Part shown: one piece after another, positions 1 through 64,000 of the stretch
How positions within the stretch are numbered: the first letter of the stretch is position 1
How the letters are laid out: each line of letters begins with the position of its first letter
Source of the DNA: a virus
Taxonomy: Duplodnaviria; Caudoviricetes
Virus record (IMG/VR): IMGVR_UViG_3300021256_000056
Coordinates: 1-64,000 of that record
Reading direction: 5' to 3' (one strand)
Length of the DNA: 64,000 bases
The notes under the pieces: generated by a model
Told to the model about the DNA's origin: nothing
Seen by the model: only the letters and a program-made list of their open reading frames with translations
Database searches by the model: none
Made by a program: the position numbers and the translations under genes

Positions 1-25
1 TTTTTCATGCTAATATAATGTTAGA

Positions 26-352
26 TTATACACCCGATTCTTTGAGTTTCCCCGCAAGTGTTATGGCTAATTTTACAGCGGTGTCCGTATCGACGTCTCT
101 CAAAAGAAGTTCTTTGGCTGTTTCAGCAATAAACTGACGCCAAAACACAAGGTCTTCGGGATTATCATTTTTAGGTGTATCACCCACTTGGAAATTACTG
201 AATTCCAGTTCGTCTTCACGGAATGTTCTAGCAGAAGTGTTATTGCTATCTTCTGCATATGCGATTTCAACCCCGACGGCATTGGAACTAATAAAGCGTG
301 TGAAGGGAAGTACATTAACAAGCTCTCCCGTAGATTTAACTTTTGCTATCAT
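26..352 (-). CDS. hypothetical protein
   Basis: 108 aa ORF, overlaps the upstream gene stop, on the operon strand. Confidence 0.7.
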   Translation of the reverse strand: MIAKVKSTGELVNVLPFTRFISSNAVGVEIAYAEDSNNTSARTFREDELEFSNFQVGDTPKNDNPEDLVFWRQFIAETAKELLLRDVDTDTAVKLAITLAGKLKESGV

Positions 353-1236
353 ATCTCAATTTGTATTTTCTTTTCAATTATTCTTTTTTTCTGTTCTAAA
401 GGTAGTTCGAAATACCAATCATCAACATCTTTCCTTGTGAAATAAGGCTCCCCAGGTGAGAATGGGTAATCTTTATCGGTGGTAATAAAAAGAAGCGTGA
501 GATTCTTAACTTTGGGCTCCTTATAACTACGCTCAACGGCCACCCAACTATTGGCCTTTGTTTGATTGAAGCCAGGCTTGGGGAGGTCTTCTATTGAATA
601 GCCCCTTGTATAAGTAACATCCCCTCTGCTGTTGGTTTTAGCAATCCATTTGGTGCCATTTAACATTTTCTCAAGATTCTCTCTATATACATTTCCTTCT
701 CGGGGGAATCTAATGTAATCATCAGGGAAATAGCAATACATGGATTTTTCAAGGAAACCACACTCCTTGGAGTTGTCGTCAAACCAAATGATTGTTAAGT
801 AGGTAGGCTTTCTAAATAATATTTGGAAATAGAAGCCGTAATTTATTGGATAGTATTTTTTTATTGTTACATCCAGAATGTTGGATTGGTTTGAAATATA
901 TGTAACAATTGCGTCAATGTTTGCTTTGTAAAGGCCCTCTTCATATGTGATTTCAGCTCTCACAATACGCATTTTAGCTTGCGAAATGGCATTGGTCTTG
1001 CTCTTAAAGTGAGATTTTCTTGAGTGCCTGCCTCGTATGGTTGAGGTTTGTATTATAGACTCGTCTTCTACCCAAACATCAACACCAGCCTTTTCGGCGG
1101 CGAGGCGCTCTGCGGCTTCTATGGCAGCTTCCTGACTTTTGTGGCTTATGCCAATGGCATTCACAAGAATATCCTTTCCCCAGCTAGGGGAGCTAACAAG
1201 GGAAAGGATTGATATGAAAAGGAAAATATGCTTCAT
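349..1236 (-). CDS. secreted hypothetical protein
   Basis: N-terminal signal peptide MKHIFLFISILSLVSSPSWG. Confidence 0.7.
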   Translation of the reverse strand: MKHIFLFISILSLVSSPSWGKDILVNAIGISHKSQEAAIEAAERLAAEKAGVDVWVEDESIIQTSTIRGRHSRKSHFKSKTNAISQAKMRIVRAEITYEEGLYKANIDAIVTYISNQSNILDVTIKKYYPINYGFYFQILFRKPTYLTIIWFDDNSKECGFLEKSMYCYFPDDYIRFPREGNVYRENLEKMLNGTKWIAKTNSRGDVTYTRGYSIEDLPKPGFNQTKANSWVAVERSYKEPKVKNLTLLFITTDKDYPFSPGEPYFTRKDVDDWYFELPLEQKKRIIEKKIQIEI

Positions 1237-1238
1237 GA

Positions 1239-1802
1239 TTACTTAGACTGAGCTTTAGCCATATTCTCTTCGTGACGGCGCTCGGACTGGCGGTCACTGA
1301 CGTAATTCTTTCGCGTGGTTTTGACCGACTTCTCGTAATAGTTGAGCATCTTCTTTTTGTCGGTTGTAAATCGTACCCAATACGAAATAGTGCCTTCTTT
1401 TTTATTCAGAACCTCACATTCAGTCATGTAAACTATATCCCCAGGGAAACTTACGTTAGAAATTGTCAGCACCCAAGAGGCAAATTCGGTGGAATATTCA
1501 TCATCACCAGAACCCCTAACGGCGCGTGTCTCATCATATGTCTGAATGTCAGCGTGAATCGCCTTTGCAAGTTCTCCACGCAGAATGTTCTTGAGCTCTG
1601 TCTGCTTGCTCATTATTTCGCCTATGCTTGCACCCTTCGTATACTCAACGTGGGCCTCCACAAAGGTAACGCCATTGTCTTTTACTGTAGGGAACGGTGA
1701 GCCTAACTTATTGTTAGACTGGGGTACATTTCTCATGGAGCTGCAGGCGTTAAACATAATTGCCGTAGCAAAGATAATAAGAATTGCATAAATCTTTTTC
1801 AT
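1239..1802 (-). CDS. lipoprotein
   Basis: signal peptide ending in lipobox FNA-C. Confidence 0.75.
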   Translation of the reverse strand: MKKIYAILIIFATAIMFNACSSMRNVPQSNNKLGSPFPTVKDNGVTFVEAHVEYTKGASIGEIMSKQTELKNILRGELAKAIHADIQTYDETRAVRGSGDDEYSTEFASWVLTISNVSFPGDIVYMTECEVLNKKEGTISYWVRFTTDKKKMLNYYEKSVKTTRKNYVSDRQSERRHEENMAKAQSK

Positions 1803-1840
1803 GTCTTTAAAGTATTAAAAGTTTAACAAATTTTCGTTTT

Positions 1841-1850
1841 GCAAATATAC
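1841..1850 (-). promoter_or_regulatory. Bacteroidota sigma-A -7 element (TAnnTTTG); representative of many copies (e.g. ~19275, 23401, 28621, 37058, 51727, 52885, 56856)
   Basis: GTATATTTGC on the minus strand about 40 nt upstream of ATG; recurs in intergenic gaps. Confidence 0.75.
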
Positions 1851-1919
1851 ATACAAAAATCGTGCCATTGTTCAAAAATTTTGAAAAAAATGACACGATT
1901 TCATACAAGTGGTTGATTA

Positions 1920-3002
1920 TCAATTAAAATAATTTTGTATCCAAACGATTGGCGTGGCGCGGTCTCCCGACCCTGAAACCAAATCCATTAATGATGCGAG
2001 GAGGTTTATGTATCTTCTTGGGGTTGTACCCATTGATGACATTTTTCCTTTTAGATTCTTCTTCTCTTCTTTTTGGAATCCAACCATTTTTCTTACCTCA
2101 GCATCTGATGCGGAATTATCTATGAGTGATTTTAGCTTAATTTCATTAGGAGTTGAATTGAGCAAATCTGCATTAGTGTAGCCAGGGCTTGAAACAGGGT
2201 CTGCCATCTCCCAAATACCAGCGTCAAGGTCTTTATATGAACCATCACCATAGGACATTACAATAACATCTACTCCCGTGATGCGCTTGAGCTCTGCTTT
2301 TACTCTCTCACATACATCTGTGGCTAGTTTTTCTGTTGGGAAAAGTTTAATCCTTTCTTCCGTTGCCTTATTGGAGCCCAAGACGCCAAATTCACTTTTG
2401 TCGGAGCAAATTTCGGCCAGAGTAATGTGCGTTTCATCATTCTTTTTGGCGTACTTTATTTTCCACTCATTGTAATCGTGAAGCCCGCAATAAATAAAAG
2501 GCACATGGTCAAATTCGCTGTCCTTAATGTTTTTAGTCGCCTCCCAGAGTTCTTTCCCAAAAACAGCATCACAATTTTCTGCTGCACAAATCTCAGCATA
2601 ATAATCACGAATATTCACACCAGTAAAGGGGTTGACTGTTGATGGATTGCCCACTTCATCATAAGGAGGCATCACAAAATAAATTCTTTTAGCTGCCCGT
2701 GCAATACCCTTCAAAATCATTGAAAACCTGTTTCTCGAATATATTGGAGAATCCAGTATAATTTCAGGGTCGTTTCCGAATTTTCTTCTAATATCTTCGG
2801 CGATTTCATCTACGGTAACATATAGGCCCGCAGAACGTGCAATGACACTTTCGGTTATTCCGAATATGTCATTCTTCTTTAATTCCCTTTTTGTAGCAGA
2901 AATGATGGAAGATACCGCGACATTAACTATGTCGTCGCCTTCTCTAATAAGAGGGCAAACTATGCCCCTGGCCGTCACGCCAAAATTTTCGTAATTATTC
3001 AT
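1920..3002 (-). CDS. coenzyme F420-0:L-glutamate ligase (CofE)-family protein
   Basis: ARGIVCPLIREGDD, GITESVIAR and DLVSGSGDRATPIVWIQNYF motifs. Confidence 0.75.
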   Translation of the reverse strand: MNNYENFGVTARGIVCPLIREGDDIVNVAVSSIISATKRELKKNDIFGITESVIARSAGLYVTVDEIAEDIRRKFGNDPEIILDSPIYSRNRFSMILKGIARAAKRIYFVMPPYDEVGNPSTVNPFTGVNIRDYYAEICAAENCDAVFGKELWEATKNIKDSEFDHVPFIYCGLHDYNEWKIKYAKKNDETHITLAEICSDKSEFGVLGSNKATEERIKLFPTEKLATDVCERVKAELKRITGVDVIVMSYGDGSYKDLDAGIWEMADPVSSPGYTNADLLNSTPNEIKLKSLIDNSASDAEVRKMVGFQKEEKKNLKGKMSSMGTTPRRYINLLASLMDLVSGSGDRATPIVWIQNYFN

Positions 3003-3796
3003 TATTTTAAAACTTCTATTTCAATTAATACTTCGTAATCTTCATCGTCATATTTTTCAAAAAGACAATCATATTCAAGCATTGGCTCGATAGTTGTGAA
3101 GTCAAGGTACGTACGCTTAAGAAGACTACTATTAATTAAGCTTGCCCCATTAATGGTTCTATGATACTTTCTTAATATATGCTGTTTCTTTGGTTCCTTC
3201 CAATAGTGCTTGTGGGGACTCTCGGTATCCCATATACAATCTAAGAAGAAAAGTTTGCCAGTTGGAAGGCCTAACCCCACGTTTGAATCTGAAGGCGAAA
3301 CGGAAGAAAAAAGTTTTGTGGGCCTGCAATATTGATAATGCGTTTTAGTGTTATCATAATCTTCCCATGCTTTTCCAGTGAAATCCTTTTTTATTAAATC
3401 ATATTCAGCTTTAATAGTAACTATTTTTTTATCGGGAGTAGCATCATTCCAACGAACAACATATGTCCTTCCTTTATATCTGTAATCTTCCCTATTATCG
3501 TAGCCATCCCAGGGATAAAATGTCTCTATTGATGGGAATAAGGAGTCTTTTTTACTGTCGAGGTATTCTTTTTTGATTTTGGCTAAGAAGTCAAAAATCC
3601 GAGGTTCCTTAATTTCCTTGAATCTCCAACCGTACTTTATTGGTATGGTTGTCAAAGCCTCGTCGATTGCCTTCTGGCACTCTGCACAGTATTCCATACT
3701 GCAGCCAGCTTCGGTTCCGTATTCTGGGCCATTACCATAGGTGCAGTATGTGTATTCTTTATGGCAATGTTTACAACGTAGATGAAAATGTTGCAT
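3002..3796 (-). CDS. hypothetical protein, N-terminal Zn finger
   Basis: CKHC...YCAEC. Confidence 0.65.
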   Translation of the reverse strand: MQHFHLRCKHCHKEYTYCTYGNGPEYGTEAGCSMEYCAECQKAIDEALTTIPIKYGWRFKEIKEPRIFDFLAKIKKEYLDSKKDSLFPSIETFYPWDGYDNREDYRYKGRTYVVRWNDATPDKKIVTIKAEYDLIKKDFTGKAWEDYDNTKTHYQYCRPTKLFSSVSPSDSNVGLGLPTGKLFFLDCIWDTESPHKHYWKEPKKQHILRKYHRTINGASLINSSLLKRTYLDFTTIEPMLEYDCLFEKYDDEDYEVLIEIEVLK

Positions 3797-3798
3797 AA

Positions 3799-4236
3799 TT
3801 AGTATAAATCTTCTGAAAATAATTTATTGAGTGGGGTTTCATCTTTATCATAATAACGCCTGGGCTCCGATTTCAGAAATCCCTCAAAATCAAAGTCGTT
3901 TCCCATCCATTTTTCACTCAAGGTGAAGGCTCGTTTTACGTTGACCTGTCCTGCAGTATACGCAATATACATTGCCTGCCATCTATCAACAAAACGCCCT
4001 TTGCTTGTTAAAAAACCTTGTGCTTTTTGCTGTAGCTTGTTGTGAAAGGTGTCGATAGTTCCTCCCATTAGCTCGGTTAATTGGCTGGCAATTGCAAAAC
4101 AGTTGTGGTGTCTATGTCCAGCAATGACAATACCAGTTTGAACTGGCATGAACTCATGTTTCTTGCCGTCATCAAACCATATTGCGGCGCAAATGATATA
4201 TTCGTCTTTTTCGTTATTCTTCATCGGTGAGAGCAT
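3799..4236 (-). CDS. conserved phage hypothetical protein
   Basis: ICAAIW...GHRHHNC...QGFLTSKGRFVDR...LFSEDLY. Confidence 0.7.
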   Translation of the reverse strand: MLSPMKNNEKDEYIICAAIWFDDGKKHEFMPVQTGIVIAGHRHHNCFAIASQLTELMGGTIDTFHNKLQQKAQGFLTSKGRFVDRWQAMYIAYTAGQVNVKRAFTLSEKWMGNDFDFEGFLKSEPRRYYDKDETPLNKLFSEDLY

Positions 4237-4693
4237 TCGCGCCAGGATTCAGCGATTCTAACTTTTCAAGAGCAAAATCCTTCATTCCATTGAGAATCGT
4301 TAGGGGGTGCCAGGTCGCGCCAATCAACAGTGCGTAAAATCCATCTAACACGTCATCCAGACTTGCATCTTCGTGGTCTAGTTCATAGATTTGTTTATGG
4401 CCATATGAGCTTTCATATGTCAGACGGGTAAAGTTTTCTTCTTTATTATACATTTTAGTTTCTTTTATATTTTTATTATTAAAAAGTTCTTCCTCAACGC
4501 TAGCGTGCTTGATAGGCGGACGGTTTGCTCGTTGTGTATCCTCATATTTAATGATGGCGTCTCTGAGCATATCTTCAAGCAGCAACGCAGTATCAGGTGC
4601 TTCCTGACACTTTCGCCCCCTTCGATTTGCGTTTACATATTTTTTCGCATAACTGATGATTGTATCAATATCATTCATGTTTAGGAACTGCAA
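4214..4693 (-). CDS. hypothetical protein
   Basis: ORF tiled in the operon. Confidence 0.6.
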   Translation of the reverse strand: MQFLNMNDIDTIISYAKKYVNANRRGRKCQEAPDTALLLEDMLRDAIIKYEDTQRANRPPIKHASVEEELFNNKNIKETKMYNKEENFTRLTYESSYGHKQIYELDHEDASLDDVLDGFYALLIGATWHPLTILNGMKDFALEKLESLNPGANALTDEE

Positions 4694-5024
4694 CTACACC
4701 TGTTATTTCGTAATCGATAATTTCCTCATTAATCATTCTACCAAGCCCATAAACTTGAAATGAAATAAAGTCCTTATCAAAGTCCAATAGTTCTTTTATT
4801 AATTTACCCTGGGGCGTATCCAAAAGCTGAATATCTCCCCACAAATTTCCCTCATTATCTAATTCAACTTTGTTTGCTGTTCCTACAACATTGTTTAAAT
4901 CTCCTGCATGGACTAATAGGCCCTTATCTTCAGTTTGCCTAAGCTTTTCCAATGCGCCCTCAATAACCCCGTCACCATATTTAAAGGTGTATGGGACGTT
5001 TTTGTCATATAATTTTACTTTCAT
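4671..5024 (-). CDS. short protein resembling prohead core protease (T4 gp21-like) fragment
   Basis: LWGDIQLLDTPQGKLIKELL motif. Confidence 0.45.
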   Translation of the reverse strand: MKVKLYDKNVPYTFKYGDGVIEGALEKLRQTEDKGLLVHAGDLNNVVGTANKVELDNEGNLWGDIQLLDTPQGKLIKELLDFDKDFISFQVYGLGRMINEEIIDYEITGVVAVPKHE

Positions 5025-5281
5025 CGTTGCTTAATTGGCGTTACGTAAATTTTATCCATTTTTTTCACCCAGGAACCGTCATAGAAACAGGTTTCATGTG
5101 TTTTCTTAAAACAATTATCTGAGCAGTATTTTTGATTTGGTGCATCTGGGATGAACGCACGACCGCACCTTTCACATATTGGCATATGCTCTATCTTCCA
5201 TTCATCGCTTTGCGAAAGAAACCAATCGCGATAATTAGCATGTTTTGCAAGAAAGCCTCTTTTTACTTTTTCGTTTGCCAT
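5021..5281 (-). CDS. small Zn-finger protein
   Basis: CERCG...QKYCSDNC. Confidence 0.65.
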   Translation of the reverse strand: MANEKVKRGFLAKHANYRDWFLSQSDEWKIEHMPICERCGRAFIPDAPNQKYCSDNCFKKTHETCFYDGSWVKKMDKIYVTPIKQR

Positions 5282-5691
5282 TTTTTTAATATGTTGTTAT
5301 ATTTTTGTTTTGCCCATGTTTTGGATTCTTTTGAGACACCTTTTATTTCAGCAAGAAATAGGCGCACATCCTCTTTTGTTTTAAGGTTGGCACGGCACAT
5401 TTGGTCAAAAATGCGCCCACCCTCGACTTCTGGGAGTACCACATTAATTTTGGCGTCCCGCTTGTAGGCCGCTATTAGTTTGTCTGTTTTTTTGTCATTA
5501 CCCTTGTACTCATGCGATGAAATGTGCCACCCACAACATGCGGGACAATAATAAACTCTCATGGTTCGGGTGCCATCAGGGTTAACCGCATCCATGTTGA
5601 ATTTAAGGAAGGTGTTTGCTTCTTTTTCGGTTTCGAAAAGCATTTTAGCTCTTCCGCAATCTGGGCACATTACGCGATTTTTTGGCTTCAT
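5263..5691 (-). CDS. Zn-ribbon hypothetical protein
   Basis: CPDCG and YYCPACCGWHISS; similar motif in 52267-52530. Confidence 0.7.
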   Translation of the reverse strand: MKPKNRVMCPDCGRAKMLFETEKEANTFLKFNMDAVNPDGTRTMRVYYCPACCGWHISSHEYKGNDKKTDKLIAAYKRDAKINVVLPEVEGGRIFDQMCRANLKTKEDVRLFLAEIKGVSKESKTWAKQKYNNILKKWQTKK

Positions 5692-6014
5692 AGGGTTTCC
5701 TCCTGGACTTTCCTGCCAACGGCGTATGCCAATTTATTGATAAAGGCGCAGTACCCGTTCTTGCAAATCTCTTCACAATGAGGGTTCTTGCCTATAATCT
5801 TTTCAACTTCCGAGTACTCAACTGCCAAATGCTCTCCCTCCTCATCATTACATCCAAAGAAATTGAACGGACACGACTCTCTTGCCGCATCAAAAATAAA
5901 CTGTGTGACATCTCCAGGCTTCATGAAGTTTTTTTTGGCGAACTTCTCCAAATCCTGTTTGGCTAAGGCCTCCCAACAAATCTTGTCTTGGGCAATGTTT
6001 TTCTCTTTTTCCAT
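5688..6014 (-). CDS. hypothetical protein
   Basis: ORF tiled in the operon. Confidence 0.6.
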   Translation of the reverse strand: MEKEKNIAQDKICWEALAKQDLEKFAKKNFMKPGDVTQFIFDAARESCPFNFFGCNDEEGEHLAVEYSEVEKIIGKNPHCEEICKNGYCAFINKLAYAVGRKVQEETL

Positions 6015-6016
6015 TT

Positions 6017-6817
6017 TTATTTTTCAATACCCTGAATAATGAGGTTCAGGTGGTTCTTAATGTCACTATTACACTTAACTTTGATGAACTTCTCAAAGTA
6101 GTAGTCATCAGTATGCGAATTGTAGAGCTCAAGCACTGGCGTGCCCTTATATTTCCCAATAGCGAACACAATGACTCCGTCCTGATTGCGTTTGAAGAAC
6201 CCCGATGCATCTACCATGTCTGCAGATGCATACTTGGATAGCTCGTCAACGTTTTCAATACCATATTTCTCTAATTGCCTGAATGCAATAGAGGCGGCGG
6301 CAAGACTGTCCTCATATGCAACGTGAGCGTTTTCCATGACCTGCCCAGTGAAATTCTTGTAAGTATGACTAAGGTCCCTGGGCTCAGCTTTTATGAGAAT
6401 CTTAAAGGCGTCGATGATGCGTCGGTTACTGTAACGGAATTTAAGCCCAACACGATTAAGTTCCTCAATGAGGAATGGTATATCGAATGTTGTGACGTTA
6501 TAACCACCAATATCGCACCCCTTCATGAAATTAAGGATTTCTTCTGCAACTTCACCGAACTTAGGCTTGTCTTTTACATCATCATAAGAGATGCTGTTAA
6601 CGTTTGTTGCCTCCTGGGGAATTGGTCGCTCGGGATTGATGAGGGTTCCATACTTCTCGACACTATAGTCAGGGTTTATTTTAACTCCCCCAAACTCAAT
6701 AATTTTGTCGTTAAGGACATCAGTACCCGTGGTCTCTAAATCGAAAAAGACAATCGGTTTGTCGAGCACAATCTTCTTGCTCTTAAGATAATCAATAATG
6801 TTATTGTAATCAACCAT
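6017..6817 (-). CDS. DEDDh 3'-5' exonuclease (DnaQ-like)
   Basis: FFDLETTG, GYNVTTFDIPFL and AHVAYED motifs. Confidence 0.9.
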   Translation of the reverse strand: MVDYNNIIDYLKSKKIVLDKPIVFFDLETTGTDVLNDKIIEFGGVKINPDYSVEKYGTLINPERPIPQEATNVNSISYDDVKDKPKFGEVAEEILNFMKGCDIGGYNVTTFDIPFLIEELNRVGLKFRYSNRRIIDAFKILIKAEPRDLSHTYKNFTGQVMENAHVAYEDSLAAASIAFRQLEKYGIENVDELSKYASADMVDASGFFKRNQDGVIVFAIGKYKGTPVLELYNSHTDDYYFEKFIKVKCNSDIKNHLNLIIQGIEK

Positions 6818-6838
6818 ATTTAAATTTTTTAGTAAGTT

Positions 6839-7195
6839 TTAATCTTTTGGAAAATAATAATCGCTACCTTCGGTGGCATTGCATGCGATTGCGGCCTGTT
6901 TGAGCCCGCCTGTTATGGCATCTTCGATACTCTTAACAAACGAGTCGTAAAATTTAATACCTCCTTCAACCGTAGATTCAACGTGATAGGCGAACTGTTT
7001 TTTTTTATCTGTTATTATAAGTTGCCAATTTTTCTCATCATACAGCCACGTTAGAAATTCAAGCAATGTAACTTGGCTGATTTTCCCGATATAGCCAAAA
7101 GTCTTGAATGGTTTCACTAATTTAGCTGGTAAAACCATATCCTTATATGCATTAAGGATGTCAGTCAAGGGATATTTCGCTGAGTCTTCCGCCAT
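6839..7195 (-). CDS. hypothetical protein
   Basis: 118 aa ORF. Confidence 0.6.
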   Translation of the reverse strand: MAEDSAKYPLTDILNAYKDMVLPAKLVKPFKTFGYIGKISQVTLLEFLTWLYDEKNWQLIITDKKKQFAYHVESTVEGGIKFYDSFVKSIEDAITGGLKQAAIACNATEGSDYYFPKD

Positions 7196-7640
7196 CTTCA
7201 GTGGTTGTTGTGTTAACTTGAATGTTTATACCTTTTTTACGTAAGTACCTGGCCGCAATTTCCATGTTGGAGATTTCTCCGCTTTCGCTTTTGGTGAATC
7301 CGACAGCACCGTGAAAATTGGCTTTGTTAAGCCTCCTGAAATACTTGATGAAGCCTTTGATTGTTTTCTTGTTTGACATGTTCCCTAATCTTTTTTTCAA
7401 AAATACAAACTTTTAATTTAAATGCAAAGAATTGTACGAAAAAATTAATCGTCAAAAAATAAATCTAGAAGAAGAGTTACTGGCCAAAAAATGGCAAGAA
7501 GCGCAACACTAACTCCATCAATTATTTCGAAATCTACAATGTCTCTTTCGAAGTCTTCTTCCATAAATTTTAAAGCAAAGCAAAATACGATAATGCAATA
7601 TACTATTATCGCGACTTTAATAATAAGGGTCATGGTGTAT

Positions 7641-8444
7641 CTATTTTTTGTCCTTAAGTACTGATTTATCTCCATGAATATTCCCGACAAAGCGGAATCC
7701 ATTACCTGATTTACTTATTTTATAGTCACTATAATGTGTGTCGTTCTCGTAATCGAGCTTACCGTCATTCATTATGTAGCCCCTTCCAGGGGTATAAAGG
7801 AGTTTCCTCCAGCCCCCATCTTTTTCTGCAATATAAACACCAGCGTCATCACCGTACCAAGAATAATACATTGATTCGGTCGGCTTCAGGTAAACAAAGA
7901 CAATATCTCCGTCAAAAAATGGCTTTTCCTCTTTGTCGCCATATTCTTTAATCTTACCGACTTGAGTGGCAACGCCAACAATGTGTACGTCTTTGCTTTG
8001 GACAAGTGCCGCGAGGCTAATAATATCGTCTTTATCTCTTAAGTTTATGTCTACAGAGTGGATTTCCGCTGTTTTTCTCTCTTCTTCTGTGTTGGCTCGT
8101 TTATAAAAATACCTCCGCCTATCAACATATCCATAAGAATAACTTTCTTCACTTACCCCCATAATTGACCTGTCCTCATATGGTTCTCTGTCCCCATAGG
8201 CTATTTCCGCAATCTCCAAGGCTTTGGGTAAATACTTTGAAAATTTTTCATTGTCGTTTGCTATTGCATAAGGGTAATTGTGAATAGTAGAAAATACCCC
8301 ATACATGGTCTCCAATTTTCGCTCATTGTCTATACCAAAATGAGCCTTTGCTGTAAGGAAAAACCTGTCCTTTGAGACATAATTGGCTATCTCATGTACT
8401 TTAATCAAATTAATGGCCGACTGTTTTAATTCTTTGTATGTCAT
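7641..8444 (-). CDS. hypothetical protein with YopX-like C-terminus
   Basis: FFDGDIV...FVGNIHGD. Confidence 0.55.
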   Translation of the reverse strand: MTYKELKQSAINLIKVHEIANYVSKDRFFLTAKAHFGIDNERKLETMYGVFSTIHNYPYAIANDNEKFSKYLPKALEIAEIAYGDREPYEDRSIMGVSEESYSYGYVDRRRYFYKRANTEEERKTAEIHSVDINLRDKDDIISLAALVQSKDVHIVGVATQVGKIKEYGDKEEKPFFDGDIVFVYLKPTESMYYSWYGDDAGVYIAEKDGGWRKLLYTPGRGYIMNDGKLDYENDTHYSDYKISKSGNGFRFVGNIHGDKSVLKDKK

Positions 8445-8652
8445 AATTTTTTTGTTAATACCTCTTCATTAGTTATTGTGTAGGAAGTGCCGTCGTCGCA
8501 AACAACTTGATATACAAATATAAAGTCAGATAGTTTACTTCCTAATATTCCAATACTGGATATTGTTCCCACTTTGGGGGTGGGGAATTTTAGTGGAAGG
8601 GTTAGAATTACTCTATCTCCTTCGTTAAACTTTGATTTTTGATTATTAAATG

Positions 8653-9525
8653 TCATCGTAGTTTAAGCGCAGGGACAATATCATAAAATCTTTCTTTACT
8701 GCCTTCAACGGTAAGAGGGAATGCGTTATGTGCGTCCCAGACCTTTCTCTTGAATTTAATCACTTGGTTGGCCCACTCTTTTTCCATATCCCTTTCTTCT
8801 TGGTAAATAAAGCGTCCATATTTTTCCCCGTCAGTAAAATCATGTTCCCATGATACGCCCTTCTCTTCCTTGAGAAGAGCAATTTGGGCGTCAGTGTCAA
8901 GGCCAAGAAGCTGTTTGTGAGATAGATATGTTTGCGCGGTTTGCTGTTTTGAGTTGCGAATGCAGTCTATCTGACGATAGAGGAACCAAGCAAAAGCATC
9001 ATTGCTGGATGGTACGGGCCAAACCTTGCAATCGAATTCAGCCAATTTCATATCTTCGATTGCTTTCACACAATCTCTACAGGTATATATTGCACCATCA
9101 AAATCCATAAGCTGATAATCATATGCCCTCTCTTTGATTTCATTCTCAATAAGAAGCTGGTTAAACTTTGCGGTTGCAAGAGACGCAATAATGCTCTGCA
9201 TTTTACAAAGTCTATAGCTGAAGAAAGAATCAGCCTCAGGAGTTTCATAGTCAGTGATAAGGAACGAGATTTCATCGCTTTGTACATATGCGAATTTACA
9301 ACCCTGTACGTGCTCACATACATACCTGGCGGTTTCGTTCATCATTTCGATGAATTTTTTATCAAACGGGAGCTTAAACCTTTTCTTTACAAGTTTTGAA
9401 AAGGCGCGTCCATCAACCATTGCGATAATGTTTGCGTTCGGAAGAATTCTGTAATCTGTGAGACCTCTATAATAGAGGCATTTCTCTTCAAGACTTTTAA
9501 AGTTCATAATTTTCGTATTTGCCAC
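8653..9525 (-). CDS. tRNA(His) guanylyltransferase Thg1-like protein (3'-5' polymerase)
   Basis: VDGRAFSK, YVQSDEISF and RQIDCIRNS motifs. Confidence 0.92.
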   Translation of the reverse strand: MANTKIMNFKSLEEKCLYYRGLTDYRILPNANIIAMVDGRAFSKLVKKRFKLPFDKKFIEMMNETARYVCEHVQGCKFAYVQSDEISFLITDYETPEADSFFSYRLCKMQSIIASLATAKFNQLLIENEIKERAYDYQLMDFDGAIYTCRDCVKAIEDMKLAEFDCKVWPVPSSNDAFAWFLYRQIDCIRNSKQQTAQTYLSHKQLLGLDTDAQIALLKEEKGVSWEHDFTDGEKYGRFIYQEERDMEKEWANQVIKFKRKVWDAHNAFPLTVEGSKERFYDIVPALKLR

Positions 9526-10365
9526 AAATATATGAAAACTTTGTGGTAAAACAAAAAAAAGTTATGACTTTTTGATTTTTTTAAGGATTTTCTCTGAAAG
9601 CGAAATTGCCCTCTGTATTAGTGCGTCGTCACCACTGAATTTTTGACCACTAACAATGAGGGCATTTACCATATTTGAAACGACGAATAATCTTGCAGTG
9701 TCTTCATCGTCTAATGTTATAGATAGTCGTGGGGCTTCCCCAACAGAATTAAATTTCTCAAAAAGAGTCTTGTCTGGTTCTATTGTACCTTTCATGTACA
9801 ATAAATAGAGGGATTATTGGATTTCTTTATATAAAACTGTCCAAGGATTATCTTGTGTGAAGCGAAAGGCATAGTCGTGCCAAAAACGGTCGTTGATAAC
9901 TGCAGTCACAAGTTTTCCTGTGTTTTCATTAAAACCCTTGGTAATTAAATAATAACGTCCCTTAGTATCTTTACAGAGAAGGCAGCCTTTTTCTGGACAC
10001 TCTGCTAATATAAATTTCCATAAATCTTCCATAACAATCCTTTAATCCTCATGACATTCCCCTTTAATAACAAAGCCTGCATCGACATATGTTTTCATGG
10101 ACACGCCGAAAATTGTTATCGAAGCAAACGCCTTGTCAAGTTTTAAGTCCGAAAGTATCAAGTTGGTTTTATTATACATATCGTCGGGAAGCCGCTTTTC
10201 AATTAATGATTTTATATCTTCAGGAGTAAGATTTTCAGAGTCATTCACTTCGAAGGAAACTGAAAACAATTCATAGGGGCAGTGCTTTCCGTCATCTGCC
10301 AACCTTATTGATGCGCTATATTCTATGTAACTTTTCATATTTCATTATATAATAAAAATGTCAAC

Positions 10366-11043
10366 CTATTCAAGTTCCTTACATTCTTCTTCGGTATATA
10401 AAGAATGGAGTTTTTCTAACCACCACTTCGTCTTAACTTTGACGGACGGACGACGCTGTCCCTTCATTAGGGTGCTACGCTTGAAGACCACACCTTCCTT
10501 GACTGTCGGAAGTTCCGCACCAGGTTGAGTCCAGTCATTGTTCTGTATCTTCTCCACTATATCTGAGTTGAGAGGGCCAGCATAAATCAGTTCAGGGATT
10601 TCTATATCACTGTCCTTGAAGAGGTTATAGTATTCCCTCGGCTCCATATAACCCTTCTTCTTCAGGAAAACATCAATGAGTGCAAGTTTCATCTCATCAC
10701 CCTCCTGGTGTTTTCCTGCAAAGGAATTATACCCGTACCACTCAAACACAAAGGTTACTTCATCAACGCCAGTGAACACATCTTTTTTGCCAGAATGTTC
10801 TTTTACAATTCTGGCAAGAATTTCGGGATAATTGGAATTTTTAAACCACTTTACAACTGGACCAAACTGTTCACTGTTCTCGTCAACAGTAACTGTCCTG
10901 GAGCCGAACGGGCCCCAGGTTTTCTTTCTACAGTTATATGCTGCAACAAAGTTCTGGCCATCCAGTTTATTGAACCCCCAGACAATATCTCCTTTCAGAG
11001 TACCATCATCCTGGATTCTTGGTATACTGTCGTAATGTTTCAT
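10366..11043 (-). CDS. Rnl2-like RNA ligase (nucleotidyltransferase domain)
   Basis: motif I KLDGQN, FEWYG, EGVVFK, KVKT. Confidence 0.75.
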   Translation of the reverse strand: MKHYDSIPRIQDDGTLKGDIVWGFNKLDGQNFVAAYNCRKKTWGPFGSRTVTVDENSEQFGPVVKWFKNSNYPEILARIVKEHSGKKDVFTGVDEVTFVFEWYGYNSFAGKHQEGDEMKLALIDVFLKKKGYMEPREYYNLFKDSDIEIPELIYAGPLNSDIVEKIQNNDWTQPGAELPTVKEGVVFKRSTLMKGQRRPSVKVKTKWWLEKLHSLYTEEECKELE

Positions 11044-11510
11044 AGCAAGCCTGAATTAGCCCATTCTTCAGAAAAATAAATGTTTTCGGGATATCCTCCG
11101 CTTTCTTTTGCGGCCCTTCTAAACATATCCATTAACTCTCCTCCCGCATAACCACAAAGCGTAACTTCATTCGGCTGATTGCGGTATGCAACTTTAAACT
11201 TTTTGTCTGGATTAGCCTTGGCACATTCAAACATTCGTTTAATATTTTCGATAATTTTTTGAGGGCTCATGGATTGTCTGGTATAATTAGAATCGCTTTT
11301 ATCCCAAAACTCATCCCTGACGTTCCAGCGGAGCTCAGTCGTCGGCAAGGCATACGCGTTACCTTGCAACCCCTCTCCTTGCCCATATATCGCCCCGAAT
11401 TGTAGCCTGGCAACTCTGGCGGAACCAGCGCCATGACGCCCCTCGGGGTTTGAGCCGAAAACGAATATTGTGTCTTCGGAGGGTGTGATATTTCCTTTAT
11501 AAGTATTCAT
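11040..11510 (-). CDS. A1S_2505-like phage protein (macrodomain-like)
   Basis: IFVFGSNPEGRHGAGSARVA...GEGLQGNAYALPT. Confidence 0.7.
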   Translation of the reverse strand: MNTYKGNITPSEDTIFVFGSNPEGRHGAGSARVARLQFGAIYGQGEGLQGNAYALPTTELRWNVRDEFWDKSDSNYTRQSMSPQKIIENIKRMFECAKANPDKKFKVAYRNQPNEVTLCGYAGGELMDMFRRAAKESGGYPENIYFSEEWANSGLL

Positions 11511-11514
11511 TTGT

Positions 11515-12744
11515 TTAGAAATTATAGAATTGTTTCCTTGCCTCAATAAGAAGGCCATTAATCTTTTCAAGGTCGAGTTCCTTGGGAATGGTCGTGGTCT
11601 TGATAGCCTCGTCCATTTCTTCCTTTTCCTTTGTAACGAATTCCATTAGCTCATCATATTCGTATTTGTGGTTGCGAATATCAAGAAGGAATTCGCGGTC
11701 CGCGTCCCTTGCCACATTGAAACCCTTACCCTGTGCAAGTTCCTTTGCCATACGGACAAGGCGCATACAGTGCATCATGTTCTTGGAGTCGTAGTTCGCA
11801 CCAAGATTTGACTCGTAGCGAACAGGATTACGCTTCTGTTTCCACTCAGCCCACTCTTTATAATCCCTGCAGTGGCTTGCATAGCCATCCTTGTTATAAG
11901 TCATGAAGCAGATAGGCCTCTCACCCTTAGGGATTGAAGAGAGGCGTACGTCGTTGGACTTTGTAATTTCGTCAGGCTCTACGATGCCTTTGTATTTGAA
12001 GAAAGCCCTGTCGGAAATTCTATCTTCAACGCCATCGCCAAGAATGTCATACAATATGAACTTGCTTGCGGAGCCAGAATTCGCTTGGAAAGTTTTATAA
12101 ATTTCAGCTCTTTCATCGTTTCCGACATTCTCAAACTTGAAATACGCTGCGAAGTCATAATAAACCCCGTAGGTGTCCTTCATGTTCGGGATATTCACGA
12201 GTCCGCAATACCTCTGGTCAAGATGATGCTCTTTCAAGAAATCTTTAATCGGCTGTGAGCCCTGATTCTTGAAGGTATAGCAGAAGTCAAGAATATCCTT
12301 GCGCTGAAAATCCTCGGGAATGTGACACTTCTTGTTGTATCCACGAGCCTTTCCGATTTGGGCGACGGCATAACCTCCAAGGCTATTGAAGGCATCCTGA
12401 CAAAGGAAGTCATAGCGATGCTTCCTTATGTACTTAATAATAGGATGCGGCTCTCCGATGATACAGTCATCTGGCATAAAGAGCCCTTCGAGGGCTGTAG
12501 GGTTGTTCTTGATAAGGAGTTCAATCCACCTGCCAAACTCATAGAATACGGTATCGTTCTTCTCATCTGCAACCTGTTCAACATAGTTGGAGCGAAGCCC
12601 AAGAAGCATTTCCTGGGGGCAAATAAATACGCCACCAATATCGATATCGCTGGTTTCTACATTCAAATGGTAAGAGTGTGAACCCCTAAGATATTCATAT
12701 ATAATGAGGTTGTTTTCTCTTAAATAATCAATTGTCCACTTCAT
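11515..12744 (-). CDS. Pol-beta superfamily nucleotidyltransferase (YcgL-like)
   Basis: RGSHSYHLNVETSDIDIGG, KNNPT and YDSKNMMHCMRL motifs. Confidence 0.85.
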   Translation of the reverse strand: MKWTIDYLRENNLIIYEYLRGSHSYHLNVETSDIDIGGVFICPQEMLLGLRSNYVEQVADEKNDTVFYEFGRWIELLIKNNPTALEGLFMPDDCIIGEPHPIIKYIRKHRYDFLCQDAFNSLGGYAVAQIGKARGYNKKCHIPEDFQRKDILDFCYTFKNQGSQPIKDFLKEHHLDQRYCGLVNIPNMKDTYGVYYDFAAYFKFENVGNDERAEIYKTFQANSGSASKFILYDILGDGVEDRISDRAFFKYKGIVEPDEITKSNDVRLSSIPKGERPICFMTYNKDGYASHCRDYKEWAEWKQKRNPVRYESNLGANYDSKNMMHCMRLVRMAKELAQGKGFNVARDADREFLLDIRNHKYEYDELMEFVTKEKEEMDEAIKTTTIPKELDLEKINGLLIEARKQFYNF

Positions 12745-12817
12745 AAATTATTTATTTACAGAAAGCTACTACAAAAATCGTGCCTAACTTTGCAAAAATT
12801 AGGCACCAAAATTACAA

Positions 12818-13138
12818 TTACTGAAGTTTTTCAAGAATTTCACTCTCGCCCACGGCTCCTACTGACCTTGCGTATTCAGTGCCATTTTTGTAATAAATAA
12901 GAACTGGAATGCCGCGAATGTTGAGTTCTGCAGTGATATCATCCATCTCTTCTTCGTCAACATTAACCTCGGCAAGCGCAGCGCCTTTTAGCTTCGTTAC
13001 ATCAAGATTTGCTAGGGTAGATTCGAGGACCCTACAGGGGCCACACCATTGGGCTCCAAATTTTACAATTGCTACTTCATTATTTTCAATAAAAGACTTA
13101 TAGTCTTCAGCCTTTGTAATGTTTCTAATTGTTGCCAT
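12818..13138 (-). CDS. trxA: thioredoxin
   Basis: WCGPC active site. Confidence 0.92.
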   Translation of the reverse strand: MATIRNITKAEDYKSFIENNEVAIVKFGAQWCGPCRVLESTLANLDVTKLKGAALAEVNVDEEEMDDITAELNIRGIPVLIYYKNGTEYARSVGAVGESEILEKLQ

Positions 13139-13223
13139 AATATCTAATTTTTTACAAATATACATAAATATCCTGAGAAAACAAACCTATTTAAACACTA
13201 TTTATTCAAAAACTCGATTAATT

Positions 13224-13664
13224 ATGAAAAAGAAAGGCTTTTTTTGGTGGGTGGTTTTCATCCTTTTATGTATATGGCAATTCCCTCAGCTATTAATTGG
13301 CCTTATTATGTGGCCCTTCCTAGGTAAAAAGAAACTCGCAGCCGACAGGCATTTCAACTTCTGCTGGAGAGGTGAAAAAATGAGCGGCGGCATTAGCCTT
13401 GGGCCTATCTCTTATGTTTCAAAGTGGTCAGGATATGCAAGCATTGCACATGAAGTTGACGGGCACACATGGGATAGCAAACTCATGGGGCCTTGTTATT
13501 TGCTCGTTGTAGGATTGCCCTCCATATTGAATGCAATGTTTAATTTTACAAAGTGCTATTATTCGTGGTACCCAGAGGTATGGGCAAATAAGCATGCTAA
13601 ACTCAAAGTAAATGAGCGCTGTTATCTCGATGTGACACCAGATACCATAATTCAAGACCTTTAA
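13224..13664 (+). CDS. membrane protein, possible metallopeptidase motif
   Basis: transmembrane segments, HEVDGH; preceded by ACTATTTAT. Confidence 0.6.
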   Translation: MKKKGFFWWVVFILLCIWQFPQLLIGLIMWPFLGKKKLAADRHFNFCWRGEKMSGGISLGPISYVSKWSGYASIAHEVDGHTWDSKLMGPCYLLVVGLPSILNAMFNFTKCYYSWYPEVWANKHAKLKVNERCYLDVTPDTIIQDL

Positions 13665-13668
13665 GAAA

Positions 13669-13692
13669 AAGCCGCAGGATTTCTTGCGGCTT
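13669..13692 (+). terminator. intrinsic terminator hairpin
   Basis: AAGCCGCAGGA-TT-TCTTGCGGCTT. Confidence 0.65.
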
Positions 13693-13848
13693 ATTCAGTT
13701 ACAAATTCAATATTTTCTTCTGTTGTACTATTAGTTACCCATTCTGGAATAACATTGGTGCTATAGCTCGTCGTCCACATATTGTTTTTTTTTAAAAAAT
13801 TAACTCAAAATATCCCCAAAAGCAAACTATTTATCTAAAAATATTATT

Positions 13849-14535
13849 ATGTGCCGTTGCGATTTTTTTAACAATCTTTTTAATAAGCCAATAAATACTG
13901 GTGAAACAGTTGAGACTGCGGAAACAACGTCCTCAACGGAGGTTGTTATTGCAACTCCTAAGCCTGAAGAGGAAGAAGAACCAATTTTAACAGAAAAAGA
14001 TATGGAGCGTCTCGAAATAGAAAAAGACATCATTGATTACGCACTCAAAATGGGCGAAGGAAAAGTGCGTTTTATTAATCAAATAGCTGTACATTGTACT
14101 GCCACTAAGGAAGGAAAGGAAGTTACAATTGAAGATATTGATGCCTGGCATAAAGCACGGGGGTTCAAGAAACAAAAAATCAGCGGACATTATTGTGGAT
14201 ATCATTATGTTATCGCTTTAGATGGTACTATAATGTGTGGACGAGTCTTAAGTGAAACTGGTGCGCACGTGTCTGGCTATAATTCAAATTCAATCGGTGT
14301 TTGTTATGTGGGCGGCCTTGATGGAAATATGAAACCAAAAGATACGCGCACTCCCGAACAAAAAGAGGCATTAAAATGGTTGATAGCAACACTCAAAAAA
14401 TATCTTGGTATAAAAATAGTGAAAGGCCACAGAGATTATTCCCCCGATACAAATAATAATGGAATAATTGAAGAATTTGAGTGGATTAAGAGTTGCCCTT
14501 GCTTTGATGCCATTCCTGAATATAAGACCATTTAA
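13849..14535 (+). CDS. N-acetylmuramoyl-L-alanine amidase (T7 lysozyme-like endolysin)
   Basis: AVHCTAT, GYHYVI, GAHVSGYN, GHRDYSP, KSCPCFD. Confidence 0.92.
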   Translation: MCRCDFFNNLFNKPINTGETVETAETTSSTEVVIATPKPEEEEEPILTEKDMERLEIEKDIIDYALKMGEGKVRFINQIAVHCTATKEGKEVTIEDIDAWHKARGFKKQKISGHYCGYHYVIALDGTIMCGRVLSETGAHVSGYNSNSIGVCYVGGLDGNMKPKDTRTPEQKEALKWLIATLKKYLGIKIVKGHRDYSPDTNNNGIIEEFEWIKSCPCFDAIPEYKTI

Positions 14536-14562
14536 AAAGCCTCGCATTTTGCGGGGCTTTCT
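14536..14562. terminator. bidirectional terminator between convergent genes
   Basis: AAAGCCTCGCA-TTT-TGCGGGGCTTT. Confidence 0.7.
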
Positions 14563-14815
14563 TTTTAGAATACGTCGGGTCTGAGATAATTCCAGCCACG
14601 TGTGGCTTCCCTCTCAAGGAGTCTTTTGAAGTCTTCCTGGAAATCCTGGTCAAGCAAACCGCCTTCCATATAAAAGACACCGTTGGTGAGGTAGATACTC
14701 GTACCTGCCTTAATCTTCTCGTCACCTCCGAGGGGGATATCCTTTACTAGTGTGTATTTTCCTTCTTTTACCATGGTATTTTTTTTTATAAAAAATAAGA
14801 GTTATTCTTTCTAAA

Positions 14816-15682
14816 TCAAGATAAAACCTGACGGAGTTTTTCTGTTACATTATCTATTGGAACAATCTCATAAGTTTTATCATCTTTAAGCCATATTATG
14901 CGCCTTGCCAATACTTTTAATCCAATATCTTCCAAAGGGATTTGATAAGCGGACAACTGAATTGTATATGCCCCGAGTGGTTCATCATAAAGATTGTCGA
15001 AGGGCGGTAACATCATTTTGTCGTTCATCCTAGAAAACTCCTTATATATGTCACCGTTTGTTTTCCAGTCACAAATGACAACGCCGCTTTTTGCAGGATT
15101 TGTTGGGTGTTTATAATATAGCAGTAAGTCGAACGTTCCAGCATAGTTTTCTCTAAACCGCGGGAGGTTTGGATTAGGGCTGCTATATATCCTCGTTTCT
15201 GGCAAAACAACCCAAGTGTTTTGGGGAAATTCATTCCAAAACTTTAATGCCGCTTCCTCTTTGGGACGTGTGGGTATAAGCCAATTCTTTTCTGGAATAT
15301 ACTTACACAGATTGTCTTCGGTTATGTTTTCTGGGTGTCCAGTATGCATCCAGCCAAGGCTCTCGGCATATGCATGAACTAATGTGCCAGTTGTTGTAGC
15401 TTTCAGATTTTTGAATTTCCATTGGTCCTGCCAATATTCGGGGGTTTCCCCGTGCTTTTCAGCGTAGGCTATGGATTTTTCAACGGCGTCAAACTCATGC
15501 TCATATCTGCTGGCAATGGCAGAAACTGATTGTAATTGTTCACCGTTTAAAAAATATTTATGCCCTTCTTCAATAAATTCCAAACCTTCAAAAGATGATA
15601 GAATTTTCTTTCGAATCTCTGTCACCTCTTTAGGTTCTCCAGGAACTACTATATTATACTTACTTTCGTCTCTACTCGGCAT
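14816..15682 (-). CDS. PD-(D/E)XK exonuclease
   Basis: GTLVHAYAE, AGTFDLL, ICDWKTN, YTIQLSAY. Confidence 0.85.
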   Translation of the reverse strand: MPSRDESKYNIVVPGEPKEVTEIRKKILSSFEGLEFIEEGHKYFLNGEQLQSVSAIASRYEHEFDAVEKSIAYAEKHGETPEYWQDQWKFKNLKATTTGTLVHAYAESLGWMHTGHPENITEDNLCKYIPEKNWLIPTRPKEEAALKFWNEFPQNTWVVLPETRIYSSPNPNLPRFRENYAGTFDLLLYYKHPTNPAKSGVVICDWKTNGDIYKEFSRMNDKMMLPPFDNLYDEPLGAYTIQLSAYQIPLEDIGLKVLARRIIWLKDDKTYEIVPIDNVTEKLRQVLS

Positions 15683-15909
15683 TTTTCTTAAAAATTTTCT
15701 TTGTATCCTCTTTTATTTCTTCCTCCAGGCTCTTATTGTCCTTGTTTCTTTGTAATTCCGCAACAAGAGCGTTTGCGAGCCTTACGGACTGTTTCGCCAC
15801 AATCTCTGGGGATAGTTCTAAAATCTCCCCGATGGTTCCACTCTCTAGTACGCCTTGTAATGCACTTATTGCCGCATTTACTTTAACATCTTCCCAATAA
15901 TTAACCGCT

Positions 15910-16305
15910 TCACCGTATCCCATGTTTAGCCTCCTGTATCTTTTCTTTTAAACGTCGCTGTTGCATTTTTCTCATAATAACTTCACCATGGCATGGAAGC
16001 GGAGCGCAAACACAGCCCAAATATATCTCCTCTCCCTTTACGTATTTATCGTAAATTTCATCAACCACTTTTTTAAACTCTTTATTGCCGCCATACATAA
16101 CATCAAAATAATGGGAATATTTTTCGATTGCTTCTTCTCTAGATTTAACAACAAATCTTGCAAGTGTTTGTCTATCTTTAATATGCGTGTATGGATTCCC
16201 AAGAATGTAAGGGCGATGAATAAAATAATTATTCTCGTCTTTTTCGTGGTTTTCTGTATTTATGTTGTAAACGTGAATCATATTCTGGAAAACAATTAAA
16301 ACCAA
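15910..16305 (-). CDS. DUF4326-like protein
   Basis: RPYILGNPY...LGCVCAPLPCHGEV. Confidence 0.75.
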   Translation of the reverse strand: MVLIVFQNMIHVYNINTENHEKDENNYFIHRPYILGNPYTHIKDRQTLARFVVKSREEAIEKYSHYFDVMYGGNKEFKKVVDEIYDKYVKGEEIYLGCVCAPLPCHGEVIMRKMQQRRLKEKIQEAKHGIR

Positions 16306-17081
16306 TCATTTCCTTCCCATACAGACGGGTCAAAAGAGGGGAGGTTTATTACCCTGCGTTTAAACTCAGATTTTTCATGCATGCGGTTTATCTTTTCGAG
16401 GACGCTTGGCTCGGGTTCTATTCCATCTCGAATATATTTATCCAGAGTCTCATAGGTAAAGCCGAATTTAGCCTCATCTGTCTGGCTATGCGGTAATCCA
16501 TCGTCGGGCGTTTTCCAAACCAGTTCACGTGGAAGCCCTAGTGCGTCTCCCAAATTACGTATCTCAGTAACAGTTAACTTTGCAAGAGGACTAAAATCCC
16601 CTACACTATCTCCCCAAATTGAACTATAGCCAAGAAAGTCTTCTGAGAGGTTACATGTGTTTGCTACTCTACCATTTAAACTTTGGGAAATATAATATAA
16701 GACACACATCCTAACCCTTGGAGGTAGATTCTGTTCGGCCTGTTTACGGTGTTTTATGCCGTCCTCGTTGCATCCTTCCCAATTAACCATTTTAGCATAA
16801 TTATAGAAGAATGAGTCCGTTATATTGTTGATAGGAAATGTGAAGAGTTTTATCCCAAGAACTTCGGCGACTTTTCTAGCTTCTTCGTCGCTTTGGCCCA
16901 CATCTGGTATGGAAACGCCTATTACCCTTTCAGGTCCGAGAGCCTCTACACACAGTTTGGCAACAATGGTAGAATCTTTACCGCCAGAAATACCGATAAT
17001 AGCATTACATTCGGGTCCATTGATTTTAAACCAGTCCCTAATCCACTGTATGCATTTTTCTTTTACTACATTATAATTCAT
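16296..17081 (-). CDS. nadE: NH3-dependent NAD+ synthetase
   Basis: GISGGKDS, RVRM, TCNLSEDFLGY...GD, KTPDDGL, SEFKR; no glutaminase domain. Confidence 0.93.
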   Translation of the reverse strand: MNYNVVKEKCIQWIRDWFKINGPECNAIIGISGGKDSTIVAKLCVEALGPERVIGVSIPDVGQSDEEARKVAEVLGIKLFTFPINNITDSFFYNYAKMVNWEGCNEDGIKHRKQAEQNLPPRVRMCVLYYISQSLNGRVANTCNLSEDFLGYSSIWGDSVGDFSPLAKLTVTEIRNLGDALGLPRELVWKTPDDGLPHSQTDEAKFGFTYETLDKYIRDGIEPEPSVLEKINRMHEKSEFKRRVINLPSFDPSVWEGNDWF

Positions 17082-17339
17082 AGTCCCGCTCTTTTTTTAA
17101 AATCTTCAATAATTTTTTCTATTTCTGATATGTCATCAATTGACCAGCTTTTAGTCTTGATATTTATGAATCTTGCCACCCCGTTGTTTCGGGCTGTAAG
17201 CGTCATTTCTTGTGCTTCTTCTTCCCCGTCCTCTCCCGAAGAATCAGACTTCTGAGCATAAGTGACAGAAACGGTATCTACAATAATTTCCCCATCCTCA
17301 TAACTACCTTCTTCGAAAGGCACTATTTTTGTTTCCATA

Positions 17340-17942
17340 TTAAAGATTTTTGTTTAATTTATTTTTGCTAAACTTATTAACGAAGTCGTGTAGGTTGTGT
17401 GCTCTTGTCAATGTCTGGCAATTAGATGCCTTTAGAATTTCTTTAATGTCCTTGTCTTTGTTATAAGGTGCGTCAATTAATATTCCGTGTTTGACATTTG
17501 AGCCGATGAAATTCCAATCATTATCATCAATGAGGTAGTCTGCATGTAATAACGTTTTATCTTTTAAAAAACAAATGCCATCACATTCAATACCGTTTTT
17601 TTCAAGCCATTGCAGAGTCTGCATTTTATTGTCATATGACTTTTGGTAAGTTAGAATGACCACTTTTCCATAATTCCGCAATGTTTCAATGTCCTCTTTG
17701 ATATAAGGGAATGGTTCTGTATTTAAAAATAGCTCAGTACTATGGTCCTGAAAAAACCACTGGCTGGCAGTAACGCCAGTCTGTGATTCAATTTCAGGAA
17801 ATGACTTTTCCACCTTAAAATCGGTAATGTCTTCGCGTTTTTTACTATTTTCGAAGTTATCATTATATAAAGCAATCATTTTGTCCAATAATTGCCTCAA
17901 TACTTCGTCACAATCAATAGCAAAGACGAGGTCTCGTTTCAT
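17340..17942 (-). CDS. 5'(3')-deoxyribonucleotidase (HAD)
   Basis: AIDCDEVL, YLIDD, APYN. Confidence 0.8.
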   Translation of the reverse strand: MKRDLVFAIDCDEVLRQLLDKMIALYNDNFENSKKREDITDFKVEKSFPEIESQTGVTASQWFFQDHSTELFLNTEPFPYIKEDIETLRNYGKVVILTYQKSYDNKMQTLQWLEKNGIECDGICFLKDKTLLHADYLIDDNDWNFIGSNVKHGILIDAPYNKDKDIKEILKASNCQTLTRAHNLHDFVNKFSKNKLNKNL

Positions 17943-18319
17943 AAATTTAAACTTTTGTTTGTTGTTTGAGAAAACAGTCTATCTGTTCCCCTGACATGCC
18001 CTGTCGCGCCCAGCCGTCTTCTAGTGTTTTCTCTATATACATCCATCGGCCACCGAGTTTGGCTGCAGTGCCTAGTCCACAAAAAAGGTGGTCTCCCATG
18101 TAATAACGCCAGGGTCCATTGGTACTTGATTCTGGTATCGCAACAATAAACGGGGCTTCTTCAAAAGGAACGTCACTCGGTTCACGCTCAGAAAGTGGAA
18201 TCCATTTTGAGTAATGTCCTGGGCGTAGAGCACCTAAATCAACAAGCTTTTCACCATCGTGCTGGTGTGCATAGTCCACATAAAGATGCTCGTAGCCCAC
18301 TTCGAGTTCGGGGTCAAAT

Positions 18320-18814
18320 TCACTTAACTTCTGAATCAATTCCTTTACTTTCATTTTCTTTTGCTTTAAGTTCTGACGGTTTAGCTTCAACAATTTCTAT
18401 GTACGCGCCGCAATAAGGACATGCAACATATGAAACTAGAGAATCATCCGCATCTAGCCCATACTCATCCAAAATTGGATTTCCGTTTTCGTCAAGCATT
18501 TCTGTGTCACCCCATACTTCGGAACGCATGAAATCGCTCTGCCATATGATATGACTACCACATTCGGGGCATTCCCCATCGTAACCATGACTGGAGTCAC
18601 AAAAGCCTTCCTGAAGTTTTTCGTTGAATGCGGGGTAGTTTTCCTTCTCTTCTGGGTCAACGGGTGTTACAGTATAATATGTTAAGCAATGTGGGCATTT
18701 GTATTCTGCCACACTACCAAAATTCTCTTCCTCATCGTAAGGAGGGGTGATACGGTCTTCATCATTAACCTTTATAAGCGGTTCACCACACCGCATGCAA
18801 CGTGGAGTTTCCAT
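18320..18814 (-). CDS. multi Zn-ribbon protein
   Basis: four CxxC motifs. Confidence 0.65.
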   Translation of the reverse strand: METPRCMRCGEPLIKVNDEDRITPPYDEEENFGSVAEYKCPHCLTYYTVTPVDPEEKENYPAFNEKLQEGFCDSSHGYDGECPECGSHIIWQSDFMRSEVWGDTEMLDENGNPILDEYGLDADDSLVSYVACPYCGAYIEIVEAKPSELKAKENESKGIDSEVK

Positions 18815-19296
18815 TATTCAGTCTTCTTTTTTCTTGTTGTGGTTTTCTTTCCGCCAGTCGCGGAGGCTTTCTTTGCCGTAGTATTCTTAGTGGCTTTCTT
18901 TGTAGGGGCCTCTGGCTCAGTAGTTACTACGGTTTCGCTGGGGGTGTCCTCGATGACGGTCCACATGCTTTGGAGCTTTTCAATGTCCCTGGGGGTAAAG
19001 AGAACAGAATCGTTAAGGAAGTCAATAATCTTATACTTATTGCCTTCGATTTCGACAACCCTAAATCCGTCTGGCTGTACCTCCTTTACGCATTGAACCA
19101 ACAGGGGGTCATGATACTTAATATTATCGTTGAGGTTCTTGCCGTGGGCTAAGAGCCAATCCACCATTTCTTTGGTGAGAGCATTTTTTGAAAGCGTTTT
19201 AACAACAACTTCGTGCCTTTTTACAACAGTTTCTTCTGCCATTTTACTTTGTTTTTATTTTATTATGTTTTGTGCAAATATATAAAAAAGTTTTGA

Positions 19297-20445
19297 TTAA
19301 TCAAAGCCTTCATTCTGATGTTCATTCAAGATTACAAATATTGAGATGCCTATATTATAAAGTAAGACTAATATTAAAAGGATAATATATCCAGTTTTAG
19401 TCATATCAACTTTAATATACTTGAAATCTTTAAATTCTTTCCTGTGCCACAAGTGTAAATTATCAATCGCCCAATCCTTAAATGAGAAAAGGTCTAACTT
19501 TTGTTGTTCCAGAAAGAAATTTTTAGTATTAACCGCCATTTCGGGCGCATCTTCCCAAGAAAAGACATAACACCAATCAATTTTTCTGTCAGGTTTTACT
19601 CCAAGGCAAATAACTAACTCATTTTTGTTGCCACCATCCCAATAAGATTGTTGTTTAAATGCTGTTTCAATGCCTTTTCTATAGTCAAAAAGCAATATAA
19701 ACAAACGTATTTGATGTTTGGCACCGTAATATCCGTTAATGTATTTTATTGCATCAATTTCTGAGGATAACGGCAGGACATCGCATTTTGACAAAACGGG
19801 CAATTGGTCTTGAGAAGAAATTTTTGGATAATCAAACAAGCCGTATTCTTTAGCATCTTCTTTACTTATTTCGTCTAATTTAAAAATCGACTTAGAGCAT
19901 CGCACCCTATTTTCGTATTGGTGGTCAATCGTCAGCGTACGAATAGTATTTTCAGTACCTAGCCAAAAGTAATCTTGTGCATCACCATCTTTTGTGTAAT
20001 AGTGCCTGTGCATATCAACAAACACCATGGGACTACCAAAACGCATTCTTATTGCATTAAACTCCCTCTCATATAGTGAGGCTTCATAATTAAAACTGCT
20101 GAAGTATGTCCATCGCTCTGGATGATACTCCCTATATGAGCAGTCATATGTTTCGGTTTCGTAAATTGTATTACCGTCTTTATCTCTTCCAACTGGAACT
20201 TCTCTGGTGCATCTACGTTCTATCCACTCGTCCCAATCGTCGTAGTGTCTCACTTTGGTTACATATCCTCCGAGATACTCGGTGTCCGTCATTCTGACGG
20301 AGACTGAAATTGCCTTTGTTAATACCGCAAATAAGAGGGAGGGTACAATTACAAGGACATACTCCCACCATGTGGCTTGCTTTCTAAACAGAGCAAACAA
20401 AATGATGGAAGTAATAAAAGGAATAGCGTATAAAACGATTTCCAT
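19297..20445 (-). CDS. membrane protein
   Basis: two N-terminal and one C-terminal transmembrane helices. Confidence 0.7.
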   Translation of the reverse strand: MEIVLYAIPFITSIILFALFRKQATWWEYVLVIVPSLLFAVLTKAISVSVRMTDTEYLGGYVTKVRHYDDWDEWIERRCTREVPVGRDKDGNTIYETETYDCSYREYHPERWTYFSSFNYEASLYEREFNAIRMRFGSPMVFVDMHRHYYTKDGDAQDYFWLGTENTIRTLTIDHQYENRVRCSKSIFKLDEISKEDAKEYGLFDYPKISSQDQLPVLSKCDVLPLSSEIDAIKYINGYYGAKHQIRLFILLFDYRKGIETAFKQQSYWDGGNKNELVICLGVKPDRKIDWCYVFSWEDAPEMAVNTKNFFLEQQKLDLFSFKDWAIDNLHLWHRKEFKDFKYIKVDMTKTGYIILLILVLLYNIGISIFVILNEHQNEGFD

Positions 20446-20457
20446 TAACTAGCCCAA

Positions 20458-20991
20458 TTAAAAGAGTGAGACGTCATCATCGAGACCTGTTTCCATGGTT
20501 CGTTTAGCCTTTGTTGATGATATAATCGTATAATCTATAGGGGTTTTATTTGTGACAAACCATTTACTAGGATAAGTAGAAATAAGGACTTCATGCTCCC
20601 TTATCAAATCTATCATCCTTTCCTGGGAATGCTGAAATTCGGTCCTAAGGATTTCAATAGACTGCATCAAGTCTTTGTAAAGTGAAGCATCAAACTGGGG
20701 ATTGGCTTCGTGAATAACTTTGAGCAGAGGGTCGCTTTCGCCAGAATACCTGCCGCCAATAATATCAGCATAAATCTCATGGAACGATTCTTTATATTCG
20801 TTCGATACCTGGGCCTTTTGCTGAACAACCTTCCACATCTTGTCGTAGACGCCTTCAACCTTCCCCTTTTGGGCATCACATTCTTTCCTCAGGGAAATTT
20901 CCCTATTGTTATAAGAAAAATACATTGAGGCTAGAACTATCCCTCCAAGGGCAACCACCACGATTAAAATAAGACTAACAATTCTATTCAT
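20458..20991 (-). CDS. membrane-anchored LemA-like protein
   Basis: N-terminal transmembrane helix, then SYNN...KMWKVVQQKAQV helical domain. Confidence 0.55.
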   Translation of the reverse strand: MNRIVSLILIVVVALGGIVLASMYFSYNNREISLRKECDAQKGKVEGVYDKMWKVVQQKAQVSNEYKESFHEIYADIIGGRYSGESDPLLKVIHEANPQFDASLYKDLMQSIEILRTEFQHSQERMIDLIREHEVLISTYPSKWFVTNKTPIDYTIISSTKAKRTMETGLDDDVSLF

Positions 20992-21002
20992 GATTCTAAT
21001 TT

Positions 21003-22565
21003 TTAAAAATTACTACCATTAAGCCTCTGGCGAATATCGCTAAGAGTCTCTTCTTTTGTAAGTTTTCCGTTCACAAAAATTGTTTCGAGCAGAGTGTCTT
21101 TCCTGGATTCATCCCAAGTAAGTCCATCCTGATATTTGATTGTGCCATCTTCGGAATAGACCCTGCAGCAGCCTTTCTGAGACTTCTTGAAGTTTCCTCC
21201 ACCATCTTCTCTGTCGGTCTTGGGGTCCTTATAGACAGGCATTTTATGGACATGGCCGTTCTCGTCTGTGAATTCAGCGTAAATGGCCTTAATTGCAGCT
21301 CCGAAGGTGTCTCGCGTGAAGGGCAAGAGGTCCGTTTCAAAAGTTCCGTCGAGTCTATCCTCTTCAATGCAATGCATAGAGAAAGAACCGACGCCAAGGC
21401 TTACATTTTGGGCAGCAAATCCGTTCTCGGCAAGAATCTCATAGATTCTTTCGGCCCTCTGGATGGTAATAGAGTCGCCATAAAGCGCCTTTACATGCGG
21501 ATTGAGTACTTTGTATCCTTTTGAGTTAACAGTGCCGCCAAACGTCTTCCAAAGTTCAAAAACAGTTTCAGTGACAACCTTCACACAGTCTCCGCTATCC
21601 CCGCGGACAAGGAAGCACCCATTGTGGGCAAGAATCTCGTCCTTAAGAGTGGGTAAAATATTCTTAACAACGTTCCAGTAGTCATAAGAATCACAAACAC
21701 AGCTGAATGAGGCGTTGGGATAATATTCCGTTAAAAGTTTCTTAAGGAATACCCTTTCCCTATGCGGGTCAATGGCTTCGTACTCGTAATTCTTTTCCCT
21801 AGCACAATCAAAAGCTGAATTAGAGCACATTACGAAATGCTCAGTGGAAATTGCGCCGAAAGCCACCTCCTCTCTCTCACAATCGCAATTGTAGTTTTGC
21901 TCAAGATAAGGAATTACTGGAACTGTTGCGCTGTTAACGAAAGACAAGCACCAACCAGCACCTGCCTTCAATGCTGCATCAAGACCCTGGTCCCCGCGAA
22001 AGTCGAAATTTCCGAGAGCCCTTCTGCGCGGAACGTTATCTTCACAGGTCTTGTCATACCACTTATCCACAATCTCCCTATAAGAATGTCCTACGGTTGC
22101 ACAAATCATAGGATACCACATTTCCGCAGAAATCAAGGATTCAAGAGCCTGCCCGAGCCAGGCAAAGTCGGGATGCGTGTTGGTTATACCGAAAACTGGT
22201 ACATGGATTGGAACTACCGTTCCCTCGGGAAGCGATACTATTTCAATGGGAAGATAGCCAAGCTGGTGAAGTTTTCTAACTTTCTCGAAGTCGGCAATTC
22301 CCTTGCCCATGGTAAGCTCGATGTAGTGTTTATACTCCTCCACAACCTCATTTTCGGGGCGATTGAAGAAGTTCTCGTTGAAATAATCAATGAGGTAGGT
22401 TTTGCAGAACGCCTGCAGACCGAAATTAACTACACCGTTCCACCTTCTTACGCGACTCATTCTGGGGGTGTAATATGACACAGATTTCGTCATCCCCTTA
22501 GGGAGTAATTCGCAGTGAATCGCTTTATAGAAATCTTTAAGTAAAAGTGCGTTTGTTTTAAACAT
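21003..22565 (-). CDS. Nampt/Namat-family phosphoribosyltransferase (possibly nicotinate-specific)
   Basis: DFYKAIH, FDFRG, STEH, CDSYD, VRGDSGD, YGDSIT, KDPKTD. Confidence 0.88.
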   Translation of the reverse strand: MFKTNALLLKDFYKAIHCELLPKGMTKSVSYYTPRMSRVRRWNGVVNFGLQAFCKTYLIDYFNENFFNRPENEVVEEYKHYIELTMGKGIADFEKVRKLHQLGYLPIEIVSLPEGTVVPIHVPVFGITNTHPDFAWLGQALESLISAEMWYPMICATVGHSYREIVDKWYDKTCEDNVPRRRALGNFDFRGDQGLDAALKAGAGWCLSFVNSATVPVIPYLEQNYNCDCEREEVAFGAISTEHFVMCSNSAFDCAREKNYEYEAIDPHRERVFLKKLLTEYYPNASFSCVCDSYDYWNVVKNILPTLKDEILAHNGCFLVRGDSGDCVKVVTETVFELWKTFGGTVNSKGYKVLNPHVKALYGDSITIQRAERIYEILAENGFAAQNVSLGVGSFSMHCIEEDRLDGTFETDLLPFTRDTFGAAIKAIYAEFTDENGHVHKMPVYKDPKTDREDGGGNFKKSQKGCCRVYSEDGTIKYQDGLTWDESRKDTLLETIFVNGKLTKEETLSDIRQRLNGSNF

Positions 22566-23438
22566 ATTTGTCTTTTTTTTAAAAGTCTTTATAGAGTTTT
22601 TCTTCACGAGGAATGAACCAGTCGTCATAGAGAAAGTTCCCTATGCCAATAATGGCGTCACCAAGTTGGCCGTTTCCTTCGAACTTTGCCCTTATGGGTG
22701 CCCCTTTTAAATCTTTTAGATTTGTGACTCCACAGATGTCCATAATACGTTTTACCGAATAAGCAAAAGTGTTTTTATGAAAATCCCCACTATATGGCCC
22801 CCAAACGCTAAATACTACTCCCCCTCCGTCCTGGAGGTCTAATTCCAAGCACAGTTCAAGACTCATAGAATATTGTTCCGATATCCTGAGCCAATAGTCC
22901 CTAATTACGGCGTTCTTGGGGTTCATCGTGTAATCCTCTTGGTGTACTTCTGGTTATGGGATACAATTACCCTAGACTTGAAGGTAAATTCATTGGCCAT
23001 TAGGGATGCGGCACTAAGAGCTCGGCAGACTTTAAGAAGTCTCCTGGTTATCCTCCTGCATGCCGTGTTATATGCTTTTGATTCAGCGATGGTCCTGGCG
23101 ACTTTCTTGCCCGTCAAGATGTTAAAGGTGTCACCGTGTTTACAGGTTGCTACGCCCACAGAAACATCTCCCATGAGAGAATCGTTACCTGTTAACTTGA
23201 AGATGTTTCGCATTGCGCTGGGAACATTGATTGAATAGTTAAGGCGGCACTCTACGATTCCCTTGTCGGAATCTACGAAATAATTTTCGGCCCGAAAACT
23301 AAGCTTGATGTTTGACCTGTCAAAAAGTAATTTGTTCATATTTTTAAAAATTTTGTAGTATAAAATAAAAACGGTAGTCAAGGCATCTTTCTTGACCACC
23401 GCAAATATACGAAAAAAAATTATACTACCAAAAAAAAA

Positions 23439-24125
23439 TTAATTATTATCAACTTTTTTCCCGTTAGCAGATTCAAAATCTGCTGTAAGGGTGTTGCACT
23501 CCTGAGCAATAGCACATGACATTGCCAAAGATTTTGTTTCACTACTGCCACTCATGGTACGATAAGAATAAAGGGCCGTATTTACTACGTCATAATTGCT
23601 TGACACGTTAGCTTTTGATGAGTATCCTCGATTCTTGAAGCCGTAACTTTTGGCTGTACTTGCATCGGTAATGTCGGTTCCGAGATACATGAAAGTCCAG
23701 TTATATTTCTCTTCCTGATGCTTAATCATCTCCTTTACCTTTTCGAAAGAATATTCCTTTGAATTATTCTCCTCTCCGTCGGTCATGATAACGATAAGGT
23801 TTTTCTCTGGCTTGTCTTCTTCTTTCATTCCATCAAGCCATTTGCCAACTGTGTCGATGGCTATACCGATACCGTCATTCATGGCGGTCATTCCGCCAGG
23901 GGCATACTTGCCATCAAGGTAATCGACTTCGTTTACATCTTTCCCAAGATAAACTTCTTTTACATCGGTTTCAAACTTAAAAAGTGATACGGAGCATGTA
24001 CCGTCTTTGATAGCTTTCTGCTCGTCCACTACGCGTTTAAATCCGCCAATAACGTCTTCTTCGGAGCCACTCATTGACCCACTTTCGTCAATGACGAAAC
24101 ATACATGAATGTAGTTGTGTTTCAT
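23439..24125 (-). CDS. standalone vWA domain protein
   Basis: MIDAS DESGSM, GGMTAMNDGI, IMTDGEEN. Confidence 0.88.
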   Translation of the reverse strand: MKHNYIHVCFVIDESGSMSGSEEDVIGGFKRVVDEQKAIKDGTCSVSLFKFETDVKEVYLGKDVNEVDYLDGKYAPGGMTAMNDGIGIAIDTVGKWLDGMKEEDKPEKNLIVIMTDGEENNSKEYSFEKVKEMIKHQEEKYNWTFMYLGTDITDASTAKSYGFKNRGYSSKANVSSNYDVVNTALYSYRTMSGSSETKSLAMSCAIAQECNTLTADFESANGKKVDNN

Positions 24126-24156
24126 TTAATTGTGCAATTTTATTTTTATTATTATT

Positions 24157-25032
24157 TTAAAGAACTGTAATTTTTTTGTGTTTAAGTGAGAAAATGCTGT
24201 CGGTTGTGTACAAACCCTCTACAGTATTATCGTTCAACACTTTAATAAAAGAACCTTTTTCTTCGTCTAGAATGCTGTTCTCTGTATGGGTAGCATATGC
24301 ATAAATCTTATCCGCCCCCAATTCCTTGAGACGTAGCGCACTGTAATATAAGGTACCGCCATAAGAAATGATATCATCAATCATTACGATAATTTTTCCT
24401 TTAAGCGCATCTTCTCCGTCTATTGCGGTTGCATTTTCATCAACCACACGAAGGGATTCGATTGCTCCAGTTTCCCAATTACGTACTTTTTGACCATATA
24501 CTTTCTTGTAAGATTTTAAACAATCCATCTCCCGATATCTTTTATATGCACCAGCATCAGGAAAATAGATAACAAATGCATCGACTGGTGGTAATTCCGC
24601 TTGGCGTCCTCTTATGCTAGTTAAAACATATTTTATGTGACGCTCGGGACTGTCCACACAAACGTGATTAAGAAGTGCAACGCCTACGTCTGAGTGGGGG
24701 TCAAGAACATGTACCTGCCTAAAATTTAATGAATTGATAAATTCGCAGAAATATTTTAAGGTAAACACCTCATTTTCGTGCTTAACCCTATCCATTCGTG
24801 CGTTGGGGAGATATTTCATAACCAAGTCTATTGGAGTATTTTCACCCTTTACACTTCTGATATGCTTTACAAGGAAAAACAATGTCATGCATTCCTCGTC
24901 ATTCTCGTAATGCCAGAAGATTTGGTCCACAAATTCCGAGCCAGTACACAAGCCCTCAATATTGAGGAGCATTTGTGTACCATCAGGGAAATGGGTGTGA
25001 CCAATTTTATTAAACGCGTTAAGGCTAAGCAT
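24157..25032 (-). CDS. ribose-phosphate pyrophosphokinase-like protein (possible ADPR-PP synthetase, Adps)
   Basis: FPDG, YLPNARMDR, LDPHS, FPDAGA, IDDIISYGGT. Confidence 0.85.
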   Translation of the reverse strand: MLSLNAFNKIGHTHFPDGTQMLLNIEGLCTGSEFVDQIFWHYENDEECMTLFFLVKHIRSVKGENTPIDLVMKYLPNARMDRVKHENEVFTLKYFCEFINSLNFRQVHVLDPHSDVGVALLNHVCVDSPERHIKYVLTSIRGRQAELPPVDAFVIYFPDAGAYKRYREMDCLKSYKKVYGQKVRNWETGAIESLRVVDENATAIDGEDALKGKIIVMIDDIISYGGTLYYSALRLKELGADKIYAYATHTENSILDEEKGSFIKVLNDNTVEGLYTTDSIFSLKHKKITVL

Positions 25033-25582
25033 CTTCGTTTATGATATTAATTTGACACATTTTCATTGTTGTGAGCGCAGCTTTGTGTGTTTCGGGAGTG
25101 ACACCAGCACAACAAGCCGCATCGACGGTGATTTCGGACTTCTCATAAAGTGCCGTCTTCGCAAGTAGTGCGTTAGAAACAACACATATGTCAGTGCAAA
25201 AACCTACGAATTCCACGTCACACTCTCTGTTATCAAAACAGTCGAGAAAATCAAAGAGTTCCACGCTGCCAAACGTTGGTTTATTAAAATATGTTACTGG
25301 AATATTACGAAGCGTGGCGTCGTCGAGCGCGGCTTTTACATTGCTTTCTATATTCCAGCCTTCCGTATCTTTGATACAATGCGTTACTGGAAGCTTTTGC
25401 CCTTCCTTGGTCTCAAGATAATTTTCTGGATGTGTATCCTGAGTGACAAAAATGAGGTCGCCGTTGAATTCCCTAATTTTTTTAACGATGTTGGGAACTT
25501 TCTTAATGGCCTCTTCGTTACGCAGTGAACCTGTAATGAAGTCATTCTGAACGTCAATTACTACAAGGATTTTCTTTTTCAT
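25025..25582 (-). CDS. pncA: nicotinamidase (cysteine hydrolase)
   Basis: VIDVQNDF, TQDTH, HC...GW, KPTFGS, GFCTDICV. Confidence 0.85.
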   Translation of the reverse strand: MKKKILVVIDVQNDFITGSLRNEEAIKKVPNIVKKIREFNGDLIFVTQDTHPENYLETKEGQKLPVTHCIKDTEGWNIESNVKAALDDATLRNIPVTYFNKPTFGSVELFDFLDCFDNRECDVEFVGFCTDICVVSNALLAKTALYEKSEITVDAACCAGVTPETHKAALTTMKMCQINIINEDA

Positions 25583-25592
25583 ATTATACTAT

Positions 25593-26255
25593 TTAAAACT
25601 TTATTAAAAATGATGTTCCTAATATATGTTTATTCCTCTCCCAATCATACTGATATAGGCCAGAAAAACCATATTTATCCTCAAAGAATATACCAGCTTG
25701 CCCTAAGACACTTGAAGAGGACGTTACGCCTGCACCAACAAATGGCGAATATTTTTTAATGCGCTGAGGCTCTACAACCGTTTTTACCATTGGCACAAAC
25801 GTAGCACTAAGCCAGGTCAAACGATTATATTGGGTTTTTGCTCTAACAGTTGCACTACCAACGGTATCAATGTCAAAAACTTTCTTTTCATAAATGCGCT
25901 CAGTAGCCCAATCGCGTATTACCGCAGAAGAATCCTCTTTGCTTACATATATAACGGAATCCCTTACTTTCTCTGGGAAGAGGTCATAATAAAGACCGTT
26001 TTTAATGCAAGCCAAAATGACATTTGCAGTATCAATTGGCTTGTTTACCGCAACGGGTACAGGATAGGGAACCTGCACTGTTACTGTGTCCCCAGGAGAA
26101 TATGTTGGTGGCCCAGGAGGCGTTGGTTTAACTGTTTTCCTACCCATTGCAAACCCCCATATAAATATCCCTATTGCGATTGCCGCAATAAAGCTGACTT
26201 TCCACCAATTTATTGTTGATTTATCACTCATACTTAAAAAAAACTTTAACCCCAT
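25593..26255 (-). CDS. membrane-anchored hypothetical protein
   Basis: N-terminal transmembrane helix, beta-rich C-terminus ending in F. Confidence 0.55.
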   Translation of the reverse strand: MGLKFFLSMSDKSTINWWKVSFIAAIAIGIFIWGFAMGRKTVKPTPPGPPTYSPGDTVTVQVPYPVPVAVNKPIDTANVILACIKNGLYYDLFPEKVRDSVIYVSKEDSSAVIRDWATERIYEKKVFDIDTVGSATVRAKTQYNRLTWLSATFVPMVKTVVEPQRIKKYSPFVGAGVTSSSSVLGQAGIFFEDKYGFSGLYQYDWERNKHILGTSFLIKF

Positions 26256-26276
26256 CTAATAGACGGGGTATTATTA

Positions 26277-28160
26277 TTACGAAACAGGACCATTATTGCC
26301 AGTAAACCCTGAGAATGCATCTCCAAAGTTAAATCCTCCTGTGCCGCCGCCATTGGGGCCTGCCTGCTTATAAAGATTGTCCGTGACAGAATGCCAGGTT
26401 GCTTCAAGGGTGGTTCTTGCATTATCAATTTTGGCGATATCTCCGTCCTTTAAAGCATCTTTAAGTGCTTGGGTCTCACTTTCAAGTTTTGCTTTTTCTT
26501 CCTCCGAAATTTTACCTTCAAGGTCTTTGAGCTGCCTTTCGGTCTGGAATACAAGAGCATCGGCCTGATTAACCTTGTCTACTCTTTCCTTGGCCTGCCT
26601 GTCAGATTCAGCATTTTCCTCGGCCTCCTTTCTCATGCGTTCAATCTCCGCGTCCGAAAGGCCAGATGATGCCTCAATCTTGATGTGCTGTTCCTTGCCT
26701 GTTGCCTTGTCTGTGGCAGAAACACTAAGGATACCATTGGCATCAATATCGAATGTTACCTCGATTTGAGGAATGCCTCGCATAGCGGGGGCGATGCCAT
26801 CCAGGGTAAACACGCCAATCTGCTTATTGTCCTTTGCCATAGGGCGTTCACCCTGACAGACAACAATCGTAACGGCGGGCTGATTATCTGATGCCGTAGA
26901 GAAGATTTCACTCTTCTTGACTGGAATGGTGGTGTTGGCGTCGATAAGCTTTGTCATAACGCCGCCCATCGTTTCGATACCGAGTGAAAGTGGTGTTACG
27001 TCAAGAAGAAGGACATCCTTCACATCACCAGCAAGGACCCCACCCTGAATTGCCGCACCCATTGCAACAACCTCATCAGGATTGACACTCTTATTAGGCT
27101 CCTTACCAAAGAAATTCTTCACTGCTTCCTGTACCTTCGGAATACGCGTTGAACCACCGACAAGGATAACTTCGTCAATATCACTTGTGGAGATTTTTGC
27201 ATCGGCAACGGCCTTTCTGCAGGGAACAATAGTCTTTTCTACCAAATCATCAGTAAGCGCCTCGAACTTTGCCCTCGTAATTGTCTGTACAAGGTGCTTA
27301 GGAACGCCGTCAACAGCCGTGATATATGGAAGATTAACTTCGGTGCTTAGCTGGCTAGAAAGCTCAATTTTGGCCTTCTCTGCAGCTTCCTTGAGGCGCT
27401 GATGAGCCATCGGGTCTTTACGAAGGTCAATACCCTCAGATTTCTGGAACTCATCGGCGAGATAGTCGATGAGCTTTTGGTCGAAATCATCGCCACCAAG
27501 ATGAGTATCACCATTAGTTGACACCACTTCGAACACTCCATCCCCCAATTCAAGTATTGAAATGTCCATAGTTCCTCCGCCAAGGTCGTAAACGGCGACC
27601 TTTATATTCTTGTCGGTTTTATCGAGGCCATAGGCAAGGGCCGCTGCCGTAGGTTCGTTGATGATGCGCTTCACATCAAGACCCGCAATTTTGCCTGCTT
27701 CCTTAGTGGCCTGACGCTGAGAATCTGAGAAATATGCAGGAACGGTAATGACCGCCTCTGTTACTTTCTGTCCGAGATATGCCTCGGCGCTTGCTTTAAG
27801 GTTTTGAAGAATTACAGCGGAAATTTCCTGAGGGCTATAAAGTTTATCCCCAATTTCTACTCTTGGAACATTACCATCACCCTTGGTGACTTTATATGAA
27901 ACTCTCTTAGTTTCTTCTGAAACTTGTTCCATTGTTTCGCCCATGAAGCGTTTAATTGAATAAACGGTTTTTTGAGGATTAGTGACAGCTTGCCTTTTTG
28001 CTGGATTTCCTACCTTTCTCTCATCTCCATCGGTAAAGCCAACAACCGAGGGCGTTGTCCTACTTCCTTCATTATTAACAATAACGGTGGGCTGCCCACC
28101 TTCCATGACCGCTACGCAGCTGTTCGTAGTTCCGAGGTCGATTCCAATAATCTTACTCAT
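26277..28160 (-). CDS. dnaK: Hsp70 chaperone DnaK
   Basis: [28 protein letters not shown]; full length. Confidence 0.98.
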
Positions 28161-28163
28161 GTT

Positions 28164-28616
28164 TTATGCTAATTTTTCTTTAATATATGTACTAGCGGTT
28201 TTTCCGTCGTACTGATTAGGATATTTTTCTTTAAGAACCTTCATTACATTTCCCATATCTTTCATAGTGGCAAACCCATTGTTGAGAACAATTTCATCAA
28301 TTGCTGACTTGAGTTCGCTTTCCGAAAGCATTTTTGGAAGATAGTTCATGAGTGCAAACATTTCCTGCTGCTCCTTATCTGCAAGCTCGTGCCTACCAGC
28401 CTGGGAGTAGATATCCATGCTTTCTTTCCTCTGTTTAACTAACTTCTGAATAATGGCGACAATGTCGGTGTCGTCCAGCTCACGCTTTCCATTCGGTGCG
28501 GTTTTGGTTTCCATAATTGCAGTCTTGAGAGACCTCAATGCCGCAACCGTGTTTTCCTGGTGAAGCTTCATTGCGCTTACCAATTCTGTTTGGATTTTAT
28601 TTTCTAATGTATTCAT
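28164..28616 (-). CDS. GatB/YqeY domain protein
   Basis: KLVKQRKES...GRHELADKE...YLPK...MKDMGNVM. Confidence 0.9.
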   Translation of the reverse strand: MNTLENKIQTELVSAMKLHQENTVAALRSLKTAIMETKTAPNGKRELDDTDIVAIIQKLVKQRKESMDIYSQAGRHELADKEQQEMFALMNYLPKMLSESELKSAIDEIVLNNGFATMKDMGNVMKVLKEKYPNQYDGKTASTYIKEKLA

Positions 28617-28654
28617 TTGTGCAAATATACAATTTTTTTAAACAAAAAACAATA

Positions 28655-29290
28655 TTACCACCTTTCGGCAAGAATTTTTAATTTTTCTTTATTTTCGTGC
28701 TTTGCAAAAGAATTTTCAATCTTGTCATAATCTTCAGCATCATTTTCCCATTCTTTTATGCTTTCGATTTCTTTGTCAATATATTCCTCCTCTTTTGGCT
28801 TGGCTGGTTTTTCTGGTTCTACATAGCCAATTGCGTTCTTTCCGTCTCCCCATCTGTATTGGAGCCATCCCTCATATTCACCGTTATCCCACTTGTAATT
28901 TTCTGGAATTTCGTCTTTTCCTCTAAAGAGATAGTCCTTAACTCTAAGAGTGTTGTCCTTCTTTGAAATATTATACATTCCCAAGCCACCCCACTTTAAT
29001 ACGGTGCAAGTTTCTACGTCACCAAGAACCCATCCCCACGCTCTTTCGTTTGGGCTTTTAAAATCGTAAAATATTTTGTTTGGGAAAATGTCCTTGTGCC
29101 CACCCTTTGACTTAATCGCGGGTATATCATATGTTTTGCAAATTTCTTCAAATAGGGTGATATATTCGTTAGCTTCCGCTTTTGTATCAAAATATTCTTT
29201 TTCCTCCTTAAATACTTCCCTGAGGAGGTCGCCACATTTAGGGTTTGGCTTTTTTCCCCAAATATTTGTTATCACAAGATACTTTTTCAT
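28655..29290 (-). CDS. hypothetical protein
   Basis: 211 aa ORF. Confidence 0.65.
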   Translation of the reverse strand: MKKYLVITNIWGKKPNPKCGDLLREVFKEEKEYFDTKAEANEYITLFEEICKTYDIPAIKSKGGHKDIFPNKIFYDFKSPNERAWGWVLGDVETCTVLKWGGLGMYNISKKDNTLRVKDYLFRGKDEIPENYKWDNGEYEGWLQYRWGDGKNAIGYVEPEKPAKPKEEEYIDKEIESIKEWENDAEDYDKIENSFAKHENKEKLKILAERW

Positions 29291-29967
29291 TTCTTTTCTT
29301 TTTCTTTTCTAAACGAGTATTTCGGGTCGAATCCATGGGCAATAATCTTCTCCATATCTGTTTGGAATCTTGGCCCCTTTGGATTGCCAAAAAGTGTGGT
29401 ATAAAGTTCTCTTTTAAACTTATTGAGAGGAACATACGAATCTGTATTGGATAGATAGTAGTCAAATTTTGGCTTTTTCACATTTTTGACTTTGTTATCT
29501 TCCATTATTGCAAAGAGATGCTCGCATTCGGTTAAAAGTGAATTCAACATATTGTCAGAAAAATCCTTATCTCCTTTACATATGTCCCACGGGCGCGGCC
29601 CATCTTCAGCGCCCTTCACCATATTGTCATCGTATTGTGTATAAAACTTCAATTGGTAATCAGTCTTTTCGTCACCCTTGAATGTCAATACAAATACACT
29701 CCTCTGCCCACAAGCATTCGAATGCTTATCGATTTGATGATAAATCTTTTTCGTATAATAAAACCCGAGTGGAGATGCCTTCTTCTCTTCAGTAACAACT
29801 GTTGTGGATGGTTTCTGTTTCCAGTTTGAAAGCATGTCGTATTTCCTCATTTCGGTATACAACCCTGTTGCGATTGGTGTATCCCCACAGGGTCGCTGCG
29901 GATTTTCAATCTTCAGAATCTCAACATGATTCTTATTGAATAAATGTGTTATTTTCTCTTTTGGCAT
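29287..29967 (-). CDS. hypothetical protein
   Basis: ORF downstream of a -7 promoter; C-terminal KIIAHGFDPKYSFRK. Confidence 0.65.
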   Translation of the reverse strand: MPKEKITHLFNKNHVEILKIENPQRPCGDTPIATGLYTEMRKYDMLSNWKQKPSTTVVTEEKKASPLGFYYTKKIYHQIDKHSNACGQRSVFVLTFKGDEKTDYQLKFYTQYDDNMVKGAEDGPRPWDICKGDKDFSDNMLNSLLTECEHLFAIMEDNKVKNVKKPKFDYYLSNTDSYVPLNKFKRELYTTLFGNPKGPRFQTDMEKIIAHGFDPKYSFRKEKEKK

Positions 29968-30033
29968 ATCAAAGACTCCTACAAAAAACATGCCAAATAT
30001 ACAAAAAAAAACGGGAAATTGCAAAGAATTTCC

Positions 30034-30939
30034 CTAAAATACTTCCGCTAATTTCAACAAATATTTTCCATATTCGTTTTTTGACATCAATTGGCCGCTT
30101 TCTACTAATTGTTCCTTTGTAATCCAATCTTTATTATAAGCGATTTCTTCTGGACAGGCAATCATGGTTCCGCTACGTTTTTCAATCGTCTCAACGAATG
30201 CGGATGCTTCATAGAGACTATCGAACGTACCAGTATCAAGCCAAACACTGCCTCTCTGCATTTTAGTCAATCTCAAGTTTCCCTCTTTAAGATACATTTG
30301 ATTTATTGACGTTATTTCAAGTTCGCCACGTGTCGAAGGTTTTACTTCATGCGCTTTTTCAAGAATATCGCCAGGATAAAAATATAATCCAGTAACACAA
30401 ATATTGGATTTTGGCTTAACTGGCTTTTCTTCAATACTGACAATATATTCGCCATATCCATCATTGGCAACTTCTACAATACCGTAGCGCTCGGGGTCTT
30501 TCACTGTTATGCCAAAGATTGTCGCAAGAGGGACTTTGGTGCTATGTGCAAACCCCATAGCTTCATCAAGACAATCTACAAGACCTGCACTATAAAAAAT
30601 GTTATCCCCAAGGATTAGAGCACACGGGTCCCCTGGTTTTAAGAACCCTGTTTCTTCGGCAATTAAAAACGCCTGTGCGAGTCCTTCAGGGTGGGGCTGT
30701 GTTGCGTAATATAGCTTTACGCCAAACTGCCTTCCATCAAAAAGAAGTCTTTTAAAAGAATCTTGGTCTTCAGGGGTTGTTATAATTAGAATATCTTTAA
30801 TGCCCGCTAACATAAGTGTTGAAAGTGGGTAGTATATCATTGGTTTATCATAAATAGGCAAAAGCTGCTTACTTACGCCCTTGGTGATTGGATGGAGTCG
30901 CGTTCCCGCACCACCAGCCAGAATTATTCCTTTGCACAT
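30034..30939 (-). CDS. rmlA: glucose-1-phosphate thymidylyltransferase
   Basis: GIILAGGAGTRL, SKQLLPIYDKPMIYY, EKP, RGELEIT, WLDTGT. Confidence 0.96.
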   Translation of the reverse strand: MCKGIILAGGAGTRLHPITKGVSKQLLPIYDKPMIYYPLSTLMLAGIKDILIITTPEDQDSFKRLLFDGRQFGVKLYYATQPHPEGLAQAFLIAEETGFLKPGDPCALILGDNIFYSAGLVDCLDEAMGFAHSTKVPLATIFGITVKDPERYGIVEVANDGYGEYIVSIEEKPVKPKSNICVTGLYFYPGDILEKAHEVKPSTRGELEITSINQMYLKEGNLRLTKMQRGSVWLDTGTFDSLYEASAFVETIEKRSGTMIACPEEIAYNKDWITKEQLVESGQLMSKNEYGKYLLKLAEVF

Positions 30940-31856
30940 GTGTCCTCGGGGTCTCTATGTAATTCAATGATTTTATCAACGGTAAGCTCTAACATATATT
31001 TCCAGTCATGCCTATAAACGTCCTGCATCATTTTTAAATTATTAGGAAGCCTGTCGTCCATTACGCTGTAGTGAGGACGTTTAGCTTTAAACTTAAGGGA
31101 GAGGTCGGAGCTATGACAAGGAAGAATGCTTGCACGCATATCGAGCTTTTCTGCTATGGCGCGGGCCATATCGTATCTACTAGCGCAACCGCTATCACAA
31201 TAATTTATTGTTTCATAAAAAAATTCACCATTATAGCGGTCAATAAATTCGTGTATGAAAAGAGCGAGGCTGGCTGCGCTCGTTGGACTACCTATTTCAT
31301 CATATACAAAACGAAGTAAATTGCCAGACATTATTTTACTGTATAATTTAGTAACAAAATTATTCCCGTACTCACTATGAAGCCACGACGTCCTTATTAT
31401 TAAGTGTCTACAATTCCATTCTTTTATTGCTAACTCGCCAAGCCGTTTCGATAACCCATACATATTTATCGGTTTGCATTTCTCAGCGTCTTCAACCTTA
31501 AACGGGCTTCCATCCCATCCGTCATAAGGTGCATAAACATAATCAGTAGAAATGTGAATGAGAAATCCATTTACTCTCTCCATTACGCAAGCCAAACAAG
31601 AGGCTCCCCAGGCGTTAACCCTGAATGCTTCAGCGGTATCTTCTTCGGCTTTTTCAACATCAGTATAAGCAGCACAGTTAACCACCATTTTTATCCCGTG
31701 TTCATCAACAAACTTACCGAGTTTGTTTACATCTGTGATATCTACCTCATCGTGAGAAGCAAAAATGAAGTTATGTTTTCCTACGTTGTAATGTTTAACA
31801 ACATCCTTGAGGCTTCGGCCTAATTGCCCGTTAGCTCCCGTTACTAATATATTCAT
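30924..31856 (-). CDS. rmlD: dTDP-4-dehydrorhamnose reductase
   Basis: GANGQLG, NCAAYTDV, ISTDYV, YGLSK. Confidence 0.94.
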   Translation of the reverse strand: MNILVTGANGQLGRSLKDVVKHYNVGKHNFIFASHDEVDITDVNKLGKFVDEHGIKMVVNCAAYTDVEKAEEDTAEAFRVNAWGASCLACVMERVNGFLIHISTDYVYAPYDGWDGSPFKVEDAEKCKPINMYGLSKRLGELAIKEWNCRHLIIRTSWLHSEYGNNFVTKLYSKIMSGNLLRFVYDEIGSPTSAASLALFIHEFIDRYNGEFFYETINYCDSGCASRYDMARAIAEKLDMRASILPCHSSDLSLKFKAKRPHYSVMDDRLPNNLKMMQDVYRHDWKYMLELTVDKIIELHRDPEDTCAKE

Positions 31857-32385
31857 CGTATGTCTGTCTGTTCTTGTCTTTATTTGATAATAGAATACTT
31901 TCTTGTGGGAGGCACCAAATAACATTGACGGTCTTGTCGTCCCACGCAATTCCATTCTCAGATTCGGGGTGATAATAGTTATCACACTTATATTGAAAGA
32001 TGGCTTCTTCACTTAATACTGCAAAGCCATGGGCAAATCCCTTGGGAATGAACAACTGTAAGTGATTGTGCTCGGTTAACAAAACAGAAAAATACTGACC
32101 ACGTGTCTTACTATGGGGCCGTAAATCTACCGCGACATCTAGTACCGCACCCTTCACGACCCGTACTAATTTGGCCTGTTCATAAGGCGGATTTTGAAAA
32201 TGTAATCCCCTAATAACACCAAACGAGGACTTGCTTTGATTATCTTGAACTGGTTTAAAATTGATACCAGTTAAACTCTTAAACTCCTCTTCACTAAAAG
32301 ACTCATAAAAATAACCGCGTTCGTCTTTATATACGCTGGGTTTTAATACGAAAACCCCATCAATGTCTGTCTTAATTGCCTTCAT
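31831..32385 (-). CDS. rmlC: dTDP-4-dehydrorhamnose 3,5-epimerase
   Basis: DERGYFYE, QDNQS, RGLHFQ, FAHGF, YKCDNYY. Confidence 0.95.
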   Translation of the reverse strand: MKAIKTDIDGVFVLKPSVYKDERGYFYESFSEEEFKSLTGINFKPVQDNQSKSSFGVIRGLHFQNPPYEQAKLVRVVKGAVLDVAVDLRPHSKTRGQYFSVLLTEHNHLQLFIPKGFAHGFAVLSEEAIFQYKCDNYYHPESENGIAWDDKTVNVIWCLPQESILLSNKDKNRQTYDEYISNGS

Positions 32386-32791
32386 TTTCTATGGGCTGTT
32401 CTTGTAATTCTTGAGCAGTGATTTCTGATTCTTCCCCAGGGACATTCTCGTTCTCGTTATAAAGTTCAAAGAACCTCCAAATTTCAGGCCCCCATAATCC
32501 AAAGGTGTTTTGAGGGTTAAGCTCGGTTATGAGCACTTCCATTTGTTCGAAAGGTTCACTTGTAAAACCGTCATAAATTTCAACACAAGACAAATCACTT
32601 TTTACAAGGAATGTGGTTTTATCAATTTGAAACCTGTCACCTAACTTAACAATCCTGTCGGTAAACTTCTTATCCTCTTTCGTGGGGTCATAATAAATTA
32701 AATAAACTTTCGCCATTTCTTTATTTGTTTTATTAAAAAGTAATTATTTGCGTTGTTAAAATCAACAAAAACCGTAGTTTCCTACGGTTTT

Positions 32792-33547
32792 TTAAAGGCT
32801 GTCTGGTGTTTCGAACATCGGATAGGAACAATCAAGTATTGTCTTGTCTTTATACTCGAATACTAGCGAATTGTTGACGGGGTAATATCTTTCATTAACA
32901 AAAGACACGTTCGCCATATAAGTATCGCCCACTTTGGAGAAATTGTGATTTCCACTATGAATATGTCCACAGAAGAAAATGGTCGGCTTTTTTTGCAAAA
33001 TTGCCGAGTCTAAAATTGTATTACCCGCTTGCGTGCCCTGATTGTATCCTTCCTGAATAAGTCCCAGGTCTCCAAGTGTGGGAGCGTCATGACTGATAAG
33101 AATATCAAGTCCCTCGGGTATTTCAGAATACTTTCGCTCTAGCCTGTCATTAGGAACCATGAAGGCCCAACTCCCAAATATCTTGCAATATGGTGTTCCG
33201 AAAATCTTAACTGATTCCTCACCACGCTTAAATTCGTATCCTTCATTTTTGAGCATCACTAACCGTCCCTCAGTTATTTCAGTAAAATCTTTTCTTTCTT
33301 TTTTGGAATAACGCTCAGGTGCAAAATCATGGTTTCCTGGTATCATAACCACCTTAGAATTTTCATCTTTAAATGGCAGACCCTTTATCCAATCAACAAA
33401 CTCTGTGCGTAACCATCTGTCTTGGTAGGCAAAATAATGGTCGTGTGCAGGACAAGCGTCCCCACAATGCAAGAGCAGGTCAAACGGCTCATTAACCACG
33501 GGTAAATACCCGTGTGTATCACTAAATGCTATTATCTTCATAATCAA
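32792..33547 (-). CDS. metallophosphoesterase
   Basis: SDTHG, HCGD, PGNHD, SHDAP, GHIH. Confidence 0.88.
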   Translation of the reverse strand: MIMKIIAFSDTHGYLPVVNEPFDLLLHCGDACPAHDHYFAYQDRWLRTEFVDWIKGLPFKDENSKVVMIPGNHDFAPERYSKKERKDFTEITEGRLVMLKNEGYEFKRGEESVKIFGTPYCKIFGSWAFMVPNDRLERKYSEIPEGLDILISHDAPTLGDLGLIQEGYNQGTQAGNTILDSAILQKKPTIFFCGHIHSGNHNFSKVGDTYMANVSFVNERYYPVNNSLVFEYKDKTILDCSYPMFETPDSL

Positions 33548-34496
33548 AAATCAATGGCTTGTCAAATGTTGCAATTTGGTCCTCAAAATAGAATTTCAAG
33601 TCCCTTGGGTCGCTGGGCTTTTTCTTCCAATATTTATATACCTGAGGATAAAATATTGCGGAAACACTCTTTAGTACTTCCTCGCCAGTATTTAAATTTC
33701 TCTTAATATAACAATCCACGTTATTTCCCCTTGCGTTTGTCACTTTCATTTTTTCAATAGTGAAACATTCGCCACGAACCTTGAAACCGAAAGTATTCTC
33801 AATGGCGCTTTCAATATGGGTAATATCTTCTCCCGAAATAGGACTGTCTAGTTCCCAAATAAGTTCATCACTCTTAAACGCAACGACCTTTCCGTTAACC
33901 TTGCTAATATATCCCCAATCAATGCCAAGAATCTTTGACATCATATAATGTTCCACATTTATGGTGCGTTTCGGATTGAGTTTTCCGAAAATAACTTGAC
34001 GTGTATACTTGGATTTCTTGAAGTAAAATGATTTATCATATTTATCAATGAAATCTTCATACGTTGCATCTGAAATTACGCCAGCATACTTCAGTGCCTG
34101 AAAATTTGCCTTCTTAAGGTCTAAAGATAGGAAAGTTTTACCAGCGCACTCTTCGTTATAGATATTTCTATCGGGGTAATTTCTAAGATTGGGGGAAATC
34201 ACATATTGACTCATATCACATGAGTTGAAATTCTTATATTCTTCAGAACTCTCTAGCGTTTTGATAATAACATCCCTAACCTGAGCATAATGCTCAAGCC
34301 AGAGGTCCATGTTACCACCATAGTCTTCGTTTATTTCCTTGTTAAGTGCTACCCACTCATCTTCGGGCCAAATACCACCTTTATATATTGTGTGGTAGTA
34401 TTCAAACATATCATCATTGAATATGTTTATAGGAAGGTTGAAATCTTTAGAAAATCTTTGATTTATACGTTCTTTACCAGTCATATCCGTAAACAT
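33522..34496 (-). CDS. hypothetical protein
   Basis: long ORF with SLDLKKANFQAL, RQVIFGKLNPKR. Confidence 0.65.
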   Translation of the reverse strand: MFTDMTGKERINQRFSKDFNLPINIFNDDMFEYYHTIYKGGIWPEDEWVALNKEINEDYGGNMDLWLEHYAQVRDVIIKTLESSEEYKNFNSCDMSQYVISPNLRNYPDRNIYNEECAGKTFLSLDLKKANFQALKYAGVISDATYEDFIDKYDKSFYFKKSKYTRQVIFGKLNPKRTINVEHYMMSKILGIDWGYISKVNGKVVAFKSDELIWELDSPISGEDITHIESAIENTFGFKVRGECFTIEKMKVTNARGNNVDCYIKRNLNTGEEVLKSVSAIFYPQVYKYWKKKPSDPRDLKFYFEDQIATFDKPLIFDYEDNSI

Positions 34497-34788
34497 TTTT
34501 AGAAGTCGTATCTTCTTCGGGTTTATAAACAACAACCACAGTATCACGAACGGTCTCCTTTTGGCAGACACAGTTGGGGTCATGAACTATCCCGCCGTCA
34601 TATCCCGCATAGCCTCCATTACAAGACCTAAACCATATGTATTGGTGCTCCTCGAATTTAAATTTAATTATTTCATTGAATAGGTCTTTTGTTACCTCTT
34701 CCCTTTTGGTAACGGGCGTTTGTTGTGGCCCCGTAACACAAGAAGATAGAAATAACAAAGTCGCAATAATTATGACAATCTTTTTCAT
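34474..34788 (-). CDS. lipoprotein
   Basis: lipobox LSS-C. Confidence 0.6.
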   Translation of the reverse strand: MKKIVIIIATLLFLSSCVTGPQQTPVTKREEVTKDLFNEIIKFKFEEHQYIWFRSCNGGYAGYDGGIVHDPNCVCQKETVRDTVVVVYKPEEDTTSKNVYGYDW

Positions 34789-34997
34789 ATTTTTTCTATT
34801 GTACATGTTGAGGATGAACTATATGTTATTTCCCCTTCGGGTATGGGTTTAACACATTCAGCACAAGCCTCGGGGCTTGTGTATTTATCCCTCTCAGCCA
34901 TCATACTGGCTAATTCTTTTTTGTGCATTTCATGTACATATTAAATCGTTCTTCCCATGTCTGGGGAACAATTTGAAGATAATTTGTTTGTTCCATA

Positions 34998-35219
34998 TCA
35001 ATAACGGGAAAGCCACGCACCGATTAATATCAATACTACCACAAGGATAATAAATAAGGCAAATCCACCCCAAAGCGGTGCTGTAATCCACCACCACGAC
35101 CAATCAATGACGTGTGTAAGTTTAAGCACAAGGAGTGCTATAAAAAGAAGACCACAGAATCCTACGCCACCGCTTGCAGTTGCTTTGCTTGAGCTGGAGT
35201 TGTTAATATAAGTTCCCAT
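34998..35219 (-). CDS. small membrane protein
   Basis: LKLTHVIDWSWWWITAPLW, a common phage transmembrane family. Confidence 0.75.
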   Translation of the reverse strand: MGTYINNSSSSKATASGGVGFCGLLFIALLVLKLTHVIDWSWWWITAPLWGGFALFIILVVVLILIGAWLSRY

Positions 35220-35556
35220 TTTTAATATTATTTAAATAAAATTTATTATATGAATCTAAAAGACTAAGTATATTTTGTTTCCCAACAGGATTTTGACTCT
35301 GACTATGGTATTCTGGCAGTGCCAACCCTCTGTCGAGGCAATAATCAACAAGAAAATTTGCACATTCCTTCCCGTTTTCATGTTCCCCAAGGTCATGGTC
35401 GAACCATATCTCATCAGGTAGGGCATATTTTGTTATAGCGTTTTTAAACTCTTCAAAGGTCTTTAACCACATAACAGTATCACCTTTTCGCCTGTTGAGA
35501 AAAACTTTGGGGTCTCTCTGGTCATCAAGCCAATATATAATCTTGGGTTCAAACAT
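35203..35556 (-). CDS. cyclic-phosphate-processing receiver-domain protein
   Basis: WLDDQRDP...FDHDLG...NG...SQNPVG. Confidence 0.8.
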   Translation of the reverse strand: MFEPKIIYWLDDQRDPKVFLNRRKGDTVMWLKTFEEFKNAITKYALPDEIWFDHDLGEHENGKECANFLVDYCLDRGLALPEYHSQSQNPVGKQNILSLLDSYNKFYLNNIKNGNLY

Positions 35557-36070
35557 GTCTTGTTAAAATTTTTCTCGCCTTATCAATATGCTCCTGGGTT
35601 ATTCCGTGTCTTCCGTCTACCCACACAAAATTCTCTGCCTGTCCTAAAAGCATATCTTTGTCATCATCAAAAATCACATATTCATAATCTACGCTTGAAG
35701 GAAGTATGTAGTATTCCATGTCATCTTTGTAAAGCCACTCATTACCGTATTTTGTGCCTATCCCTTCGCAATGTTCTTGTATCCATTTTTCAATTTCATT
35801 GCCTCTGCAGAGCCAATTCTGGTGAAAATGTTCGGTATGTCCAACAATAGGTAGTTTCAATCCAACATCCTGCAACATCTTGTCCGCCGATTCGCCCCAT
35901 GAAGAAGAGATGACAACTTCAGCACTGATGTTACTTAAAGAATTAAGCAACTCAACCACCCTAGGGTCGCAATCGCCGCACTTATAATTCTTCTCCACAA
36001 CACGGTTCTGGTAATACCAATCCTCGTGATTGCAGACACCATCTATGTCAAGGAATATGTACCTCTTCAT
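35549..36070 (-). CDS. HAD domain protein (RNA-repair, Swiss-army-knife type)
   Basis: FLDIDGV, VISSSW, RGNEIEKW, YVIFDDD. Confidence 0.8.
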   Translation of the reverse strand: MKRYIFLDIDGVCNHEDWYYQNRVVEKNYKCGDCDPRVVELLNSLSNISAEVVISSSWGESADKMLQDVGLKLPIVGHTEHFHQNWLCRGNEIEKWIQEHCEGIGTKYGNEWLYKDDMEYYILPSSVDYEYVIFDDDKDMLLGQAENFVWVDGRHGITQEHIDKARKILTRHV

Positions 36071-36232
36071 GCTTATAAAAAATCTCGTTAAAATTTTCCT
36101 TGCTTTCTTCTAAGTTCCCGCATTTTGAACACTTGTATTCATATATTGCGGGATATGTCAAAAATACAGTCCCCGTTGGGACCATTTCTCCGCCACATTT
36201 TTCACAATACCCAACTTTTACTTCTTTTATTC

Positions 36233-36670
36233 TCATAACCATAAATTATCTTTCAATATTCTTGTCGCCATGGGACTAGCGTCAATTGCACCTATCCTAC
36301 CGCCAGCGTCCTCGTACCTTCTAAGAAACTGCGCAATTTCCATTATCTGTTGACGACCCATATTAATAAACTTTACATAATCTCGCTCTTTCCCTTTTAT
36401 GGAAATTACCGCCCAGGAATCTGTATTCTGATGGATATCTGCACTAATGGCTACCTTCCCACCCCCAAGCATATAACGAATATTGTCGAGTTCTTCCAAT
36501 TCCTCCGCACATGCCCACCTGCCAATCTTCCGAAGAATCCTACGAAAGAACTCCGAAACGGATTTTGCTAGTTTTTTAAAGAATTTACATGCCCACCTGC
36601 CAATCTTCCGAAGAATCCTACGAAAGAACTCCGAAATGGATTTTGCTAGTTTTTTAAAGAATTTCTTCAT
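36233..36670 (-). CDS. hypothetical protein with duplicated basic amphipathic N-terminus
   Basis: two copies of KFFKKLAKS(I/V)SEFFRRILRKIGRWAC. Confidence 0.65.
   Translation of the reverse strand: MKKFFKKLAKSISEFFRRILRKIGRWACKFFKKLAKSVSEFFRRILRKIGRWACAEELEELDNIRYMLGGGKVAISADIHQNTDSWAVISIKGKERDYVKFINMGRQQIMEIAQFLRRYEDAGGRIGAIDASPMATRILKDNLWL
36509..36664. repeat. 78-bp tandem duplication (2 copies)
   Basis: copies begin at 36509 and 36587 and are near-identical. Confidence 0.95.
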
Positions 36671-37116
36671 CGTATTTTATCTCTCTGTCTAAAAACTTTG
36701 TTATTGCCGCTTTGGTTTTAGGTAATTTTGCTATATTTTCCATTAGAATGTCTGTGATGTGACCAATATTCATTTTTATCTGGTCCCATACATCAATCTT
36801 TTTCTCCTTTTTCTGACACGGCCAATCAACTAAGACTATTTCATATTCACAACGTGCCCAAAATTGATACCTCGATTCATCTTCAACAAATTTAAGAAAG
36901 TCTTCTTTGGTTATAGGTAATTCCTTATATTTCTTTGTTTTGCAATTAACATATGCCCTAATTAAATATGGCATTATATCATACGCAACAAAGGCGTTTT
37001 TGTTTACATCGAAAACTATGACGTTAAATGTTTTTAACATATTATTTCCTATTTGTGGCAAATATACAAAACTTTTTTTATAAAACAAAAAAAGCGGAGA
37101 AATTCTCCGCCTTGAT

Positions 37117-37974
37117 TTAGAATCTAATATTGCAACAGTCATCAGGGTTACAGTTGTAATGCTCCTGCCAATACTTCCAGTGTTCCTCCACGTCTTCACA
37201 TACAGATTTTTCCTTGAATCCCGTGATTTTATCCAGGTATTCCTTCTTTAATTCAAGCGGGAGGTGTTTGTAACCAGAACTCTTGAGCGTGTACTTGGAA
37301 AGGTCCACAGGCGCATTGAGATTGGTAAGCCATTTCTCAATCCACGTATTAACCCGCAGAAACTCCACCAGAATTTTATCGCACTTGACGTTGTTAATGA
37401 TGTCGAGGTCAACAAAATCTGGAATAAACGGCGATAGGCGTAACGTCACGTCGAAACCGTTGGCCTGTAGTTTTTCAATGCCCTTGATTTTCTCCTTATA
37501 GGAAGGTGCACCTGGTTCAACACGCTTGCCAAGTTCTTCGTCGGTGTTGGTGACTGATACCTGAATATGAGCCAGCTTCTTATCGAGCACAGCCATATAA
37601 TCGTCTCTCGAAATGAGGTCGGCGTTCTTGGTCACAATAAGATAATGAACACCACGCTCATTAAGGGCCTTTATCGTTTCCATGGTAACGTGATAAGTAT
37701 CTTCGCAGTTCTGGAAACAGTCGGTCATGCCACCAAGCCTGACTACCTCCCCTGGTTGTAACTTCTTGTTGATAACTCGCTTGATTTTCTCTATGTTTGC
37801 CACTGATGGTTCGGCGGGATTCCATAACTTCCTGAACGCCAGAAGTGACCTGGCATAGCAATAACCACAATTATTGGCGCACCCGCAGCCGTAGGTATCG
37901 AGCCTGGTTGGATAGTGACATCTGTCACCCTCGTTGCCTTCTACTTTCTTAAAAAAACTATTAAACTCCTTCAT
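37117..37974 (-). CDS. radical SAM protein (spore photoproduct lyase-like)
   Basis: GCANNCGYCYAR, GGMTDCFQ, IVTK, RLSP. Confidence 0.85.
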   Translation of the reverse strand: MKEFNSFFKKVEGNEGDRCHYPTRLDTYGCGCANNCGYCYARSLLAFRKLWNPAEPSVANIEKIKRVINKKLQPGEVVRLGGMTDCFQNCEDTYHVTMETIKALNERGVHYLIVTKNADLISRDDYMAVLDKKLAHIQVSVTNTDEELGKRVEPGAPSYKEKIKGIEKLQANGFDVTLRLSPFIPDFVDLDIINNVKCDKILVEFLRVNTWIEKWLTNLNAPVDLSKYTLKSSGYKHLPLELKKEYLDKITGFKEKSVCEDVEEHWKYWQEHYNCNPDDCCNIRF

Positions 37975-38047
37975 CTTATTAGTGTTTACTAAAAGATAAA
38001 GGAGTTCGACAAAAAATCAATGCAATAATGAGATAAAATTACCTATG

Positions 38048-38136
38048 CGGAGGGTGGGAGATTCGAACTCCCGCGACCTTTAACAGCCCTACTGGTTTAG
38101 CAAACCAGCCCCTTCAGCCAGCTTGGGTAACCCTCC
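38048..38136 (-). tRNA. tRNA-Ser(GCT)
   Basis: cloverleaf, CTGGT-TTGCTAA-ACCAG, long variable arm. Confidence 0.92.
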
Positions 38137-38145
38137 GTTATTTTG

Positions 38146-38220
38146 AGCCCATGACTGGATTCGAACCAGTGAAAAATCGGTTTTGCAGACCGACCGTTTA
38201 GACCACTCGCGCACATGGGC
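38146..38220 (-). tRNA. tRNA-Cys(GCA)
   Basis: TCGGT-CTGCAAA-ACCGA. Confidence 0.92.
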
Positions 38221-38235
38221 ATAGTTTTTAATTTG

Positions 38236-38308
38236 AGCCGAGGACAGGAGTCGAACCTGCAACCCCCTGATTACAAGTCAGGTGCTCTACCATTAAAGCT
38301 ACCTCGGC
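38236..38308 (-). tRNA. tRNA-Thr(TGT)
   Basis: CCTGA-CTTGTAA-TCAGG. Confidence 0.92.
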
Positions 38309-38640
38309 AAAAACCTCGCGTATTTTTCGCCCCGCGAGGTGAGCTCCTTGCACGCCTATTTATATACCGTCCGCCAGAATTACGGTGGTGCCCCATTTTG
38401 GCGCCTTCGGGGCAATTGGGGGTTGGCCCTTCTGAAGAAAACGCTTTGCGAATATCCTCAATGGCGGCCAATACCATAAAAATAAGTCACAACATTGCAC
38501 CATCACGCCTTCCACGGTTGAATGTCGCACAGGTGGTTTCTATAATCTAATTTCAGCCGAAACTAGGCTTGCACCTGTGAAGTTTATCCGCGCTAACGTC
38601 TCCAGTTTATTAAGACTGGTGTGCTACTTGTGACTTTAAC

Positions 38641-38763
38641 AGAAAATCATTTAAAAGACTGGATTCGAACCAGCGTTTCCCCTGCTTTCCAGAGGCGTTC
38701 TGACCCCTAAACTACATGTCCGAAGTTTTGGTGGACACAGGTAAAACTTGCTGTTGGTTTTCT
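38641..38763 (-). ncRNA. ACAGCAA-helix RNA enclosing a permuted tRNA (acceptor 3' strand plus CCA first)
   Basis: AGAAAACC-AACAGCAA...TGTGTCCACCA-linker-GGACATG-D arm-stem-T arm...GATTTTCT. Confidence 0.7.
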
Positions 38764-38832
38764 TTATTTAAGAATATATCAAAATTGTCAAAAAATCAAT
38801 GAAAATGATAGATTTCTAATAAAGTGTCAAAA

Positions 38833-39321
38833 TTAAACTTTTAACCCGAATTTTTTGATTAAATAGCTCTTTTTTTCATCTTTGGGCATGGATACCATGT
38901 AAAGAAAATCATCACCGTGCTTATTGATATAAGCTTCTAATGTACAAATTGTTTTACAAGGAACGCCAGCAGCAACCGTATTGCTTGGTATGTCTCTGTT
39001 CACTACACTTCCCGCCCCAATAATGCTGTTATCTCCAATGGTTACTCCAGGTAAAATAACGCTCCTGCAGCCAATAAAACAATTTTTGCCAATTTTAATT
39101 GGAGCATATATTACCGTTTCTTTGTTTCCATTGGGTAAATTCCTGATAACCCTCGTAGCAGCATCGTGTGTCACAAAGGCGACATCAAAACTCACAGTTG
39201 TATTATCCCCAATCTCAATGAGATACGGCTCAGAGCCGAAATTGCATGTGCCCCCAAAACTAACGTTTTTACCAAGTCTTAAACCGTTGTTAACCGCTTC
39301 TTTTAAATTTGTTACATCCAT
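38833..39321 (-). CDS. hexapeptide-repeat sugar acetyltransferase
   Basis: FGSEPYLIEIGDN, IGKNCFIG, IIGAGSVV. Confidence 0.88.
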   Translation of the reverse strand: MDVTNLKEAVNNGLRLGKNVSFGGTCNFGSEPYLIEIGDNTTVSFDVAFVTHDAATRVIRNLPNGNKETVIYAPIKIGKNCFIGCRSVILPGVTIGDNSIIGAGSVVNRDIPSNTVAAGVPCKTICTLEAYINKHGDDFLYMVSMPKDEKKSYLIKKFGLKV

Positions 39322-39333
39322 AAATTATTGATT

Positions 39334-39409
39334 TGGAGCCCCATATTGGACTTGAACCAATAACCTCCTGATTACGAAACAGGTACTCTACCAATTGAGC
39401 TAATGGGGC
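39334..39409 (-). tRNA. tRNA-Thr(CGT)
   Basis: loop TTCGTAA; CCA encoded. Confidence 0.9.
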
Positions 39410-39414
39410 GAAAA

Positions 39415-40140
39415 CTATTCATCTTTGTCTTTTAGCGTTTTCTTTTTTCGATGAAACCTTTTACTATTCTTATTTAATGAGCCAAAGTTGGGGGTTAGGC
39501 TATGGCAATTAGGGCACAGTAGTTGCAAGTTTTCAATACGGTTATTTGTACAATCACCATCAATATGGTGAACTTCGAGAGGAACATTCCCCGTAAATTC
39601 GTTAACTTCGCCCCAGTGACATTTTTCGCATTTATTGTCGTGAAGGCTCATTAAGTATTCCTTAATAAACACTGGCACCTGTGAAGCTCCCCTCAAAAAA
39701 TTTTCTCCCCCTAGCCACCTTTCTAATTTGCTTATTTTTGGTGGGGTTTCATTTGTATATTCTTCGTATTCTCTTTCTGGAAACTTTGAACGTATGGAAT
39801 CTGAAATTTTTTTCTTGGTTTCAAAACTGCGTGGGCCACGTTTTACGTTATTATATTTCGCGGCACATGACGAGGAACAAAACTTATTGAATCTTTGTTC
39901 AAAACTCAATTTTCTCCCGCATTCTTCACAATACCTGGGATTTTTATCATATGTTTCCCTTGTTTGTTTGTTTTGATAATATTGTCCAGTAATATTCGCT
40001 TTCTGTTTTATCCTATTAATAAAACGCCAAGAAGCGCCATTGGGCCTCCTTCCAAAATAATTTATAACCTCTTTCTCGGAACAACATGCCTCGAACGCAG
40101 ATATTATTTCTTCAATAGAAATCTCTTCGACCTTTTTCAT
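39415..40140 (-). CDS. free-standing HNH homing endonuclease
   Basis: LEVHHIDGDCTNNRIENLQLLCPNCHS. Confidence 0.92.
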   Translation of the reverse strand: MKKVEEISIEEIISAFEACCSEKEVINYFGRRPNGASWRFINRIKQKANITGQYYQNKQTRETYDKNPRYCEECGRKLSFEQRFNKFCSSSCAAKYNNVKRGPRSFETKKKISDSIRSKFPEREYEEYTNETPPKISKLERWLGGENFLRGASQVPVFIKEYLMSLHDNKCEKCHWGEVNEFTGNVPLEVHHIDGDCTNNRIENLQLLCPNCHSLTPNFGSLNKNSKRFHRKKKTLKDKDE

Positions 40141-40203
40141 ACTCTTTTTTATAATAAATAGTATAAAAGGGTGAAAAAGTCAAGTCGAACCATTGTTTTT
40201 GTG

Positions 40204-40277
40204 GGTGAGTAGTCGGATTCGAACCGACGTAAACCACATCCACAGTGTGGCCCCTAAACCTCTCGGGCATACTCACC
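40204..40277 (-). tRNA. tRNA-His(GTG), G-1 genomically encoded
   Basis: CCACA-CTGTGGA-TGTGG; G-1:C73. Confidence 0.92.
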
Positions 40278-40418
40278 ATGTTTGCTGCATTAGTTATACG
40301 TATGCTGCCTGCAGCGAGCCCACGCATGGGTCCCTTATTCCGTTTCGCGGCTAACCCATGAACCGTCGTAGCATGTACCTGACTTCTGCTACGCTGTTCC
40401 TGTGCGTCAGGGTGGTTG

Positions 40419-40491
40419 AGCAGCGTAGCAGAATCGAACTGCCATCTCTAGCATGGCAAGCTAGTATAATCAACCATTATACGAACGCTGC
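40419..40491 (-). tRNA. tRNA-Gly(GCC)
   Basis: CTAGC-TTGCCAT-GCTAG. Confidence 0.9.
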
Positions 40492-40613
40492 AAATACTTC
40501 TTTTAGAACAACCCCAGAGAAGTTTAGAACTGTGCCGACCTACGATTCGGACGCTCATTTGACTTTCGTCAGGGAAGGCGCATCTTCGTTCCCGCCGCGG
40601 ACGGGCCAATAGA

Positions 40614-40889
40614 TTATTTAATTAATCGTTTCCGTTCTTCTTTGATAATCTCAAGTCCTGTTTCAATCTGTCTTAACCATTTCCCTTGTTCAGTAATTTT
40701 CGTCTCGGGAAGAGCATTCTTAAACTCGTTAAGGCTCTTTTCGGCATAATCACAGGACTCTTCGTCAAGTAAACTGTCCGCGCTAATTAAAGAAACATAA
40801 TAGAGGTTTAATAACCCAGTCTCGAACATTGTGTTGAGAAGAGTTATTATATCATTCCTAATTTCTTTTTCTGTTCTTTTCTTTTCCAT
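40614..40889 (-). CDS. hypothetical protein
   Basis: AT-rich ORF between tRNAs, start MEKKRTE. Confidence 0.6.
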   Translation of the reverse strand: MEKKRTEKEIRNDIITLLNTMFETGLLNLYYVSLISADSLLDEESCDYAEKSLNEFKNALPETKITEQGKWLRQIETGLEIIKEERKRLIK

Positions 40890-40891
40890 TG

Positions 40892-40963
40892 AGCGGGATA
40901 GCAGAATTGGACTGCCATCTTCAGCTTGGAAGGCTGACATAATAACCGTTATACGAATCCCGC
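40892..40963 (-). tRNA. tRNA-Gly(TCC)
   Basis: TCAGC-CTTCCAA-GCTGA. Confidence 0.88.
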
Positions 40964-40969
40964 AATTAG

Positions 40970-41042
40970 TTGTCGTTACCTGATTCGAACAGATATTTCC
41001 AGGTTCAGAGCCTGGCGTCCTCAACCGTTGGACGAAACGACA
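40970..41042 (-). tRNA. tRNA-Gln(CTG)
   Basis: CCAGG-CTCTGAA-CCTGG. Confidence 0.9.
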
Positions 41043-41422
41043 ATTTTAGTAATCCAAATCACTTCTGGGTGTTCTCCAAAAACCGTGTGTGTGACATTAC
41101 ATAGCCATACGGTTAAAATGGGGGCAGCGTCCTCAGAGACTACGGCATCCATTATCTCATTAAATAAATAGCCACTTAATGAATATGTTGCTCCATCATC
41201 ATCATGTTTAAGTCTCGTTAACTTCAATAAACACTGCTTCGGCTCATCAATATTTAGAATAAATCCCGATTCCATTTCAACTTCGAAAGAATCTTTTCCC
41301 TTCGAGAGCAGCTCACACATTTCATCGGCCCCTAAAACCATCTCATTATCTTCAAGACTATGCTCTGGAACGTCGGCATACCAACGCCCGTCTTGCTTGA
41401 AAAATTTGAGTTTCGTTTTCAT
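41021..41422 (-). CDS. conserved hypothetical protein
   Basis: WYAD.P...EMVLGAD...WLCNVTHTVFGEHP; ends inside tRNA-Gln. Confidence 0.7.
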   Translation of the reverse strand: MKTKLKFFKQDGRWYADVPEHSLEDNEMVLGADEMCELLSKGKDSFEVEMESGFILNIDEPKQCLLKLTRLKHDDDGATYSLSGYLFNEIMDAVVSEDAAPILTVWLCNVTHTVFGEHPEVIWITKIVVSSNG

Positions 41423-41426
41423 ATCG

Positions 41427-41502
41427 TCGAGTAGACAGGGCTCGAACCTGCATGAATCTCCACATCCCAAATGTGGCGAGGAACCAATTCCTCCACTACT
41501 CG
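41427..41502 (-). tRNA. tRNA-Pro(TGG)
   Basis: CCACA-TTTGGGA-TGTGG. Confidence 0.9.
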
Positions 41503-42101
41503 ATATGTGGACTCGATTTTTGGTTTTGTATAGCGGTACCAACTACTACGTATTCCACATGTTTTATCGTGCCAAGTCCTCACACGAACCGATATTTTAA
41601 GTGCTCGGTATGCAGTATCGTCCTTCCTGCTTCCATTACACTTTGCGCAACCGTTGGGCGTCGAACCCAAAGCCTTCTGTAGTACTTTCGCCATTAAGCT
41701 GTTAGCAAAAGCAGGTGGTATTGCACTCACCGCGACGGGAGCTACCCGTAATCCATTGTTCGGTTGCGTTTGCCAAGGAAGATGGATTCGAACCATCATT
41801 CACGCATTGTGTGATTGCGCCACCGCTTATTCCTTATTATTTACACACAAAGTAATATTCAGCGGAATCCCCTTGTGGATAGGGGCGGTTTGCCATTGTC
41901 CTACTCCTTGTTTAAATGCATTACCTGCCCTGACCTCTATATGCTTTTACATAATGTTTTGAATTCTTCAATTTTGAAGTTCTGCATTTTGATACAATGC
42001 CTGGGCGCTTCTTGTGAAGCCTTTGGGTTGCCGATGTTGCTCTGTTTGCCATTTTCTTAATTTTTCACAAATATACATTTATTTTTTATAAAAATCAATA
42101 G

Positions 42102-42216
42102 TCGGGGAAGAAGGAATCGAACCTCCGCTAACGGCACCCAAAGCAATTTGACGCTGCTGTTAGTTTTCAATACTGAAAACATTTAAAACGTCGTGCTACC
42201 ACTACACTATTCCCCA
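42102..42216 (-). tRNA. tRNA-Pro(TGG) interrupted by a 44-nt ACAGCAG-helix insert (42145-42188) at position 29/30
   Basis: removing the insert restores ACG|GC-TTTGGGT-GCCGT. Confidence 0.85.
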
Positions 42217-42223
42217 AAATTTG

Positions 42224-42340
42224 TGAGGAGGATGGGACTCGGACCCATGACCCACGGGTTAAAAGCCAAGGTGAGGTTGCTGTTAGTTTTCAGTACAGAA
42301 AACGTTTTATACGTTGCTCTACCAACTGAGCTACCTCCTC
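42224..42340 (-). tRNA. tRNA-Lys(TTT) interrupted by a 44-nt ACAGCAA-helix insert (42268-42311) at position 29/30
   Basis: removing the insert restores ACG|GG-CTTTTAA-CCCGT. Confidence 0.87.
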
Positions 42341-42347
42341 AAAATTG

Positions 42348-42393
42348 CGACGATAGGAGGAGTCGAACCTCCAATCATGCCAAATCTATCGTC
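42348..42393 (-). ncRNA. tRNA minihelix (acceptor stem and T arm only)
   Basis: GACGATA-14nt-GGAGG TTCGACT CCTCC-TATCGTC-G. Confidence 0.65.
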
Positions 42394-42428
42394 AACCGTC
42401 AACTTAAGACAACGTGTTACCACGTTTG

Positions 42429-42511
42429 TGGCCCCTGTGGGACTCGAACCCACACCCCATTGCTGGGAGTAGATTTTGAGTCTACCGCGTATACCATTCC
42501 GCCAAGGGGCC
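42429..42511 (-). tRNA. tRNA-Leu(CAA)
   Basis: GTAGA-CTCAAAA-TCTAC. Confidence 0.93.
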
Positions 42512-42615
42512 ATAAATAAAGAAGCCAGGCAACACTGCGACATTTTCAGAGTTTTTGTGACCACTTTGCTGGTACCCTACTTAAGTGGTTGCCCTACCAA
42601 CCTCGGGCTTCTTAG

Positions 42616-42689
42616 TACCCCCTGTAGGATTCGAACCTACGACCCGCAGATTAGAAATCTGCTGCTCTGTCCAACTGAGCTAAGAGGGC
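42616..42689 (-). tRNA. tRNA-Arg(TCT)
   Basis: GCAGA-TTTCTAA-TCTGC. Confidence 0.93.
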
Positions 42690-42694
42690 TTTTG

Positions 42695-42769
42695 TGCTCC
42701 TAGAAGGACTCAAACCTTCAACCTTATCCTTAGGACGGATTTGCGCTGATTCAATTGCGCCATAGGAGC
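42695..42769 (-). tRNA. tRNA-Arg(CCT)
   Basis: loop GTCCTAA. Confidence 0.85.
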
Positions 42770-42777
42770 ATTTGTTG

Positions 42778-42880
42778 CGGCAGTAAACCGAATCGAACGG
42801 CTATCAACCACCGACGGTGGTCATTCTTCGTGCGGGTTTCATTTAATTGCAGCTGCACAATACCCATTAAACTATACTGC
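42778..42880 (-). ncRNA. aberrant tRNA-like RNA
   Basis: GGCAGTA/TACTGCC acceptor and T arm; central region non-canonical. Confidence 0.55.
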
Positions 42881-42886
42881 CATTTG

Positions 42887-43010
42887 TTGCGGGTGAGGGA
42901 GTCGAACCCCCGTCTTTTCGTTATGGGTGAAATTACGATGTAAGTTGCCGCAAGATTTCCATGCGAAAACCTTTTTTGCTTTTACATGCTAACCATTGCA
43001 CTAACCCGCA
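42887..43010 (-). tRNA. tRNA-Met(CAT)-like with a variant helix insert (GCGGCAA) before the anticodon arm
   Basis: TGCGGGT/ACCCGCA; GGTTTTC-GCAT-GGAAATC-TTGCGGCAA; loop CCCATAA. Confidence 0.65.
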
Positions 43011-43018
43011 ATATTGTG

Positions 43019-43421
43019 TGGAGATGGGCGGACTCGAACCGCCGTTTTTCAAGCTTGCAAACTGCTTTCTACGCGCTTAGTTTTCTTTATGATTCGTTGG
43101 GCACTGGTGGAAAACACACCTGAGTACTCAATATATCATTCTGGAAACGTAGCCAAACCAGACGAATGAAACTGGCCTGCCGCTCTCGATTTGATGATGC
43201 CCTCATATTGTGAATTCAACCAAGACCAAACATTCACGAGGACAATCGTCCCGACACATCCTAGGTGCCGATGGATTAGGCTTATTTGCTTAGCAAATTA
43301 AGCGGCGATTGCATAGGTGTTGTTGCCAACTAATTTTTTTGATATTTGTTTAAAGGCTAAAAATCAAAACGCCTGCGTGCTTACAATCCTCATAGATTGA
43401 AATCAAAACCAAAACATCCCC
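43019..43421 (-). ncRNA. ssrA: tmRNA, tag (A)GNNTYAIAA
   Basis: 5' GGGGATG, 3' GGTTCGAGTCCGCCCATCTCCA with G3:U70; tag ORF GGC AAC AAC ACC TAT GCA ATC GCC GCT TAA. Confidence 0.95.
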
Positions 43422-43430
43422 ATGTTTTTG

Positions 43431-43503
43431 TACCCGATACAGGACTCAAACCCATACTCTGGGAGCCGTATTCCCAAGTTCTATTCAGTTAAACTAATCG
43501 GGC
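43431..43503 (-). tRNA. tRNA-Arg(ACG)
   Basis: TGGGA-ATACGGC-TCCCA. Confidence 0.85.
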
Positions 43504-43645
43504 TTTTTATTTTATTTTCATTTTCTCTATATTCCTTTTTTCTATATCTTCTTACCGAAGAATCATTCCTGCTTCCAAAATTTTCTGTCATTGCATGGCA
43601 ATTTGGACATAAAACTTCTATGTTTTCTTCTGTTACATTTGTTTA
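43494..43645 (-). pseudogene. HNH endonuclease C-terminal remnant
   Basis: translates TNVTEENIEVLCPNCHAMTENFGSRN; N-terminus missing. Confidence 0.8.
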
Positions 43646-43676
43646 TTAATAAATAATTAGATAAGAAAGATTTGAG

Positions 43677-43750
43677 AGCCCTCAGTCGGAGTCGAACCAA
43701 CACTTCATCCATACCACAGATGCGTACTCAGCCTTTAATACGATGAGGGC
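43677..43750 (-). tRNA. tRNA-Thr(GGT)
   Basis: CATCT-GTGGTAT-GGATG. Confidence 0.85.
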
Positions 43751-43855
43751 AAATCGCCAGGTGAAGCTAACCTGGCCCCCGTGAACTACCAGCCAGCCCT
43801 GCACCACGGGTGTTGATATGAGTACTGGTTGCATATCAACTTACAAGCTTACTTG

Positions 43856-43930
43856 TGCTCCCGATGGGACTCGAACCCATAACCCACTGTTTAAGAGACA
43901 GTTGCGCTCAACCAATTGCGCCACGAGAGC
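43856..43930 (-). tRNA. tRNA-Lys(CTT)
   Basis: ACTGT-CTCTTAA-ACAGT. Confidence 0.93.
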
Positions 43931-43940
43931 AGTTATTATG

Positions 43941-44012
43941 TAGCGGATAGGAGAGTCGAACTCCTCTCTCAAGATTGAGAATCTTACGTCCTAACCGATA
44001 GACTAATCCGCC
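43941..44012 (-). tRNA. tRNA-Glu(CTC)
   Basis: loop TTCTCAA; near-duplicate of Glu(TTC) at 47243. Confidence 0.9.
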
Positions 44013-44214
44013 ATTATCATATTACACAATGTTACATGTTTTATAAAAAATAAAGCATTGCGGATTTCCGTAGTCACCGCAATCGTTCTCCTCCTGCTAC
44101 CGTATACGACAGGCTAAGGCGAACTATAAGAACTTACCTATATTCGAACCTTTTCCTCTTAATCCACTTTATAAGAGTATGCTATAGGGTTCCCCACCTT
44201 GGTACTTTGATTTG

Positions 44215-44371
44215 TCGCGCATCTTGGAATCGAACCAAGTTCCTCTGGGGTTAGCAGCCCAGCGAGTTTTGTGTCTCCGCAGACTTGCAATCTACAATTA
44301 AGCGTCGTTGCAACTCAACTTAATCTGAATGTAGTATCCGCTTCTGTGCGTCTCCAACACTCTCATACGCG
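44215..44371 (-). ncRNA. initiator-like tRNA body with ~80-nt D-loop insertion and 8-nt anticodon loop
   Basis: CGCGTAT/ATGCGCG; CTGGG-CTGCTAAC-CCCAG; T arm intact. Confidence 0.6.
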
Positions 44372-44505
44372 GACAAGGCAGCGTGTATGCATCACCTTCT
44401 GACCTTGTAGAACGGACTTATATACATACCGTAACATTTTCGTAGTATGTAATTTCATCTGTTTTGTGTCTCCGACGAGGCTCGAACTCGTGACCCCCAC
44501 ATTAA

Positions 44506-45341
44506 CCTACCCAATATAGTTGCCTATACCATCTTACGATGTTTGAGTTTGGACCATTTCTTATCCATGCCACTTCGTGGTTTAGGTGGTGGTGTATGGC
44601 CTCTACACATTTATGCAAAAAAGCAATTTAGCCCGACGTTTTCCCAGGGGGATGTTCGTCGAATTAGCCACCATTCACGACAAGGGTTTCCCCTCGTGTG
44701 CTCCTTTCTTAGATTCACGTAAACATGAAATGCATAACCCGCTTTTAGTTTCCCTATGAAGCGGTTTTCCACATTTTTTGCACACGTGTTTGTACGTGTG
44801 GGTGTGTGTGGTTGTTTTAACCCCCTTCATATTTTTCTTTCCAGCGTAACTATCTGTTTGTGAATGGCAATTAGGACACAAAATCACTAGATTGTCGAGT
44901 TCATTATTAAAATGGTCTCCATCTTTATGATGAACTTGCAACGTTATGCTTTTACCATGCCACTCAGAAATTCCGCATTCTGGATTTTCGCACTTATATT
45001 CTTTCAGCCCCAATGAAATTAGTTTTTTCATTAATTCCGAAGATTTTATAAGTTTGTCTTTAACAAAAAAATCCTCTTTGTCTAGACCGTTGTGATTTTT
45101 ATTTCCGATGTTCGATTTTTGTCCAGTGAAATGTGAGGTATCTAGGTCGTATTCTTTCACGTATTTGTAAAACGTTCTATAATTACCACCAACAGGTTTC
45201 CATCCCACAGCACGACAAAAATCAGCAACACTAAAAACACGTTTACATATCTCTATTGCCTCTTCTTTACCAATTACATTTTTTGTCATAATAACACTTT
45301 TATAATAAATAGTGTTTAATTGGTAAAAGTAAGAAGATTTG
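44506..45341 (-). mobile_element. group I intron (IC3-like) with HNH ORF
   Basis: P/Q/R/S-like AATTCGACGAA, GTCGGGCTAA, GTGTAGAGGCC, AAGAAATGGTCC; terminal G after GGTAG. Confidence 0.85.
44675..45289 (-). CDS. intron-encoded HNH homing endonuclease
   Basis: LQVHHKDGDHFNNELDNLVILCPNCHS. Confidence 0.92.
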   Translation of the reverse strand: MTKNVIGKEEAIEICKRVFSVADFCRAVGWKPVGGNYRTFYKYVKEYDLDTSHFTGQKSNIGNKNHNGLDKEDFFVKDKLIKSSELMKKLISLGLKEYKCENPECGISEWHGKSITLQVHHKDGDHFNNELDNLVILCPNCHSQTDSYAGKKNMKGVKTTTHTHTYKHVCKKCGKPLHRETKSGLCISCLRESKKGAHEGKPLS

Positions 45342-45399
45342 AAGTGTGGTGCTCTACCAACTGAGCTACGGAGACTTTCCTTAAATTACCATAAAATTG

Positions 45400-45475
45400 T
45401 TGCGCAGGACGGGCTCGAACCGACGACTTCCAGGATATGAATCTGGTGCTCTACAACCAACTGAGCTACTGCGCA
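45400..45475 (-). tRNA. tRNA-Met(CAT)
   Basis: loop TTCATAT. Confidence 0.85.
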
Positions 45476-45483
45476 ATATTTTG

Positions 45484-45556
45484 CGGAGACGGGCGGAGTC
45501 GAACCACCGACGCGGGGCTCTTCAGGCCCCCGCTCTACCAACTGAGCTACGTCTCC
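45484..45556 (-). tRNA. tRNA-Phe(GAA)
   Basis: GGGGC-CTGAAGA-GCCCC. Confidence 0.93.
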
Positions 45557-45662
45557 AAAAAAAAGGTAAAATCTTCGAAGATTGCTGCAGCGGAAGTCCC
45601 CGAGTCGAACGGTGGTTACCTGGTGCCCCTTGCATACAATACTGCAACAAATTTTACCTTTG

Positions 45663-45738
45663 TGGGTGTCCTGAGACTCGAACTCAGAAACCTCTTGTGT
45701 ATCAGACAAGTGCTCTCAACCAATTGAGCTAGGCACCC
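45663..45738 (-). tRNA. tRNA-Ile(GAT)
   Basis: CTTGT-CTGATAC-ACAAG. Confidence 0.92.
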
Positions 45739-45748
45739 AGAAATTTTG

Positions 45749-46466
45749 TGGGACAGGAGGGACTCGAACCCTCACCCTCCTTAGAGGACTGGTTCCTCGT
45801 ACCACTATGGCTTTCGCCACCAAAACAACTTCGAACTTGCGGGTTGGATTTTCAAGGCTTGTACACCCCCAGGTTGTCTTGTTTGTGGTCTGGACTGTAT
45901 CTTAACCATATTGAAATCTAGCTAGTAAACATCCTTATACTTATAGTCTCGTAGTTTAATGTGGGTCACGCGACCACCCCTAGCTCATATAAGCATGTTA
46001 TTTCAACTTAGGCTCCTCCTGTATCTCGTCTCTACACACTGTCTATTATTCTATATCTGCGGTCCCTTGTTCTCAGGCTATATTCATTACTGAAGTATAG
46101 TCTTGCAGTATAGATTTTAACATTGGCTCGGCATTAGCATATTATTCCTATTGGGGTTTTACAAGTTTCGCTTATAGTTTTATTCCGATATTCACGGTGT
46201 CCCACAAAACCAATATTTGAATAACTTAGCTTTCACCGAATTAGGAAGGTTCTACATAACGGGTTTCCCCGCGTCCACAGGCTACTCTCCCGTTTGGGAT
46301 TGTTTACCTTATCTATCACGCTTCGCAGCGTCCTGTGGTATGCACTCAAGTTAAACGGGCGCCTATCCGCATACAGAGTGTCTCAGTCTGTAATCTCCAA
46401 GTATAGGTTATCAGTATAAGCCCGTTGTTCATAAGACCAGCGCGTCTACCATTCCGCCACTGTCCC
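45749..46466 (-). tRNA. tRNA-Leu(TAG) split by a group I intron
   Basis: exons CTGGT-CTT | AGGA-ACCAG. Confidence 0.9.
45798..46432 (-). mobile_element. group I intron (IC3-like), no recognisable ORF
   Basis: AATTCGGTGAA, AATGCCGAGCC, GTGTAGAGACG, AAGATACAGTCC; ends GGTACG. Confidence 0.9.
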
Positions 46467-46605
46467 AAAATTAGATAAGGGTGTATAATGCTGCCCTTGC
46501 TATATTGTGTGGCAACCCTTAAATGAGATTTTCCAAATACCTTTGTCTGCCATATTCTCAGGTGCTCATTACTGTAGCATTGATTATGTATATGAAGGTT
46601 ACCAC

Positions 46606-46691
46606 TGGTGCGGCAGGTGAGACTCGAACTCACACGGGATTGCTCCCACCACCCCCTCAAAGTGGCGCGTCTACCATTCCGCCACTGCCGC
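46606..46691 (-). tRNA. tRNA-Leu(GAG)
   Basis: CCACT-TTGAGGG-GGTGG; CCA encoded. Confidence 0.92.
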
Positions 46692-46857
46692 ATAAATATA
46701 TTGTTTTTAAATGGCCCTGGAATCTGTATTGACCACTAAGGGGGTAATCCTCCATCTACAGAATCTGTACCATCAGGTTTATCCCATTGGTTCCCTAAGA
46801 CCCATTCTTTTTCTCGGTGCGTGGTGACACCTCAAACCGTGAATATATACCTAGTTG

Positions 46858-46930
46858 TGGAGGATACGAGACTCGGACTCGTGACCCCCTGCTTGCAAAG
46901 CAGGTGCTCTACCGACTGAGCTAATCCCCC
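46858..46930 (-). tRNA. tRNA-Ala(TGC)
   Basis: CCTGC-TTTGCAA-GCAGG; G3:U70. Confidence 0.93.
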
Positions 46931-47242
46931 TTCATGGTCCTCTTTTAATCGCTATTCATTTAGGGAGCAGGAAGGACCAGTCCTATGACGTGTTAGCCTC
47001 AAACGCCATTCTAAGAGGTTCCTCAAAAATGCACTGCAGTATATGGTGTCCACCATTGCCCCTAATCGCCACCGCTTTCGGAGGGGTTTTGATACCATAG
47101 CATCATCGGAGAAATAAACGGGTTACTTAGTTATCGCTTGGCGCATAGACGCCTCAAACTTGCCTGTTGGCCACCCTTCGTGAGGTACAGAATAACTTAC
47201 TGTTTCTATGCCTTCAGTTACTGCCTCACCCTCACCCGTTCG

Positions 47243-47314
47243 TAGCGGATAGGAGAGTCGGACTCCTCTCTCAAGAATGAAAATCTTGCGTCCTAACCGA
47301 TAGACTAATCCGCC
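47243..47314 (-). tRNA. tRNA-Glu(TTC)
   Basis: CAAGA-TTTTCAT-TCTTG. Confidence 0.9.
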
Positions 47315-47321
47315 ATAAATT

Positions 47322-47452
47322 AAGAGCATAACGGTGTTTCGAACCACCGTTAATTGTTACCAGCGTGCGTTTCCTCTAATACACCAACCGAGTTTATTGT
47401 TTGCTCTGGGACCGTGGCCTTTAGTCCATTATCGAGCCCTCTGGTATCTCTT
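47322..47452 (-). ncRNA. unknown ~135-nt tRNA-trailer RNA, copy 1
   Basis: AAGAGA-TACCAG...GCACG-CTGGTA-ACAA-T-loop hairpin-CTCTT. Confidence 0.65.
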
Positions 47453-47453
47453 G

Positions 47454-47519
47454 TGCGTAAACATGGAGTCGAACCACGTTATTTCTAGGATTGCATTGCC
47501 TCTATATGCTATTTTACGC
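47454..47519 (-). ncRNA. tRNA-like RNA lacking a paired anticodon arm
   Basis: GCGTAAA/TTTACGC acceptor; D and T arms present. Confidence 0.6.
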
Positions 47520-47523
47520 AAAT

Positions 47524-47664
47524 AAGAGCATTATGAAGTCTCGAGCCTTCATAAATTGTTACTTAGCGTGCTCGTCCATCTTTACACTATTCCCGTTAAG
47601 AGTCCTTCCTTTTCACGTTGCCTAGAACTTTTCCGAAAAGAGAACTCACCTCTAAGTATCTCTT
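47524..47664 (-). ncRNA. unknown ~135-nt tRNA-trailer RNA, copy 2
   Basis: AAGAGA-TACTTAG...GCACG-CTAAGTA-ACAA-hairpin-CTCTT. Confidence 0.65.
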
Positions 47665-47665
47665 G

Positions 47666-47748
47666 TGGGCAGGGAGGGATTCGAACCCCCGAAGCCGTGA
47701 GGCAGCAGATTTACAGTCTGCCCGTTTTGACCGCTTACCTACCTACCC
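47666..47748 (-). tRNA. tRNA-Tyr(GTA)
   Basis: GCAGA-CTGTAAA-TCTGC, long variable arm. Confidence 0.92.
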
Positions 47749-47880
47749 ATAAAAAAACTTAAGCCACTCGCGTCCCACAGGTCTGTTCTCGCTTTTATTA
47801 AGAGGTGCACACGAGATTACTCTCCCTCCTTTAAAGTAAGTCGCCCTCCTAAGCCTTGTCCGCTTAAGTTAAAAAACAAC

Positions 47881-47947
47881 GGGAAACATTTTTACGTATG
47901 TTCAGAAAGAAAGTCGGAATTTTAGTAAATTTTGCTGTTAGTTTCCC
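47881..47947 (-). ncRNA. ACAGCAA-helix RNA with Glu(TTC)-like loop
   Basis: GGGAAAC-TAACAGCAA...TTCCGA-CTTTCTT-TCTGAA...GTTTCCC. Confidence 0.7.
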
Positions 47948-47952
47948 TTTAG

Positions 47953-48074
47953 AGCTGATGCAAGGAATCGAACCTCGGTCTGCGGCTTGGAATGCATTTC
48001 TTGATTTTTGCTGTCCGTAACCTTGTCAGAATACCTTATTTGAAAACGCTGTGCTACCACTACACCACATCAGC
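47953..48074 (-). tRNA. tRNA-Gly(TCC) interrupted by a 51-nt ACAGCAA insert (47996-48046) at position 29/30
   Basis: removing the insert restores GCG|GC-ATTCCAA-GCCGC. Confidence 0.83.
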
Positions 48075-48254
48075 TTATATTAAAATCTCCTGTTTGCCTC
48101 GGGTGGACGCGTCGGGCTGAATCCGCCCATCACCCTTAACACCTCGCCATTATGCTATGGCTTTATTCCATACTGCATAAAGGTTTTCCTACCACGTGGG
48201 TCACATAATGTCAACCTGATTGTTGGTTATGTAGCTCCCTCAGAGATAATAAAT

Positions 48255-48332
48255 TGGCGGTGCGTACGGGATTCGAACCCGTGAACTCCACCGTGACAGG
48301 GTGGCATGATAGACCAGCTTCACCAACGCACC
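48255..48332 (-). tRNA. tRNA-Asp(GTC)
   Basis: CCACC-CTGTCAC-GGTGG; CCA encoded. Confidence 0.94.
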
Positions 48333-49020
48333 GTATGCTTTTTCGGTTTAACATTAACCGTATTACTGGCGGTTTTGGTATCGCACTTTTCCGCCTTAGT
48401 GCGTCCGAATTTCACGGAAGCCTTACTATCGCGAATAATGTACTTAAGGCTACTACCAAGGTGACTTGTGGAGCAGCCCTTCGCGATTATGATGCCACAA
48501 TGCACTTGGTTTATAATTTAAGGTTACCTAAAGTAGATGTGCCTTGGATTCGCACCTCTCACGGAGACTTTTTACACCAAAACCACTATAGTCAATTTTG
48601 GATATTAAGTTACTCAGCCTTTGACCCGATATACCATTTCACACCACTGCAGCTGGCGGCGATTTTGTACCTGGCCATACTCATTGTCACTTTAGTTTTT
48701 CGCGCTCGGGCTCCCTGCCCGTGTTGGCGTTGCAACCTCTGACTACTCTCACGGTTAAAACTGTGGGGGGTTCTTGGGAGCAAACACAAAGTGCTTTGGG
48801 AAGCATAGCCTATTGGCTTACTTTAACTCCACACAGGGGTAGTCCTCCCCTGTCCCAAATACATGTTTAGCCCTTGGTTTTCAGGCTTGTATTCTCGTTT
48901 TTTCGAGGTAAATTCGCCCCTTTTTGGTACCCAACGCATTGGAGAGTCGAACTCCGCTGCTTGCATATTCGAAAACACGCCCAAGGGGACCCTACTACCG
49001 TTCGGGATTACTGCTAAATT

Positions 49021-49156
49021 AAGAGCCATAGCATATTCGAATTCCGCTATGTTGTTACCGAATGTGCGAACGTCTCTTGCATTTCACACCGCTGCTAATC
49101 GTACTCCATTGCTATACGCGTAATAGCAACTTAAGGAGCCCTTTCCAGTATCTCTT
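49021..49156 (-). ncRNA. unknown ~135-nt tRNA-trailer RNA, copy 3
   Basis: AAGAGA-TACTGG...GCACAT-TCGGTA-ACAA-TTCGAAT hairpin-CTCTT. Confidence 0.6.
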
Positions 49157-49157
49157 G

Positions 49158-49232
49158 TGGGAGTGGAGGGATTCGAACCCCCGACATCTACCTTGTAAGG
49201 GTAGCGCTCTAAACCAGCTGAGCTACGCTCCC
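49158..49232 (-). tRNA. tRNA-Val(TAC)
   Basis: CTACC-CTTACAA-GGTAG. Confidence 0.93.
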
Positions 49233-49564
49233 GTTTCTCACCTAAGACTAACGCGCTAATCTGTCATTCGCAATGCACTAGGTGTATAACTTTTTTTATA
49301 CGTGCAGTTCTAACCCCCTTCGTGACCCCTCAGTGCTACTATAGTCGCCCTATATTTGGATTACTGACGATACCCTACACCTACTCATCACGCCATTTAA
49401 CCGTGGCTCTCTCGCATTGTTCCAATCTACGAGAGGCCCCCCCACGGTGAGGCCGTTAGTCGGATTTGACTTGAGCAAGAAGTCTGAATTGAACAGCAAG
49501 TTCCGTCCTTACGTAGCGAACAAGGGACGGACGTCTCCCGAACCTGGGTATCTTGCTAAAAAAT

Positions 49565-49716
49565 GTGTAACCAGAAATCAGAAATGTTTTACTCTACCTA
49601 CTGAGCTACATGGGAAGAATACCGTAACTCCCACGGAGGGACTCGAACCCTCGTCCTTAGTTTTACAGACTTACAAACAATTAATGAACTTGCTGTAAGA
49701 TTTCTTCACGTTACAC
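49565..49716 (-). ncRNA. ACAGCAA-helix RNA enclosing a circularly permuted tRNA-Tyr(GTA)-like module
   Basis: order: helix, ACAGCAA, CTGTAAA loop, T arm, acceptor hairpin, D arm, helix. Confidence 0.8.
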
Positions 49717-49732
49717 GGTGATGGTATTTTTG

Positions 49733-49806
49733 CGGGAAGAGAGGGGCTCGAACCCTCGACCTAAGGATTAACAGTCCTTTGCTACCACCAGCTGAGCTAC
49801 CTTCCC
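49733..49806 (-). tRNA. tRNA-Asn(GTT)
   Basis: AAGGA-CTGTTAA-TCCTT; G73. Confidence 0.9.
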
Positions 49807-50123
49807 GAAATTACAGGCACGTAAACGAAATGCCCTCAGACTTCCCAATGGTTTATAGATTAAAGACCTAAAACCATTATGCGGCTCCTTCACACCTACG
49901 AAAAACAGTCTTTGTCAACTACCACGTGTTATAGTATTGTAGGCAAGTTATTCTAACGTCAAACTGCCATGACGATGGTTGCTATTACGCCACACCAAAA
50001 ATAGCGGGTCTGTTTACTAAACAAGAAATTGACCGCAGGTTGGATTTACACCAACTTACTCCCAGTAAAATCCAGGGCTTCAAATTACAAAAGCCTCGCA
50101 CGGTTGATTCCTTGTAGAAATAC

Positions 50124-50235
50124 GGGAAGCGTTTTACGTCCAACGGACGGGGGCGGACTTGAACCGCCGAACCTCTCAAGTTCTGATTTTCAGTCGGAAT
50201 TGTTAAACCTTTGTTGAGATTGCTGTGTGCTTCCC
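50124..50235 (-). ncRNA. ACAGCAA-helix RNA with Phe(GAA) loop, T arm and closed acceptor-like hairpin
   Basis: GGGAAGC-ACACAGCAA...CTGAAAA...GGCGG TTCAAGT CCGCC...CGTCC-GTT-GGACG...GCTTCCC. Confidence 0.78.
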
Positions 50236-50240
50236 TGTTG

Positions 50241-50325
50241 CAGGCGCTGGAGGATTCGAACCCCCGAGGAATTTAATCCTGCTGGTTTTGGAGACCAGTG
50301 CCTTCGACCGCTCGGCCAAGCGTCT
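50241..50325 (-). tRNA. tRNA-Trp(CCA) with long variable arm
   Basis: CTGGT-CTCCAAA-ACCAG; A1:U72, G73; 16-nt variable region. Confidence 0.85.
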
Positions 50326-51028
50326 GTATATATTCCATTAATCCTTTTTTATCGAATGGTAGTCCGTAATGCTTAAACCATTTTCTTATAGCATTATCCG
50401 ACACTCCAAAAGACTTTCCGACTTGTAAAAAACTTCTTTTAACTAAAAAAAGATTAATTAAAGTTTCTTTTGATGGGTGATTTCTTTCCCATGCGCATTC
50501 TCGCGCTTCTATCCAATCTTCTTTGTTTGTGTGTCTTTTCTTTACTATGGTTTTAGTAGTGGATTCGTATTTATTTGAATTTTTTCCTGCATAAGTATCC
50601 GTTTGTGAATGACAATTTGGGCATAATAACATGAGATTTTCAATCCTATTATCGTCATGTATACCATTGATATGGTGGAGTTGTAATGATATCGGTTTAC
50701 CATTCCATTCGCAAATTCCACATTGTGGATTCTCACACTTATTTTCTTTTAAGCCACACTCAATTAGTCTTTTTTTTAGCCGACTTTTGTTTGTGTATAA
50801 ACTATGTTCAACTAGAATGTCATCCATGGGAATTTTTTCTCTGTAGCTTTTTGTCATTCGTTTATAAGAGAATCTTAATTCCAGCCCGAGTTCCTTTGCA
50901 AGCGCCCTTACCTCTTTATAATCTTCCCCGCCAACGTTTTCTATTCCGAGTCTATGACAAAGGTCCAACATATTAACACATTTGTCGTAATTTTCAATTA
51001 ACCTGTCTATCGCGTATTCTCGATTCAT
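50273..51028 (-). CDS. free-standing HNH homing endonuclease with C-terminal HTH
   Basis: LQLHHINGIHDDNRIENLMLLCPNCHS; FGVSDNAIRKW; ORF runs into tRNA-Trp. Confidence 0.92.
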   Translation of the reverse strand: MNREYAIDRLIENYDKCVNMLDLCHRLGIENVGGEDYKEVRALAKELGLELRFSYKRMTKSYREKIPMDDILVEHSLYTNKSRLKKRLIECGLKENKCENPQCGICEWNGKPISLQLHHINGIHDDNRIENLMLLCPNCHSQTDTYAGKNSNKYESTTKTIVKKRHTNKEDWIEARECAWERNHPSKETLINLFLVKRSFLQVGKSFGVSDNAIRKWFKHYGLPFDKKGLMEYIQTLGRAVEGTGLQNQQD

Positions 51029-51216
51029 AATATTCTTTTTATTATAAATAGTATGAAAAGAGAAAAATCGAACCTTTTTGGAAATTTTTATTTAGTTCGA
51101 ATATATAATGAAAAATGAATTTTCCTCTAAGGGGAGTAGTCTAACTCCCCAGTGTGTTTTATGACCTTTTCAGCAAACCAATGTAAAAACCCAATAACTA
51201 TGGTTGTAAAAATTTC

Positions 51217-51281
51217 GGAAATCTGTTTTTCAGAATATTAGATTAAAAGTCTAGTCCTTGATAAATTGCTGTAAGATTTCC
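51217..51281 (-). ncRNA. ACAGCAA-helix RNA with Lys(TTT) anticodon stem-loop
   Basis: GGAAATCT-TACAGCAA...TAGA-CTTTTAA-TCTA...AGATTTCC. Confidence 0.8.
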
Positions 51282-51283
51282 TC

Positions 51284-51374
51284 TGGCGGAGAGGCTGGGA
51301 TTCGAACCCAGGGGACGCTCAACACGCCCAACGGTTTTCAAGACCGCCGCTATCGACCACTCAGCCACCTCTCC
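51284..51374 (-). tRNA. tRNA-Ser(TGA)
   Basis: GCGGT-CTTGAAA-ACCGT; CCA encoded. Confidence 0.93.
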
Positions 51375-51383
51375 ATTAAATTT

Positions 51384-51453
51384 GAACTGCAAAAGGATTC
51401 GAACCTTTACCCGTGGACTATGCCCGCGTGTCCTGTCCATTAGACGATACAAT
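51384..51453 (-). pseudogene. degenerate tRNA
   Basis: D and T arms intact; loop GCATAGT lacks U33. Confidence 0.55.
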
Positions 51454-51525
51454 TTTTTATCGCAGTAAAGAGGCCACCACTGATTTAACACGGCATCAGC
51501 AATGACAACCACTACGCCACGTGTG

Positions 51526-51604
51526 CTGGGGTATGGTGATTCGAACACCAATTATTCTCACGCCCTTAGGGCTTGAGGCGGTACTACCGTTGTACTACAC
51601 CCCA
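51526..51604 (-). ncRNA. Gln-type tRNA body with extended anticodon arm (CCCTAAG apex)
   Basis: U1:A72, G73; CTCAAGCCCTAAGGGCGTGAG. Confidence 0.65.
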
Positions 51605-51725
51605 GTTTATGTCTCTCCAAAGTCACGCCACTTTTGGGTATTTATATCGCGGGGGCAGGTGTCGCCCTCGCTTATGGTAATTTATCTCAATATTGTCAAA
51701 GAACGTGTGTTCCGAAGAACTCTGG

Positions 51726-51778
51726 TGCAAATATATATGTAATTTTTCAAACTACAAAATATTTTTGCATTTTTTTTT
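51726..51778 (-). promoter_or_regulatory. duplicated promoter of the RNA island (second copy ~56856-56906)
   Basis: about 50-bp near-identical repeat with TTTG (-33) and TATATTTG (-7), followed by boxA-like GTTCTTTGA. Confidence 0.75.
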
Positions 51779-51780
51779 TG

Positions 51781-51857
51781 TCTAGGAGATGAGACTCGAA
51801 CTCACATTATCCTGGCTCCTGACCAGGCAACCTCACATCCAATTGGTTTACTCCTAG
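51781..51857 (-). tRNA. tRNA-Pro(AGG)
   Basis: CCTGG-TCAGGAG-CCAGG; C1:G72, A73; C33. Confidence 0.75.
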
Positions 51858-51872
51858 TTATATTTCAATTTG

Positions 51873-51956
51873 TGGCCCCGACGGGACTCGAACCCGTAAC
51901 CCTCGGTTTAAAAGACCGATGCGCTCGCTTTCGCTATCCATTTGCGCCACGAGGCC
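51873..51956 (-). tRNA. tRNA-Lys(TTT) with 10-nt D-loop expansion
   Basis: TCGGT-CTTTTAA-ACCGA; D loop carries GCGAAAGCGA. Confidence 0.82.
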
Positions 51957-52052
51957 GTTCCATTTTTCTCGGAAGCCTCGCATCACAATCGGGGCTTCAC
52001 ATTAATATTTCTGTTTTATACGTTTCATGTTTCTATTTTATTTCTTTTCTTG

Positions 52053-52140
52053 CTGGCCAGGAAGGATTCGAACCTCCAACCTTTGACACATCTAAAGCCT
52101 TTAGGGCAGTGCCTGCTCTCCCATTTGGAGCTACTAGCCA
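52053..52140 (-). ncRNA. Gln-type tRNA body with extended anticodon arm (CCCTAAA)
   Basis: TGGCTAG/CTGGCCA-G; GGCACTGCCCTAAAGGCTTTAGATGTGTC. Confidence 0.65.
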
Positions 52141-52184
52141 GTTCTTTTGACAGTTTTTGGCATGCCACTGACAAACCGACAGGT

Positions 52185-52258
52185 ACTGGGTGACGGAATC
52201 GAACCGACATCAGATGCTTGAAAGGCACCTCGCCTCAACCATTAGCAGATTAACCCAG
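52185..52258 (-). tRNA. divergent tRNA-Glu(TTC)-like gene
   Basis: AGGTGC-CTTTCAA-GCATCT; imperfect acceptor stem. Confidence 0.55.
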
Positions 52259-52266
52259 CATGTATT

Positions 52267-52530
52267 TTAATGAACTAAATGTTTAAATTTTTCCAATTTC
52301 AATTTCGCTTCTTCTCTATCTTCCTCGGTCAAAAGTCTATTTGTACTCCCCACGTGCCACTTATCACACTTTGAACATTTATAAGCCACCATCTTATGTA
52401 ATATGTTTTCACAAGTATTAAGGAACCTGGCCGTTGTCAGAGCATCCATCTCAGTATCGTAGCTCTTTTTGGGGACCAATTTGTCTCCCTCAATCTTATA
52501 ATGGCTTCTTATTGTTCTTTTTTCATCCAT
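52267..52530 (-). CDS. small Zn-ribbon protein
   Basis: AYKCSKCDKWHVG; preceded by a sigma54-like promoter. Confidence 0.7.
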   Translation of the reverse strand: MDEKRTIRSHYKIEGDKLVPKKSYDTEMDALTTARFLNTCENILHKMVAYKCSKCDKWHVGSTNRLLTEEDREEAKLKLEKFKHLVH

Positions 52531-52544
52531 ACGAAATTCATAAT

Positions 52545-52560
52545 GCAAATTTCGTGCCAA
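52545..52560 (-). promoter_or_regulatory. sigma54 (-24/-12) promoter
   Basis: TTGGCACGAAATTTGC. Confidence 0.7.
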
Positions 52561-52984
52561 AGTTTTCTTTTTCTAAAAATTTCTTCAAAAAAACCTCCAG
52601 AGAGTTTTGGGGAACATCTTTGGAGGCGTGGAATATAGTGTCGGTCTAAACCGTGTGGTGCTATGTATTATGCATCTGTTCCCATTATTCCTCCTCCTAG
52701 TCCTTTAAATGGCCATGCGCCGAGGCGTTCCTCTGACTTTCTAATGCTGACATATAGGCATGGGCAATCAAGGCTGCTCTTGTGGGAGCCTCCCATGACG
52801 TTTGTATTATTGCTCAGCATAACCATTTTGTACCTATTTTTCAATTATAAATATATGATAAAATCGAAAAAACTAAAATTCTGTGCAAATATATATGCTT
52901 TTTTTGTAAAAATCAACAAAAAACAAAAAAAAAGAGCGAATTTTTTAGATTCGCTCAATACGTTTATCACTGTTTATTCAAATC

Positions 52985-53323
52985 TTACCTACCAGCAGCG
53001 AGTATGTATGAGGCAATCATTTTTCCCCAAGCATCGTCTCTAGGGATTGAGAATTCACCACCGTTATCCCAATCGTACCCTGTTGGTGCCCACATAATTG
53101 TTATGTGGTCGTAACTTGGCATAAGACGGTACATCTTTCCAGACTTTCCCCTTACCTCAAAATCTTGGTGTCCTTCTTTTGATACACGTTCTCCGTAGAT
53201 GTCGTCCATTATTTCTTTTGAAGGAATGGGGTTATCTGTCCACTCATTTAGCACTTTTTTAACGCTTTCTTTAACTATTTTACGAAGCTGTGATTCGTTG
53301 AGATTTATAGTATTCTTTTTCAT
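52985..53323 (-). CDS. hypothetical protein with large-phage N-terminal LNESQLRKIVKESV motif
   Basis: motif, upstream ACTATTTAT. Confidence 0.7.
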   Translation of the reverse strand: MKKNTINLNESQLRKIVKESVKKVLNEWTDNPIPSKEIMDDIYGERVSKEGHQDFEVRGKSGKMYRLMPSYDHITIMWAPTGYDWDNGGEFSIPRDDAWGKMIASYILAAGR

Positions 53324-53395
53324 GTGCTTTTAATTTTCTTATAAATAGTTTGTTGAAACAAAAAAGCCTCAGATTTATCTGAGGCTTATAGGAAC

Positions 53396-53462
53396 GGAAA
53401 ACTTTTTGTTAAAATTCGAAGTTTGGAATCGGATTTGGTCTAATATTTGCTGTCGGTTTTCC
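53396..53462 (-). ncRNA. ACAGCAA-helix RNA with Trp(CCA)-like loop
   Basis: GGAAAAC-CGACAGCAA...TTCCAAA...GTTTTCC. Confidence 0.68.
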
Positions 53463-53476
53463 TATTTTTGTCTGTT

Positions 53477-53794
53477 TTAGTCTTCAAAGTATTCCTTGAT
53501 AAGTGCCTTAATGGTTTCAAGTTCTACTTCCCTGTCGCGGAGTTCGAGAGCGAGATTGATACGTTTGCGTACCCAGTCCTTGGTGTTGAGGTTTTCTCCG
53601 ACGATGAGGCTCTGTGTGCTTCTCACTGAGAGGTCTTCCATGGAGACAATCTCATTGTTGATGGTGCGGATGCACTTTTCGACTGAACGCTTTTCATCTT
53701 CAAAGACGTCCTTGGTCTCTTCGGTGACATTCTGTGCCCTTTTCTGAATAAGGTTGTCACCAGTGTTTGTTAAGATTTGAGTAAATTTTCCCAT
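53477..53794 (-). CDS. coiled-coil hypothetical protein
   Basis: 105 aa ORF. Confidence 0.65.
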   Translation of the reverse strand: MGKFTQILTNTGDNLIQKRAQNVTEETKDVFEDEKRSVEKCIRTINNEIVSMEDLSVRSTQSLIVGENLNTKDWVRKRINLALELRDREVELETIKALIKEYFED

Positions 53795-53795
53795 A

Positions 53796-54137
53796 TTATT
53801 TGCTGTTTATTACGTGTCTATGCTGGAGTTTATAAAGTCCTGGAACGATTTCGATGCTTGCGTGCGATTCTGATTCCCAGTCTTCGATTGTGTTATCAAT
53901 CTTCTCGATTATGCTTCCTCCGTCGTGTCGCAAAACTTCGTGCATGATTGCAATCTCACGTTTAGTTTCTAATTCCCGATGGACTTTCTCTGGGAGGGCT
54001 GCAGCAAGTGTTGCGTAGTCATTAGAGCTAAGGCTGACCTGCACTGTTACGTTATGGTCTCTCGCATCGCTTTCGCAAGTCACAAGGACGTTATCTCCGT
54101 AATCGTTAGTCGCAGTTAAGTTATTAATATTAGTCAT
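53796..54137 (-). CDS. hypothetical protein
   Basis: 113 aa ORF. Confidence 0.6.
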   Translation of the reverse strand: MTNINNLTATNDYGDNVLVTCESDARDHNVTVQVSLSSNDYATLAAALPEKVHRELETKREIAIMHEVLRHDGGSIIEKIDNTIEDWESESHASIEIVPGLYKLQHRHVINSK

Positions 54138-54154
54138 GTTTTTCGTAAATTTTG

Positions 54155-54226
54155 TGCTCCATACAGGAATCGAACCCGTCTAAGAACGTTTTAGGGACGC
54201 CCGCTCGGCCACTGAGCCAATGGAGC
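54155..54226 (-). tRNA. amber suppressor-like tRNA (CTA)
   Basis: GCTCCAT/ATGGAGC-A; GGCGT-CCCTAAA-ACGTT; C33. Confidence 0.75.
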
Positions 54227-54234
54227 AGAAAGAC

Positions 54235-54295
54235 AGGAAACATTAAAATCAACATTATCAGTGTTTATTTGACGAAAGGTTGCTGTGTGTTTCCT
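54235..54295 (-). ncRNA. ACAGCAA-helix RNA with Ile(GAT) anticodon stem-loop
   Basis: AGGAAACA-CACAGCAA...AACA-CTGATAA-TGTT...TGTTTCCT. Confidence 0.78.
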
Positions 54296-54311
54296 TATCT
54301 TAATGTTTCGT

Positions 54312-54602
54312 TTATTGAACCAACTTAAGTCCTTTAAACATTTCACCCGAATCTTCAACCGCAATTGCCGTAAGGCTATTGTTTAAATCGGGCTCGTAGA
54401 ACGCAGAATAAGTCTTATGTTTGTCCCTCAATCTCTGTCTCCATTTCTCAACGTCGGCGTAGAGATATATAAGGTACTCATTATTCCATTGTTGCTGTGG
54501 GTTATCCAAAAGATATTGTGCAACTGCGTGCCCACCTTGAACGCAGGCGTAAACGGGGTTGAGTCGTTTACTCACCAGCACGTACAATCTCTTCGCAGAC
54601 AT
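54312..54602 (-). CDS. peptidyl-tRNA hydrolase PTH2-like protein
   Basis: LYVLVSKRL...VQGGHAV...FYEPDLNNSLTAIA. Confidence 0.7.
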   Translation of the reverse strand: MSAKRLYVLVSKRLNPVYACVQGGHAVAQYLLDNPQQQWNNEYLIYLYADVEKWRQRLRDKHKTYSAFYEPDLNNSLTAIAVEDSGEMFKGLKLVQ

Positions 54603-55023
54603 CGGTATACACTTTAATCGTTTCTTCCCCCCAGTATGTTTTACAATTTTTTTCCTCATAGACTTTTAACTGATAACCATAGGTTTTCAGATAACTATTA
54701 ATCTCATCAGAATAAAGGAACAAGGGGTGTTTTCCTTCGAGGTGGTCAGCCAAGCGATATCCAGTTTGGCGGTAGTAGTCTTCTTTGTTAAGAGGCTTCG
54801 CCTTATTTTCTATCTGCTCAAACTTTCTTCCTCTCATTAACCCATATGCCGCATACATTGCCCTTAGGGTGTCTTTATTACTAGAAACCTTCCAGCAGGC
54901 TTCATACGGTTGCATTGTCCTTTCGGTCTTTAGGTTAACAGTTTTTCTTTGTTCTTTTGCTTTTCTTTGTTCCACCTCCAAGGCGGCGATTTCCTTACGG
55001 AATTCAATAATTTCTTGTTTCAT
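54568..55023 (-). CDS. hypothetical protein
   Basis: LRAMYAAYGLMRGRKFEQIE; directly upstream of the PTH2-like gene. Confidence 0.7.
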   Translation of the reverse strand: MKQEIIEFRKEIAALEVEQRKAKEQRKTVNLKTERTMQPYEACWKVSSNKDTLRAMYAAYGLMRGRKFEQIENKAKPLNKEDYYRQTGYRLADHLEGKHPLFLYSDEINSYLKTYGYQLKVYEEKNCKTYWGEETIKVYTDVCEEIVRAGE

Positions 55024-55093
55024 AATGTTGTTTGGTTTTAATCATTTTATTTTTGGCTCTCGCCGACAAATTCCACTTTCAAATCAAACACCA

Positions 55094-55126
55094 TTAAGGT
55101 GGAACTGGATTAACCTAGTGTTTCAT
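55094..55126 (-). promoter_or_regulatory. leader uORF MKH-amber-VNPVPP-ochre
   Basis: ATG AAA CAC TAG GTT AAT CCA GTT CCA CCT TAA with A-rich leader. Confidence 0.55.
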
Positions 55127-55158
55127 AACGATAATTGTTAAGTTTGTTATTAAAAATA

Positions 55159-55468
55159 AAAAGAACACTACGGTAGGATTACTGATTACCTACAAATACT
55201 CTACAAGCGCGTTATTCAGTCACACCCAAGAAGGTTAGCTACGCCTACTTTTAAAAGGGTGAGGGGAATGCTTACCCCCAAACGGATACAGCCATCAGTC
55301 ACTGTAACTACGATTTGTCCGTTTCTTACGTCACTCTCGGTTGGCCAACCGAGGCTACTTCAACCTTACGCTTCGTGTTGCCCTCTAACCGCCTCCTGAA
55401 CTTTTCAGTCCAGGCTAACGTACCTTATGGGCAGGCTACCCATTGTTCGGTCACAAAGTGTTCTTTTT
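55159..55468 (-). ncRNA. candidate ~300-nt structured RNA
   Basis: terminal pairing AAAAGAACACT/AGTGTTCTTTT, GC-rich hairpins, own promoter, no credible ORF. Confidence 0.55.
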
Positions 55469-55567
55469 ATGATGGGTCGCCCCGCCATAAATTTTCTTTT
55501 TTTTAAAGAGCTTTTACAAAAATACGACCTTTTAATTAAAAAAGCAAGGTCTTTTAATAAAAAAAAC

Positions 55568-55625
55568 GGAAAACTTTTTTGTGACGCAGTATTATCAGTA
55601 CTTCCAAAATTGCTGTAAGTTTTCC
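55568..55625 (-). ncRNA. ACAGCAA-helix RNA with Ile(GAT) anticodon stem-loop
   Basis: GGAAAACT-TACAGCAA...AGTA-CTGATAA-TACT...AGTTTTCC. Confidence 0.8.
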
Positions 55626-55646
55626 TGCCTTGCCAGGTCGAGTTTG

Positions 55647-55827
55647 TTGCGGGGGCAGGAATCGAACCTGCGACCTTCAGCTTAGGATTGGTAGGAGGAA
55701 TCGAACCTCCGTTTTCACGTGCCTTACTAGGGCTAGATGTCCTGTACCACTAGACGACACCAATCTGGTTCGTTACAGTGAACCACGCTGTATTGAGGCT
55801 GACGAGCTACCGCTGCTCCACCCCGCA
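55647..55827 (-). tRNA. fMet-like tRNA(CAT) whose anticodon contains a 109-nt insert holding a second tRNA-like gene
   Basis: TCAGC-CTCA|insert 55685-55793|TAA-GCTGA. Confidence 0.8.
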
Positions 55828-55982
55828 ATATATTTCAAAATAAAGACTGCCCTTAGATTTAAACTTACCTACGCACAGTGAGGTACTAAGGCGGTTCGTT
55901 CAGGTTGCCCGATTTCGTCTAGAATGTTACGGGCCCTCGTGCGTGTCAAACGGGAATTGGCCGTCGCCTTCCACAGTCTTTG

Positions 55983-56090
55983 TTGCGATGGTAGGATTCG
56001 GACCTACGCTCTGAAACGATGTTTCATATCCTTGGCGCCCCAGGAAACACGGGAGTTGCCCCGCTGCTCTGACCACTGAGCTACACCGCA
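55983..56090 (-). ncRNA. tRNA-like RNA with three hairpins replacing the anticodon/variable arm
   Basis: intact acceptor, D and T arms. Confidence 0.65.
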
Positions 56091-56129
56091 AAGTAAATAT
56101 ATGATAAAAGTTAAAGGTTTCTTAAAAAA

Positions 56130-56830
56130 ATCAGCGTTGTCAAAAGCGCGTGGCCGCTACGCTGATTATAATGTCTAATTAAGCACTATTTTGCCACATT
56201 GGCGTCCATAACCTCCCCTGTAGTGTGATGGACAAACATCACAAAGTCACAGTAACTCAAACAGGTTCCCTCTTGCTACGGCTTACTCTCTCCTTTACCG
56301 CGGGGTCAACGCCATGTCCGCGAGGATTCAGCCTTTACTCATGCACACTCCCGCATCCTACTGATAAACTGCATTACAGTCTCGCTGAGCGGGCCCAGCA
56401 CTAACCAACTACAGAGCACGTGCACATCTCTCATGTTGGTCTGGGAAATAACTCCTCCGATTTCCCGTTGTCAGGTTTCCATCCTAATAAACCCCGCCTA
56501 CTCTATGGGGCAACGAAATACGGCCAGTTACGCATTCATTCCAGAATCCGAGAAGCATTTACGATACACTTCTAAAAACGTTTGAATCATTCGAGCCGAA
56601 AAACTTATTACTTATAGGTTTTATTATATCCTATCGCCCTATAAGATAAAATTCAGCACTTAAAGATAGGATTGCGCCTTAATTCCCCTGTGCAATAATA
56701 CGAGGGTTTAATCCCAACTCGGACTTTTCAAAATGTCTATCCAAGTAGCACTTTTGTTTTCGGGCGTACGAATCGACGTTTTACGAGCATCTTCTGCTCA
56801 CCTTACTTTTCCGACTGCGCGGATTGGATT
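56130..56830 (-). ncRNA. candidate large (~700 nt) structured ncRNA
   Basis: no ORF of 60 aa or more in any frame, hairpin-rich, directly downstream of promoter plus boxA. Confidence 0.55.
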
Positions 56831-56907
56831 TATCTTTCAAAGAACTTTTCTGGATGCAAATATATATGTAATTTTTTAAACTACAAAATATTTTTGCATT
56901 TTTTTTG

Positions 56908-56978
56908 TTGTGGCGCCGAGATTCGAACTCAGAACGCAAGTGCCAAAAACTTGTGTGTTACCATTACACCACGCCACA
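56908..56978 (-). tRNA. tRNA-Gln(TTG)
   Basis: CAAGT-TTTTGGC-ACTTG. Confidence 0.9.
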
Positions 56979-57063
56979 ATATCCAAAAAAAACTGTCTGC
57001 ATTGTTTCTTGGTCACAAAGATACAGACAGTTTTTTAATTTTCAAAATATTTTTTAAAAAAAT

Positions 57064-58608
57064 TTACACTGTCCGTCTTTTTATGTATTGTTGAAGAGCT
57101 TCTTTTACCATAATTTTTACATCGTCTTCCTTAATATATATAGTTTCATTTACACTATTTGCTGCATAAGTTTTAAATTTTGCATCAATTACTTCATCGC
57201 TCCACTTAGGGAAGCGTTGTTTCATTTGTTGTTTAGCTTCTTCCTCGGTTGCGTTATTGATAGTGAAAGTTGTTGGCACACCTTGGCTCATAACCTTCAT
57301 TGTAAAAGTATAACGCTTGGGCTGTTGTGCCGCTTTTTGCTGGGCATACTGTAAATGTGGGTTGCCAGTATTTCCGTATAAAAATGACGCAAGGCTATCG
57401 AGTCGAAAATCGGCATTTGTTATTTCATCGTTATAAAGTACATTGAATTCTCCTTTTCTGACATCTGTTAAGATATTATCAAAATTATTAGTTAAATAAT
57501 TACTCGTTCCTTTATTAGGCTTGTGTCTTAATATTGCTCCGTCGTAAATCTCGCACCAGTCGGCATAACTAAATTTGTCCCGAGAATTCAATATATCTTC
57601 CTTTGCATCATACCATCCGTTGGTTGCAACAATTCTATATGCATATTTATATGTTTCTTTTAGTCTGGAGGAAGTGTATGGTTGATTATATTTCATCCTA
57701 AAAAGATACCATGGTGATTTCATTTCTTTTCCACTGGCTATAATTTCACGTTGATAGTCAACTTTAACATCTGGCAGCACACCTTCTATCGAATCTGAGG
57801 TTGTATAATAATATGCCCCAATGTTATTGACTCTGTGATATCTCTTTATATTTCCGTCGGTGGTTACACATAGTATAAGTCTTGCGATATTTGAAGCTGG
57901 GTTAGATTCATAATAACGTATGTAATCATCTGCTTTGTTTTGTGGCGGTATAATGTATCCATAATTAAATACCTTTCCTGTGCGTCTTCCAGTCTCGGGT
58001 GCAGAGAATTGTATTTTAAAGAATTTTATGCCCTTTGACGCCGCCCTGTTGAACTTTTCTTTCATTGCGTCCGTAAAATCCATCTGTTCCATCTGTTCAG
58101 CTTTGGCGATTCTTTCAACGGTGAAGAATTCATTAGATTTCAGGGATACTTGTTCCGCTATCCTCATAAAATCGGGCCCGTGGTGTATAAATTTTTGACG
58201 TGTTGCGGCGAAGAAACCGAAAACGTGCTGACGATAGTGGCACATCTCGTGCACCAATGTGCTTAAAGCTGCTTTTTCAGTCCAATTGTAATTGCCATTT
58301 AGCTGGATTTCGGGATTCATATAATATTCGAAATCCATTGGCTCCATGCTATCTTCCCCATCTATATAATATTGATAACCACTCCCCTCTCGGCTATAGG
58401 GAACCCACTTGTGTTTTACTTGCCAACTGGGCCTTACCTTAAACCATCCTAACGTGCGACCCTGACTTCCCTTACCAGTAGTAAAAAGTGTGAGCTTACA
58501 TTTAGGAAGTATACCATTAAAGAGAAGTTTGTTCATTTCATCAAACTTCTCGGCCATCCATTCTGGGGTAATGGTAATGAGGGTTTTATCGTCTACTTCG
58601 TTAAGCAT
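57064..58608 (-). CDS. SprT-like zinc metalloprotease
   Basis: FDEMNKLLFNG.LP, TLVHEMCH, HGPDF. Confidence 0.85.
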   Translation of the reverse strand: MLNEVDDKTLITITPEWMAEKFDEMNKLLFNGILPKCKLTLFTTGKGSQGRTLGWFKVRPSWQVKHKWVPYSREGSGYQYYIDGEDSMEPMDFEYYMNPEIQLNGNYNWTEKAALSTLVHEMCHYRQHVFGFFAATRQKFIHHGPDFMRIAEQVSLKSNEFFTVERIAKAEQMEQMDFTDAMKEKFNRAASKGIKFFKIQFSAPETGRRTGKVFNYGYIIPPQNKADDYIRYYESNPASNIARLILCVTTDGNIKRYHRVNNIGAYYYTTSDSIEGVLPDVKVDYQREIIASGKEMKSPWYLFRMKYNQPYTSSRLKETYKYAYRIVATNGWYDAKEDILNSRDKFSYADWCEIYDGAILRHKPNKGTSNYLTNNFDNILTDVRKGEFNVLYNDEITNADFRLDSLASFLYGNTGNPHLQYAQQKAAQQPKRYTFTMKVMSQGVPTTFTINNATEEEAKQQMKQRFPKWSDEVIDAKFKTYAANSVNETIYIKEDDVKIMVKEALQQYIKRRTV

Positions 58609-58674
58609 TTATTATAAATAGGCAAATAAAAAGAAAAACCACCATTTACACTTGTGTGTATTTGGTGGTTTTTG

Positions 58675-59289
58675 TGGCCCAGGCGGGACTCGAACCCGCA
58701 CGGCCCTTGCGGGCCAGCAGATTTTCTTACCACTATAGCTTTCACTACCTAAACAACTTCGAACAATCGGGTTGGATTTTCAAGGCTTTATACCCCCAGG
58801 TTGTATAGTTTGTGGTCTGGACTGTATCTTAACCATATTGAAATCTTGCAAGTGTCATACGCATAGTAAACTATAAACATTATAGGTGGAGTCTCTCAGG
58901 TTCCGCTCTTCCTATAAGAGGCTATAGTCTGTTGCCGTAATTCTATTTCAACTTAGGCTCCTCCTGTATCTCGTCTCTACACACATACGTTGCGGGGATG
59001 TCCCGAAAACAAGGCTACTTGCTGCCCTCTGCTACCTTATTAGGGTAGATAGCGTTGCAATTACTTGTTCGTACTTGGCTCGGTATTACCAACAGCGTTA
59101 ATTTTCTCCACTCCATAGAATTCAACTCATTGGCAGTAATCTTCCAATGCTTCACATCTACTTCAACGCTTCCTTGAATTTTAACCTGCTAAGGTTTCAC
59201 CGAATTAGGGAGGTTCTACATCTCTTGTTTCCAAGAGCGCACTCAAATTTTCATTAAGTCTGCCGCGTATACCATTCCGCCACTAGGCC
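58675..59289 (-). tRNA. tRNA-Leu(TAA) split by a group I intron
   Basis: exons GCAGA-CTT | AAAA-TCTGC. Confidence 0.92.
58726..59255 (-). mobile_element. group I intron (IC3-like), no recognisable ORF
   Basis: same P/Q/R/S core as 45798-46432; U34/A35 site as in cyanobacterial and plastid trnL(UAA). Confidence 0.9.
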
Positions 59290-59512
59290 ATAATTTAGTC
59301 TCATATTTAGAGGTATGGTAATTAGCTTTACGACCTGCGTTCATACTCGGTGGGGCGACCATGCCCACCTTTCTTACTGGCGACCCGCATCATTTCATCG
59401 GAGGTCAACATTGTGAATCAGCATTACCTGGTCTTCAACATTAGTATCTTCTTTCCGTCATTCGGAATCTTTTGCCAATCTCTAAACGTTTATTTTCAAA
59501 GAACTTCTTTTG

Positions 59513-60250
59513 TGGTCCCTGTAGGACTTGAACCTACGACCATCTGATTCGTACCACCATAGCTTTTACTACCAAAATTGATTACATGAACAAATCCTAA
59601 GTACCGTATCAGCCTTAAGCCGATTATGCCTACATTATGACCGTCCTACTATAACGGTGTAATCAGTCCTAACATTGCTTCATCCTATTAGGGCACTTTA
59701 ATTTTGTTTGTGGTCTGGACTGTCTCTTAACCATATTGAAATCTTGCAAGTAAGTATTGATGTTTCGAGCATCTACCTCGCTCTTATCGAGCGGATATTC
59801 CATTACCTTCGGAAAATACAATTTCAACTTAGGCTCCTCCTGTATCTCGTCTCTACACACTGTCTAAACAAATAATTGAAATGTAGCTTAGATGTTCTAT
59901 TCTGTAATTCAAACATCAACGACTTTTCATTACATTTCCAACTAACATCGTACCTACAGACGCGATGAATTCATTTGTTTTAACATTGGCTCGGTATTAG
60001 CATATTTGGACTGTCTTCTTACACATAGATTCTAAACGACTGCTATCATTACTGAAATTCAGTTAACTATGTACTACTGTTGACAATACACCAACTAATT
60101 TAGACGATTATCCGATATATTCCTGTACATCCAAACTATAGCTTTTACCGAATTAGGGAGGTTCTACATCCAAGGTTTCCCTTGGTGCACACAATTTCTT
60201 TTCAAAGAACTAATGAGTCAGGTGCTCTAACCAAACTGAGCTAAGGGACC
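59513..60250 (-). tRNA. tRNA-Ile2/Met(CAT) split by a group I intron
   Basis: exons CCTGA-CTCAT | AA-TCAGA. Confidence 0.87.
59550..60212 (-). mobile_element. group I intron (IC3-like) at position 36/37
   Basis: shared core AAGAGACAGTCCAGACCACAAAC and GTGTAGAGACGAGATACAGG; ends GGTACG. Confidence 0.88.
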
Positions 60251-60267
60251 GTTATTGGTGATATCTA

Positions 60268-60283
60268 GCAAAAATCGTGCCAA
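60268..60283 (-). promoter_or_regulatory. sigma54 (-24/-12) promoter at the head of the RNA island
   Basis: TTGGCACGATTTTTGC, 18 nt upstream of the first tRNA. Confidence 0.75.
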
Positions 60284-60298
60284 AGTATCACCATTTTT

Positions 60299-60652
60299 TT
60301 AAGCGGCCTGTTTCTTTACCGTATTACCGCCGAAAATTCGGGTAATAGCATCAAAAATAGCCTTAATGCTCTCCCAGTCGTAAACACCATTTGCTGATGC
60401 GCCGACGATGAGACCACATACGCCACCAACCGCATAATCCCAGGCTCCGAGTCCAAAGGTGAGGCCGTTGAAGAATACAAACCCCTCTGCGCAAAGGACT
60501 GCTACAACCCAAGATACGATGTGCGCCACAGAAGGCTTTTCAATCTTGAAGAGGCCCTTGATGGCCGCGGTAAGAGTGCAGGTTGCTGCGATGATTGAAG
60601 GGATGACATAAGTCATCTGCTTAATCAAATCAATAACATTAATGTCAGTCAT
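60299..60652 (-). CDS. small membrane protein, holin-like
   Basis: three hydrophobic helices, GASANGVYD. Confidence 0.5.
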   Translation of the reverse strand: MTDINVIDLIKQMTYVIPSIIAATCTLTAAIKGLFKIEKPSVAHIVSWVVAVLCAEGFVFFNGLTFGLGAWDYAVGGVCGLIVGASANGVYDWESIKAIFDAITRIFGGNTVKKQAA

Positions 60653-60756
60653 AAATAATACTGTTTTTAAAATTTTATTATCGGTGTTGCAAAAATACGT
60701 TCTTTTTTTTTAAAAACCAAACAATGATGACTATTTATAATAAACTATTCATCAAA

Positions 60757-61083
60757 ATGACACAGGAAGAAATCGTAGCCTTCGTTGAGAGTAGCGTGCT
60801 TTATGGTGATAATGATATTAAAATCATGGATGGATACACTGTTTCCAAGAAGGATTATGATGCCATTTTAAAATGTATTTATGATTCACATCCTGATTCA
60901 CCCGTTTTAACAAACAGATGCTGGGGTAACATTAAGTGCGAGTGGGCAACACATAGCTTCCTATATAAACGTGGTTTATGGGTGTCCCACACTAAGGACG
61001 TTGATATTAATTATCCTTTGAGCGTTTTTGAAAAAATAGCTTACGCCATATTTGGCACAATATGTAAATGGTTAATAAAATAG
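60757..61083 (+). CDS. hypothetical protein
   Basis: ORF after ACTATTTAT; EWATH motif. Confidence 0.6.
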   Translation: MTQEEIVAFVESSVLYGDNDIKIMDGYTVSKKDYDAILKCIYDSHPDSPVLTNRCWGNIKCEWATHSFLYKRGLWVSHTKDVDINYPLSVFEKIAYAIFGTICKWLIK

Positions 61084-61099
61084 GAAAACATTATAAGTA

Positions 61100-61249
61100 A
61101 TGGCTTGTTCATGCAAACAATCGGGTAATCGTCAACCTGCAGGCGTAAAACAGGTTGTAAAAAGAGTGCCAACCAATAAAGAATTGGAGGCTCGCAGAAA
61201 ATCATCAACTACACCTCTTAAAAGAAACGTAGTGAGACGCCCTATTTAA
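61100..61249 (+). CDS. small basic protein (49 aa; not in the ORF track)
   Basis: MACSCKQSG...KRNVVRRPI; follows the upstream + strand gene. Confidence 0.5.
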   Translation: MACSCKQSGNRQPAGVKQVVKRVPTNKELEARRKSSTTPLKRNVVRRPI

Positions 61250-62183
61250 GCGTCTCACCTTCTTTAATATATCCTCTTTCGATAAATTGCTGCTTCAATG
61301 AATCGGCAATTATTTTTATATCTGGGTGTGCGGGGCCAGTTGATTCATCACTTCTTTGCGCCAGGAAATGTTTCCAATCAGACAAATAAGCTGTATGAAC
61401 CATAACTGTATTCGTATCCAGAGGGAGAATTCTTCTTGCCCGTTGCGCTTTCCACCCGAATCTCTGTGTCAATTTAAGATAGCAGAACTCACAAAAGTCA
61501 TTAGCCATTACCCAGTAGTCTATGGGGTGTACTGATTCAACCAAATCATTGCCCATGAAATCTTGAAAAATATATTCAGCCCCGTTGGATTCCCTAAATC
61601 TCTTATAAGACTCTTGGATTGCTTCTTCGGTTATATCCTCATCGTTGGGAAGGCTAATGCTAATGTTATTTCCGAACTTGTCTTTGGAATAATTACAATA
61701 CCTTGTACTCCTTTGTCCTTTAGAGTTCTTTCGGTAGCGATTGATTTCGCTGGCAATCACAATCTGTGTGGCAAATTCAACACTAATTCTCAATTCATGT
61801 TTATCCTCTACGGGAGCGCAAATATACTGCAGGTCATCTAGCCAATTGTTATCAATTATAACCCTGTAGTTAGTAGTTACATAACAGAACGTATCCGATT
61901 CATAAGTTTTTACCCTGGAATATTCATTGTGTTTGTAACGACGATACCTATTGTGGTCATAATCTTCAGTAACTAAATCCCATTTAAGGTATATTGCATT
62001 ACATTCTACGGGTTCCCCGTGACCAGATTGTACAAGATTTTGTACAAATTCTGCTGTGTTGGCTTTGCCCATCTTGTCAGTCGAAGCGTAACAAGTACGG
62101 GCGGCGTATTCAGACATTTTAAGAGCCCCCTCAAGGGTGGGCTCTTGGTCAAGTATTCTTACTGATGGTTTTACTATTTGCAT
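61242..62183 (-). CDS. thyX: FAD-dependent thymidylate synthase
   Basis: AARTCYAS, SGH, STRYCNYSKDKFG, ARRILP, AHPDI. Confidence 0.85.
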   Translation of the reverse strand: MQIVKPSVRILDQEPTLEGALKMSEYAARTCYASTDKMGKANTAEFVQNLVQSGHGEPVECNAIYLKWDLVTEDYDHNRYRRYKHNEYSRVKTYESDTFCYVTTNYRVIIDNNWLDDLQYICAPVEDKHELRISVEFATQIVIASEINRYRKNSKGQRSTRYCNYSKDKFGNNISISLPNDEDITEEAIQESYKRFRESNGAEYIFQDFMGNDLVESVHPIDYWVMANDFCEFCYLKLTQRFGWKAQRARRILPLDTNTVMVHTAYLSDWKHFLAQRSDESTGPAHPDIKIIADSLKQQFIERGYIKEGETLK

Positions 62184-62185
62184 AA

Positions 62186-62866
62186 CTACTTCGTAGATTC
62201 AACCACATTATCAATAAGCCCAAATTCGAGTGCGTCCTTAGCGGTGAACCAATTGTCTCTATCTACTGCCTCTGCGATTTCTTCGATACTCTTTCCTGTG
62301 TTGTTCGCAAGGATTTCATTAAGTGTTTGCTGGAGTCTTTCAGAATGCTGAAGGTTGATTTTCATGTCAGCGAATACGCCTTCATTGTAACCCCTTAGCT
62401 GATGAATCATTATTTCGCCATGAGTAAGTGAGTTTCGCCTCCCCTTTGTACCAGATGAAAGGAGTACCGCTCCCATTGAGGCACACATACCAACACAATA
62501 GGTAGAAACATCGGGCTTTACATATTTCATGATATCATATATTGCCAAGCCGTCAATAACTGAACCTCCTGGACTATTGATGAAGAGTTTAACTTCCTCA
62601 TCGCCAACTGAATTTAGGTACATGAGCTGCGCCACAACAATATTCGCAACATCTTCGTCAATCGCAGTTCCAAGATACAGCACTCTGTCATAAAGTAAGC
62701 GTGAAAAGACGTCGAGTCCAATGACGTTCATCTCCCTCTCCTCCAAAATCATAGGGTTGATTCCCCCATAATTCTTGAAATTAAATTTATTATAGCCATT
62801 CAGGGTGTTAGTGCTGATTCCCTTTGATACTGCAAATTTTTCAAACTCGTTTAACTTTGTGTTCAT
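62186..62866 (-). CDS. clpP: ATP-dependent Clp protease proteolytic subunit
   Basis: DVFSRLL, INSPGGSV, CASMG, IMIHQ, DRDNW. Confidence 0.95.
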   Translation of the reverse strand: MNTKLNEFEKFAVSKGISTNTLNGYNKFNFKNYGGINPMILEEREMNVIGLDVFSRLLYDRVLYLGTAIDEDVANIVVAQLMYLNSVGDEEVKLFINSPGGSVIDGLAIYDIMKYVKPDVSTYCVGMCASMGAVLLSSGTKGRRNSLTHGEIMIHQLRGYNEGVFADMKINLQHSERLQQTLNEILANNTGKSIEEIAEAVDRDNWFTAKDALEFGLIDNVVESTK

Positions 62867-62916
62867 GTTTATAAAATTTTTAACAAAAATACATACTAAA
62901 ATTGAGAAATCCAAAA

Positions 62917-63750
62917 CTAGTAGTTTAATAATTCTTCCTTATCTTCCTCAATATCCTTAATATCATTGATTTGAAATTTATAGAAAGCGTTATCAGGGTT
63001 CTCTACTTCTATGAATTCATAGGTATTTTCGTCCCCAAGTGTCCATAAAACAAATCCATGTTGAGTGATTGTTTCACCAAAATCCTTTTGTTTAATGCTG
63101 GAACAATATACAACCCTTACACCATTCTTCTTTATTTCTTGATACTTATGGATATGTCCAGCGATAACAAAATCCAGGCCCTTAAAGACGCCTGCGTCAA
63201 GGCCGTTTTCCGTAATTCTACCATTAAACGCGCTGGCTCCATTAACGTCTCCGTGTACTAATCCGATTAATTTTTTACCTGGATAACGAAGTTTTGCTTC
63301 CTCAATATCGGGGCGGTTGTAATCATTAAATATTGAATATAGACACCACACAATATTATCGTCTTCATATAATCCAGATTGATAATCCAGTGCTGCATCA
63401 AGATACGTTATATTTTCATAATCCCCTATCTGGAAGATTGGACTTATTGAATCAACTCTCTGTAAGTTATATAAGACAAGGTCATGGTTCCCCGCTATAA
63501 CAATTGTTTTACAGATTGAATTGAGTTCCCTTAAAAACCAGCCAACAGCAAGAAAGCTTTCATTGCTGGCATTTATTTTACTTTCAAAAATATCTCCACC
63601 GACGACAATTCTTACATTGTCGGGAGACTCCTCTTTTGAAACTATTTCTCTACATTTATCAAGAAATGTCGTTAGAACTTCCTGGAGGTCGGTAAGACCT
63701 TCGAGATTCCTAAAATGTATGTCCGCGCAAGCGATAATTTTTTTTACCAT
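62917..63750 (-). CDS. SbcD/gp47-like metallophosphoesterase nuclease
   Basis: ADIH, GGDIF, GNHD, HG, GHIH, QKDFGE. Confidence 0.85.
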   Translation of the reverse strand: MVKKIIACADIHFRNLEGLTDLQEVLTTFLDKCREIVSKEESPDNVRIVVGGDIFESKINASNESFLAVGWFLRELNSICKTIVIAGNHDLVLYNLQRVDSISPIFQIGDYENITYLDAALDYQSGLYEDDNIVWCLYSIFNDYNRPDIEEAKLRYPGKKLIGLVHGDVNGASAFNGRITENGLDAGVFKGLDFVIAGHIHKYQEIKKNGVRVVYCSSIKQKDFGETITQHGFVLWTLGDENTYEFIEVENPDNAFYKFQINDIKDIEEDKEELLNY

Positions 63751-63751
63751 A

Positions 63752-64000
63752 TTATATTATTAATTCAAAATCAGTAAATGTTCTTTGGTCTTGGAGGATT
63801 TCGATAATGGCTTCTTTCCCTCCAGCTTCATACGCTTCACCAAAGTCCTTATATTTGTCCATTCTAATGTAACGAATTTTCCCTTTCAATCTCCCCCAAT
63901 CAAGAATTTTATATATCCGTTTTGTTTCCTGTATTTGCGTATCGGCGTCCAAACATATAATAATATTGGCGTTGGCTTTCTCATATAGTTTTTGATATAG
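63752..64000 (-). CDS. DNA primase, TOPRIM C-terminal part (truncated by the window edge)
   Basis: frame open to the edge: ANANIIICLDAD...KDFGE. Confidence 0.7.
   Translation of the reverse strand, partial: LYQKLYEKANANIIICLDADTQIQETKRIYKILDWGRLKGKIRYIRMDKYKDFGEAYEAGGKEAIIEILQDQRTFTDFELII

What the first reader, a model, noticed from the sequence alone, without database searches (positions are those of the whole stretch)
42102..42340. Two adjacent tRNAs carry equal-length 44-nt inserts at position 29/30
Seen: tRNA-Pro(TGG) and tRNA-Lys(TTT) each have a 44-nt insert after the third base of the anticodon stem. The layout is 8 nt + GTTTTC-N6-GAAAAC + TAACAGCAR + 9 nt. Exact removal restores perfect 5-bp stems. 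tRNA-Gly(TCC) at 47953-48074 has a 51-nt version at the same site. Known: bacterial tRNA introns are self-splicing, and these are too short for that. Short protein-spliced introns at non-canonical sites are archaeal/eukaryotic and use BHB motifs. Inference: either a new phage mini-intron class or unspliced decoy tRNAs.
Basis: partly seen in the sequence, partly recalled or inferred. Interest (0 to 1): 0.88.

Follow-up and report, generated by a model that had tools for sequence, protein, structure and literature searches.

The report
tRNA-shaped phage RNAs carrying protein handle
Two neighbouring tRNA genes of a huge phage (and a third nearby) really are interrupted by a precise 44-51-base insert, but the insert is a conserved RNA "handle" that in related phages travels with a Ro60-like ring protein, so these are more likely unspliced tRNA look-alikes of an undescribed Y-RNA-like particle than tRNAs with a new kind of intron.

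Summary
Rfam's tRNA model finds Lys(UUU) at 42224-42340, Pro(UGG) at 42102-42216 and Gly(UCC) at 47953-48074, all on the minus strand. Each has a 44, 44 or 51-nt insert between nt 29 and 30. Deleting the insert in silico gives canonical tRNAs.

The insert is not private to these genes. It is the closed (hairpin) form of a module: A-rich tract, 7-bp helix, 2 nt, ACAGCAA. The window holds 7-8 more copies in an open form, where the helix brackets anticodon-arm or permuted-tRNA cargo. I found about 50 more copies in the tRNA arrays of 15 other huge-phage contigs.

All three near-complete module-bearing genomes encode one DUF2828/DUF7788 protein. Its model matches only Ro60. A module lies directly beside that gene in three of four genomes.

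In relatives the insertion site varies: 28/29, 29/30, 31/32, or the whole anticodon loop replaced. Most handle-bearing tRNAs duplicate an uninterrupted gene with the same anticodon. No EndA or RtcB was found.

Best reading (about 0.5): retained handle, tRNA mimic. Splicing is not excluded (about 0.25). The held half of this genome lacks the protein gene, and no RNA data could be obtained. This scan has noted the same handle on other phage DNA before.

The parts
42224..42340 (-). tRNA-Lys(UUU)-shaped gene, 117 nt: body 42340-42312, insert 42311-42268, body 42267-42224
   Evidence: Rfam tRNA 47.7 bits. Split at 29/30. ARAGORN calls Lys(ttt) after deletion.
42268..42311 (-). 44-nt handle insert in Lys: A-rich linker 42311-42304, hairpin 42303-42286, TA, ACAGCAA 42283-42277, linker 42276-42268
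   Evidence: Read from the sequence, motif positions and the family comparison.
42102..42216 (-). tRNA-Pro(UGG)-shaped gene, 115 nt: body 42216-42189, insert 42188-42145, body 42144-42102
   Evidence: Rfam tRNA 41.8 bits. Split at 29/30. ARAGORN calls Pro(tgg) after deletion.
42145..42188 (-). 44-nt handle insert in Pro: linker 42188-42181, 7-bp hairpin with GTAT loop 42180-42163, TA, ACAGCAG 42160-42154, linker 42153-42145
47953..48074 (-). tRNA-Gly(UCC)-shaped gene, 122 nt, with a 51-nt handle insert at 48046-47996 (ACAGCAA at 48014-48008)
   Evidence: Rfam tRNA 45.5 bits. Split at 29/30; an alternative split at 40/41 scored slightly higher. ARAGORN calls Gly(tcc) after deletion.
55567..55626 (-). 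Open-form handle RNA. Cargo is a 4-bp stem with loop CTGATAA (Ile GAU-like).
   Evidence: GGAAAAC/GTTTTCC helix, flanks A and G
54234..54296 (-). Open-form handle RNA. Cargo is a stem-loop with CTGATAA.
53395..53463 (-). Open-form handle RNA, followed by an intrinsic-terminator-like hairpin
51216..51282 (-). Open-form handle RNA displaying a Lys(UUU) anticodon arm (TAGA-CTTTTAA-TCTA). It begins 3 nt after tRNA-Ser.
   Evidence: Best own match to Rfam RF01414, 23.3 bits.
50123..50236 (-). Open-form handle RNA (GGGAAGC/GCTTCCC) with a Phe(GAA)-like arm plus a T-arm-like hairpin
49572..49706 (-). Open-form handle RNA whose cargo is a circularly permuted tRNA-Tyr(GUA)-like fold with a closed acceptor stem
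   Evidence: Rfam YrlA 31.4 bits, E 2e-5, below the gathering score.
47880..47948 (-). Open-form handle RNA 6 nt after the interrupted Gly gene
38640..38764 (-). Weaker open-form copy (6-bp helix) with tRNA-like cargo
41426..41502 (-). Uninterrupted tRNA-Pro(UGG), making the handle-bearing Pro redundant
40891..40963 (-). Uninterrupted tRNA-Gly(UCC), making the handle-bearing Gly redundant
44467..45375 (-). Second tRNA-Lys(UUU), split after U34 by a group I intron that carries an HNH ORF
   Evidence: Rfam Intron_gpI 34.4 bits, E 1.6e-5. HNH. Exon ends read.

Best explanation
The 44-nt inserts (51 nt in Gly) are the closed, hairpin version of a conserved RNA handle: A-rich tract, 7-bp helix, 2 nt, single-stranded ACAGCAA. 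The handle most likely stays in the mature RNA as a side arm on the anticodon stem. That gives tRNA-shaped RNAs which display a Lys(UUU), Pro(UGG) or Gly(UCC) anticodon loop and dock a phage Ro60-like ring protein (DUF2828/DUF7788). They would be an inside-out relative of bacterial YrlA Y RNAs. Shown here: the handle family exists, its helix covaries, it occurs in two topologies, relatives link it genetically to a Ro60-fold protein, and the handle-bearing tRNAs are redundant. Inferred: that the protein binds the handle, that the insert is not removed, and what the particle does. The most plausible role is to bring the ring protein, or enzymes it tethers, to factors that read anticodon arms, such as host anticodon nucleases or tRNA repair and modification enzymes.
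For: 1. The same module closes 7-8 other small RNAs in this window. About 50 more lie in tRNA arrays of 15 huge-phage contigs found with one pattern.
2. 52 of 76 ACAGCAA sites have a 7-bp partner, against 0-11 for displaced controls. There are 22 distinct helix sequences with changes on both sides. The flanks, which were not used for selection, are A in 48/48 and G in 48/48.
3. The hairpin form is the open form joined through a loop that starts with G, as read from the hairpin list. This points to one structural unit in two layouts.
4. Open forms carry cargo that cannot be a decoding tRNA: bare anticodon arms and permuted tRNAs with closed acceptors.
5. The Lys loop CTTTTAA is kept across phages while its stem covaries.
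6. All three near-complete module-bearing genomes, plus one that is 74% complete, have exactly one DUF2828/DUF7788 gene.
7. A module lies directly beside that gene, on the same strand, in 3 of those 4 genomes. More distant homologues of the gene sit in handle-rich tRNA arrays.
8. The AlphaFold model (pLDDT 84) has Ro60/TROVE structures as its top 13 PDB matches. A sequence profile hits only Ro60.
9. In relatives the insertion site varies. One tRNA-Lys-like body has the handle in place of the whole anticodon loop. The Tyr(GUA) versions lack the long variable arm of bacterial tRNA-Tyr.
10. By my count, 8 of 10 assessable handle-tRNAs duplicate an uninterrupted or self-splicing gene with the same anticodon in the same array.
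11. No EndA or RtcB was found in 12 phage records.
Against: 1. The held 195 kb of this genome (about 53% complete) has no DUF2828/DUF7788 gene. An 82%-complete relative also lacks one in its held part.
2. The three window genes look like fully legitimate tRNAs once the insert is removed. They have perfect 5-bp stems, U33 and a purine at 37. Their discriminator and first pair fit the cognate synthetases (U73 with G1-C72 and C2-G71 for Gly; A73 with G72 for Pro; A73 for Lys), read from the cloverleaves against identity rules I know for E. coli.
3. The 34 nt spanning the Lys junction are identical to uninterrupted tRNA-Lys genes in other phage arrays. This is what a precise intron would look like.
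4. Rnl2-family RNA ligases, which seal nicks in duplex RNA, occur in several relatives.
5. Binding of the protein to the handle was not tested, and no RNA data were available.
Confidence: 0.5

Rival explanations
1. True protein-dependent mini-introns. The handle is the recognition element of an unidentified endonuclease. The insert is cut out, the nick at 29/30 is held in the duplex anticodon stem, and it is sealed by an Rnl2-type or host ligase. The product is an ordinary decoding tRNA.
For: Removal restores perfect stems and canonical tRNAs with features that fit their synthetases. The split stem covaries between orthologues: ACG/CGT here, CTT/AAG in L020, CG/CG plus GAA/TTC in L019. The Lys exons are identical across the junction to uninterrupted tRNA-Lys genes elsewhere. 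PF09414 ligases occur in relatives. Another short insert class in these phages does look like a needed intron.
Against: No EndA, RtcB or bulge-helix-bulge motif was found. The insertion site and the distances from the handle to both junctions vary (linkers of 6-14 and 9-15 nt), so neither a ruler from the tRNA body nor one from the handle fits. The same module closes about 50 RNAs that have no exons. One relative has no recoverable anticodon loop. Most copies are redundant with intact genes.
Confidence: 0.25
2. Dual use. The insert is excised, and both products work: a mature tRNA, and a free 44-nt minimal handle RNA that loads the Ro60-like protein.
For: The handles directly beside the Ro60-like gene in G001 and G002 have very small cargo (19-28 nt), so a handle-only RNA of about 45 nt appears viable. 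The evidence listed for the intron rival applies here too.
Against: The lack of any splicing machinery counts against this as it does against the intron rival. It also needs two functions where one suffices.
Confidence: 0.1
3. Disrupted tRNA duplicates. A repeated module was copied into spare tRNA genes, which are now pseudogenes without function.
For: All three are redundant with other genes of the same anticodon.
Against: The bodies stay canonical, and the split stem is kept by compensatory changes in divergent phages. The insert always sits in the 5' half of the anticodon arm. The Pro version is shared between divergent phages, with an insertion site that differs by one base (28/29 against 29/30).
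Confidence: 0.08
4. A DNA-level repeat such as a REP- or MITE-like palindrome or a promoter or terminator motif, with no RNA role.
For: The hairpin is nearly a perfect palindrome in DNA.
Against: 9 of 10 strict copies in the genome are on the tRNA strand. Pair 7 shows T-G wobble in 4 of 48 copies, which pairs only in RNA of this strand. The long-range helix covaries around variable cargo. In 596 Gb of prokaryotic genomes the pattern occurs only as single hits with no tRNA array nearby, and only about 3 times my rough chance estimate of 8.
Confidence: 0.02

Closest known systems
YrlA-type bacterial and phage Y RNAs with Ro60/Rsr (Rfam RF02553; Chen et al. 2014, PMC4201824; Thermus phage phiLo Ro60 with Yrl1/Yrl2, PMC12135203)
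   Same: Both are small RNAs that combine a tRNA-like part with a separate protein-binding stem. Both are encoded near a ring-shaped TROVE+vWA protein gene. The permuted copy at 49572-49706 gives a weak YrlA match (31.4 bits). The partner candidate has the Ro60 fold.
   Different: The protein is DUF2828/DUF7788 and is not detected by the TROVE model. The handle is a helix plus ACAGCAA, not the bulged helix or CGAA motif of Y RNAs. There are many copies per genome inside tRNA arrays. The anticodon arm is kept and displayed. In the two genes examined here the layout is inside-out: the ends are normal tRNA ends and the handle is an internal hairpin.
Class I RNAs of dictyostelid social amoebae (Rfam RF01414; Kjellin et al. 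2021, PMC7919456)
   Same: Both are about 60 nt, with a 6-7-bp stem joining the ends and an unpaired conserved motif just after the 5' strand. The paper gives T, C, C, A, A as conserved at motif positions 3, 6, 9, 10 and 11. That fits ..T..C..CAA, as in NNTTACAGCAA. Both start A-A/G-G and end C-Y-G-U, and both have variable sequence between. The CM gives full-length weak hits in this and three related phage records, and none at E<=0.01 in the tool's 14 control genomes.
   Different: Scores are 23-25 bits against a gathering score of 41.5. The hosts are eukaryotes, and the known protein partner there is an RRM protein. The hairpin form inside tRNAs has no counterpart.
Archaeal and eukaryal protein-spliced tRNA introns and permuted tRNA genes (bulge-helix-bulge, EndA, RtcB; review PMC4090602)
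   Same: Both show short inserts at non-canonical sites in the anticodon arm. Both show interrupted and circularly permuted tRNA genes sharing one motif.
   Different: There is no bulge-helix-bulge motif, no EndA and no RtcB in 12 phage records. The hosts are presumably bacterial, since the arrays carry tmRNA. The motif also closes RNAs without tRNA bodies.
Bacterial and phage group I introns in tRNA genes (PMC3984707)
   Same: Both interrupt a tRNA anticodon arm. A genuine example lies 2 kb away, at 44467-45375.
   Different: The insert is 44-51 nt against more than 200 nt. There is no catalytic core and no Rfam match. The site is in the stem, not the loop.

Membership tests
tRNA (Rfam RF00005) | Cloverleaf scoring above the gathering score (29 bits) | tested here: met
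   47.7, 41.8 and 45.5 bits, full length, with the insert treated as an insertion. ARAGORN calls them only after deletion.
tRNA (functional decoder) | Continuous anticodon stem in the mature RNA | not testable with these tools
   This needs RNA data.
Group I tRNA intron | Catalytic core (P3-P9) of more than 200 nt that matches RF00028 | tested here: not met
   The inserts are 44-51 nt, and no Intron_gpI hit appears at E up to 10 in 42090-42430.
BHB-type protein-spliced tRNA intron | Bulge-helix-bulge at the two junctions | tested here: not met
   The 8-nt and 9-nt ends of the inserts are not complementary in Lys and have only 3-4 possible pairs in Pro and Gly. No 4-bp helix lies between 3-nt bulges.
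BHB-type protein-spliced tRNA intron | Splicing endonuclease (EndA, PF01974) and RtcB ligase available | tested here: not met
   None was found in this record or in 11 related phage records, three of them near complete. The host's enzymes are unknown.
Ro60/Y RNA particle | A Ro60-fold (TROVE+vWA) protein encoded by the same genome | tested here: inconclusive
   It is absent from the held 195 kb, which is about 53% complete. It is present once in each of 3 near-complete genomes and one 74%-complete module-bearing relative. The fold is Ro60.
Ro60/Y RNA particle | RNA gene next to the protein gene | tested here: met
   This holds in relatives only. A handle lies directly 3' of the gene in G007 and directly 5' in G001 and G002. 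One lies 34 nt downstream in L055.
Ro60/Y RNA particle | Match to the YrlA covariance model (gathering score 69 bits) | tested here: not met
   The best score is 31.4 bits, at the permuted copy 49561-49677. Scores are 15.8-21.5 bits around the two genes, and the match rests on the tRNA-like part.
Ro60/Y RNA particle | Physical binding of the RNA to the protein | not testable with these tools
   The complex predictor takes no RNA. This needs EMSA or a pull-down.
Dictyostelid Class I RNA (RF01414) | Score at or above 41.5 bits | tested here: not met
   The best score is 23.3 bits here and 22.7-25 bits in relatives.
Dictyostelid Class I RNA (RF01414) | Terminal 6-bp stem, adjacent unpaired motif ending in ..ACAGCAA, conserved A-A/G-G start and C-Y-G-U end | tested here: met
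   This holds for the open-form copies. The two tRNA inserts carry the permuted hairpin form.

The most novel reading that the evidence does not exclude
The handle is a real intron of a new, protein-dependent splicing system in phages of bacteria. The Ro60-like particle, or an unknown nuclease, recognises helix+ACAGCAA and removes it. The nick at 29/30, held in the duplex anticodon stem, is then sealed by an Rnl2-type nick ligase. That would give those ligases a natural substrate, and would explain why interrupted and permuted tRNA genes share one motif, as in archaea.
Probability: 0.2. Interest if true: 0.95.

Novelty: new variant of a known kind. Interest (0 to 1): 0.75.

Why it matters
If the handle is retained, huge phages make a whole set of tRNA look-alikes. 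These range from bare anticodon arms and permuted tRNAs to complete tRNA bodies, all tagged for one Ro60-like protein. That would be a large, undescribed branch of the Ro60/Y-RNA world, sitting where phages and hosts fight over tRNAs through anticodon nucleases and tRNA repair. It would give a testable function to the widespread DUF2828 family. It might also give a partner to the dictyostelid Class I RNAs, whose signature it shares. If the insert is instead spliced, it would be the first protein-dependent tRNA intron system in a bacterial virus. Either result is reachable with one Northern blot or tRNA-seq run and one gel-shift experiment.

Tried and rejected
- **Exact insert core in viral contigs.** GTTTTC-N6-GAAAACTAACAGCA gave 0 hits. 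The open-form pattern was the productive one.
- **Radical-SAM neighbour as an anchor.** It gave one relative, truncated before its tRNA array.
- **Prokaryotic genomes.** 25 pattern hits were all single copies with no tRNA array nearby (24 had no tRNA at all). This is only about 3 times my rough chance estimate of 8, so I treat them as chance.
- **Known RNA families.** Nothing in Rfam matched the inserts at E up to 10 apart from tRNA itself.
- **Splicing and repair enzymes.** RtcB, EndA and TROVE were absent from all 12 records. No RNA ligase was found in the held genome.
- **Small ORFs inside the array.** None gave an informative Pfam match.
- **Thermodynamic folds.** The full genes gave z-scores of -1.0 to -2.3. 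The handle hairpin formed in Pro but not in the Lys or Gly minimum-energy folds, and the anticodon stem did not form in any. Uninformative.
- **Spliced Lys junction in metagenome contigs.** The scan found three uninterrupted tRNA-Lys genes of other phage arrays, not transcripts of this gene.
- **Readings considered and dropped:**
  - hammerhead or other small ribozyme: the cores do not fit and the cargo varies;
  - C/D or H/ACA guide RNA: no boxes or pocket;
  - K-turn, or an Hfq or CsrA site: the required bases are not conserved;
  - trans pairing of ACAGCAA: its complement is not enriched;
  - promoter: the hairpin form lacks the upstream context.
- **Lys-Pro cross pairing.** The 11-bp pairing between the Lys and Pro inserts is explained by the two near-identical palindromic hairpins.

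Full report
**What is there**

The window is the first 64 kb of a 195-kb virus record judged about 53% complete. All genes run on the minus strand. A tRNA array spans roughly 38-57 kb, with 35 ARAGORN tRNAs and a tmRNA.

Rfam's tRNA model finds extra, over-long tRNAs that ARAGORN misses. They are Lys(UUU) at 42224-42340, Pro(UGG) at 42102-42216 and Gly(UCC) at 47953-48074. A search over all possible splits places each insert after the third base of the 5' strand of the anticodon stem, position 29/30. The inserts are 44, 44 and 51 nt long. For Gly an alternative split at 40/41 scored slightly higher. I kept 29/30 because it matches Lys and Pro, and because ARAGORN calls a canonical Gly(tcc) after that deletion.

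After in-silico removal ARAGORN calls three canonical tRNAs. The one detail that failed is the 'Rnl2-like ligase', which is not in the held genome.

**The insert belongs to a family**

The core of the insert is a hairpin, then TA, then ACAGCAA. On the same strand of the same array it recurs in an opened form: 5'-A | RGRAANC | NN | ACAGCAA | cargo | GNTTYCY | G-3'. Seven clear copies and one weaker copy lie between 38.6 and 55.6 kb.

A single pattern built from this form found 15 stretches, on 13 huge-phage contigs of 10-393 kb. Every stretch lies inside a tRNA array, mostly with several copies. In 596 Gb of prokaryotic genomes the same pattern gave only 25 isolated hits with no tRNA array nearby. 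That is about three times my rough chance estimate of 8.

In the pooled set, 52 of 76 ACAGCAA sites have a perfect 7-bp partner for the 7-mer ending 2 nt upstream. Displaced control 7-mers gave 0-11. The 48 open copies use 22 different helix sequences, with changes on both sides at every position. T-G wobble at pair 7 fits RNA of this strand only. The flanking bases were not used for selection, yet they are A in 48/48 and G in 48/48.

The hairpin form inside tRNAs has a stem of 6-7 pairs whose loop starts with G, with one copy weaker by a mismatch (read). It is preceded by the same A-rich tract and followed by NN-ACAGCAA. It is therefore the open form joined at its ends, that is, a circular permutation of it.

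**What the open forms carry**

With the helix constrained, the cargo folds mostly into a stem with a 7-nt anticodon-like loop. Loops seen include Lys CTTTTAA, Ile CTGATAA, Phe, Glu, Gly, Cys and Tyr. Some cargo is a permuted tRNA: anticodon arm, T arm, acceptor closed by a loop, then D arm.

The Lys loop CTTTTAA is invariant in eight copies from different phages, while its stem changes (ACAAT/ATTGT, CAAA/TTTG, TAGA/TCTA and others). None of these RNAs can be a decoding tRNA. None has flanking exons from which the module could be spliced.

**Homologues of the interrupted tRNAs**

Related arrays hold further handle-bearing tRNA bodies:
- Pro(UGG) in L020, at 28/29 or 29/30.
- Glu(UUC) in L011, at 29/30, and Asn(GUU) in L011, somewhere between 29/30 and 31/32.
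- A trio in L019 displaying Gly UCC, CAU and Pro UGG, all at 28/29, on one shared stem CG|GAA/TTCCG and one shared D arm.
- Two Tyr(GUA) bodies, in L016 and L008, at 31/32. They have a short variable loop, and one has U73. This is unlike bacterial tRNA-Tyr.
- A tRNA-Lys-like body in L020 (3448-3563) in which the handle replaces the whole anticodon loop.

The site is thus always in the 5' half of the anticodon arm, but it is not fixed. The linkers between handle and junctions vary from 6 to 15 nt. The split stem is kept by compensatory changes (ACG/CGT here, CTT/AAG in L020).

Within this window the Pro and Gly versions share nearly the same D and T arms, which differ from those of their uninterrupted isoacceptors.

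**Redundancy**

Uninterrupted Pro(UGG) and Gly(UCC) genes lie 0.6-7 kb away. A second Lys(UUU) gene carries a group I intron with an HNH ORF. In L020, L019 and L014 the handle-bearing Pro, Glu, Asn and CAU genes also have uninterrupted twins in the same locus. By my count, 8 of 10 assessable cases are redundant.

A second, unrelated class of short inserts gives a contrast. These are 79-110 nt, lie in the anticodon loop and begin (A)TACAG or TACGG. In the complete genome G001 they interrupt the only Tyr(GUA) and Gly(UCC) genes. Those look like needed introns. The handle class does not.

**A candidate protein partner**

Earlier notes of this scan on other phage DNA said that the handle travels with a Ro60-shaped protein. 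I tested this here.

PF11443 (DUF2828), and a profile of 26 homologues, each find exactly one gene of 530-575 aa in four genomes. These are all three near-complete module-bearing genomes and a fourth that is 74% complete. Neither search finds the gene in the more fragmentary records or in the held part of this genome.

The protein is DUF2828 plus DUF7788, with a DxSxS metal site. A profile search of PDB sequences returns only Ro60, at E 0.016-0.018. An AlphaFold model (pLDDT 84, pTM 0.84) has Ro60/TROVE structures as its top 13 PDB matches over the full length, at E 3e-7 to 9e-5.

A handle lies directly 3' of the gene in G007 and directly 5' of it in G001 and G002, on the same strand each time. 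G001 has only 14 strict handles in 393 kb, so a same-strand handle within 100 nt of a given gene is expected at a rate of about 0.002 (my arithmetic). In G007 all five strict handles lie just downstream of the gene. Homologues at about 50% identity from unrelated assemblies again sit at the head of handle-rich tRNA arrays.

I found no paper on DUF2828 and RNA. Published phage Ro60 partners use a different motif.

**Weighing intron against retained handle**

*For splicing:*
- The three window genes are flawless tRNAs once the insert is removed.
- Their discriminator bases and first pairs fit their synthetases. This is my reading of the cloverleaves against identity rules known for E. coli.
- The 34 nt across the Lys junction are identical to uninterrupted tRNA-Lys genes of other arrays.
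- Rnl2-family ligases, which seal nicks in duplex RNA, exist in relatives.

*Against splicing:*
- There is no bulge-helix-bulge motif, no EndA and no RtcB.
- The site and linker lengths vary.
- One relative has no recoverable anticodon loop.
- Most copies are redundant with intact genes.
- Above all, the same module serves as the closing stem of about 50 RNAs that have nothing to splice.

A bulge at 29/30 should also be incompatible with the ribosomal P site, from what is known of its contacts with the 29-41 and 30-40 pairs. An unspliced RNA would therefore not decode.

I put the retained-handle reading at about 0.5 and splicing at 0.25. Excision with a functional free handle gets 0.1, and decay or a DNA-level repeat together about 0.1.

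**Relation to known systems**

The working analogy is the YrlA type of Y RNA with Ro60. Membership fails on the RNA model (31 bits against 69) and on the TROVE model. The layout of the two genes is inside-out compared with YrlA.

The open-form signature coincides closely with the dictyostelid Class I RNAs: A-A/G-G start, 6-7-bp stem, unpaired ..ACAGCAA, C-Y-G-U end, about 60 nt. Rfam's model for that family scores only 23-25 bits here.

I rate the whole as a new variant of a known kind of particle. This scan has seen it before on other phage DNA. I did not find it in the searchable literature.

**Limits**

No expression data could be obtained. Protein-RNA binding is inferred from gene neighbourhood and fold only. 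The partner gene is not in the held half of this genome. The biological role (decoy, tether or repair platform) is conjecture.

Noticed in passing
window 55647-55827 (-); also L017:1154-1328, L014:10094-10269, L014:2740-2890, L014:10379-10556, L010:1830-1985: A second class of short inserts (79-110 nt) lies in the anticodon loop. They begin (A)TACAG or TACGG, followed by a small hairpin and AAACGAAC, and often hold a T-arm-like or tRNA-like fold. Here one splits an fMet-like tRNA after CTCA. In the complete genome G001, the only Tyr(GUA) and Gly(UCC) genes carry this insert, so these may be genuine introns of an undescribed short type.
   Followed up: partly
window 44467-45375 (-): tRNA-Lys(UUU) is split after U34 by an intron of about 840 nt. 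It gives a sub-threshold group I match (34.4 bits, E 1.6e-5) and contains an HNH ORF (44675-45289).
   Followed up: partly
window 55983-56090 (-): A 108-nt tRNA-model hit (44.7 bits) has about 35 extra bases in the anticodon region and a TCCGAAT T loop. It has no ACAGCAA, and no clean anticodon could be assigned.
   Followed up: partly
window 42347-42394 (-): Directly upstream of the Lys gene lies a tRNA-like minihelix: a 7-bp acceptor-like stem, a 14-nt linker and a canonical T arm, with no D arm or anticodon arm.
   Followed up: no
window 54154-54226 (-): A tRNA with anticodon CTA (called 'Pyl' by ARAGORN) is present. It may be an amber suppressor, hinting at TAG recoding in part of the phage. 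G001 has one too.
   Followed up: no
window 51216-51282 (-) and L011:1000-1070, L013, L014, L015, L016, L020 copies: A bare Lys(UUU) anticodon arm on the handle is conserved across at least seven phage contigs. The loop CTTTTAA is invariant and the stems covary, so the loop identity itself is under selection.
   Followed up: partly
window 42102-42216 and 47953-48074 (-); L019:935-1330: Handle-bearing tRNAs of different anticodons share one 'chassis' of near-identical D and T arms. In L019 the anticodon stem is identical too. This looks like one scaffold with swapped loops and acceptor stems.
   Followed up: partly
L058:4001-9387 versus window 37117-57000: There is shared gene order. In a distant phage the sequence is Ro60-like gene, DUF7873 gene, tRNA array, radical-SAM gene. 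In the window the tRNA array ends at a radical-SAM gene (37117-37974), but the position upstream of the array holds a SprT-like ORF (57064-58608) instead.
   Followed up: no
window 38000-57000: Three HNH endonuclease ORFs (39415-40140, 44675-45289, 50273-51028) and a tmRNA (43018-43421) are embedded in the tRNA array. An Hsp70 gene lies at 26277-28160.
   Followed up: no
literature: DUF2828 is reported in eukaryotes (plants, a tardigrade assembly). The handle signature matches the dictyostelid Class I RNAs. Whether dictyostelids have a DUF2828 protein that binds Class I RNAs was not checked.
   Followed up: no

Follow-up and report, generated by a model that had tools for sequence, protein, structure and literature searches.

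According to a 2014 review, all phage introns known by then lay in protein-coding genes, despite the many tRNA genes of phages (PMC3984707); the first-pass annotation of the DNA described here, made from its letters alone, had put most reports of phage group I introns there, and the review bears it out. Also cited there is I-Ssp6803I in the tRNA-fMet intron of Synechocystis, a precedent for an endonuclease inside a tRNA intron. The part of the Williams 2020 survey used here (bioRxiv 10.1101/2020.01.27.920355) distinguishes 21 tRNA/site classes, every one of them within the anticodon loop and nearly all with a U before the intron and a G at its end, and writes the Leu(UAA) site as CUU/a...g/AAAA. 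Introns in phage tRNA genes, previously unreported according to the authors, were described in Lak megaphages and called 'enigmatic' (Devoto 2019, PMC6784885).

We analysed a window of 64,000 nucleotides, comprising positions 1 to 64,000 of the IMG/VR record IMGVR_UViG_3300021256_000056. It belongs to a large gut/rumen phage, and the sequencing runs containing this phage are animal gut metagenomes; in RNA runs there were small shares only. On the minus strand of the window, four tRNA genes have their anticodon loop interrupted by one insert each. The features are as follows:

45375-45342, minus strand: tRNA-Lys(UUU) 5' exon, ends at U34
45341-44506, minus strand: Lys(UUU) intron, 836 nt, group I, divergent member
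45289-44675, minus strand: intron-encoded HNH endonuclease, 204 aa; PHROG 10822, E 6.9e-42
44505-44467, minus strand: tRNA-Lys(UUU) 3' exon
46466-46433, minus strand: tRNA-Leu(UAG) 5' exon, ends at U34
46432-45798, minus strand: Leu(UAG) intron, 635 nt, group I
45797-45748, minus strand: tRNA-Leu(UAG) 3' exon, colinear with the uninterrupted Leu(UAG) of record G001
50273-51028, minus strand: HNH paralogue standing free in the tRNA array and overlapping tRNA-Trp with its 3' end
59289-59256, minus strand: tRNA-Leu(UAA) 5' exon, ends at U34
59255-58726, minus strand: Leu(UAA) intron, 530 nt, group I, at the classical cyanobacterial/plastid site
58725-58674, minus strand: tRNA-Leu(UAA) 3' exon, colinear with the uninterrupted Leu(UAA) of record G003
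60250-60213, minus strand: CAU tRNA (Ile2 or elongator Met) 5' exon, ends at U36
60212-59550, minus strand: CAU tRNA intron, 663 nt, group I, guide GUG, at the Azoarcus tRNA-Ile intron site
59549-59512, minus strand: CAU tRNA 3' exon

All four inserts directly follow a U, have G as their last base and end in the tail GGUANG. When the exons were joined in silico, ARAGORN returned a standard cloverleaf with the anticodon given above in 4/4 cases. Related phages have uninterrupted genes for Leu(UAA), Leu(UAG) and Lys(UUU), and the joined exons are colinear with these. Chance cannot explain four precise U/G-bounded inserts, each of which restores a tRNA. Both the tail and the insertion sites reported at first reading, after U34 in the Lys(UUU), Leu(UAG) and Leu(UAA) genes and after position 36 in the CAU gene, are thus upheld. 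Run on the unspliced genes, ARAGORN called Stop, Ile, Arg and similar. In blastn comparisons with E. coli, the CAU 5' exon matched tRNA-Met and the 3' exon tRNA-Ile, both weakly (E ~0.4). The four tRNAs read AAA, UUA, CUA and AUA, which make up ~10% of the codons in long ORFs; no intact Lys(UUU) gene was called, and none of the four tRNAs has a clear intact duplicate.

The Lys gene could also be read as splicing one base earlier, after U33 and with the intron ending one G sooner, to give tRNA-Asn(GUU), since a U precedes the intron and a G ends it in both registers. However, the tRNA body is identical at 63/73 positions to the Lys(UUU) of another phage with an unambiguous junction and at 58/73 to an uninterrupted Lys(UUU), but at only 44/73 to the window's own Asn(GUU). 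An intact Asn(GUU) is already present at 49732-49806, and the U34 register alone gives both a U-G wobble at the cut and the tail register of the family. We regard the Asn reading as highly improbable and keep the Lys(UUU) junction, as first proposed.

The anticodon-loop sites known for the family and used here are 34/35 in Leu(UAA) and 36/37 in the CAU tRNA, with site definitions taken from the part of Williams 2020 mentioned above. In every class, the guide sequence follows the site: GAG(U) at CUU, GUG at CAU, GGUU at GACU and GGAA at UUUU, and this covariation of guide and site extends across 26 or more relatives. In 4/4 window introns, the U at position -1 forms a predicted U-G wobble with the guide in P1. 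The bases 5' of the guide vary with the 3' exon, giving a predicted P10. The guide of the Leu(UAG) intron lies at 46347-46342 and is followed, before P2, by an extra helix (46338-46332 / 46281-46275).

The group I identity proposed at first reading was examined with covariance models. Rfam RF00028 retrieved two of the four introns below threshold, the Lys intron with 34.4 bits (E 1.5e-6; 44527-44722, whole model aligned) and the Leu(UAG) intron with 18.2 bits, while the Leu(UAA) and CAU introns gave no RF00028 match even with an E-value cut-off. None of the four window introns is found at the gathering score of RF00028 (50 bits), which is a curated score and not a structural feature. Low Rfam scores arise partly because large loop inserts cost score. 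According to the part of Williams 2020 used here, the Rfam model gives bacterial tRNA introns too low a score, no Rfam group I seed sequence is bacterial, and 18-20 bits were applied there instead. Our own covariance model R1, for which compact Ser(UGA) introns (185-193 nt) from other phages were the only source, matched all four: Leu(UAA) with 46.9 bits (E 5.5e-15), Lys with 39.5 bits (E 2e-12; 44519-44715, with P2, P3, P4, P8 and P9 aligned), CAU with 22.5 bits (E 2e-6) and Leu(UAG) with 18.8 bits (E 4e-5). One more R1 match, at 13939-14122 on the plus strand (17 bits), was rejected as a false positive, as it falls inside an Amidase_2 ORF and has no P4-P6. No further intron copies were detected in the 195-kb record, over the whole of which RF00028 gave nothing at E<=1.

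Covariation was assessed in 26 introns over helices P2, P3, P4, P6, P7, P8, P9.0 and P9. In these core helices, 94.3% of cells were paired, against 35-41% with slid partners, and compensatory changes on both sides occurred in 22 of 50 pairs, against 6-10 for slid partners; 0/500 shuffles reached any of the covariation measures. The group I core order from P3 to P9, including the P3/P7 pseudoknot, was found in the Lys alignment, in the R1 matches and in the pair counts of the 26 relatives. P3 and P4 are fully compensated in the Lys intron, and the P9.0 pairing, which precedes the terminal G, shows compensatory change as well. P7 is the guanosine-binding helix. It is a continuous 6-bp helix in the Lys intron and in the compact relatives. 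The three related window introns, Leu(UAG), Leu(UAA) and CAU, have instead 3 bp and further pairs around an internal loop, and an insertion and a substitution occur together in them.

In the Azoarcus intron architecture, GNRA loops cap P2 and the terminal hairpin, and both P8 and P5 hold receptor-like motifs. In the window introns, the P2 loop is GAAA, the loop of the last hairpin is GAAA, AAAA or GCAA, and the P8 of the three related copies holds both halves of the 11-nt receptor motif, so that loop-receptor tertiary contacts may be predicted from sequence. The large peripheral inserts might make splicing protein-dependent.

With the core and the anticodon-loop site found in 4/4 inserts and the covariation in 26 introns, the IC3-like affinity noted at first reading holds. 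We consider it very probable that the inserts are group I introns of the bacterial tRNA anticodon-loop kind (IC3-like, Azoarcus/Anabaena type) acting by the mechanism set out below, where the IC3-like label derives from insertion site and loop architecture. The low Rfam scores, the P7 internal loop of the three related copies and the large peripheral inserts count against this reading. It is very unlikely that they are decayed, non-splicing relics and the four genes tRNA pseudogenes. Decay would fit the sub-threshold Rfam scores, the P7 internal loop of the three related copies and the apparently broken relatives found elsewhere (a CAU copy without four loop bases, L067, and chimeric exon pairs in L052 and L066), but the exons in the window are intact, the guides match their sites, compensatory changes in 26 copies preserve the core helices, and the tRNAs serve abundant codons without a clear intact duplicate.

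The Leu(UAG), Leu(UAA) and CAU introns share near-identical core blocks, one of them identical at 41/41 positions, and their peripheral parts are unalignable. The first-pass annotation was right to see one lineage inserted at more than one site (following 34 or 36). The longest block shared between window copies is 127 nt and only 90% identical, and identical repeats do not exceed 41 nt, which speaks against the introns being metagenome assembly chimeras formed at repeated sequence. Although the record is a metagenome-derived contig and chimeric exon pairs occur in two other contigs, each intron here is flanked by matching halves of one tRNA, and the same architecture is present in ~31 independent contigs and in curated Lak genomes, making an assembly origin barely credible.

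A further claim of the first-pass annotation, spread of the introns between tRNAs within this genome, found no support in that form in comparison with other phages, where the closest relatives of large intron parts lie in introns of other tRNAs. In their peripheral modules, the window introns show 89-97% identity to introns that other phages carry in other tRNAs. The first ~90 nt of the Leu(UAG) intron are 83% identical to the Leu(UAA) intron of another phage, and nt 16-235 of the CAU intron are 97% identical to another such Leu(UAA) intron. In the core tree, a kind of check suggested at first reading, copies grouped neither by genome nor by tRNA; with mosaic sequences, the tree is uninformative. 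A single short core block (J6/7-P7-P3'-P8 base) is common to the three window copies and to no other copy.

Recent transposition within the phage genome would account for the 41-nt core block identical in all three window copies, and for the GAGA insertion in P7 combined with an A-G-C-C P8 base, a combination seen in 0/23 other relatives; CAU introns of other phages are without the P7 insertion. Nevertheless, such transposition seems unlikely. Over ~200 nt, the CAU intron shows 96-97% identity to Leu(UAA) introns from other phages, and for the P8 module of the Leu(UAA) intron an 89% match lies in a CAU intron elsewhere. Overall, the window copies are not nearest to one another. Duplication of whole introns fits this pattern less well than does recombination or gene conversion within a shared pool. 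A recombining pool shared among phages, with retargeting by guide change, would be the better-fitting picture.

The lineage recurs in 38 stretches of ~31 IMG/VR phage contigs, always in tRNA arrays where context exists, and is also present in published Lak megaphages and in Armatimonadota chromosomes; in Lak-B3, unannotated group I introns of the lineage occur in tRNA-Leu(UAA). The tRNAs occupied are Leu(UAA), Leu(UAG), Ser(UGA), Arg(UCU), Lys(UUU), Thr(UGU) and CAU, with insertion after positions 33, 34 or 36, amounting to at least 10 tRNA/site combinations. A near-exact core pattern searched over IMG/VR found nothing, a tRNA-Ala was the one match when the region was compared with GenBank phages by megablast, and the search for related loci by the SprT-like neighbour protein found no relative.

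The Lys intron is, as first described, a more distant relative that carries an HNH gene. The 204-aa ORF lies between the 5' splice site and the guide (L1), and its stop codon falls within ribozyme helix P2. Its product is 40% identical to the free-standing HNH at 50273-51028, and, in line with an HNH motif, His and Asn residues and a Cys pair are visible in the alignment of the two; Pfam HNH/HNH_3 matches were below cut-off. Searching for relatives by the intron HNH gave only distant HNH-domain matches and so brought up nothing closely related to the Lys intron.

We infer the following splicing chemistry and mobility. The tRNA array would be transcribed first, and the last 3-5 exon bases (CUU or CAU) would pair with the guide (GAG or GUG) to form P1, with the U-G wobble at the cut. 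Free guanosine would attack the 5' splice site; the terminal G of the GGUANG tail would then take the site of the guanosine, placed by P9.0, a short predicted helix in which the GGU of the tail pairs with the strand that follows P7, and exon joining would create the anticodon loop. At the DNA level, the HNH of the Lys intron and two free-standing paralogues in the array most likely drive spread into intron-less alleles in co-infecting phages, while recombination and co-conversion are the probable routes of spread for ORF-less copies, with guide changes probably opening new sites to them.

It is more doubtful that these introns form a family of mobile, retargetable ribozymes that specialises on the tRNA arrays of phages and is retained because it is beneficial, one that would enter new anticodon loops by changing 3-5 guide bases and swap structural modules by recombination; we hold this to be improbable as a whole. 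If true, the benefit could take any of three forms. The HNH nucleases of the array would be unable to attack tRNA genes that contain introns, and would destroy or convert those of competing co-infecting phages; GTP-dependent splicing would gate the supply of tRNAs for A-ending codons; or the precursors would be kept out of reach of host anticodon nucleases. That introns hide anticodons until splicing is speculation.

Phage tRNA genes emerge as a regular home for group I introns, with four in this window and the family spread as described above. Standard finders miss or misname such genes, and therefore tRNA repertoires of large phages, and the codon-supply arguments built on them, are biased. 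The family offers a natural series for how a group I intron gains a new site, and its compact 185-193 nt members, together with the curated Lak copies, are direct material for splicing assays.

Among described systems, the Azoarcus tRNA-Ile intron resembles the window CAU intron, the two being compared by architecture, in its place just behind the anticodon in the loop of a CAU tRNA, in its GAAA-capped P2 and terminal hairpin, and in its core order. Its CAU/GUG guide pairing in P1 is the same too. The Azoarcus intron is bacterial and 205 nt long (PMC13168695), whereas the window CAU intron is phage-encoded and 663 nt long, with large inserts in P5, P6, P8 and P9 and a GGUANG tail. The cyanobacterial/plastid Leu(UAA) intron occupies the same tRNA at the same site (U34/A35), with a short P1 built on CUU, but the present lineage resides in phage tRNA arrays and is also found in other tRNAs and at position 33. 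The Williams 2020 survey is one of bacterial and archaeal assemblies and not of phages. The inserts of Lak (PMC6784885) and of recoded jumbo phages (PMC13037316) are in phage tRNA genes, as here; unlike the window introns, those published are short and were left unclassified. Finally, group I introns of phage protein genes with HNH or GIY-YIG ORFs represent the same mobile unit of intron and endonuclease, but the introns described here have tRNA genes as their targets, with the ORF placed in L1.

The four introns were located by reading the sequence and placing the exon ends:

45341-44506, minus strand, intron in tRNA-Lys(UUU)
46432-45798, minus strand, intron in tRNA-Leu(UAG)
59255-58726, minus strand, intron in tRNA-Leu(UAA)
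60212-59550, minus strand, intron in the CAU tRNA (Ile2 or Met)

These are exactly the insertion sites proposed in the first-pass annotation: the last base of the 5' exon is U in all four genes (U34 in Lys, Leu(UAG) and Leu(UAA), U36 in the CAU gene), and the claimed common ending was found in every intron as a terminal G within GGUANG. Joining the exons in silico restored a standard cloverleaf with the expected anticodon in each gene. ARAGORN in intron mode detected all four genes, but misplaced the junctions and misnamed the genes. An alternative junction that would turn the Lys gene into Asn(GUU) is disfavoured by the wobble rule, the register of the tail and the tRNA body. Related phage records contain uninterrupted Leu(UAA), Leu(UAG) and Lys(UUU) genes, to which the spliced forms align across the anticodon loop with no gap; the intron sites are therefore polymorphic for presence and absence.

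A search with the Rfam group I intron model RF00028 bore out the assignment in part. The Lys intron was matched at 34.4 bits over the full length of the model (E 1.5e-6 in a 2-kb search) and the Leu(UAG) intron at 18.2 bits, but the Leu(UAA) and CAU introns gave no match, and all scores lie below the gathering score of 50. No Rfam seed sequence is bacterial, and 18-20 bits has been used as a working score (Williams, bioRxiv 10.1101/2020.01.27.920355). A covariance model, R1, and a full secondary structure were derived from compact introns of 185-193 nt in Ser(UGA) genes of other phages; R1 matched all four window introns (46.9, 39.5, 22.5 and 18.8 bits), aligning P2, P3, P4, P8 and P9 of the divergent Lys copy. 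As first described, the Leu(UAG), Leu(UAA) and CAU introns have near-identical core blocks (P2-P3-P4; P4'-P6; J6/7-P7-P3'-P8, identical at 41/41 positions; P8'-J8/7-P7'-P9.0), together with a GNRA-capped terminal hairpin and tail, while their P5, P6, P8 and P9 inserts are unrelated within the genome. The greater divergence of the Lys intron was likewise confirmed: its P3 and P4 strands differ yet are fully complementary, and its P7 is a continuous 6 bp. Twenty-six family members, each with junctions solved independently, were aligned with MAFFT. Across ten helix segments, counted by the tool as nine helices, pairing was 94.3%, against 35-41% with slid partners; both sides had changed in 22 of 50 pairs, and none of 500 shuffles reached any of the measures.

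An 8-nt segment directly 5' of the P8 3' strand (alignment columns ~1106-1113; window 58846-58853, 45919-45926 and 59744-59751) is self-complementary in most family members, a property preserved by paired substitutions in at least four variants. Its length does not allow a hairpin; it may be an RNA dimerisation site or a DNA recognition site.

A degenerate core pattern retrieved 38 stretches from IMG/VR, in ~31 contigs of 5-393 kb. A rule-based solver (U before the intron, terminal G, 7-nt loop, 5-bp anticodon stem), with results checked by ARAGORN, gave unique junctions for 24 further introns, at these sites:

Leu(UAA), after position 34 in ten and after 33 in two
Leu(UAG), after 34
Ser(UGA), after 34 in four
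Arg(UCU), after 34 in two
Lys(UUU), after 34 in two and after 36 in one
CAU tRNA, after 36 in three

Several records hold two copies; the highest number encountered is that of the window, with the Lys intron in addition to three related copies. The lineage is also present in the tRNA-Leu(UAA) of Lak megaphages in GenBank. A search of GTDB genomes with the pattern gave 13 MAG contigs. Eight belong to Armatimonadota, among them contigs 428 kb and 4.2 Mb long, and have the intron after U33 of tRNA-Leu(UAA); in contigs of rumen Clostridia and Ruminococcus, and in a Wujia MAG, it follows position 36 of Thr(UGU). The lineage is therefore common to bacteria and phages. In the Armatimonadota chromosomes (L076, L077, L083, L086 and other GTDB MAG contigs) the intron measures ~790 nt and has a matching guide sequence; these bacteria may act as a reservoir or a sink for the phage family.

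The published, unannotated megaphage Prevotella phage Lak-B3 (MK250022.1, 289077-290281) has, at ~62-805 of that stretch, a tRNA-Leu(UAA) gene with two apparent group I introns. One lies in the anticodon loop after U34 (R1 36.3 bits); the other, in the D-loop (R1 19 bits), has a separate guide sequence that matches its site. No D-loop group I intron in a tRNA is known to us from the literature.

The guide sequence lies just 5' of P2 and pairs with the exon. It reads GAG (often GAGU or GAGUG) at every exon ending CUU, GUG at exons ending CAU, GGUU for the intron after U33 of Leu(UAA) (exon end GACU) and GGAA for that after U36 of Lys(UUU) (exon end UUUU). On the 5' side of the guide, two or three bases differ from tRNA to tRNA and are complementary to the start of the 3' exon (P10). 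All four window introns follow these rules; in Leu(UAG) the guide, at 46347-46342, is followed by an extra helix ahead of P2. This correspondence is the strongest argument for intron function.

Intragenomic spread between tRNAs, as initially proposed, is not what the comparison with other phages favours. The CAU intron matches a Leu(UAA) intron of another phage at 97% identity over its nucleotides 16-235, and one inserted after position 33 of Leu(UAA) in a third phage at 96% over nucleotides 43-235. For the P8 module of the window Leu(UAA) intron, a CAU intron elsewhere has a counterpart of 89% identity, and a Leu(UAA) intron also contains the 5' extension seen in the window Leu(UAG) copy. The two window Leu introns have their final 127 nt in common at 90% identity. 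In a tree of concatenated cores, copies cluster neither by genome nor by tRNA. The P5, P6, P8 and P9 inserts of the window copies also exist outside this genome. One block alone, J6/7-P7-P3'-P8-base, is peculiar to the three related copies of the window and points to local gene conversion. We conclude that the window introns are mosaics from a pool whose members recombine, rather than products of recent duplication of whole introns.

Two IMG/VR contigs (3300021399_001898, L052; 3300028048_000103, L066) have family introns between halves of different tRNAs, Arg(UCU) 5' with Leu(UAA) 3' and Ser(UGA) 5' with Lys(UUU) 3'; either recombination between intron copies deleted what lay between them, or the joins arose in assembly.

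The ORF in the Lys intron encodes an HNH endonuclease, as first reported (PHROG 10822, E 7e-42), and shares 40% identity with the free-standing paralogue encoded at 50273-51028; a third paralogue (39415-40140) lies within the tRNA array region. In another record, a 977-nt Leu(UAA) intron likewise carries an HNH ORF, placed in L1 as in the Lys intron. The free-standing gene at 50273-51028 (minus strand) overlaps the 5' part of tRNA-Trp (50240-50325, minus strand) by ~50 nt, comparable to the intronic HNH running into helix P2. A conserved AT-rich element of ~30 nt, probably acting as a phage promoter or as a signal for translation start, stands immediately 5' of five array-embedded ORFs, one of them the intronic HNH gene (40147-40177, 45298-45328, 51037-51067, 53334-53364 and 58607-58637).

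The window is the opening 64 kb of its source record in IMG/VR (195,095 nt, linear, CheckV completeness 53%, GC 39%), which is contained in sequencing runs of animal gut metagenomes. On the minus strand, ~38-60 kb of the window is occupied by about 40 tRNA genes, together with a tmRNA and several small ORFs, three of which are HNH genes. AAA, UUA, CUA and AUA, the codons read by the four split tRNAs, jointly make up ~10% of codons in 133 long ORFs. The phage-encoded tmRNA (43016-43421, minus strand, 109.5 bits) specifies the tag GNNTYAIAA, which we take to be Bacteroidota-like, a weak hint to the host. A tRNA with anticodon CUA (54154-54226, minus strand), an amber suppressor named tRNA-Pyl by ARAGORN, hints at TAG recoding in part of the phage. 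Short inserts of 24-51 nt with a motif in common, and without a group I core, interrupt tRNA-like genes at 42102-42340, 47953-48074 and 41772-41910 (minus strand). The tRNA-shaped gene at 55646-55827 (minus strand) has a 109-nt insert in its anticodon loop that itself folds as a tRNA-like unit (ARAGORN 55685-55764), resembling the 'intron that may encode a tRNA' of Lak phages (PMC6784885).

The premise that phage group I introns are mostly reported in protein genes agrees with a 2014 review, which places all phage introns then known in protein-coding genes (PMC3984707). The tRNA introns of Lak phages were presented in 2019 as the first, unclassified (Devoto 2019, PMC6784885), and a 2026 jumbo-phage survey mentions tRNA 'intronic sequences', also left unclassified (PMC13037316); our full-text literature search turned up no description of a group I intron in a phage tRNA gene. 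The window introns are real and, judged by their sequences, ordinary in mechanism; what is unusual is the host gene, the copy number and the clear record of retargeting.

What the first reader, a model, noticed from the sequence alone, without database searches (positions are those of the whole stretch)
49565..49716. Circularly permuted tRNA-Tyr-like gene
Seen: the order is anticodon arm (CTGTAAA), T arm, acceptor 3' strand CGTGGGA, linker, acceptor 5' strand TCCCATG, D arm. All of it is enclosed by the ACAGCAA helix and an outer GTGTAAC/GTTACAC stem. Known: permuted tRNA genes occur in algae and Thermofilum; YrlA has the T-acceptor-D order but no anticodon loop. Inference: a Y-RNA-like tRNA mimic, or a precursor that matures through a circle.
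Basis: partly seen in the sequence, partly recalled or inferred. Interest (0 to 1): 0.82.

Follow-up and report, generated by a model that had tools for sequence, protein, structure and literature searches.

The report
Rotated tRNA look-alike with protein handle
This 152-base stretch of a giant phage encodes a small RNA shaped like a tyrosine tRNA written in rotated order and closed by a conserved "handle"; in other phages this handle lies next to a Ro60-like ring-protein gene, so it is most likely a tRNA-mimicking partner RNA, not a working tRNA.

Summary
On the minus strand, 49565-49716 reads: outer stem, 7-bp clamp, UU-ACAGCAA, anticodon arm (CUGUAAA), T arm, a 7-bp acceptor stem closed by a 13-nt loop, D arm, A-rich joiner, clamp, outer stem. 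Rotated in silico, ARAGORN calls it tRNA-Tyr(GTA).

It is not a one-off. A covariance model built from 56 look-alikes in other phage contigs, without this one, finds it at 77 bits (E 4e-13), and the helices covary strongly.

The partner is not a TROVE Ro60. It is a DUF2828 protein, present in 27 of 29 phage records that carry such RNAs, and its predicted fold best matches Ro60. Starting from 80 DUF2828 genes, 203 handles lie on the gene's strand, against 17 on the opposite strand and 17 in each of two controls that counted both strands.

The handle (stem, UUACAGCAA, 3' UG) matches the signature of Dictyostelium Class I RNAs, which were reported as unique to those amoebae.

A working permuted tRNA is unlikely. 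The body lacks bacterial Tyr identity features, many relatives have sealed acceptor ends or no anticodon loop, and no splicing enzyme or ligase was found.

Caveats: this 195-kb record (about 53% complete) holds no DUF2828 gene, and expression is untested. Earlier agents of this scan noted the same family on other DNA.

The parts
49710..49716 (-). Outer stem, 5' strand GUGUAAC. This extension is specific to this copy.
   Evidence: Pairs 7 of 7 with 49565-49571 in the MFE folds. It lies 14 nt after the 3' end of tRNA-Asn. Most family members lack such an extension.
49699..49705 (-). Clamp helix of the handle, 5' strand AGAAAUC, inside AAGAAAUC.
   Evidence: Complementary 7 of 7 to 49573-49579. 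The matching helix covaries in 56 relatives: all 7 pairs show changes on both sides.
49690..49698 (-). UU-ACAGCAA, the conserved single-stranded motif of the handle.
   Evidence: Eleven handle-type copies of GAAAnCnnACAGCA lie on this strand within 38-56 kb, against only 6 looser matches on both strands of the rest of the 195-kb record. It is no more complementary to its payload than shuffles are (62 against 57.7 +/- 5.2). It is the same word as in the Dictyostelium Class I RNA pattern GTTGRCCTTACAGCAA.
49657..49673 (-). Anticodon-like arm UAAGU / CUGUAAA / ACUAA, with GUA at 49664-49666.
   Evidence: Read from the sequence and accepted by ARAGORN after rotation. The 7-nt loop is identical to that of the phage's real tRNA-Tyr. 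The stem has one A.A mismatch and is not in the MFE fold.
49636..49656 (-). Variable region GGAC plus T arm GAGGG-UUCGAGU-CCCUC.
   Evidence: The T helix is 99% paired across the family.
49609..49635 (-). Acceptor stem closed into a hairpin: CGUGGGA, 13-nt loop GUUACGGUAUUCU, UCCCAUG.
   Evidence: 7 of 7 pairs. The family helix is 97.5% paired, and all 5 aligned pairs show changes on both sides.
49591..49608 (-). U8 A9 plus D arm GCUC-AGUAGGUA-GAGU, with G18 G19 present.
   Evidence: The D helix is 100% paired in the family.
49580..49590 (-). A-rich joiner AAAACAUUUCU between the D arm and the clamp.
   Evidence: An A-rich run before the 3' clamp strand is a family feature. AAACA could also pair with UGUUU at 49675-49679 (read from the sequence; inference only).
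49573..49579 (-). Clamp helix, 3' strand GAUUUCU, followed by G.
   Evidence: A G follows the clamp in about 70% of the 168-172 handles found beside DUF2828 genes.
49565..49571 (-). Outer stem, 3' strand GUUACAC.
49493..49503 (-). GAACUUGCUGU, a perfect 11-nt complement of ACAGCAAGUUC (49686-49696). It may be an alternative long-range pairing. Whether it belongs to the element is uncertain.
   Evidence: (centroid fold). It is the only antisense copy of the motif in the tRNA array and remains unexplained.

Best explanation
The locus is a gene for a non-decoding small RNA of about 135-150 nt, transcribed from the minus strand as part of the phage's tRNA array. A conserved handle joins the RNA's two ends. 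The handle is a 7-bp clamp helix, then UU-ACAGCAA on the 5' side, and an A-rich run before the 3' clamp strand, which is followed by G. The handle carries as cargo a complete L-shaped tRNA body. In that body the acceptor end is sealed by a loop and the anticodon loop copies that of tRNA-Tyr. By analogy with Ro60 and its Y RNAs (YrlA), the handle is inferred to be the docking site for a Ro60-like ring protein of the DUF2828 family. The tRNA-shaped cargo would then bring tRNA-binding factors to that protein, or hold them away from real tRNAs. Shown here: the anatomy, membership in a large covarying family, the genomic linkage of that family to DUF2828 genes, and the Ro60-like predicted fold of those proteins. 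Inferred: physical binding, the RNA's ends, and its role in infection.
For: Anatomy.
Family within this phage: 8 free-standing copies and 3 copies built into tRNAs, all on one strand.
Family elsewhere: at least 72 non-redundant rotated tRNA look-alikes in other viral contigs.
Covariation on a plain MAFFT alignment: 94.4% of cells paired against 33-42% for slid controls, score 0.78 against 0.10-0.15. This includes a helix I did not select for.
Membership: a model built without the candidate scores it at 77.0 bits, E 3.8e-13.
Partner gene: TROVE in 0 of 29 records, DUF2828 in 27 of 29, and in 19 of 19 records that are at least 90% complete.
Fold: AlphaFold model pLDDT 86; the top 11 listed Foldseek matches are all full-length Ro60/Rsr/phage Ro60, E 1.6e-7. 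The sequence profile also hits Ro60 first.
Reverse test from 80 DUF2828 loci: 203 handles on the gene's strand against 17 opposite, 17 in shuffles and 17 in reversed sequence.
The rotated-tRNA model hits 36 times in those loci, all on the gene's strand, 19 of them within about 1.1 kb upstream of the gene.
Against decoding: short variable arm and G73, where the phage's true tRNA-Tyr has a long variable arm and A73. Of 14 relatives with 4-nt acceptor loops, 7 have UUCG or GNRA. About a third of relatives lack a well-formed anticodon hairpin.
Against: No DUF2828, DUF7788 or TROVE gene lies in the 195 kb held for this phage. That record is only about 53% complete, so the partner is missing from what I could see.
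No binding data exist for any member of the family.
This copy is atypical. Its anticodon arm is wholly in cis, so the break is at 26/27, whereas most relatives break at 28-30.
Its anticodon stem is weak, and RNAfold prefers a hairpin that buries ACAGCAA.
In mid-sized phages the DUF2828 gene sits among terminase, portal and capsid genes, not among RNA-repair genes, so the cellular role is open.
Confidence: 0.6

Rival explanations
1. It is a true circularly permuted tRNA-Tyr gene. The handle is cut off, the ends are ligated into a circle, and RNase P plus 3' processing open the acceptor loop to release a working tRNA, as in Cyanidioschyzon.
For: The 3' half precedes the 5' half, and rotation gives a cloverleaf that ARAGORN accepts. 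The same handle sits as an insert in three otherwise normal tRNAs of this array, so a single excision mechanism could in principle serve both forms. 6 of 72 relatives carry N73-CCA in the acceptor loop, against about 1 expected.
Against: No bulge-helix-bulge motif. No splicing endonuclease, RtcB or Rnl ligase in the record. The body lacks bacterial Tyr identity features, namely the long variable arm and A73. The phage already has tRNA-Tyr(GTA) at 47665-47748. Many relatives have tetraloop-sealed acceptor stems or no anticodon loop, and the commonest family members are about 60-nt RNAs with no tRNA body. The insert-bearing tRNAs duplicate anticodons already present in the array.
Confidence: 0.05
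2. It is a two-piece tRNA mimic. After transcription, RNase P cuts in the 13-nt acceptor loop and the new 3' end is trimmed and given CCA, as shown for Mycobacterium smegmatis YrlA. The handle then holds together two RNA pieces with a free acceptor end. This is compatible with the main explanation.
For: The RNA has a full 7-bp acceptor stem stacked on a normal T arm and a 13-nt single-stranded loop with U at -1. M. smegmatis YrlA, which also has a 7-bp acceptor stem, is cut by RNase P in vitro and is cleaved and CCA-tailed in vivo (PMC4201824). N73-CCA is enriched in family loops.
Against: Half of the 4-nt loops in relatives are stable UUCG or GNRA tetraloops, which argues that the family is selected for a closed end. 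There are no end-mapping data.
Confidence: 0.15
3. It is a decoy or bait for enzymes that recognise anticodon loops, such as host anticodon nucleases or tRNA-modifying enzymes. It would act with or without the Ro60-like protein.
For: The handle RNAs of this phage display canonical CU-NNN-AA loops: Tyr CUGUAAA, Phe CUGAAAA, Ile CUGAUAA, Lys CUUUUAA. Several of the phage's own tRNAs deviate at positions 37/38: Phe CUGAAGA, Ile CUGAUAC, Asp CUGUCAC. The phage encodes an RlaP nucleotidyltransferase, a family linked to RNA repair (PMC7824862).
Against: This rests on a handful of loops. The Tyr loop is the same in the mimic and in the phage tRNA. A third of the rotated relatives show no anticodon loop at all. 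No nuclease or target is identified.
Confidence: 0.15
4. It is a decayed by-product of recombination between tRNA genes, with no function.
For: The array is full of HNH endonuclease genes and introns that promote rearrangement. The anticodon stem has a mismatch. No close ortholog was found.
Against: All other helices are intact. The handle is complete. A model trained on unrelated phages scores it at 77 bits. The architecture recurs with compensatory changes in more than 70 contigs.
Confidence: 0.03

Closest known systems
YrlA, the tRNA-like Y RNA of bacteria and mycobacteriophages bound by Rsr/Ro60 (Rfam RF02553; Chen et al. 2014, PMC4201824)
   Same: T arm, closed acceptor-like stem and D arm in that gene order. 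The 5' and 3' ends pair into a stem that leads to the protein site. The gene is linked to a Ro60-fold protein with a vWA domain. The RNA is a tRNA mimic, not a decoder.
   Different: It scores 31.4 bits against a 69-bit cut-off. The handle is a short clamp plus single-stranded ACAGCAA, not the bulged Ro-binding helix. The partner family is DUF2828/DUF7788, not TROVE. A full anticodon arm is present, which YrlA lacks.
Class I RNAs of dictyostelid social amoebae (Aspegren 2004; Kjellin et al. 2021, PMC7919456; search pattern in PMC5054030)
   Same: A 6-7 bp terminal stem conserved in structure but not in sequence. It is followed by (C)UUACAGCAA, which is unstructured. Then comes a variable body, the 3' stem strand, and UG(U). 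The published pattern is GTTGRCCTTACAGCAA ... GTCAACTG. The candidate reads AAGAAAUC-UU-ACAGCAA ... GAUUUCUG.
   Different: Class I RNAs are about 60 nt with no tRNA body, are eukaryotic, and were reported as absent outside Dictyostelia. Their only known direct binder is the RRM protein Rnp1A. Whether the resemblance reflects common descent or convergence is untested.
Permuted tRNA genes of Cyanidioschyzon merolae and other algae, and of Thermofilum (from my own knowledge)
   Same: The 3' half is encoded upstream of the 5' half, and the acceptor strands are joined by a short linker.
   Different: Those genes mature through a bulge-helix-bulge motif, a splicing endonuclease and a ligase into working tRNAs. 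None of these was found here, and the family includes members that cannot decode.
Thermus phage phiLo Ro60 with phage-encoded Yrl1/Yrl2 (PMC12135203)
   Same: A phage-encoded Ro60-fold ring protein with small partner RNAs encoded beside its gene. Its structure (9l5y, 9kop) is among the top fold matches of the DUF2828 model.
   Different: phiLo Ro60 is a TROVE protein. Its RNAs were picked by a CGAA motif and are not described as tRNA-shaped.

Membership tests
Handle-clamped rotated tRNA look-alikes of phages (an undescribed family, defined here by model R1) | Full-length match to a covariance model built from 56 members in other contigs, with the candidate left out | tested here: met
   77.0 bits, E 3.8e-13, model positions 1-129 of 129, at 49570-49708 on the minus strand.
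Handle-clamped rotated tRNA look-alikes of phages (an undescribed family, defined here by model R1) | A 7-bp clamp, 1-3 nt, ACAGCAA on the 5' side; an A-rich run, the clamp 3' strand and then G on the 3' side | tested here: met
   AGAAAUC-UU-ACAGCAA ... AAAAC AUUUCU-GAUUUCU-G.
Handle-clamped rotated tRNA look-alikes of phages (an undescribed family, defined here by model R1) | A DUF2828 (Ro60-like) gene in the same genome | tested here: not met
   Absent from the 195-kb record by Pfam, tblastn and a family HMM. The record is estimated to be 53% complete, so absence from the phage is not shown. Present in 27 of 29 other carrier records.
Handle-clamped rotated tRNA look-alikes of phages (an undescribed family, defined here by model R1) | Handle inserted in the 5' strand of the anticodon stem, so that 2-3 proximal pairs form in trans | tested here: not met
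   Here all five stem positions are in cis and the break is at 26/27. Most relatives break at 28/29 or 29/30.
YrlA (Rfam RF02553) | Score at or above Rfam's gathering cut-off of 69 bits | tested here: not met
   31.4 bits, E 4.9e-5 in a 431-base search.
YrlA (Rfam RF02553) | Encoded beside an rsr gene with a TROVE domain | tested here: not met
   No TROVE in this record or in 29 related carrier records.
YrlA (Rfam RF02553) | tRNA-like module in the order T arm, acceptor-like stem, D arm, closed by a terminal stem | tested here: met
Functional bacterial-type tRNA-Tyr | Contiguous cloverleaf with a free acceptor end | tested here: not met
   The gene order is rotated and the acceptor stem is closed by a 13-nt loop. 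ARAGORN and the Rfam tRNA model do not call it.
Functional bacterial-type tRNA-Tyr | Long variable arm and A73 (bacterial TyrRS identity elements; established knowledge) | tested here: not met
   The variable region is GGAC (4 nt) and position 73 is G. The phage's own tRNA-Tyr has the long arm and A73.
Permuted tRNA genes that mature through a circle (Cyanidioschyzon type) | 3' half upstream of the 5' half | tested here: met
Permuted tRNA genes that mature through a circle (Cyanidioschyzon type) | Splicing endonuclease and RNA ligase available | tested here: not met
   PF01974, RtcB, RNA_ligase and RNA_lig_T4_1 are all absent from the record. The record is incomplete and host enzymes were not examined.
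Permuted tRNA genes that mature through a circle (Cyanidioschyzon type) | Circular intermediate and a mature linear tRNA | not testable with these tools
   Needs RNA from infected cells.
Dictyostelium Class I RNAs | Terminal 6-bp stem, adjacent CCUUACAGCAA-type motif, 3' end CUGU | tested here: met
   The candidate reads AAG-AAAUC-UU-ACAGCAA ... GAUUU-CUG-G. The comparison is by eye, not by their model.
Dictyostelium Class I RNAs | About 60 nt, DUSE promoter, dictyostelid genome | tested here: not met
   The candidate is about 135-150 nt with a tRNA body and lies in a phage contig.

The most novel reading that the evidence does not exclude
Phages build a modular ribonucleoprotein kit. One protein handle (stem plus UUACAGCAA, the same signature as the unexplained Class I RNAs of social amoebae) docks a Ro60-like ring protein. 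Its interchangeable cargo ranges from bare anticodon hairpins to whole tRNA bodies. The cargo presents host-type anticodon loops as bait or decoy for tRNA-targeting defence nucleases or tRNA-modifying enzymes. If so, the candidate is the tyrosine-loop member of an anti-defence tRNA-mimic set, and the partner of the amoebal Class I RNAs would be predicted to be a DUF2828-type protein.
Probability: 0.15. Interest if true: 0.88.

Novelty: new variant of a known kind. Interest (0 to 1): 0.66.

Why it matters
Ro60 with its Y RNAs is a classic but poorly understood RNA-surveillance particle, and bacterial Y RNAs are already known to mimic tRNA. This locus belongs to a second version that I did not find described in the literature. 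That version has a different Ro60-like protein family (DUF2828), a different RNA handle, and cargo that here is a complete tRNA shape including an anticodon arm. The family is common in large phages of gut and rumen samples, sits inside tRNA arrays, and is missed or mis-called by tRNA finders, so it affects how phage tRNA genes, tRNA introns and permuted tRNAs are counted. The handle's match to the Dictyostelium Class I RNA signature, reported as unique to those amoebae, yields a testable idea about what those RNAs bind.

Tried and rejected
1. Canonical Ro60: the TROVE Pfam model finds nothing in this record or in 29 carrier records. That rejects membership in the YrlA/Rsr system proper.
2. 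Partner gene in this phage: searches with DUF2828, DUF7788, tblastn with 17 homologues and a family HMM at maximum sensitivity all came back empty. A region at 127 kb is homologous to a neighbour of the gene in a related phage, but it holds replication genes. The 514-aa ORF inside the array is SprT-like.
3. Splicing or ligation enzymes: RtcB, Rnl1/Rnl2-type ligases and tRNA splicing endonuclease are absent.
4. Close orthologs of this copy: none found among the fetched loci, through the neighbouring SprT-like protein, or with an exact 21-mer. One metagenome hit (L217) is a distant rotated Tyr-loop relative with GCAGCAA and a poor clamp.
5. Does ACAGCAA pair with its payload? It is no more complementary than shuffles are, so the local hairpin in this copy's MFE fold is probably not a family feature.
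6. The 332-nt spacer downstream (49233-49564): no unusual stability (z = -0.3), no repeats, no Rfam match.
8. Rfam holds no family that matches the handle RNAs.
9. Literature searches for DUF2828, ACAGCAA with phage, permuted tRNA with phage, and Ro60 with phage and tRNA-like found no description of this family.

Full report
SETTING. The window is the first 64 kb of a 195-kb IMG/VR viral contig that CheckV rates as about 53% complete. Almost all genes run on the minus strand. Between 38 and 57 kb lies an array of 35 tRNA genes plus a tmRNA gene, interspersed with HNH endonuclease genes. This is therefore a large phage, and the finding has to be read on the minus strand.

THE OBSERVATION. On the minus strand, 49716-49565 reads in this order:
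- outer stem strand GUGUAAC
- GUGA
- clamp AGAAAUC
- UU-ACAGCAA
- a 16-nt spacer
- anticodon arm UAAGU/CUGUAAA/ACUAA
- variable region GGAC
- T arm GAGGG-UUCGAGU-CCCUC
- acceptor 3' strand CGUGGGA
- a 13-nt loop
- acceptor 5' strand UCCCAUG
- UA
- D arm GCUC-AGUAGGUA-GAGU
- AAAACAUUUCU
- clamp GAUUUCU
- G
- outer stem strand GUUACAC

RNAfold forms the outer stem, clamp, T, acceptor and D helices on its own (z = -2.3). The anticodon stem has one A.A mismatch and loses in the MFE fold to a hairpin that pairs CUUACAGCAA with UUGUUUGUAAG. Joining the 5' half to the 3' half in silico gives a 72-nt cloverleaf that ARAGORN calls tRNA-Tyr(gta). The elbow nucleotides are all present: U8, A14, G18 G19, U54 U55 C56, and G15 with C48. 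As encoded, tRNA finders miss the locus, and Rfam YrlA matches it full length at only 31.4 bits against a 69-bit cut-off.

IT IS ONE OF A FAMILY.
Within this phage: the word GAAAnCnnACAGCA occurs in 11 handle-type copies on the minus strand inside the array, against only 6 looser matches on both strands of the remaining 177 kb. Each copy has a 7-8-bp clamp whose partner lies downstream of a variable payload. The payloads range from an anticodon hairpin of about 35 nt to tRNA-like bodies. In three Rfam-detected tRNAs that ARAGORN missed, the same module sits as a 44-51-nt insert in the anticodon stem, with the clamp closed by a loop. The candidate is the circular permutation of that build: clamp open, acceptor closed.

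72 non-redundant instances have both a closed acceptor stem (at least 6 of 7 pairs) and a clamp (at least 6 of 7 pairs), with quite different sequences.

Covariation: on a plain MAFFT alignment of 56 of these instances, my named structure is 94.4% paired, against 33-42% when partners are slid by 1-3 columns. The covariation score is 0.78 against 0.10-0.15, and 22 of 25 pairs show changes on both sides. The clamp and acceptor helices were used to select the set, so their figures are inflated. The trans helix between the end of the 5' half and the anticodon 3' strand was not selected, yet it is 92% paired with 29 double changes per pair.

Membership: a covariance model built from these 56 sequences, without the candidate, finds the candidate at 49570-49708 with 77.0 bits and E 3.8e-13. 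That settles membership.

THE PARTNER PROTEIN. Notes from earlier agents of this scan claimed a link to a Ro60-like DUF2828 protein. I tested that claim myself.
- TROVE, the domain of true Ro60/Rsr, is absent from 29 of 29 large carrier records.
- DUF2828 is present in 27 of 29, and in 19 of 19 records that are at least 90% complete. In about a dozen records it lies within the same 10-kb locus as the rotated tRNA look-alike.
- A profile of 17 of these proteins hits Ro60 first in the PDB, through the vWA part.
- An AlphaFold model (pLDDT 86, pTM 0.86) has Ro60, Rsr and Thermus phage Ro60 as all 11 of its top listed Foldseek matches, aligned over its full length (E 1.6e-7, TM 0.46-0.60).
- In the reverse direction, I started from 80 DUF2828 loci that were found without any RNA criterion. 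A mechanical handle finder gives 203 handles on the gene's strand, against 17 on the opposite strand. Shuffled and reversed sequence, each counted on both strands, give 17 apiece. 76 of the 80 loci have at least one handle.
- The rotated-tRNA model hits 36 times in those loci at E no higher than 1e-5. All 36 are on the gene's strand, and 19 lie within about 1.1 kb upstream of the gene. YrlA is likewise encoded next to rsr.

THE WEAK POINT FOR THIS LOCUS. The 195 kb held for this phage contain no DUF2828, DUF7788 or TROVE gene by Pfam, by tblastn or by a family HMM. The phage shares about 50% identical proteins with 300-400-kb rumen phages that do carry the gene 14-34 kb from their rotated tRNA look-alikes. 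About half of this genome is missing. The gene may lie in the missing half, but that is not shown.

WHY NOT A WORKING PERMUTED tRNA.
- Bacterial tRNA-Tyr has a long variable arm and A73, and the phage's real tRNA-Tyr (47665-47748) has both. The candidate has a 4-nt variable region and G73 and shares only the 7-nt loop.
- The candidate is no more than 69% identical to any tRNA of the array.
- Of 14 relatives whose acceptor loop is 4 nt long, 7 have UUCG or GNRA. That points to selection for a sealed end.
- About a third of relatives lack a well-formed anticodon hairpin, and in some of them the stem leads straight into the handle.
- The commonest family members beside DUF2828 genes have payloads of only 30-60 nt.
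- The three insert-bearing tRNAs duplicate anticodons already served by normal tRNAs.
- No splicing endonuclease, RtcB or Rnl-type ligase is in the record.

One possibility stays open. M. smegmatis YrlA, which also has a 7-bp acceptor stem, is cut by RNase P and given CCA (PMC4201824). This copy has a 13-nt loop, and N73-CCA is enriched in family loops (6 of 72 against about 1 expected). It could therefore be opened into two pieces held together by the handle.

A LINK TO A KNOWN BUT UNEXPLAINED RNA CLASS. Dictyostelium Class I RNAs are about 60 nt long. They have a 6-bp terminal stem conserved in structure but not in sequence, an adjacent unstructured 11-nt motif, a variable body, and conserved ends AAG... 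and ...CUGU. They were reported as absent outside Dictyostelia (PMC7919456). The published search pattern is GTTGRCCTTACAGCAA, then 0-120 nt, then GTCAACTG (PMC5054030). The candidate reads AAGAAAUC-UU-ACAGCAA ... GAUUUCUG, and the consensus of the rotated set is AAGGAnnC-nU-ACAGCAA ... GnAUCCUGU. The signature is the same. Whether this reflects common descent was not tested.

MECHANISM, AND WHAT IS SHOWN.
Shown: the anatomy, the family, the covariation, the gene linkage and the Ro60-like predicted fold.
Inferred by analogy with Ro60/Y RNA and YrlA: the clamp and ACAGCAA dock the ring protein, and the tRNA-shaped cargo recruits or sequesters tRNA-binding factors.
A more specific idea: the cargo displays host-type anticodon loops as bait. 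Its support is thin. The handle RNAs here show canonical CU-NNN-AA loops, while several of the phage's own tRNAs deviate at positions 37/38. The phage also encodes an RlaP nucleotidyltransferase, a family linked to RNA repair (PMC7824862). Against a pure repair role, the DUF2828 gene in mid-sized phages sits among terminase, portal and capsid genes.

NOVELTY. I found no paper on this handle, on DUF2828 as an RNA-binding protein, or on permuted tRNA-like genes in phages. Rfam has no matching family. Phage Ro60 proteins with partner RNAs are known: the jumbo-phage review and phiLo. The kind is therefore known and this is a new variant of it. Earlier agents of this scan found the same family on many other genomes.

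Noticed in passing
window 49493-49503 (minus strand), with 49686-49696: GAACUUGCUGU, 190 nt downstream, is a perfect 11-nt complement of ACAGCAAGUUC in the handle. It is the only antisense copy of the motif in the tRNA array. The centroid fold of the longer region uses this pairing. It could be an alternative structure that hides the motif, or a DNA-level inverted repeat.
   Followed up: partly
window 42171-42295 (minus strand): The best window hit of the rotated-tRNA model (77.8 bits) spans the junction of two tandem insert-bearing tRNAs. It runs from the handle of the first, through its 3' half and a 7-nt spacer, into the 5' half and handle of the second. The tandem pair therefore also reads as a rotated unit.
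   Followed up: partly
window 50121-50238 (minus strand): A neighbouring handle RNA carries a Phe-type anticodon arm (CUGAAAA), a T arm and a 5-bp mini acceptor hairpin, but no D arm. It is an intermediate build between the minimal and the full tRNA-shaped members.
   Followed up: partly
window 45483-45556, 45662-45738, 48255-48332 compared with 50226, 54286 and 55616: The phage's own tRNA-Phe, tRNA-Ile and tRNA-Asp have unusual loop positions 37/38 (CUGAAGA, CUGAUAC, CUGUCAC). The handle RNAs display the canonical CUGAAAA and CUGAUAA.
   Followed up: partly
window 11515-12744 (minus strand): A 409-aa ORF with an RlaP domain (RNA-ligase-associated Pol-beta nucleotidyltransferase, E 1.5e-12). 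No RNA ligase was found in the 195-kb record.
   Followed up: partly
window 54154-54226 and 43016-43421 (minus strand): A suppressor-type tRNA with anticodon CUA (ARAGORN labels it Pyl) and a phage-encoded tmRNA with tag GNNTYAIAA. These hint at stop-codon recoding and ribosome rescue.
   Followed up: no
window 50273-51028, 44675-45289, 39415-40140 (minus strand): Three HNH endonuclease ORFs lie among the tRNA genes. With its intron option on, ARAGORN also proposes several tRNAs with 530-836-nt inserts (44466-45375, 45748-46466, 58674-59289, 59512-60250).
   Followed up: no
L217 886-1014 (minus strand), metagenome contig JGI24702J35022_10024787: A rotated tRNA look-alike with a perfect Tyr-type anticodon arm in cis (UUCGA-CUGUAAA-UCGAA). 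It scores 66.6 bits with the family model, but has GCAGCAA in place of ACAGCAA and a poorly paired clamp.
   Followed up: partly
L137-L216 (80 DUF2828 loci): In these mostly 10-200-kb phage contigs the Ro60-like gene lies among terminase, portal, Mu-F-like and major capsid genes. In 11 loci it lies near a Band_7/SPFH protein. It does not lie beside RNA-repair enzymes.
   Followed up: partly
window 49233-49564 (minus strand): A 332-nt non-coding spacer between the candidate and tRNA-Val, with GC-rich hairpins. It shows no excess stability (z = -0.3), no repeats in the genome and no Rfam match.
   Followed up: yes
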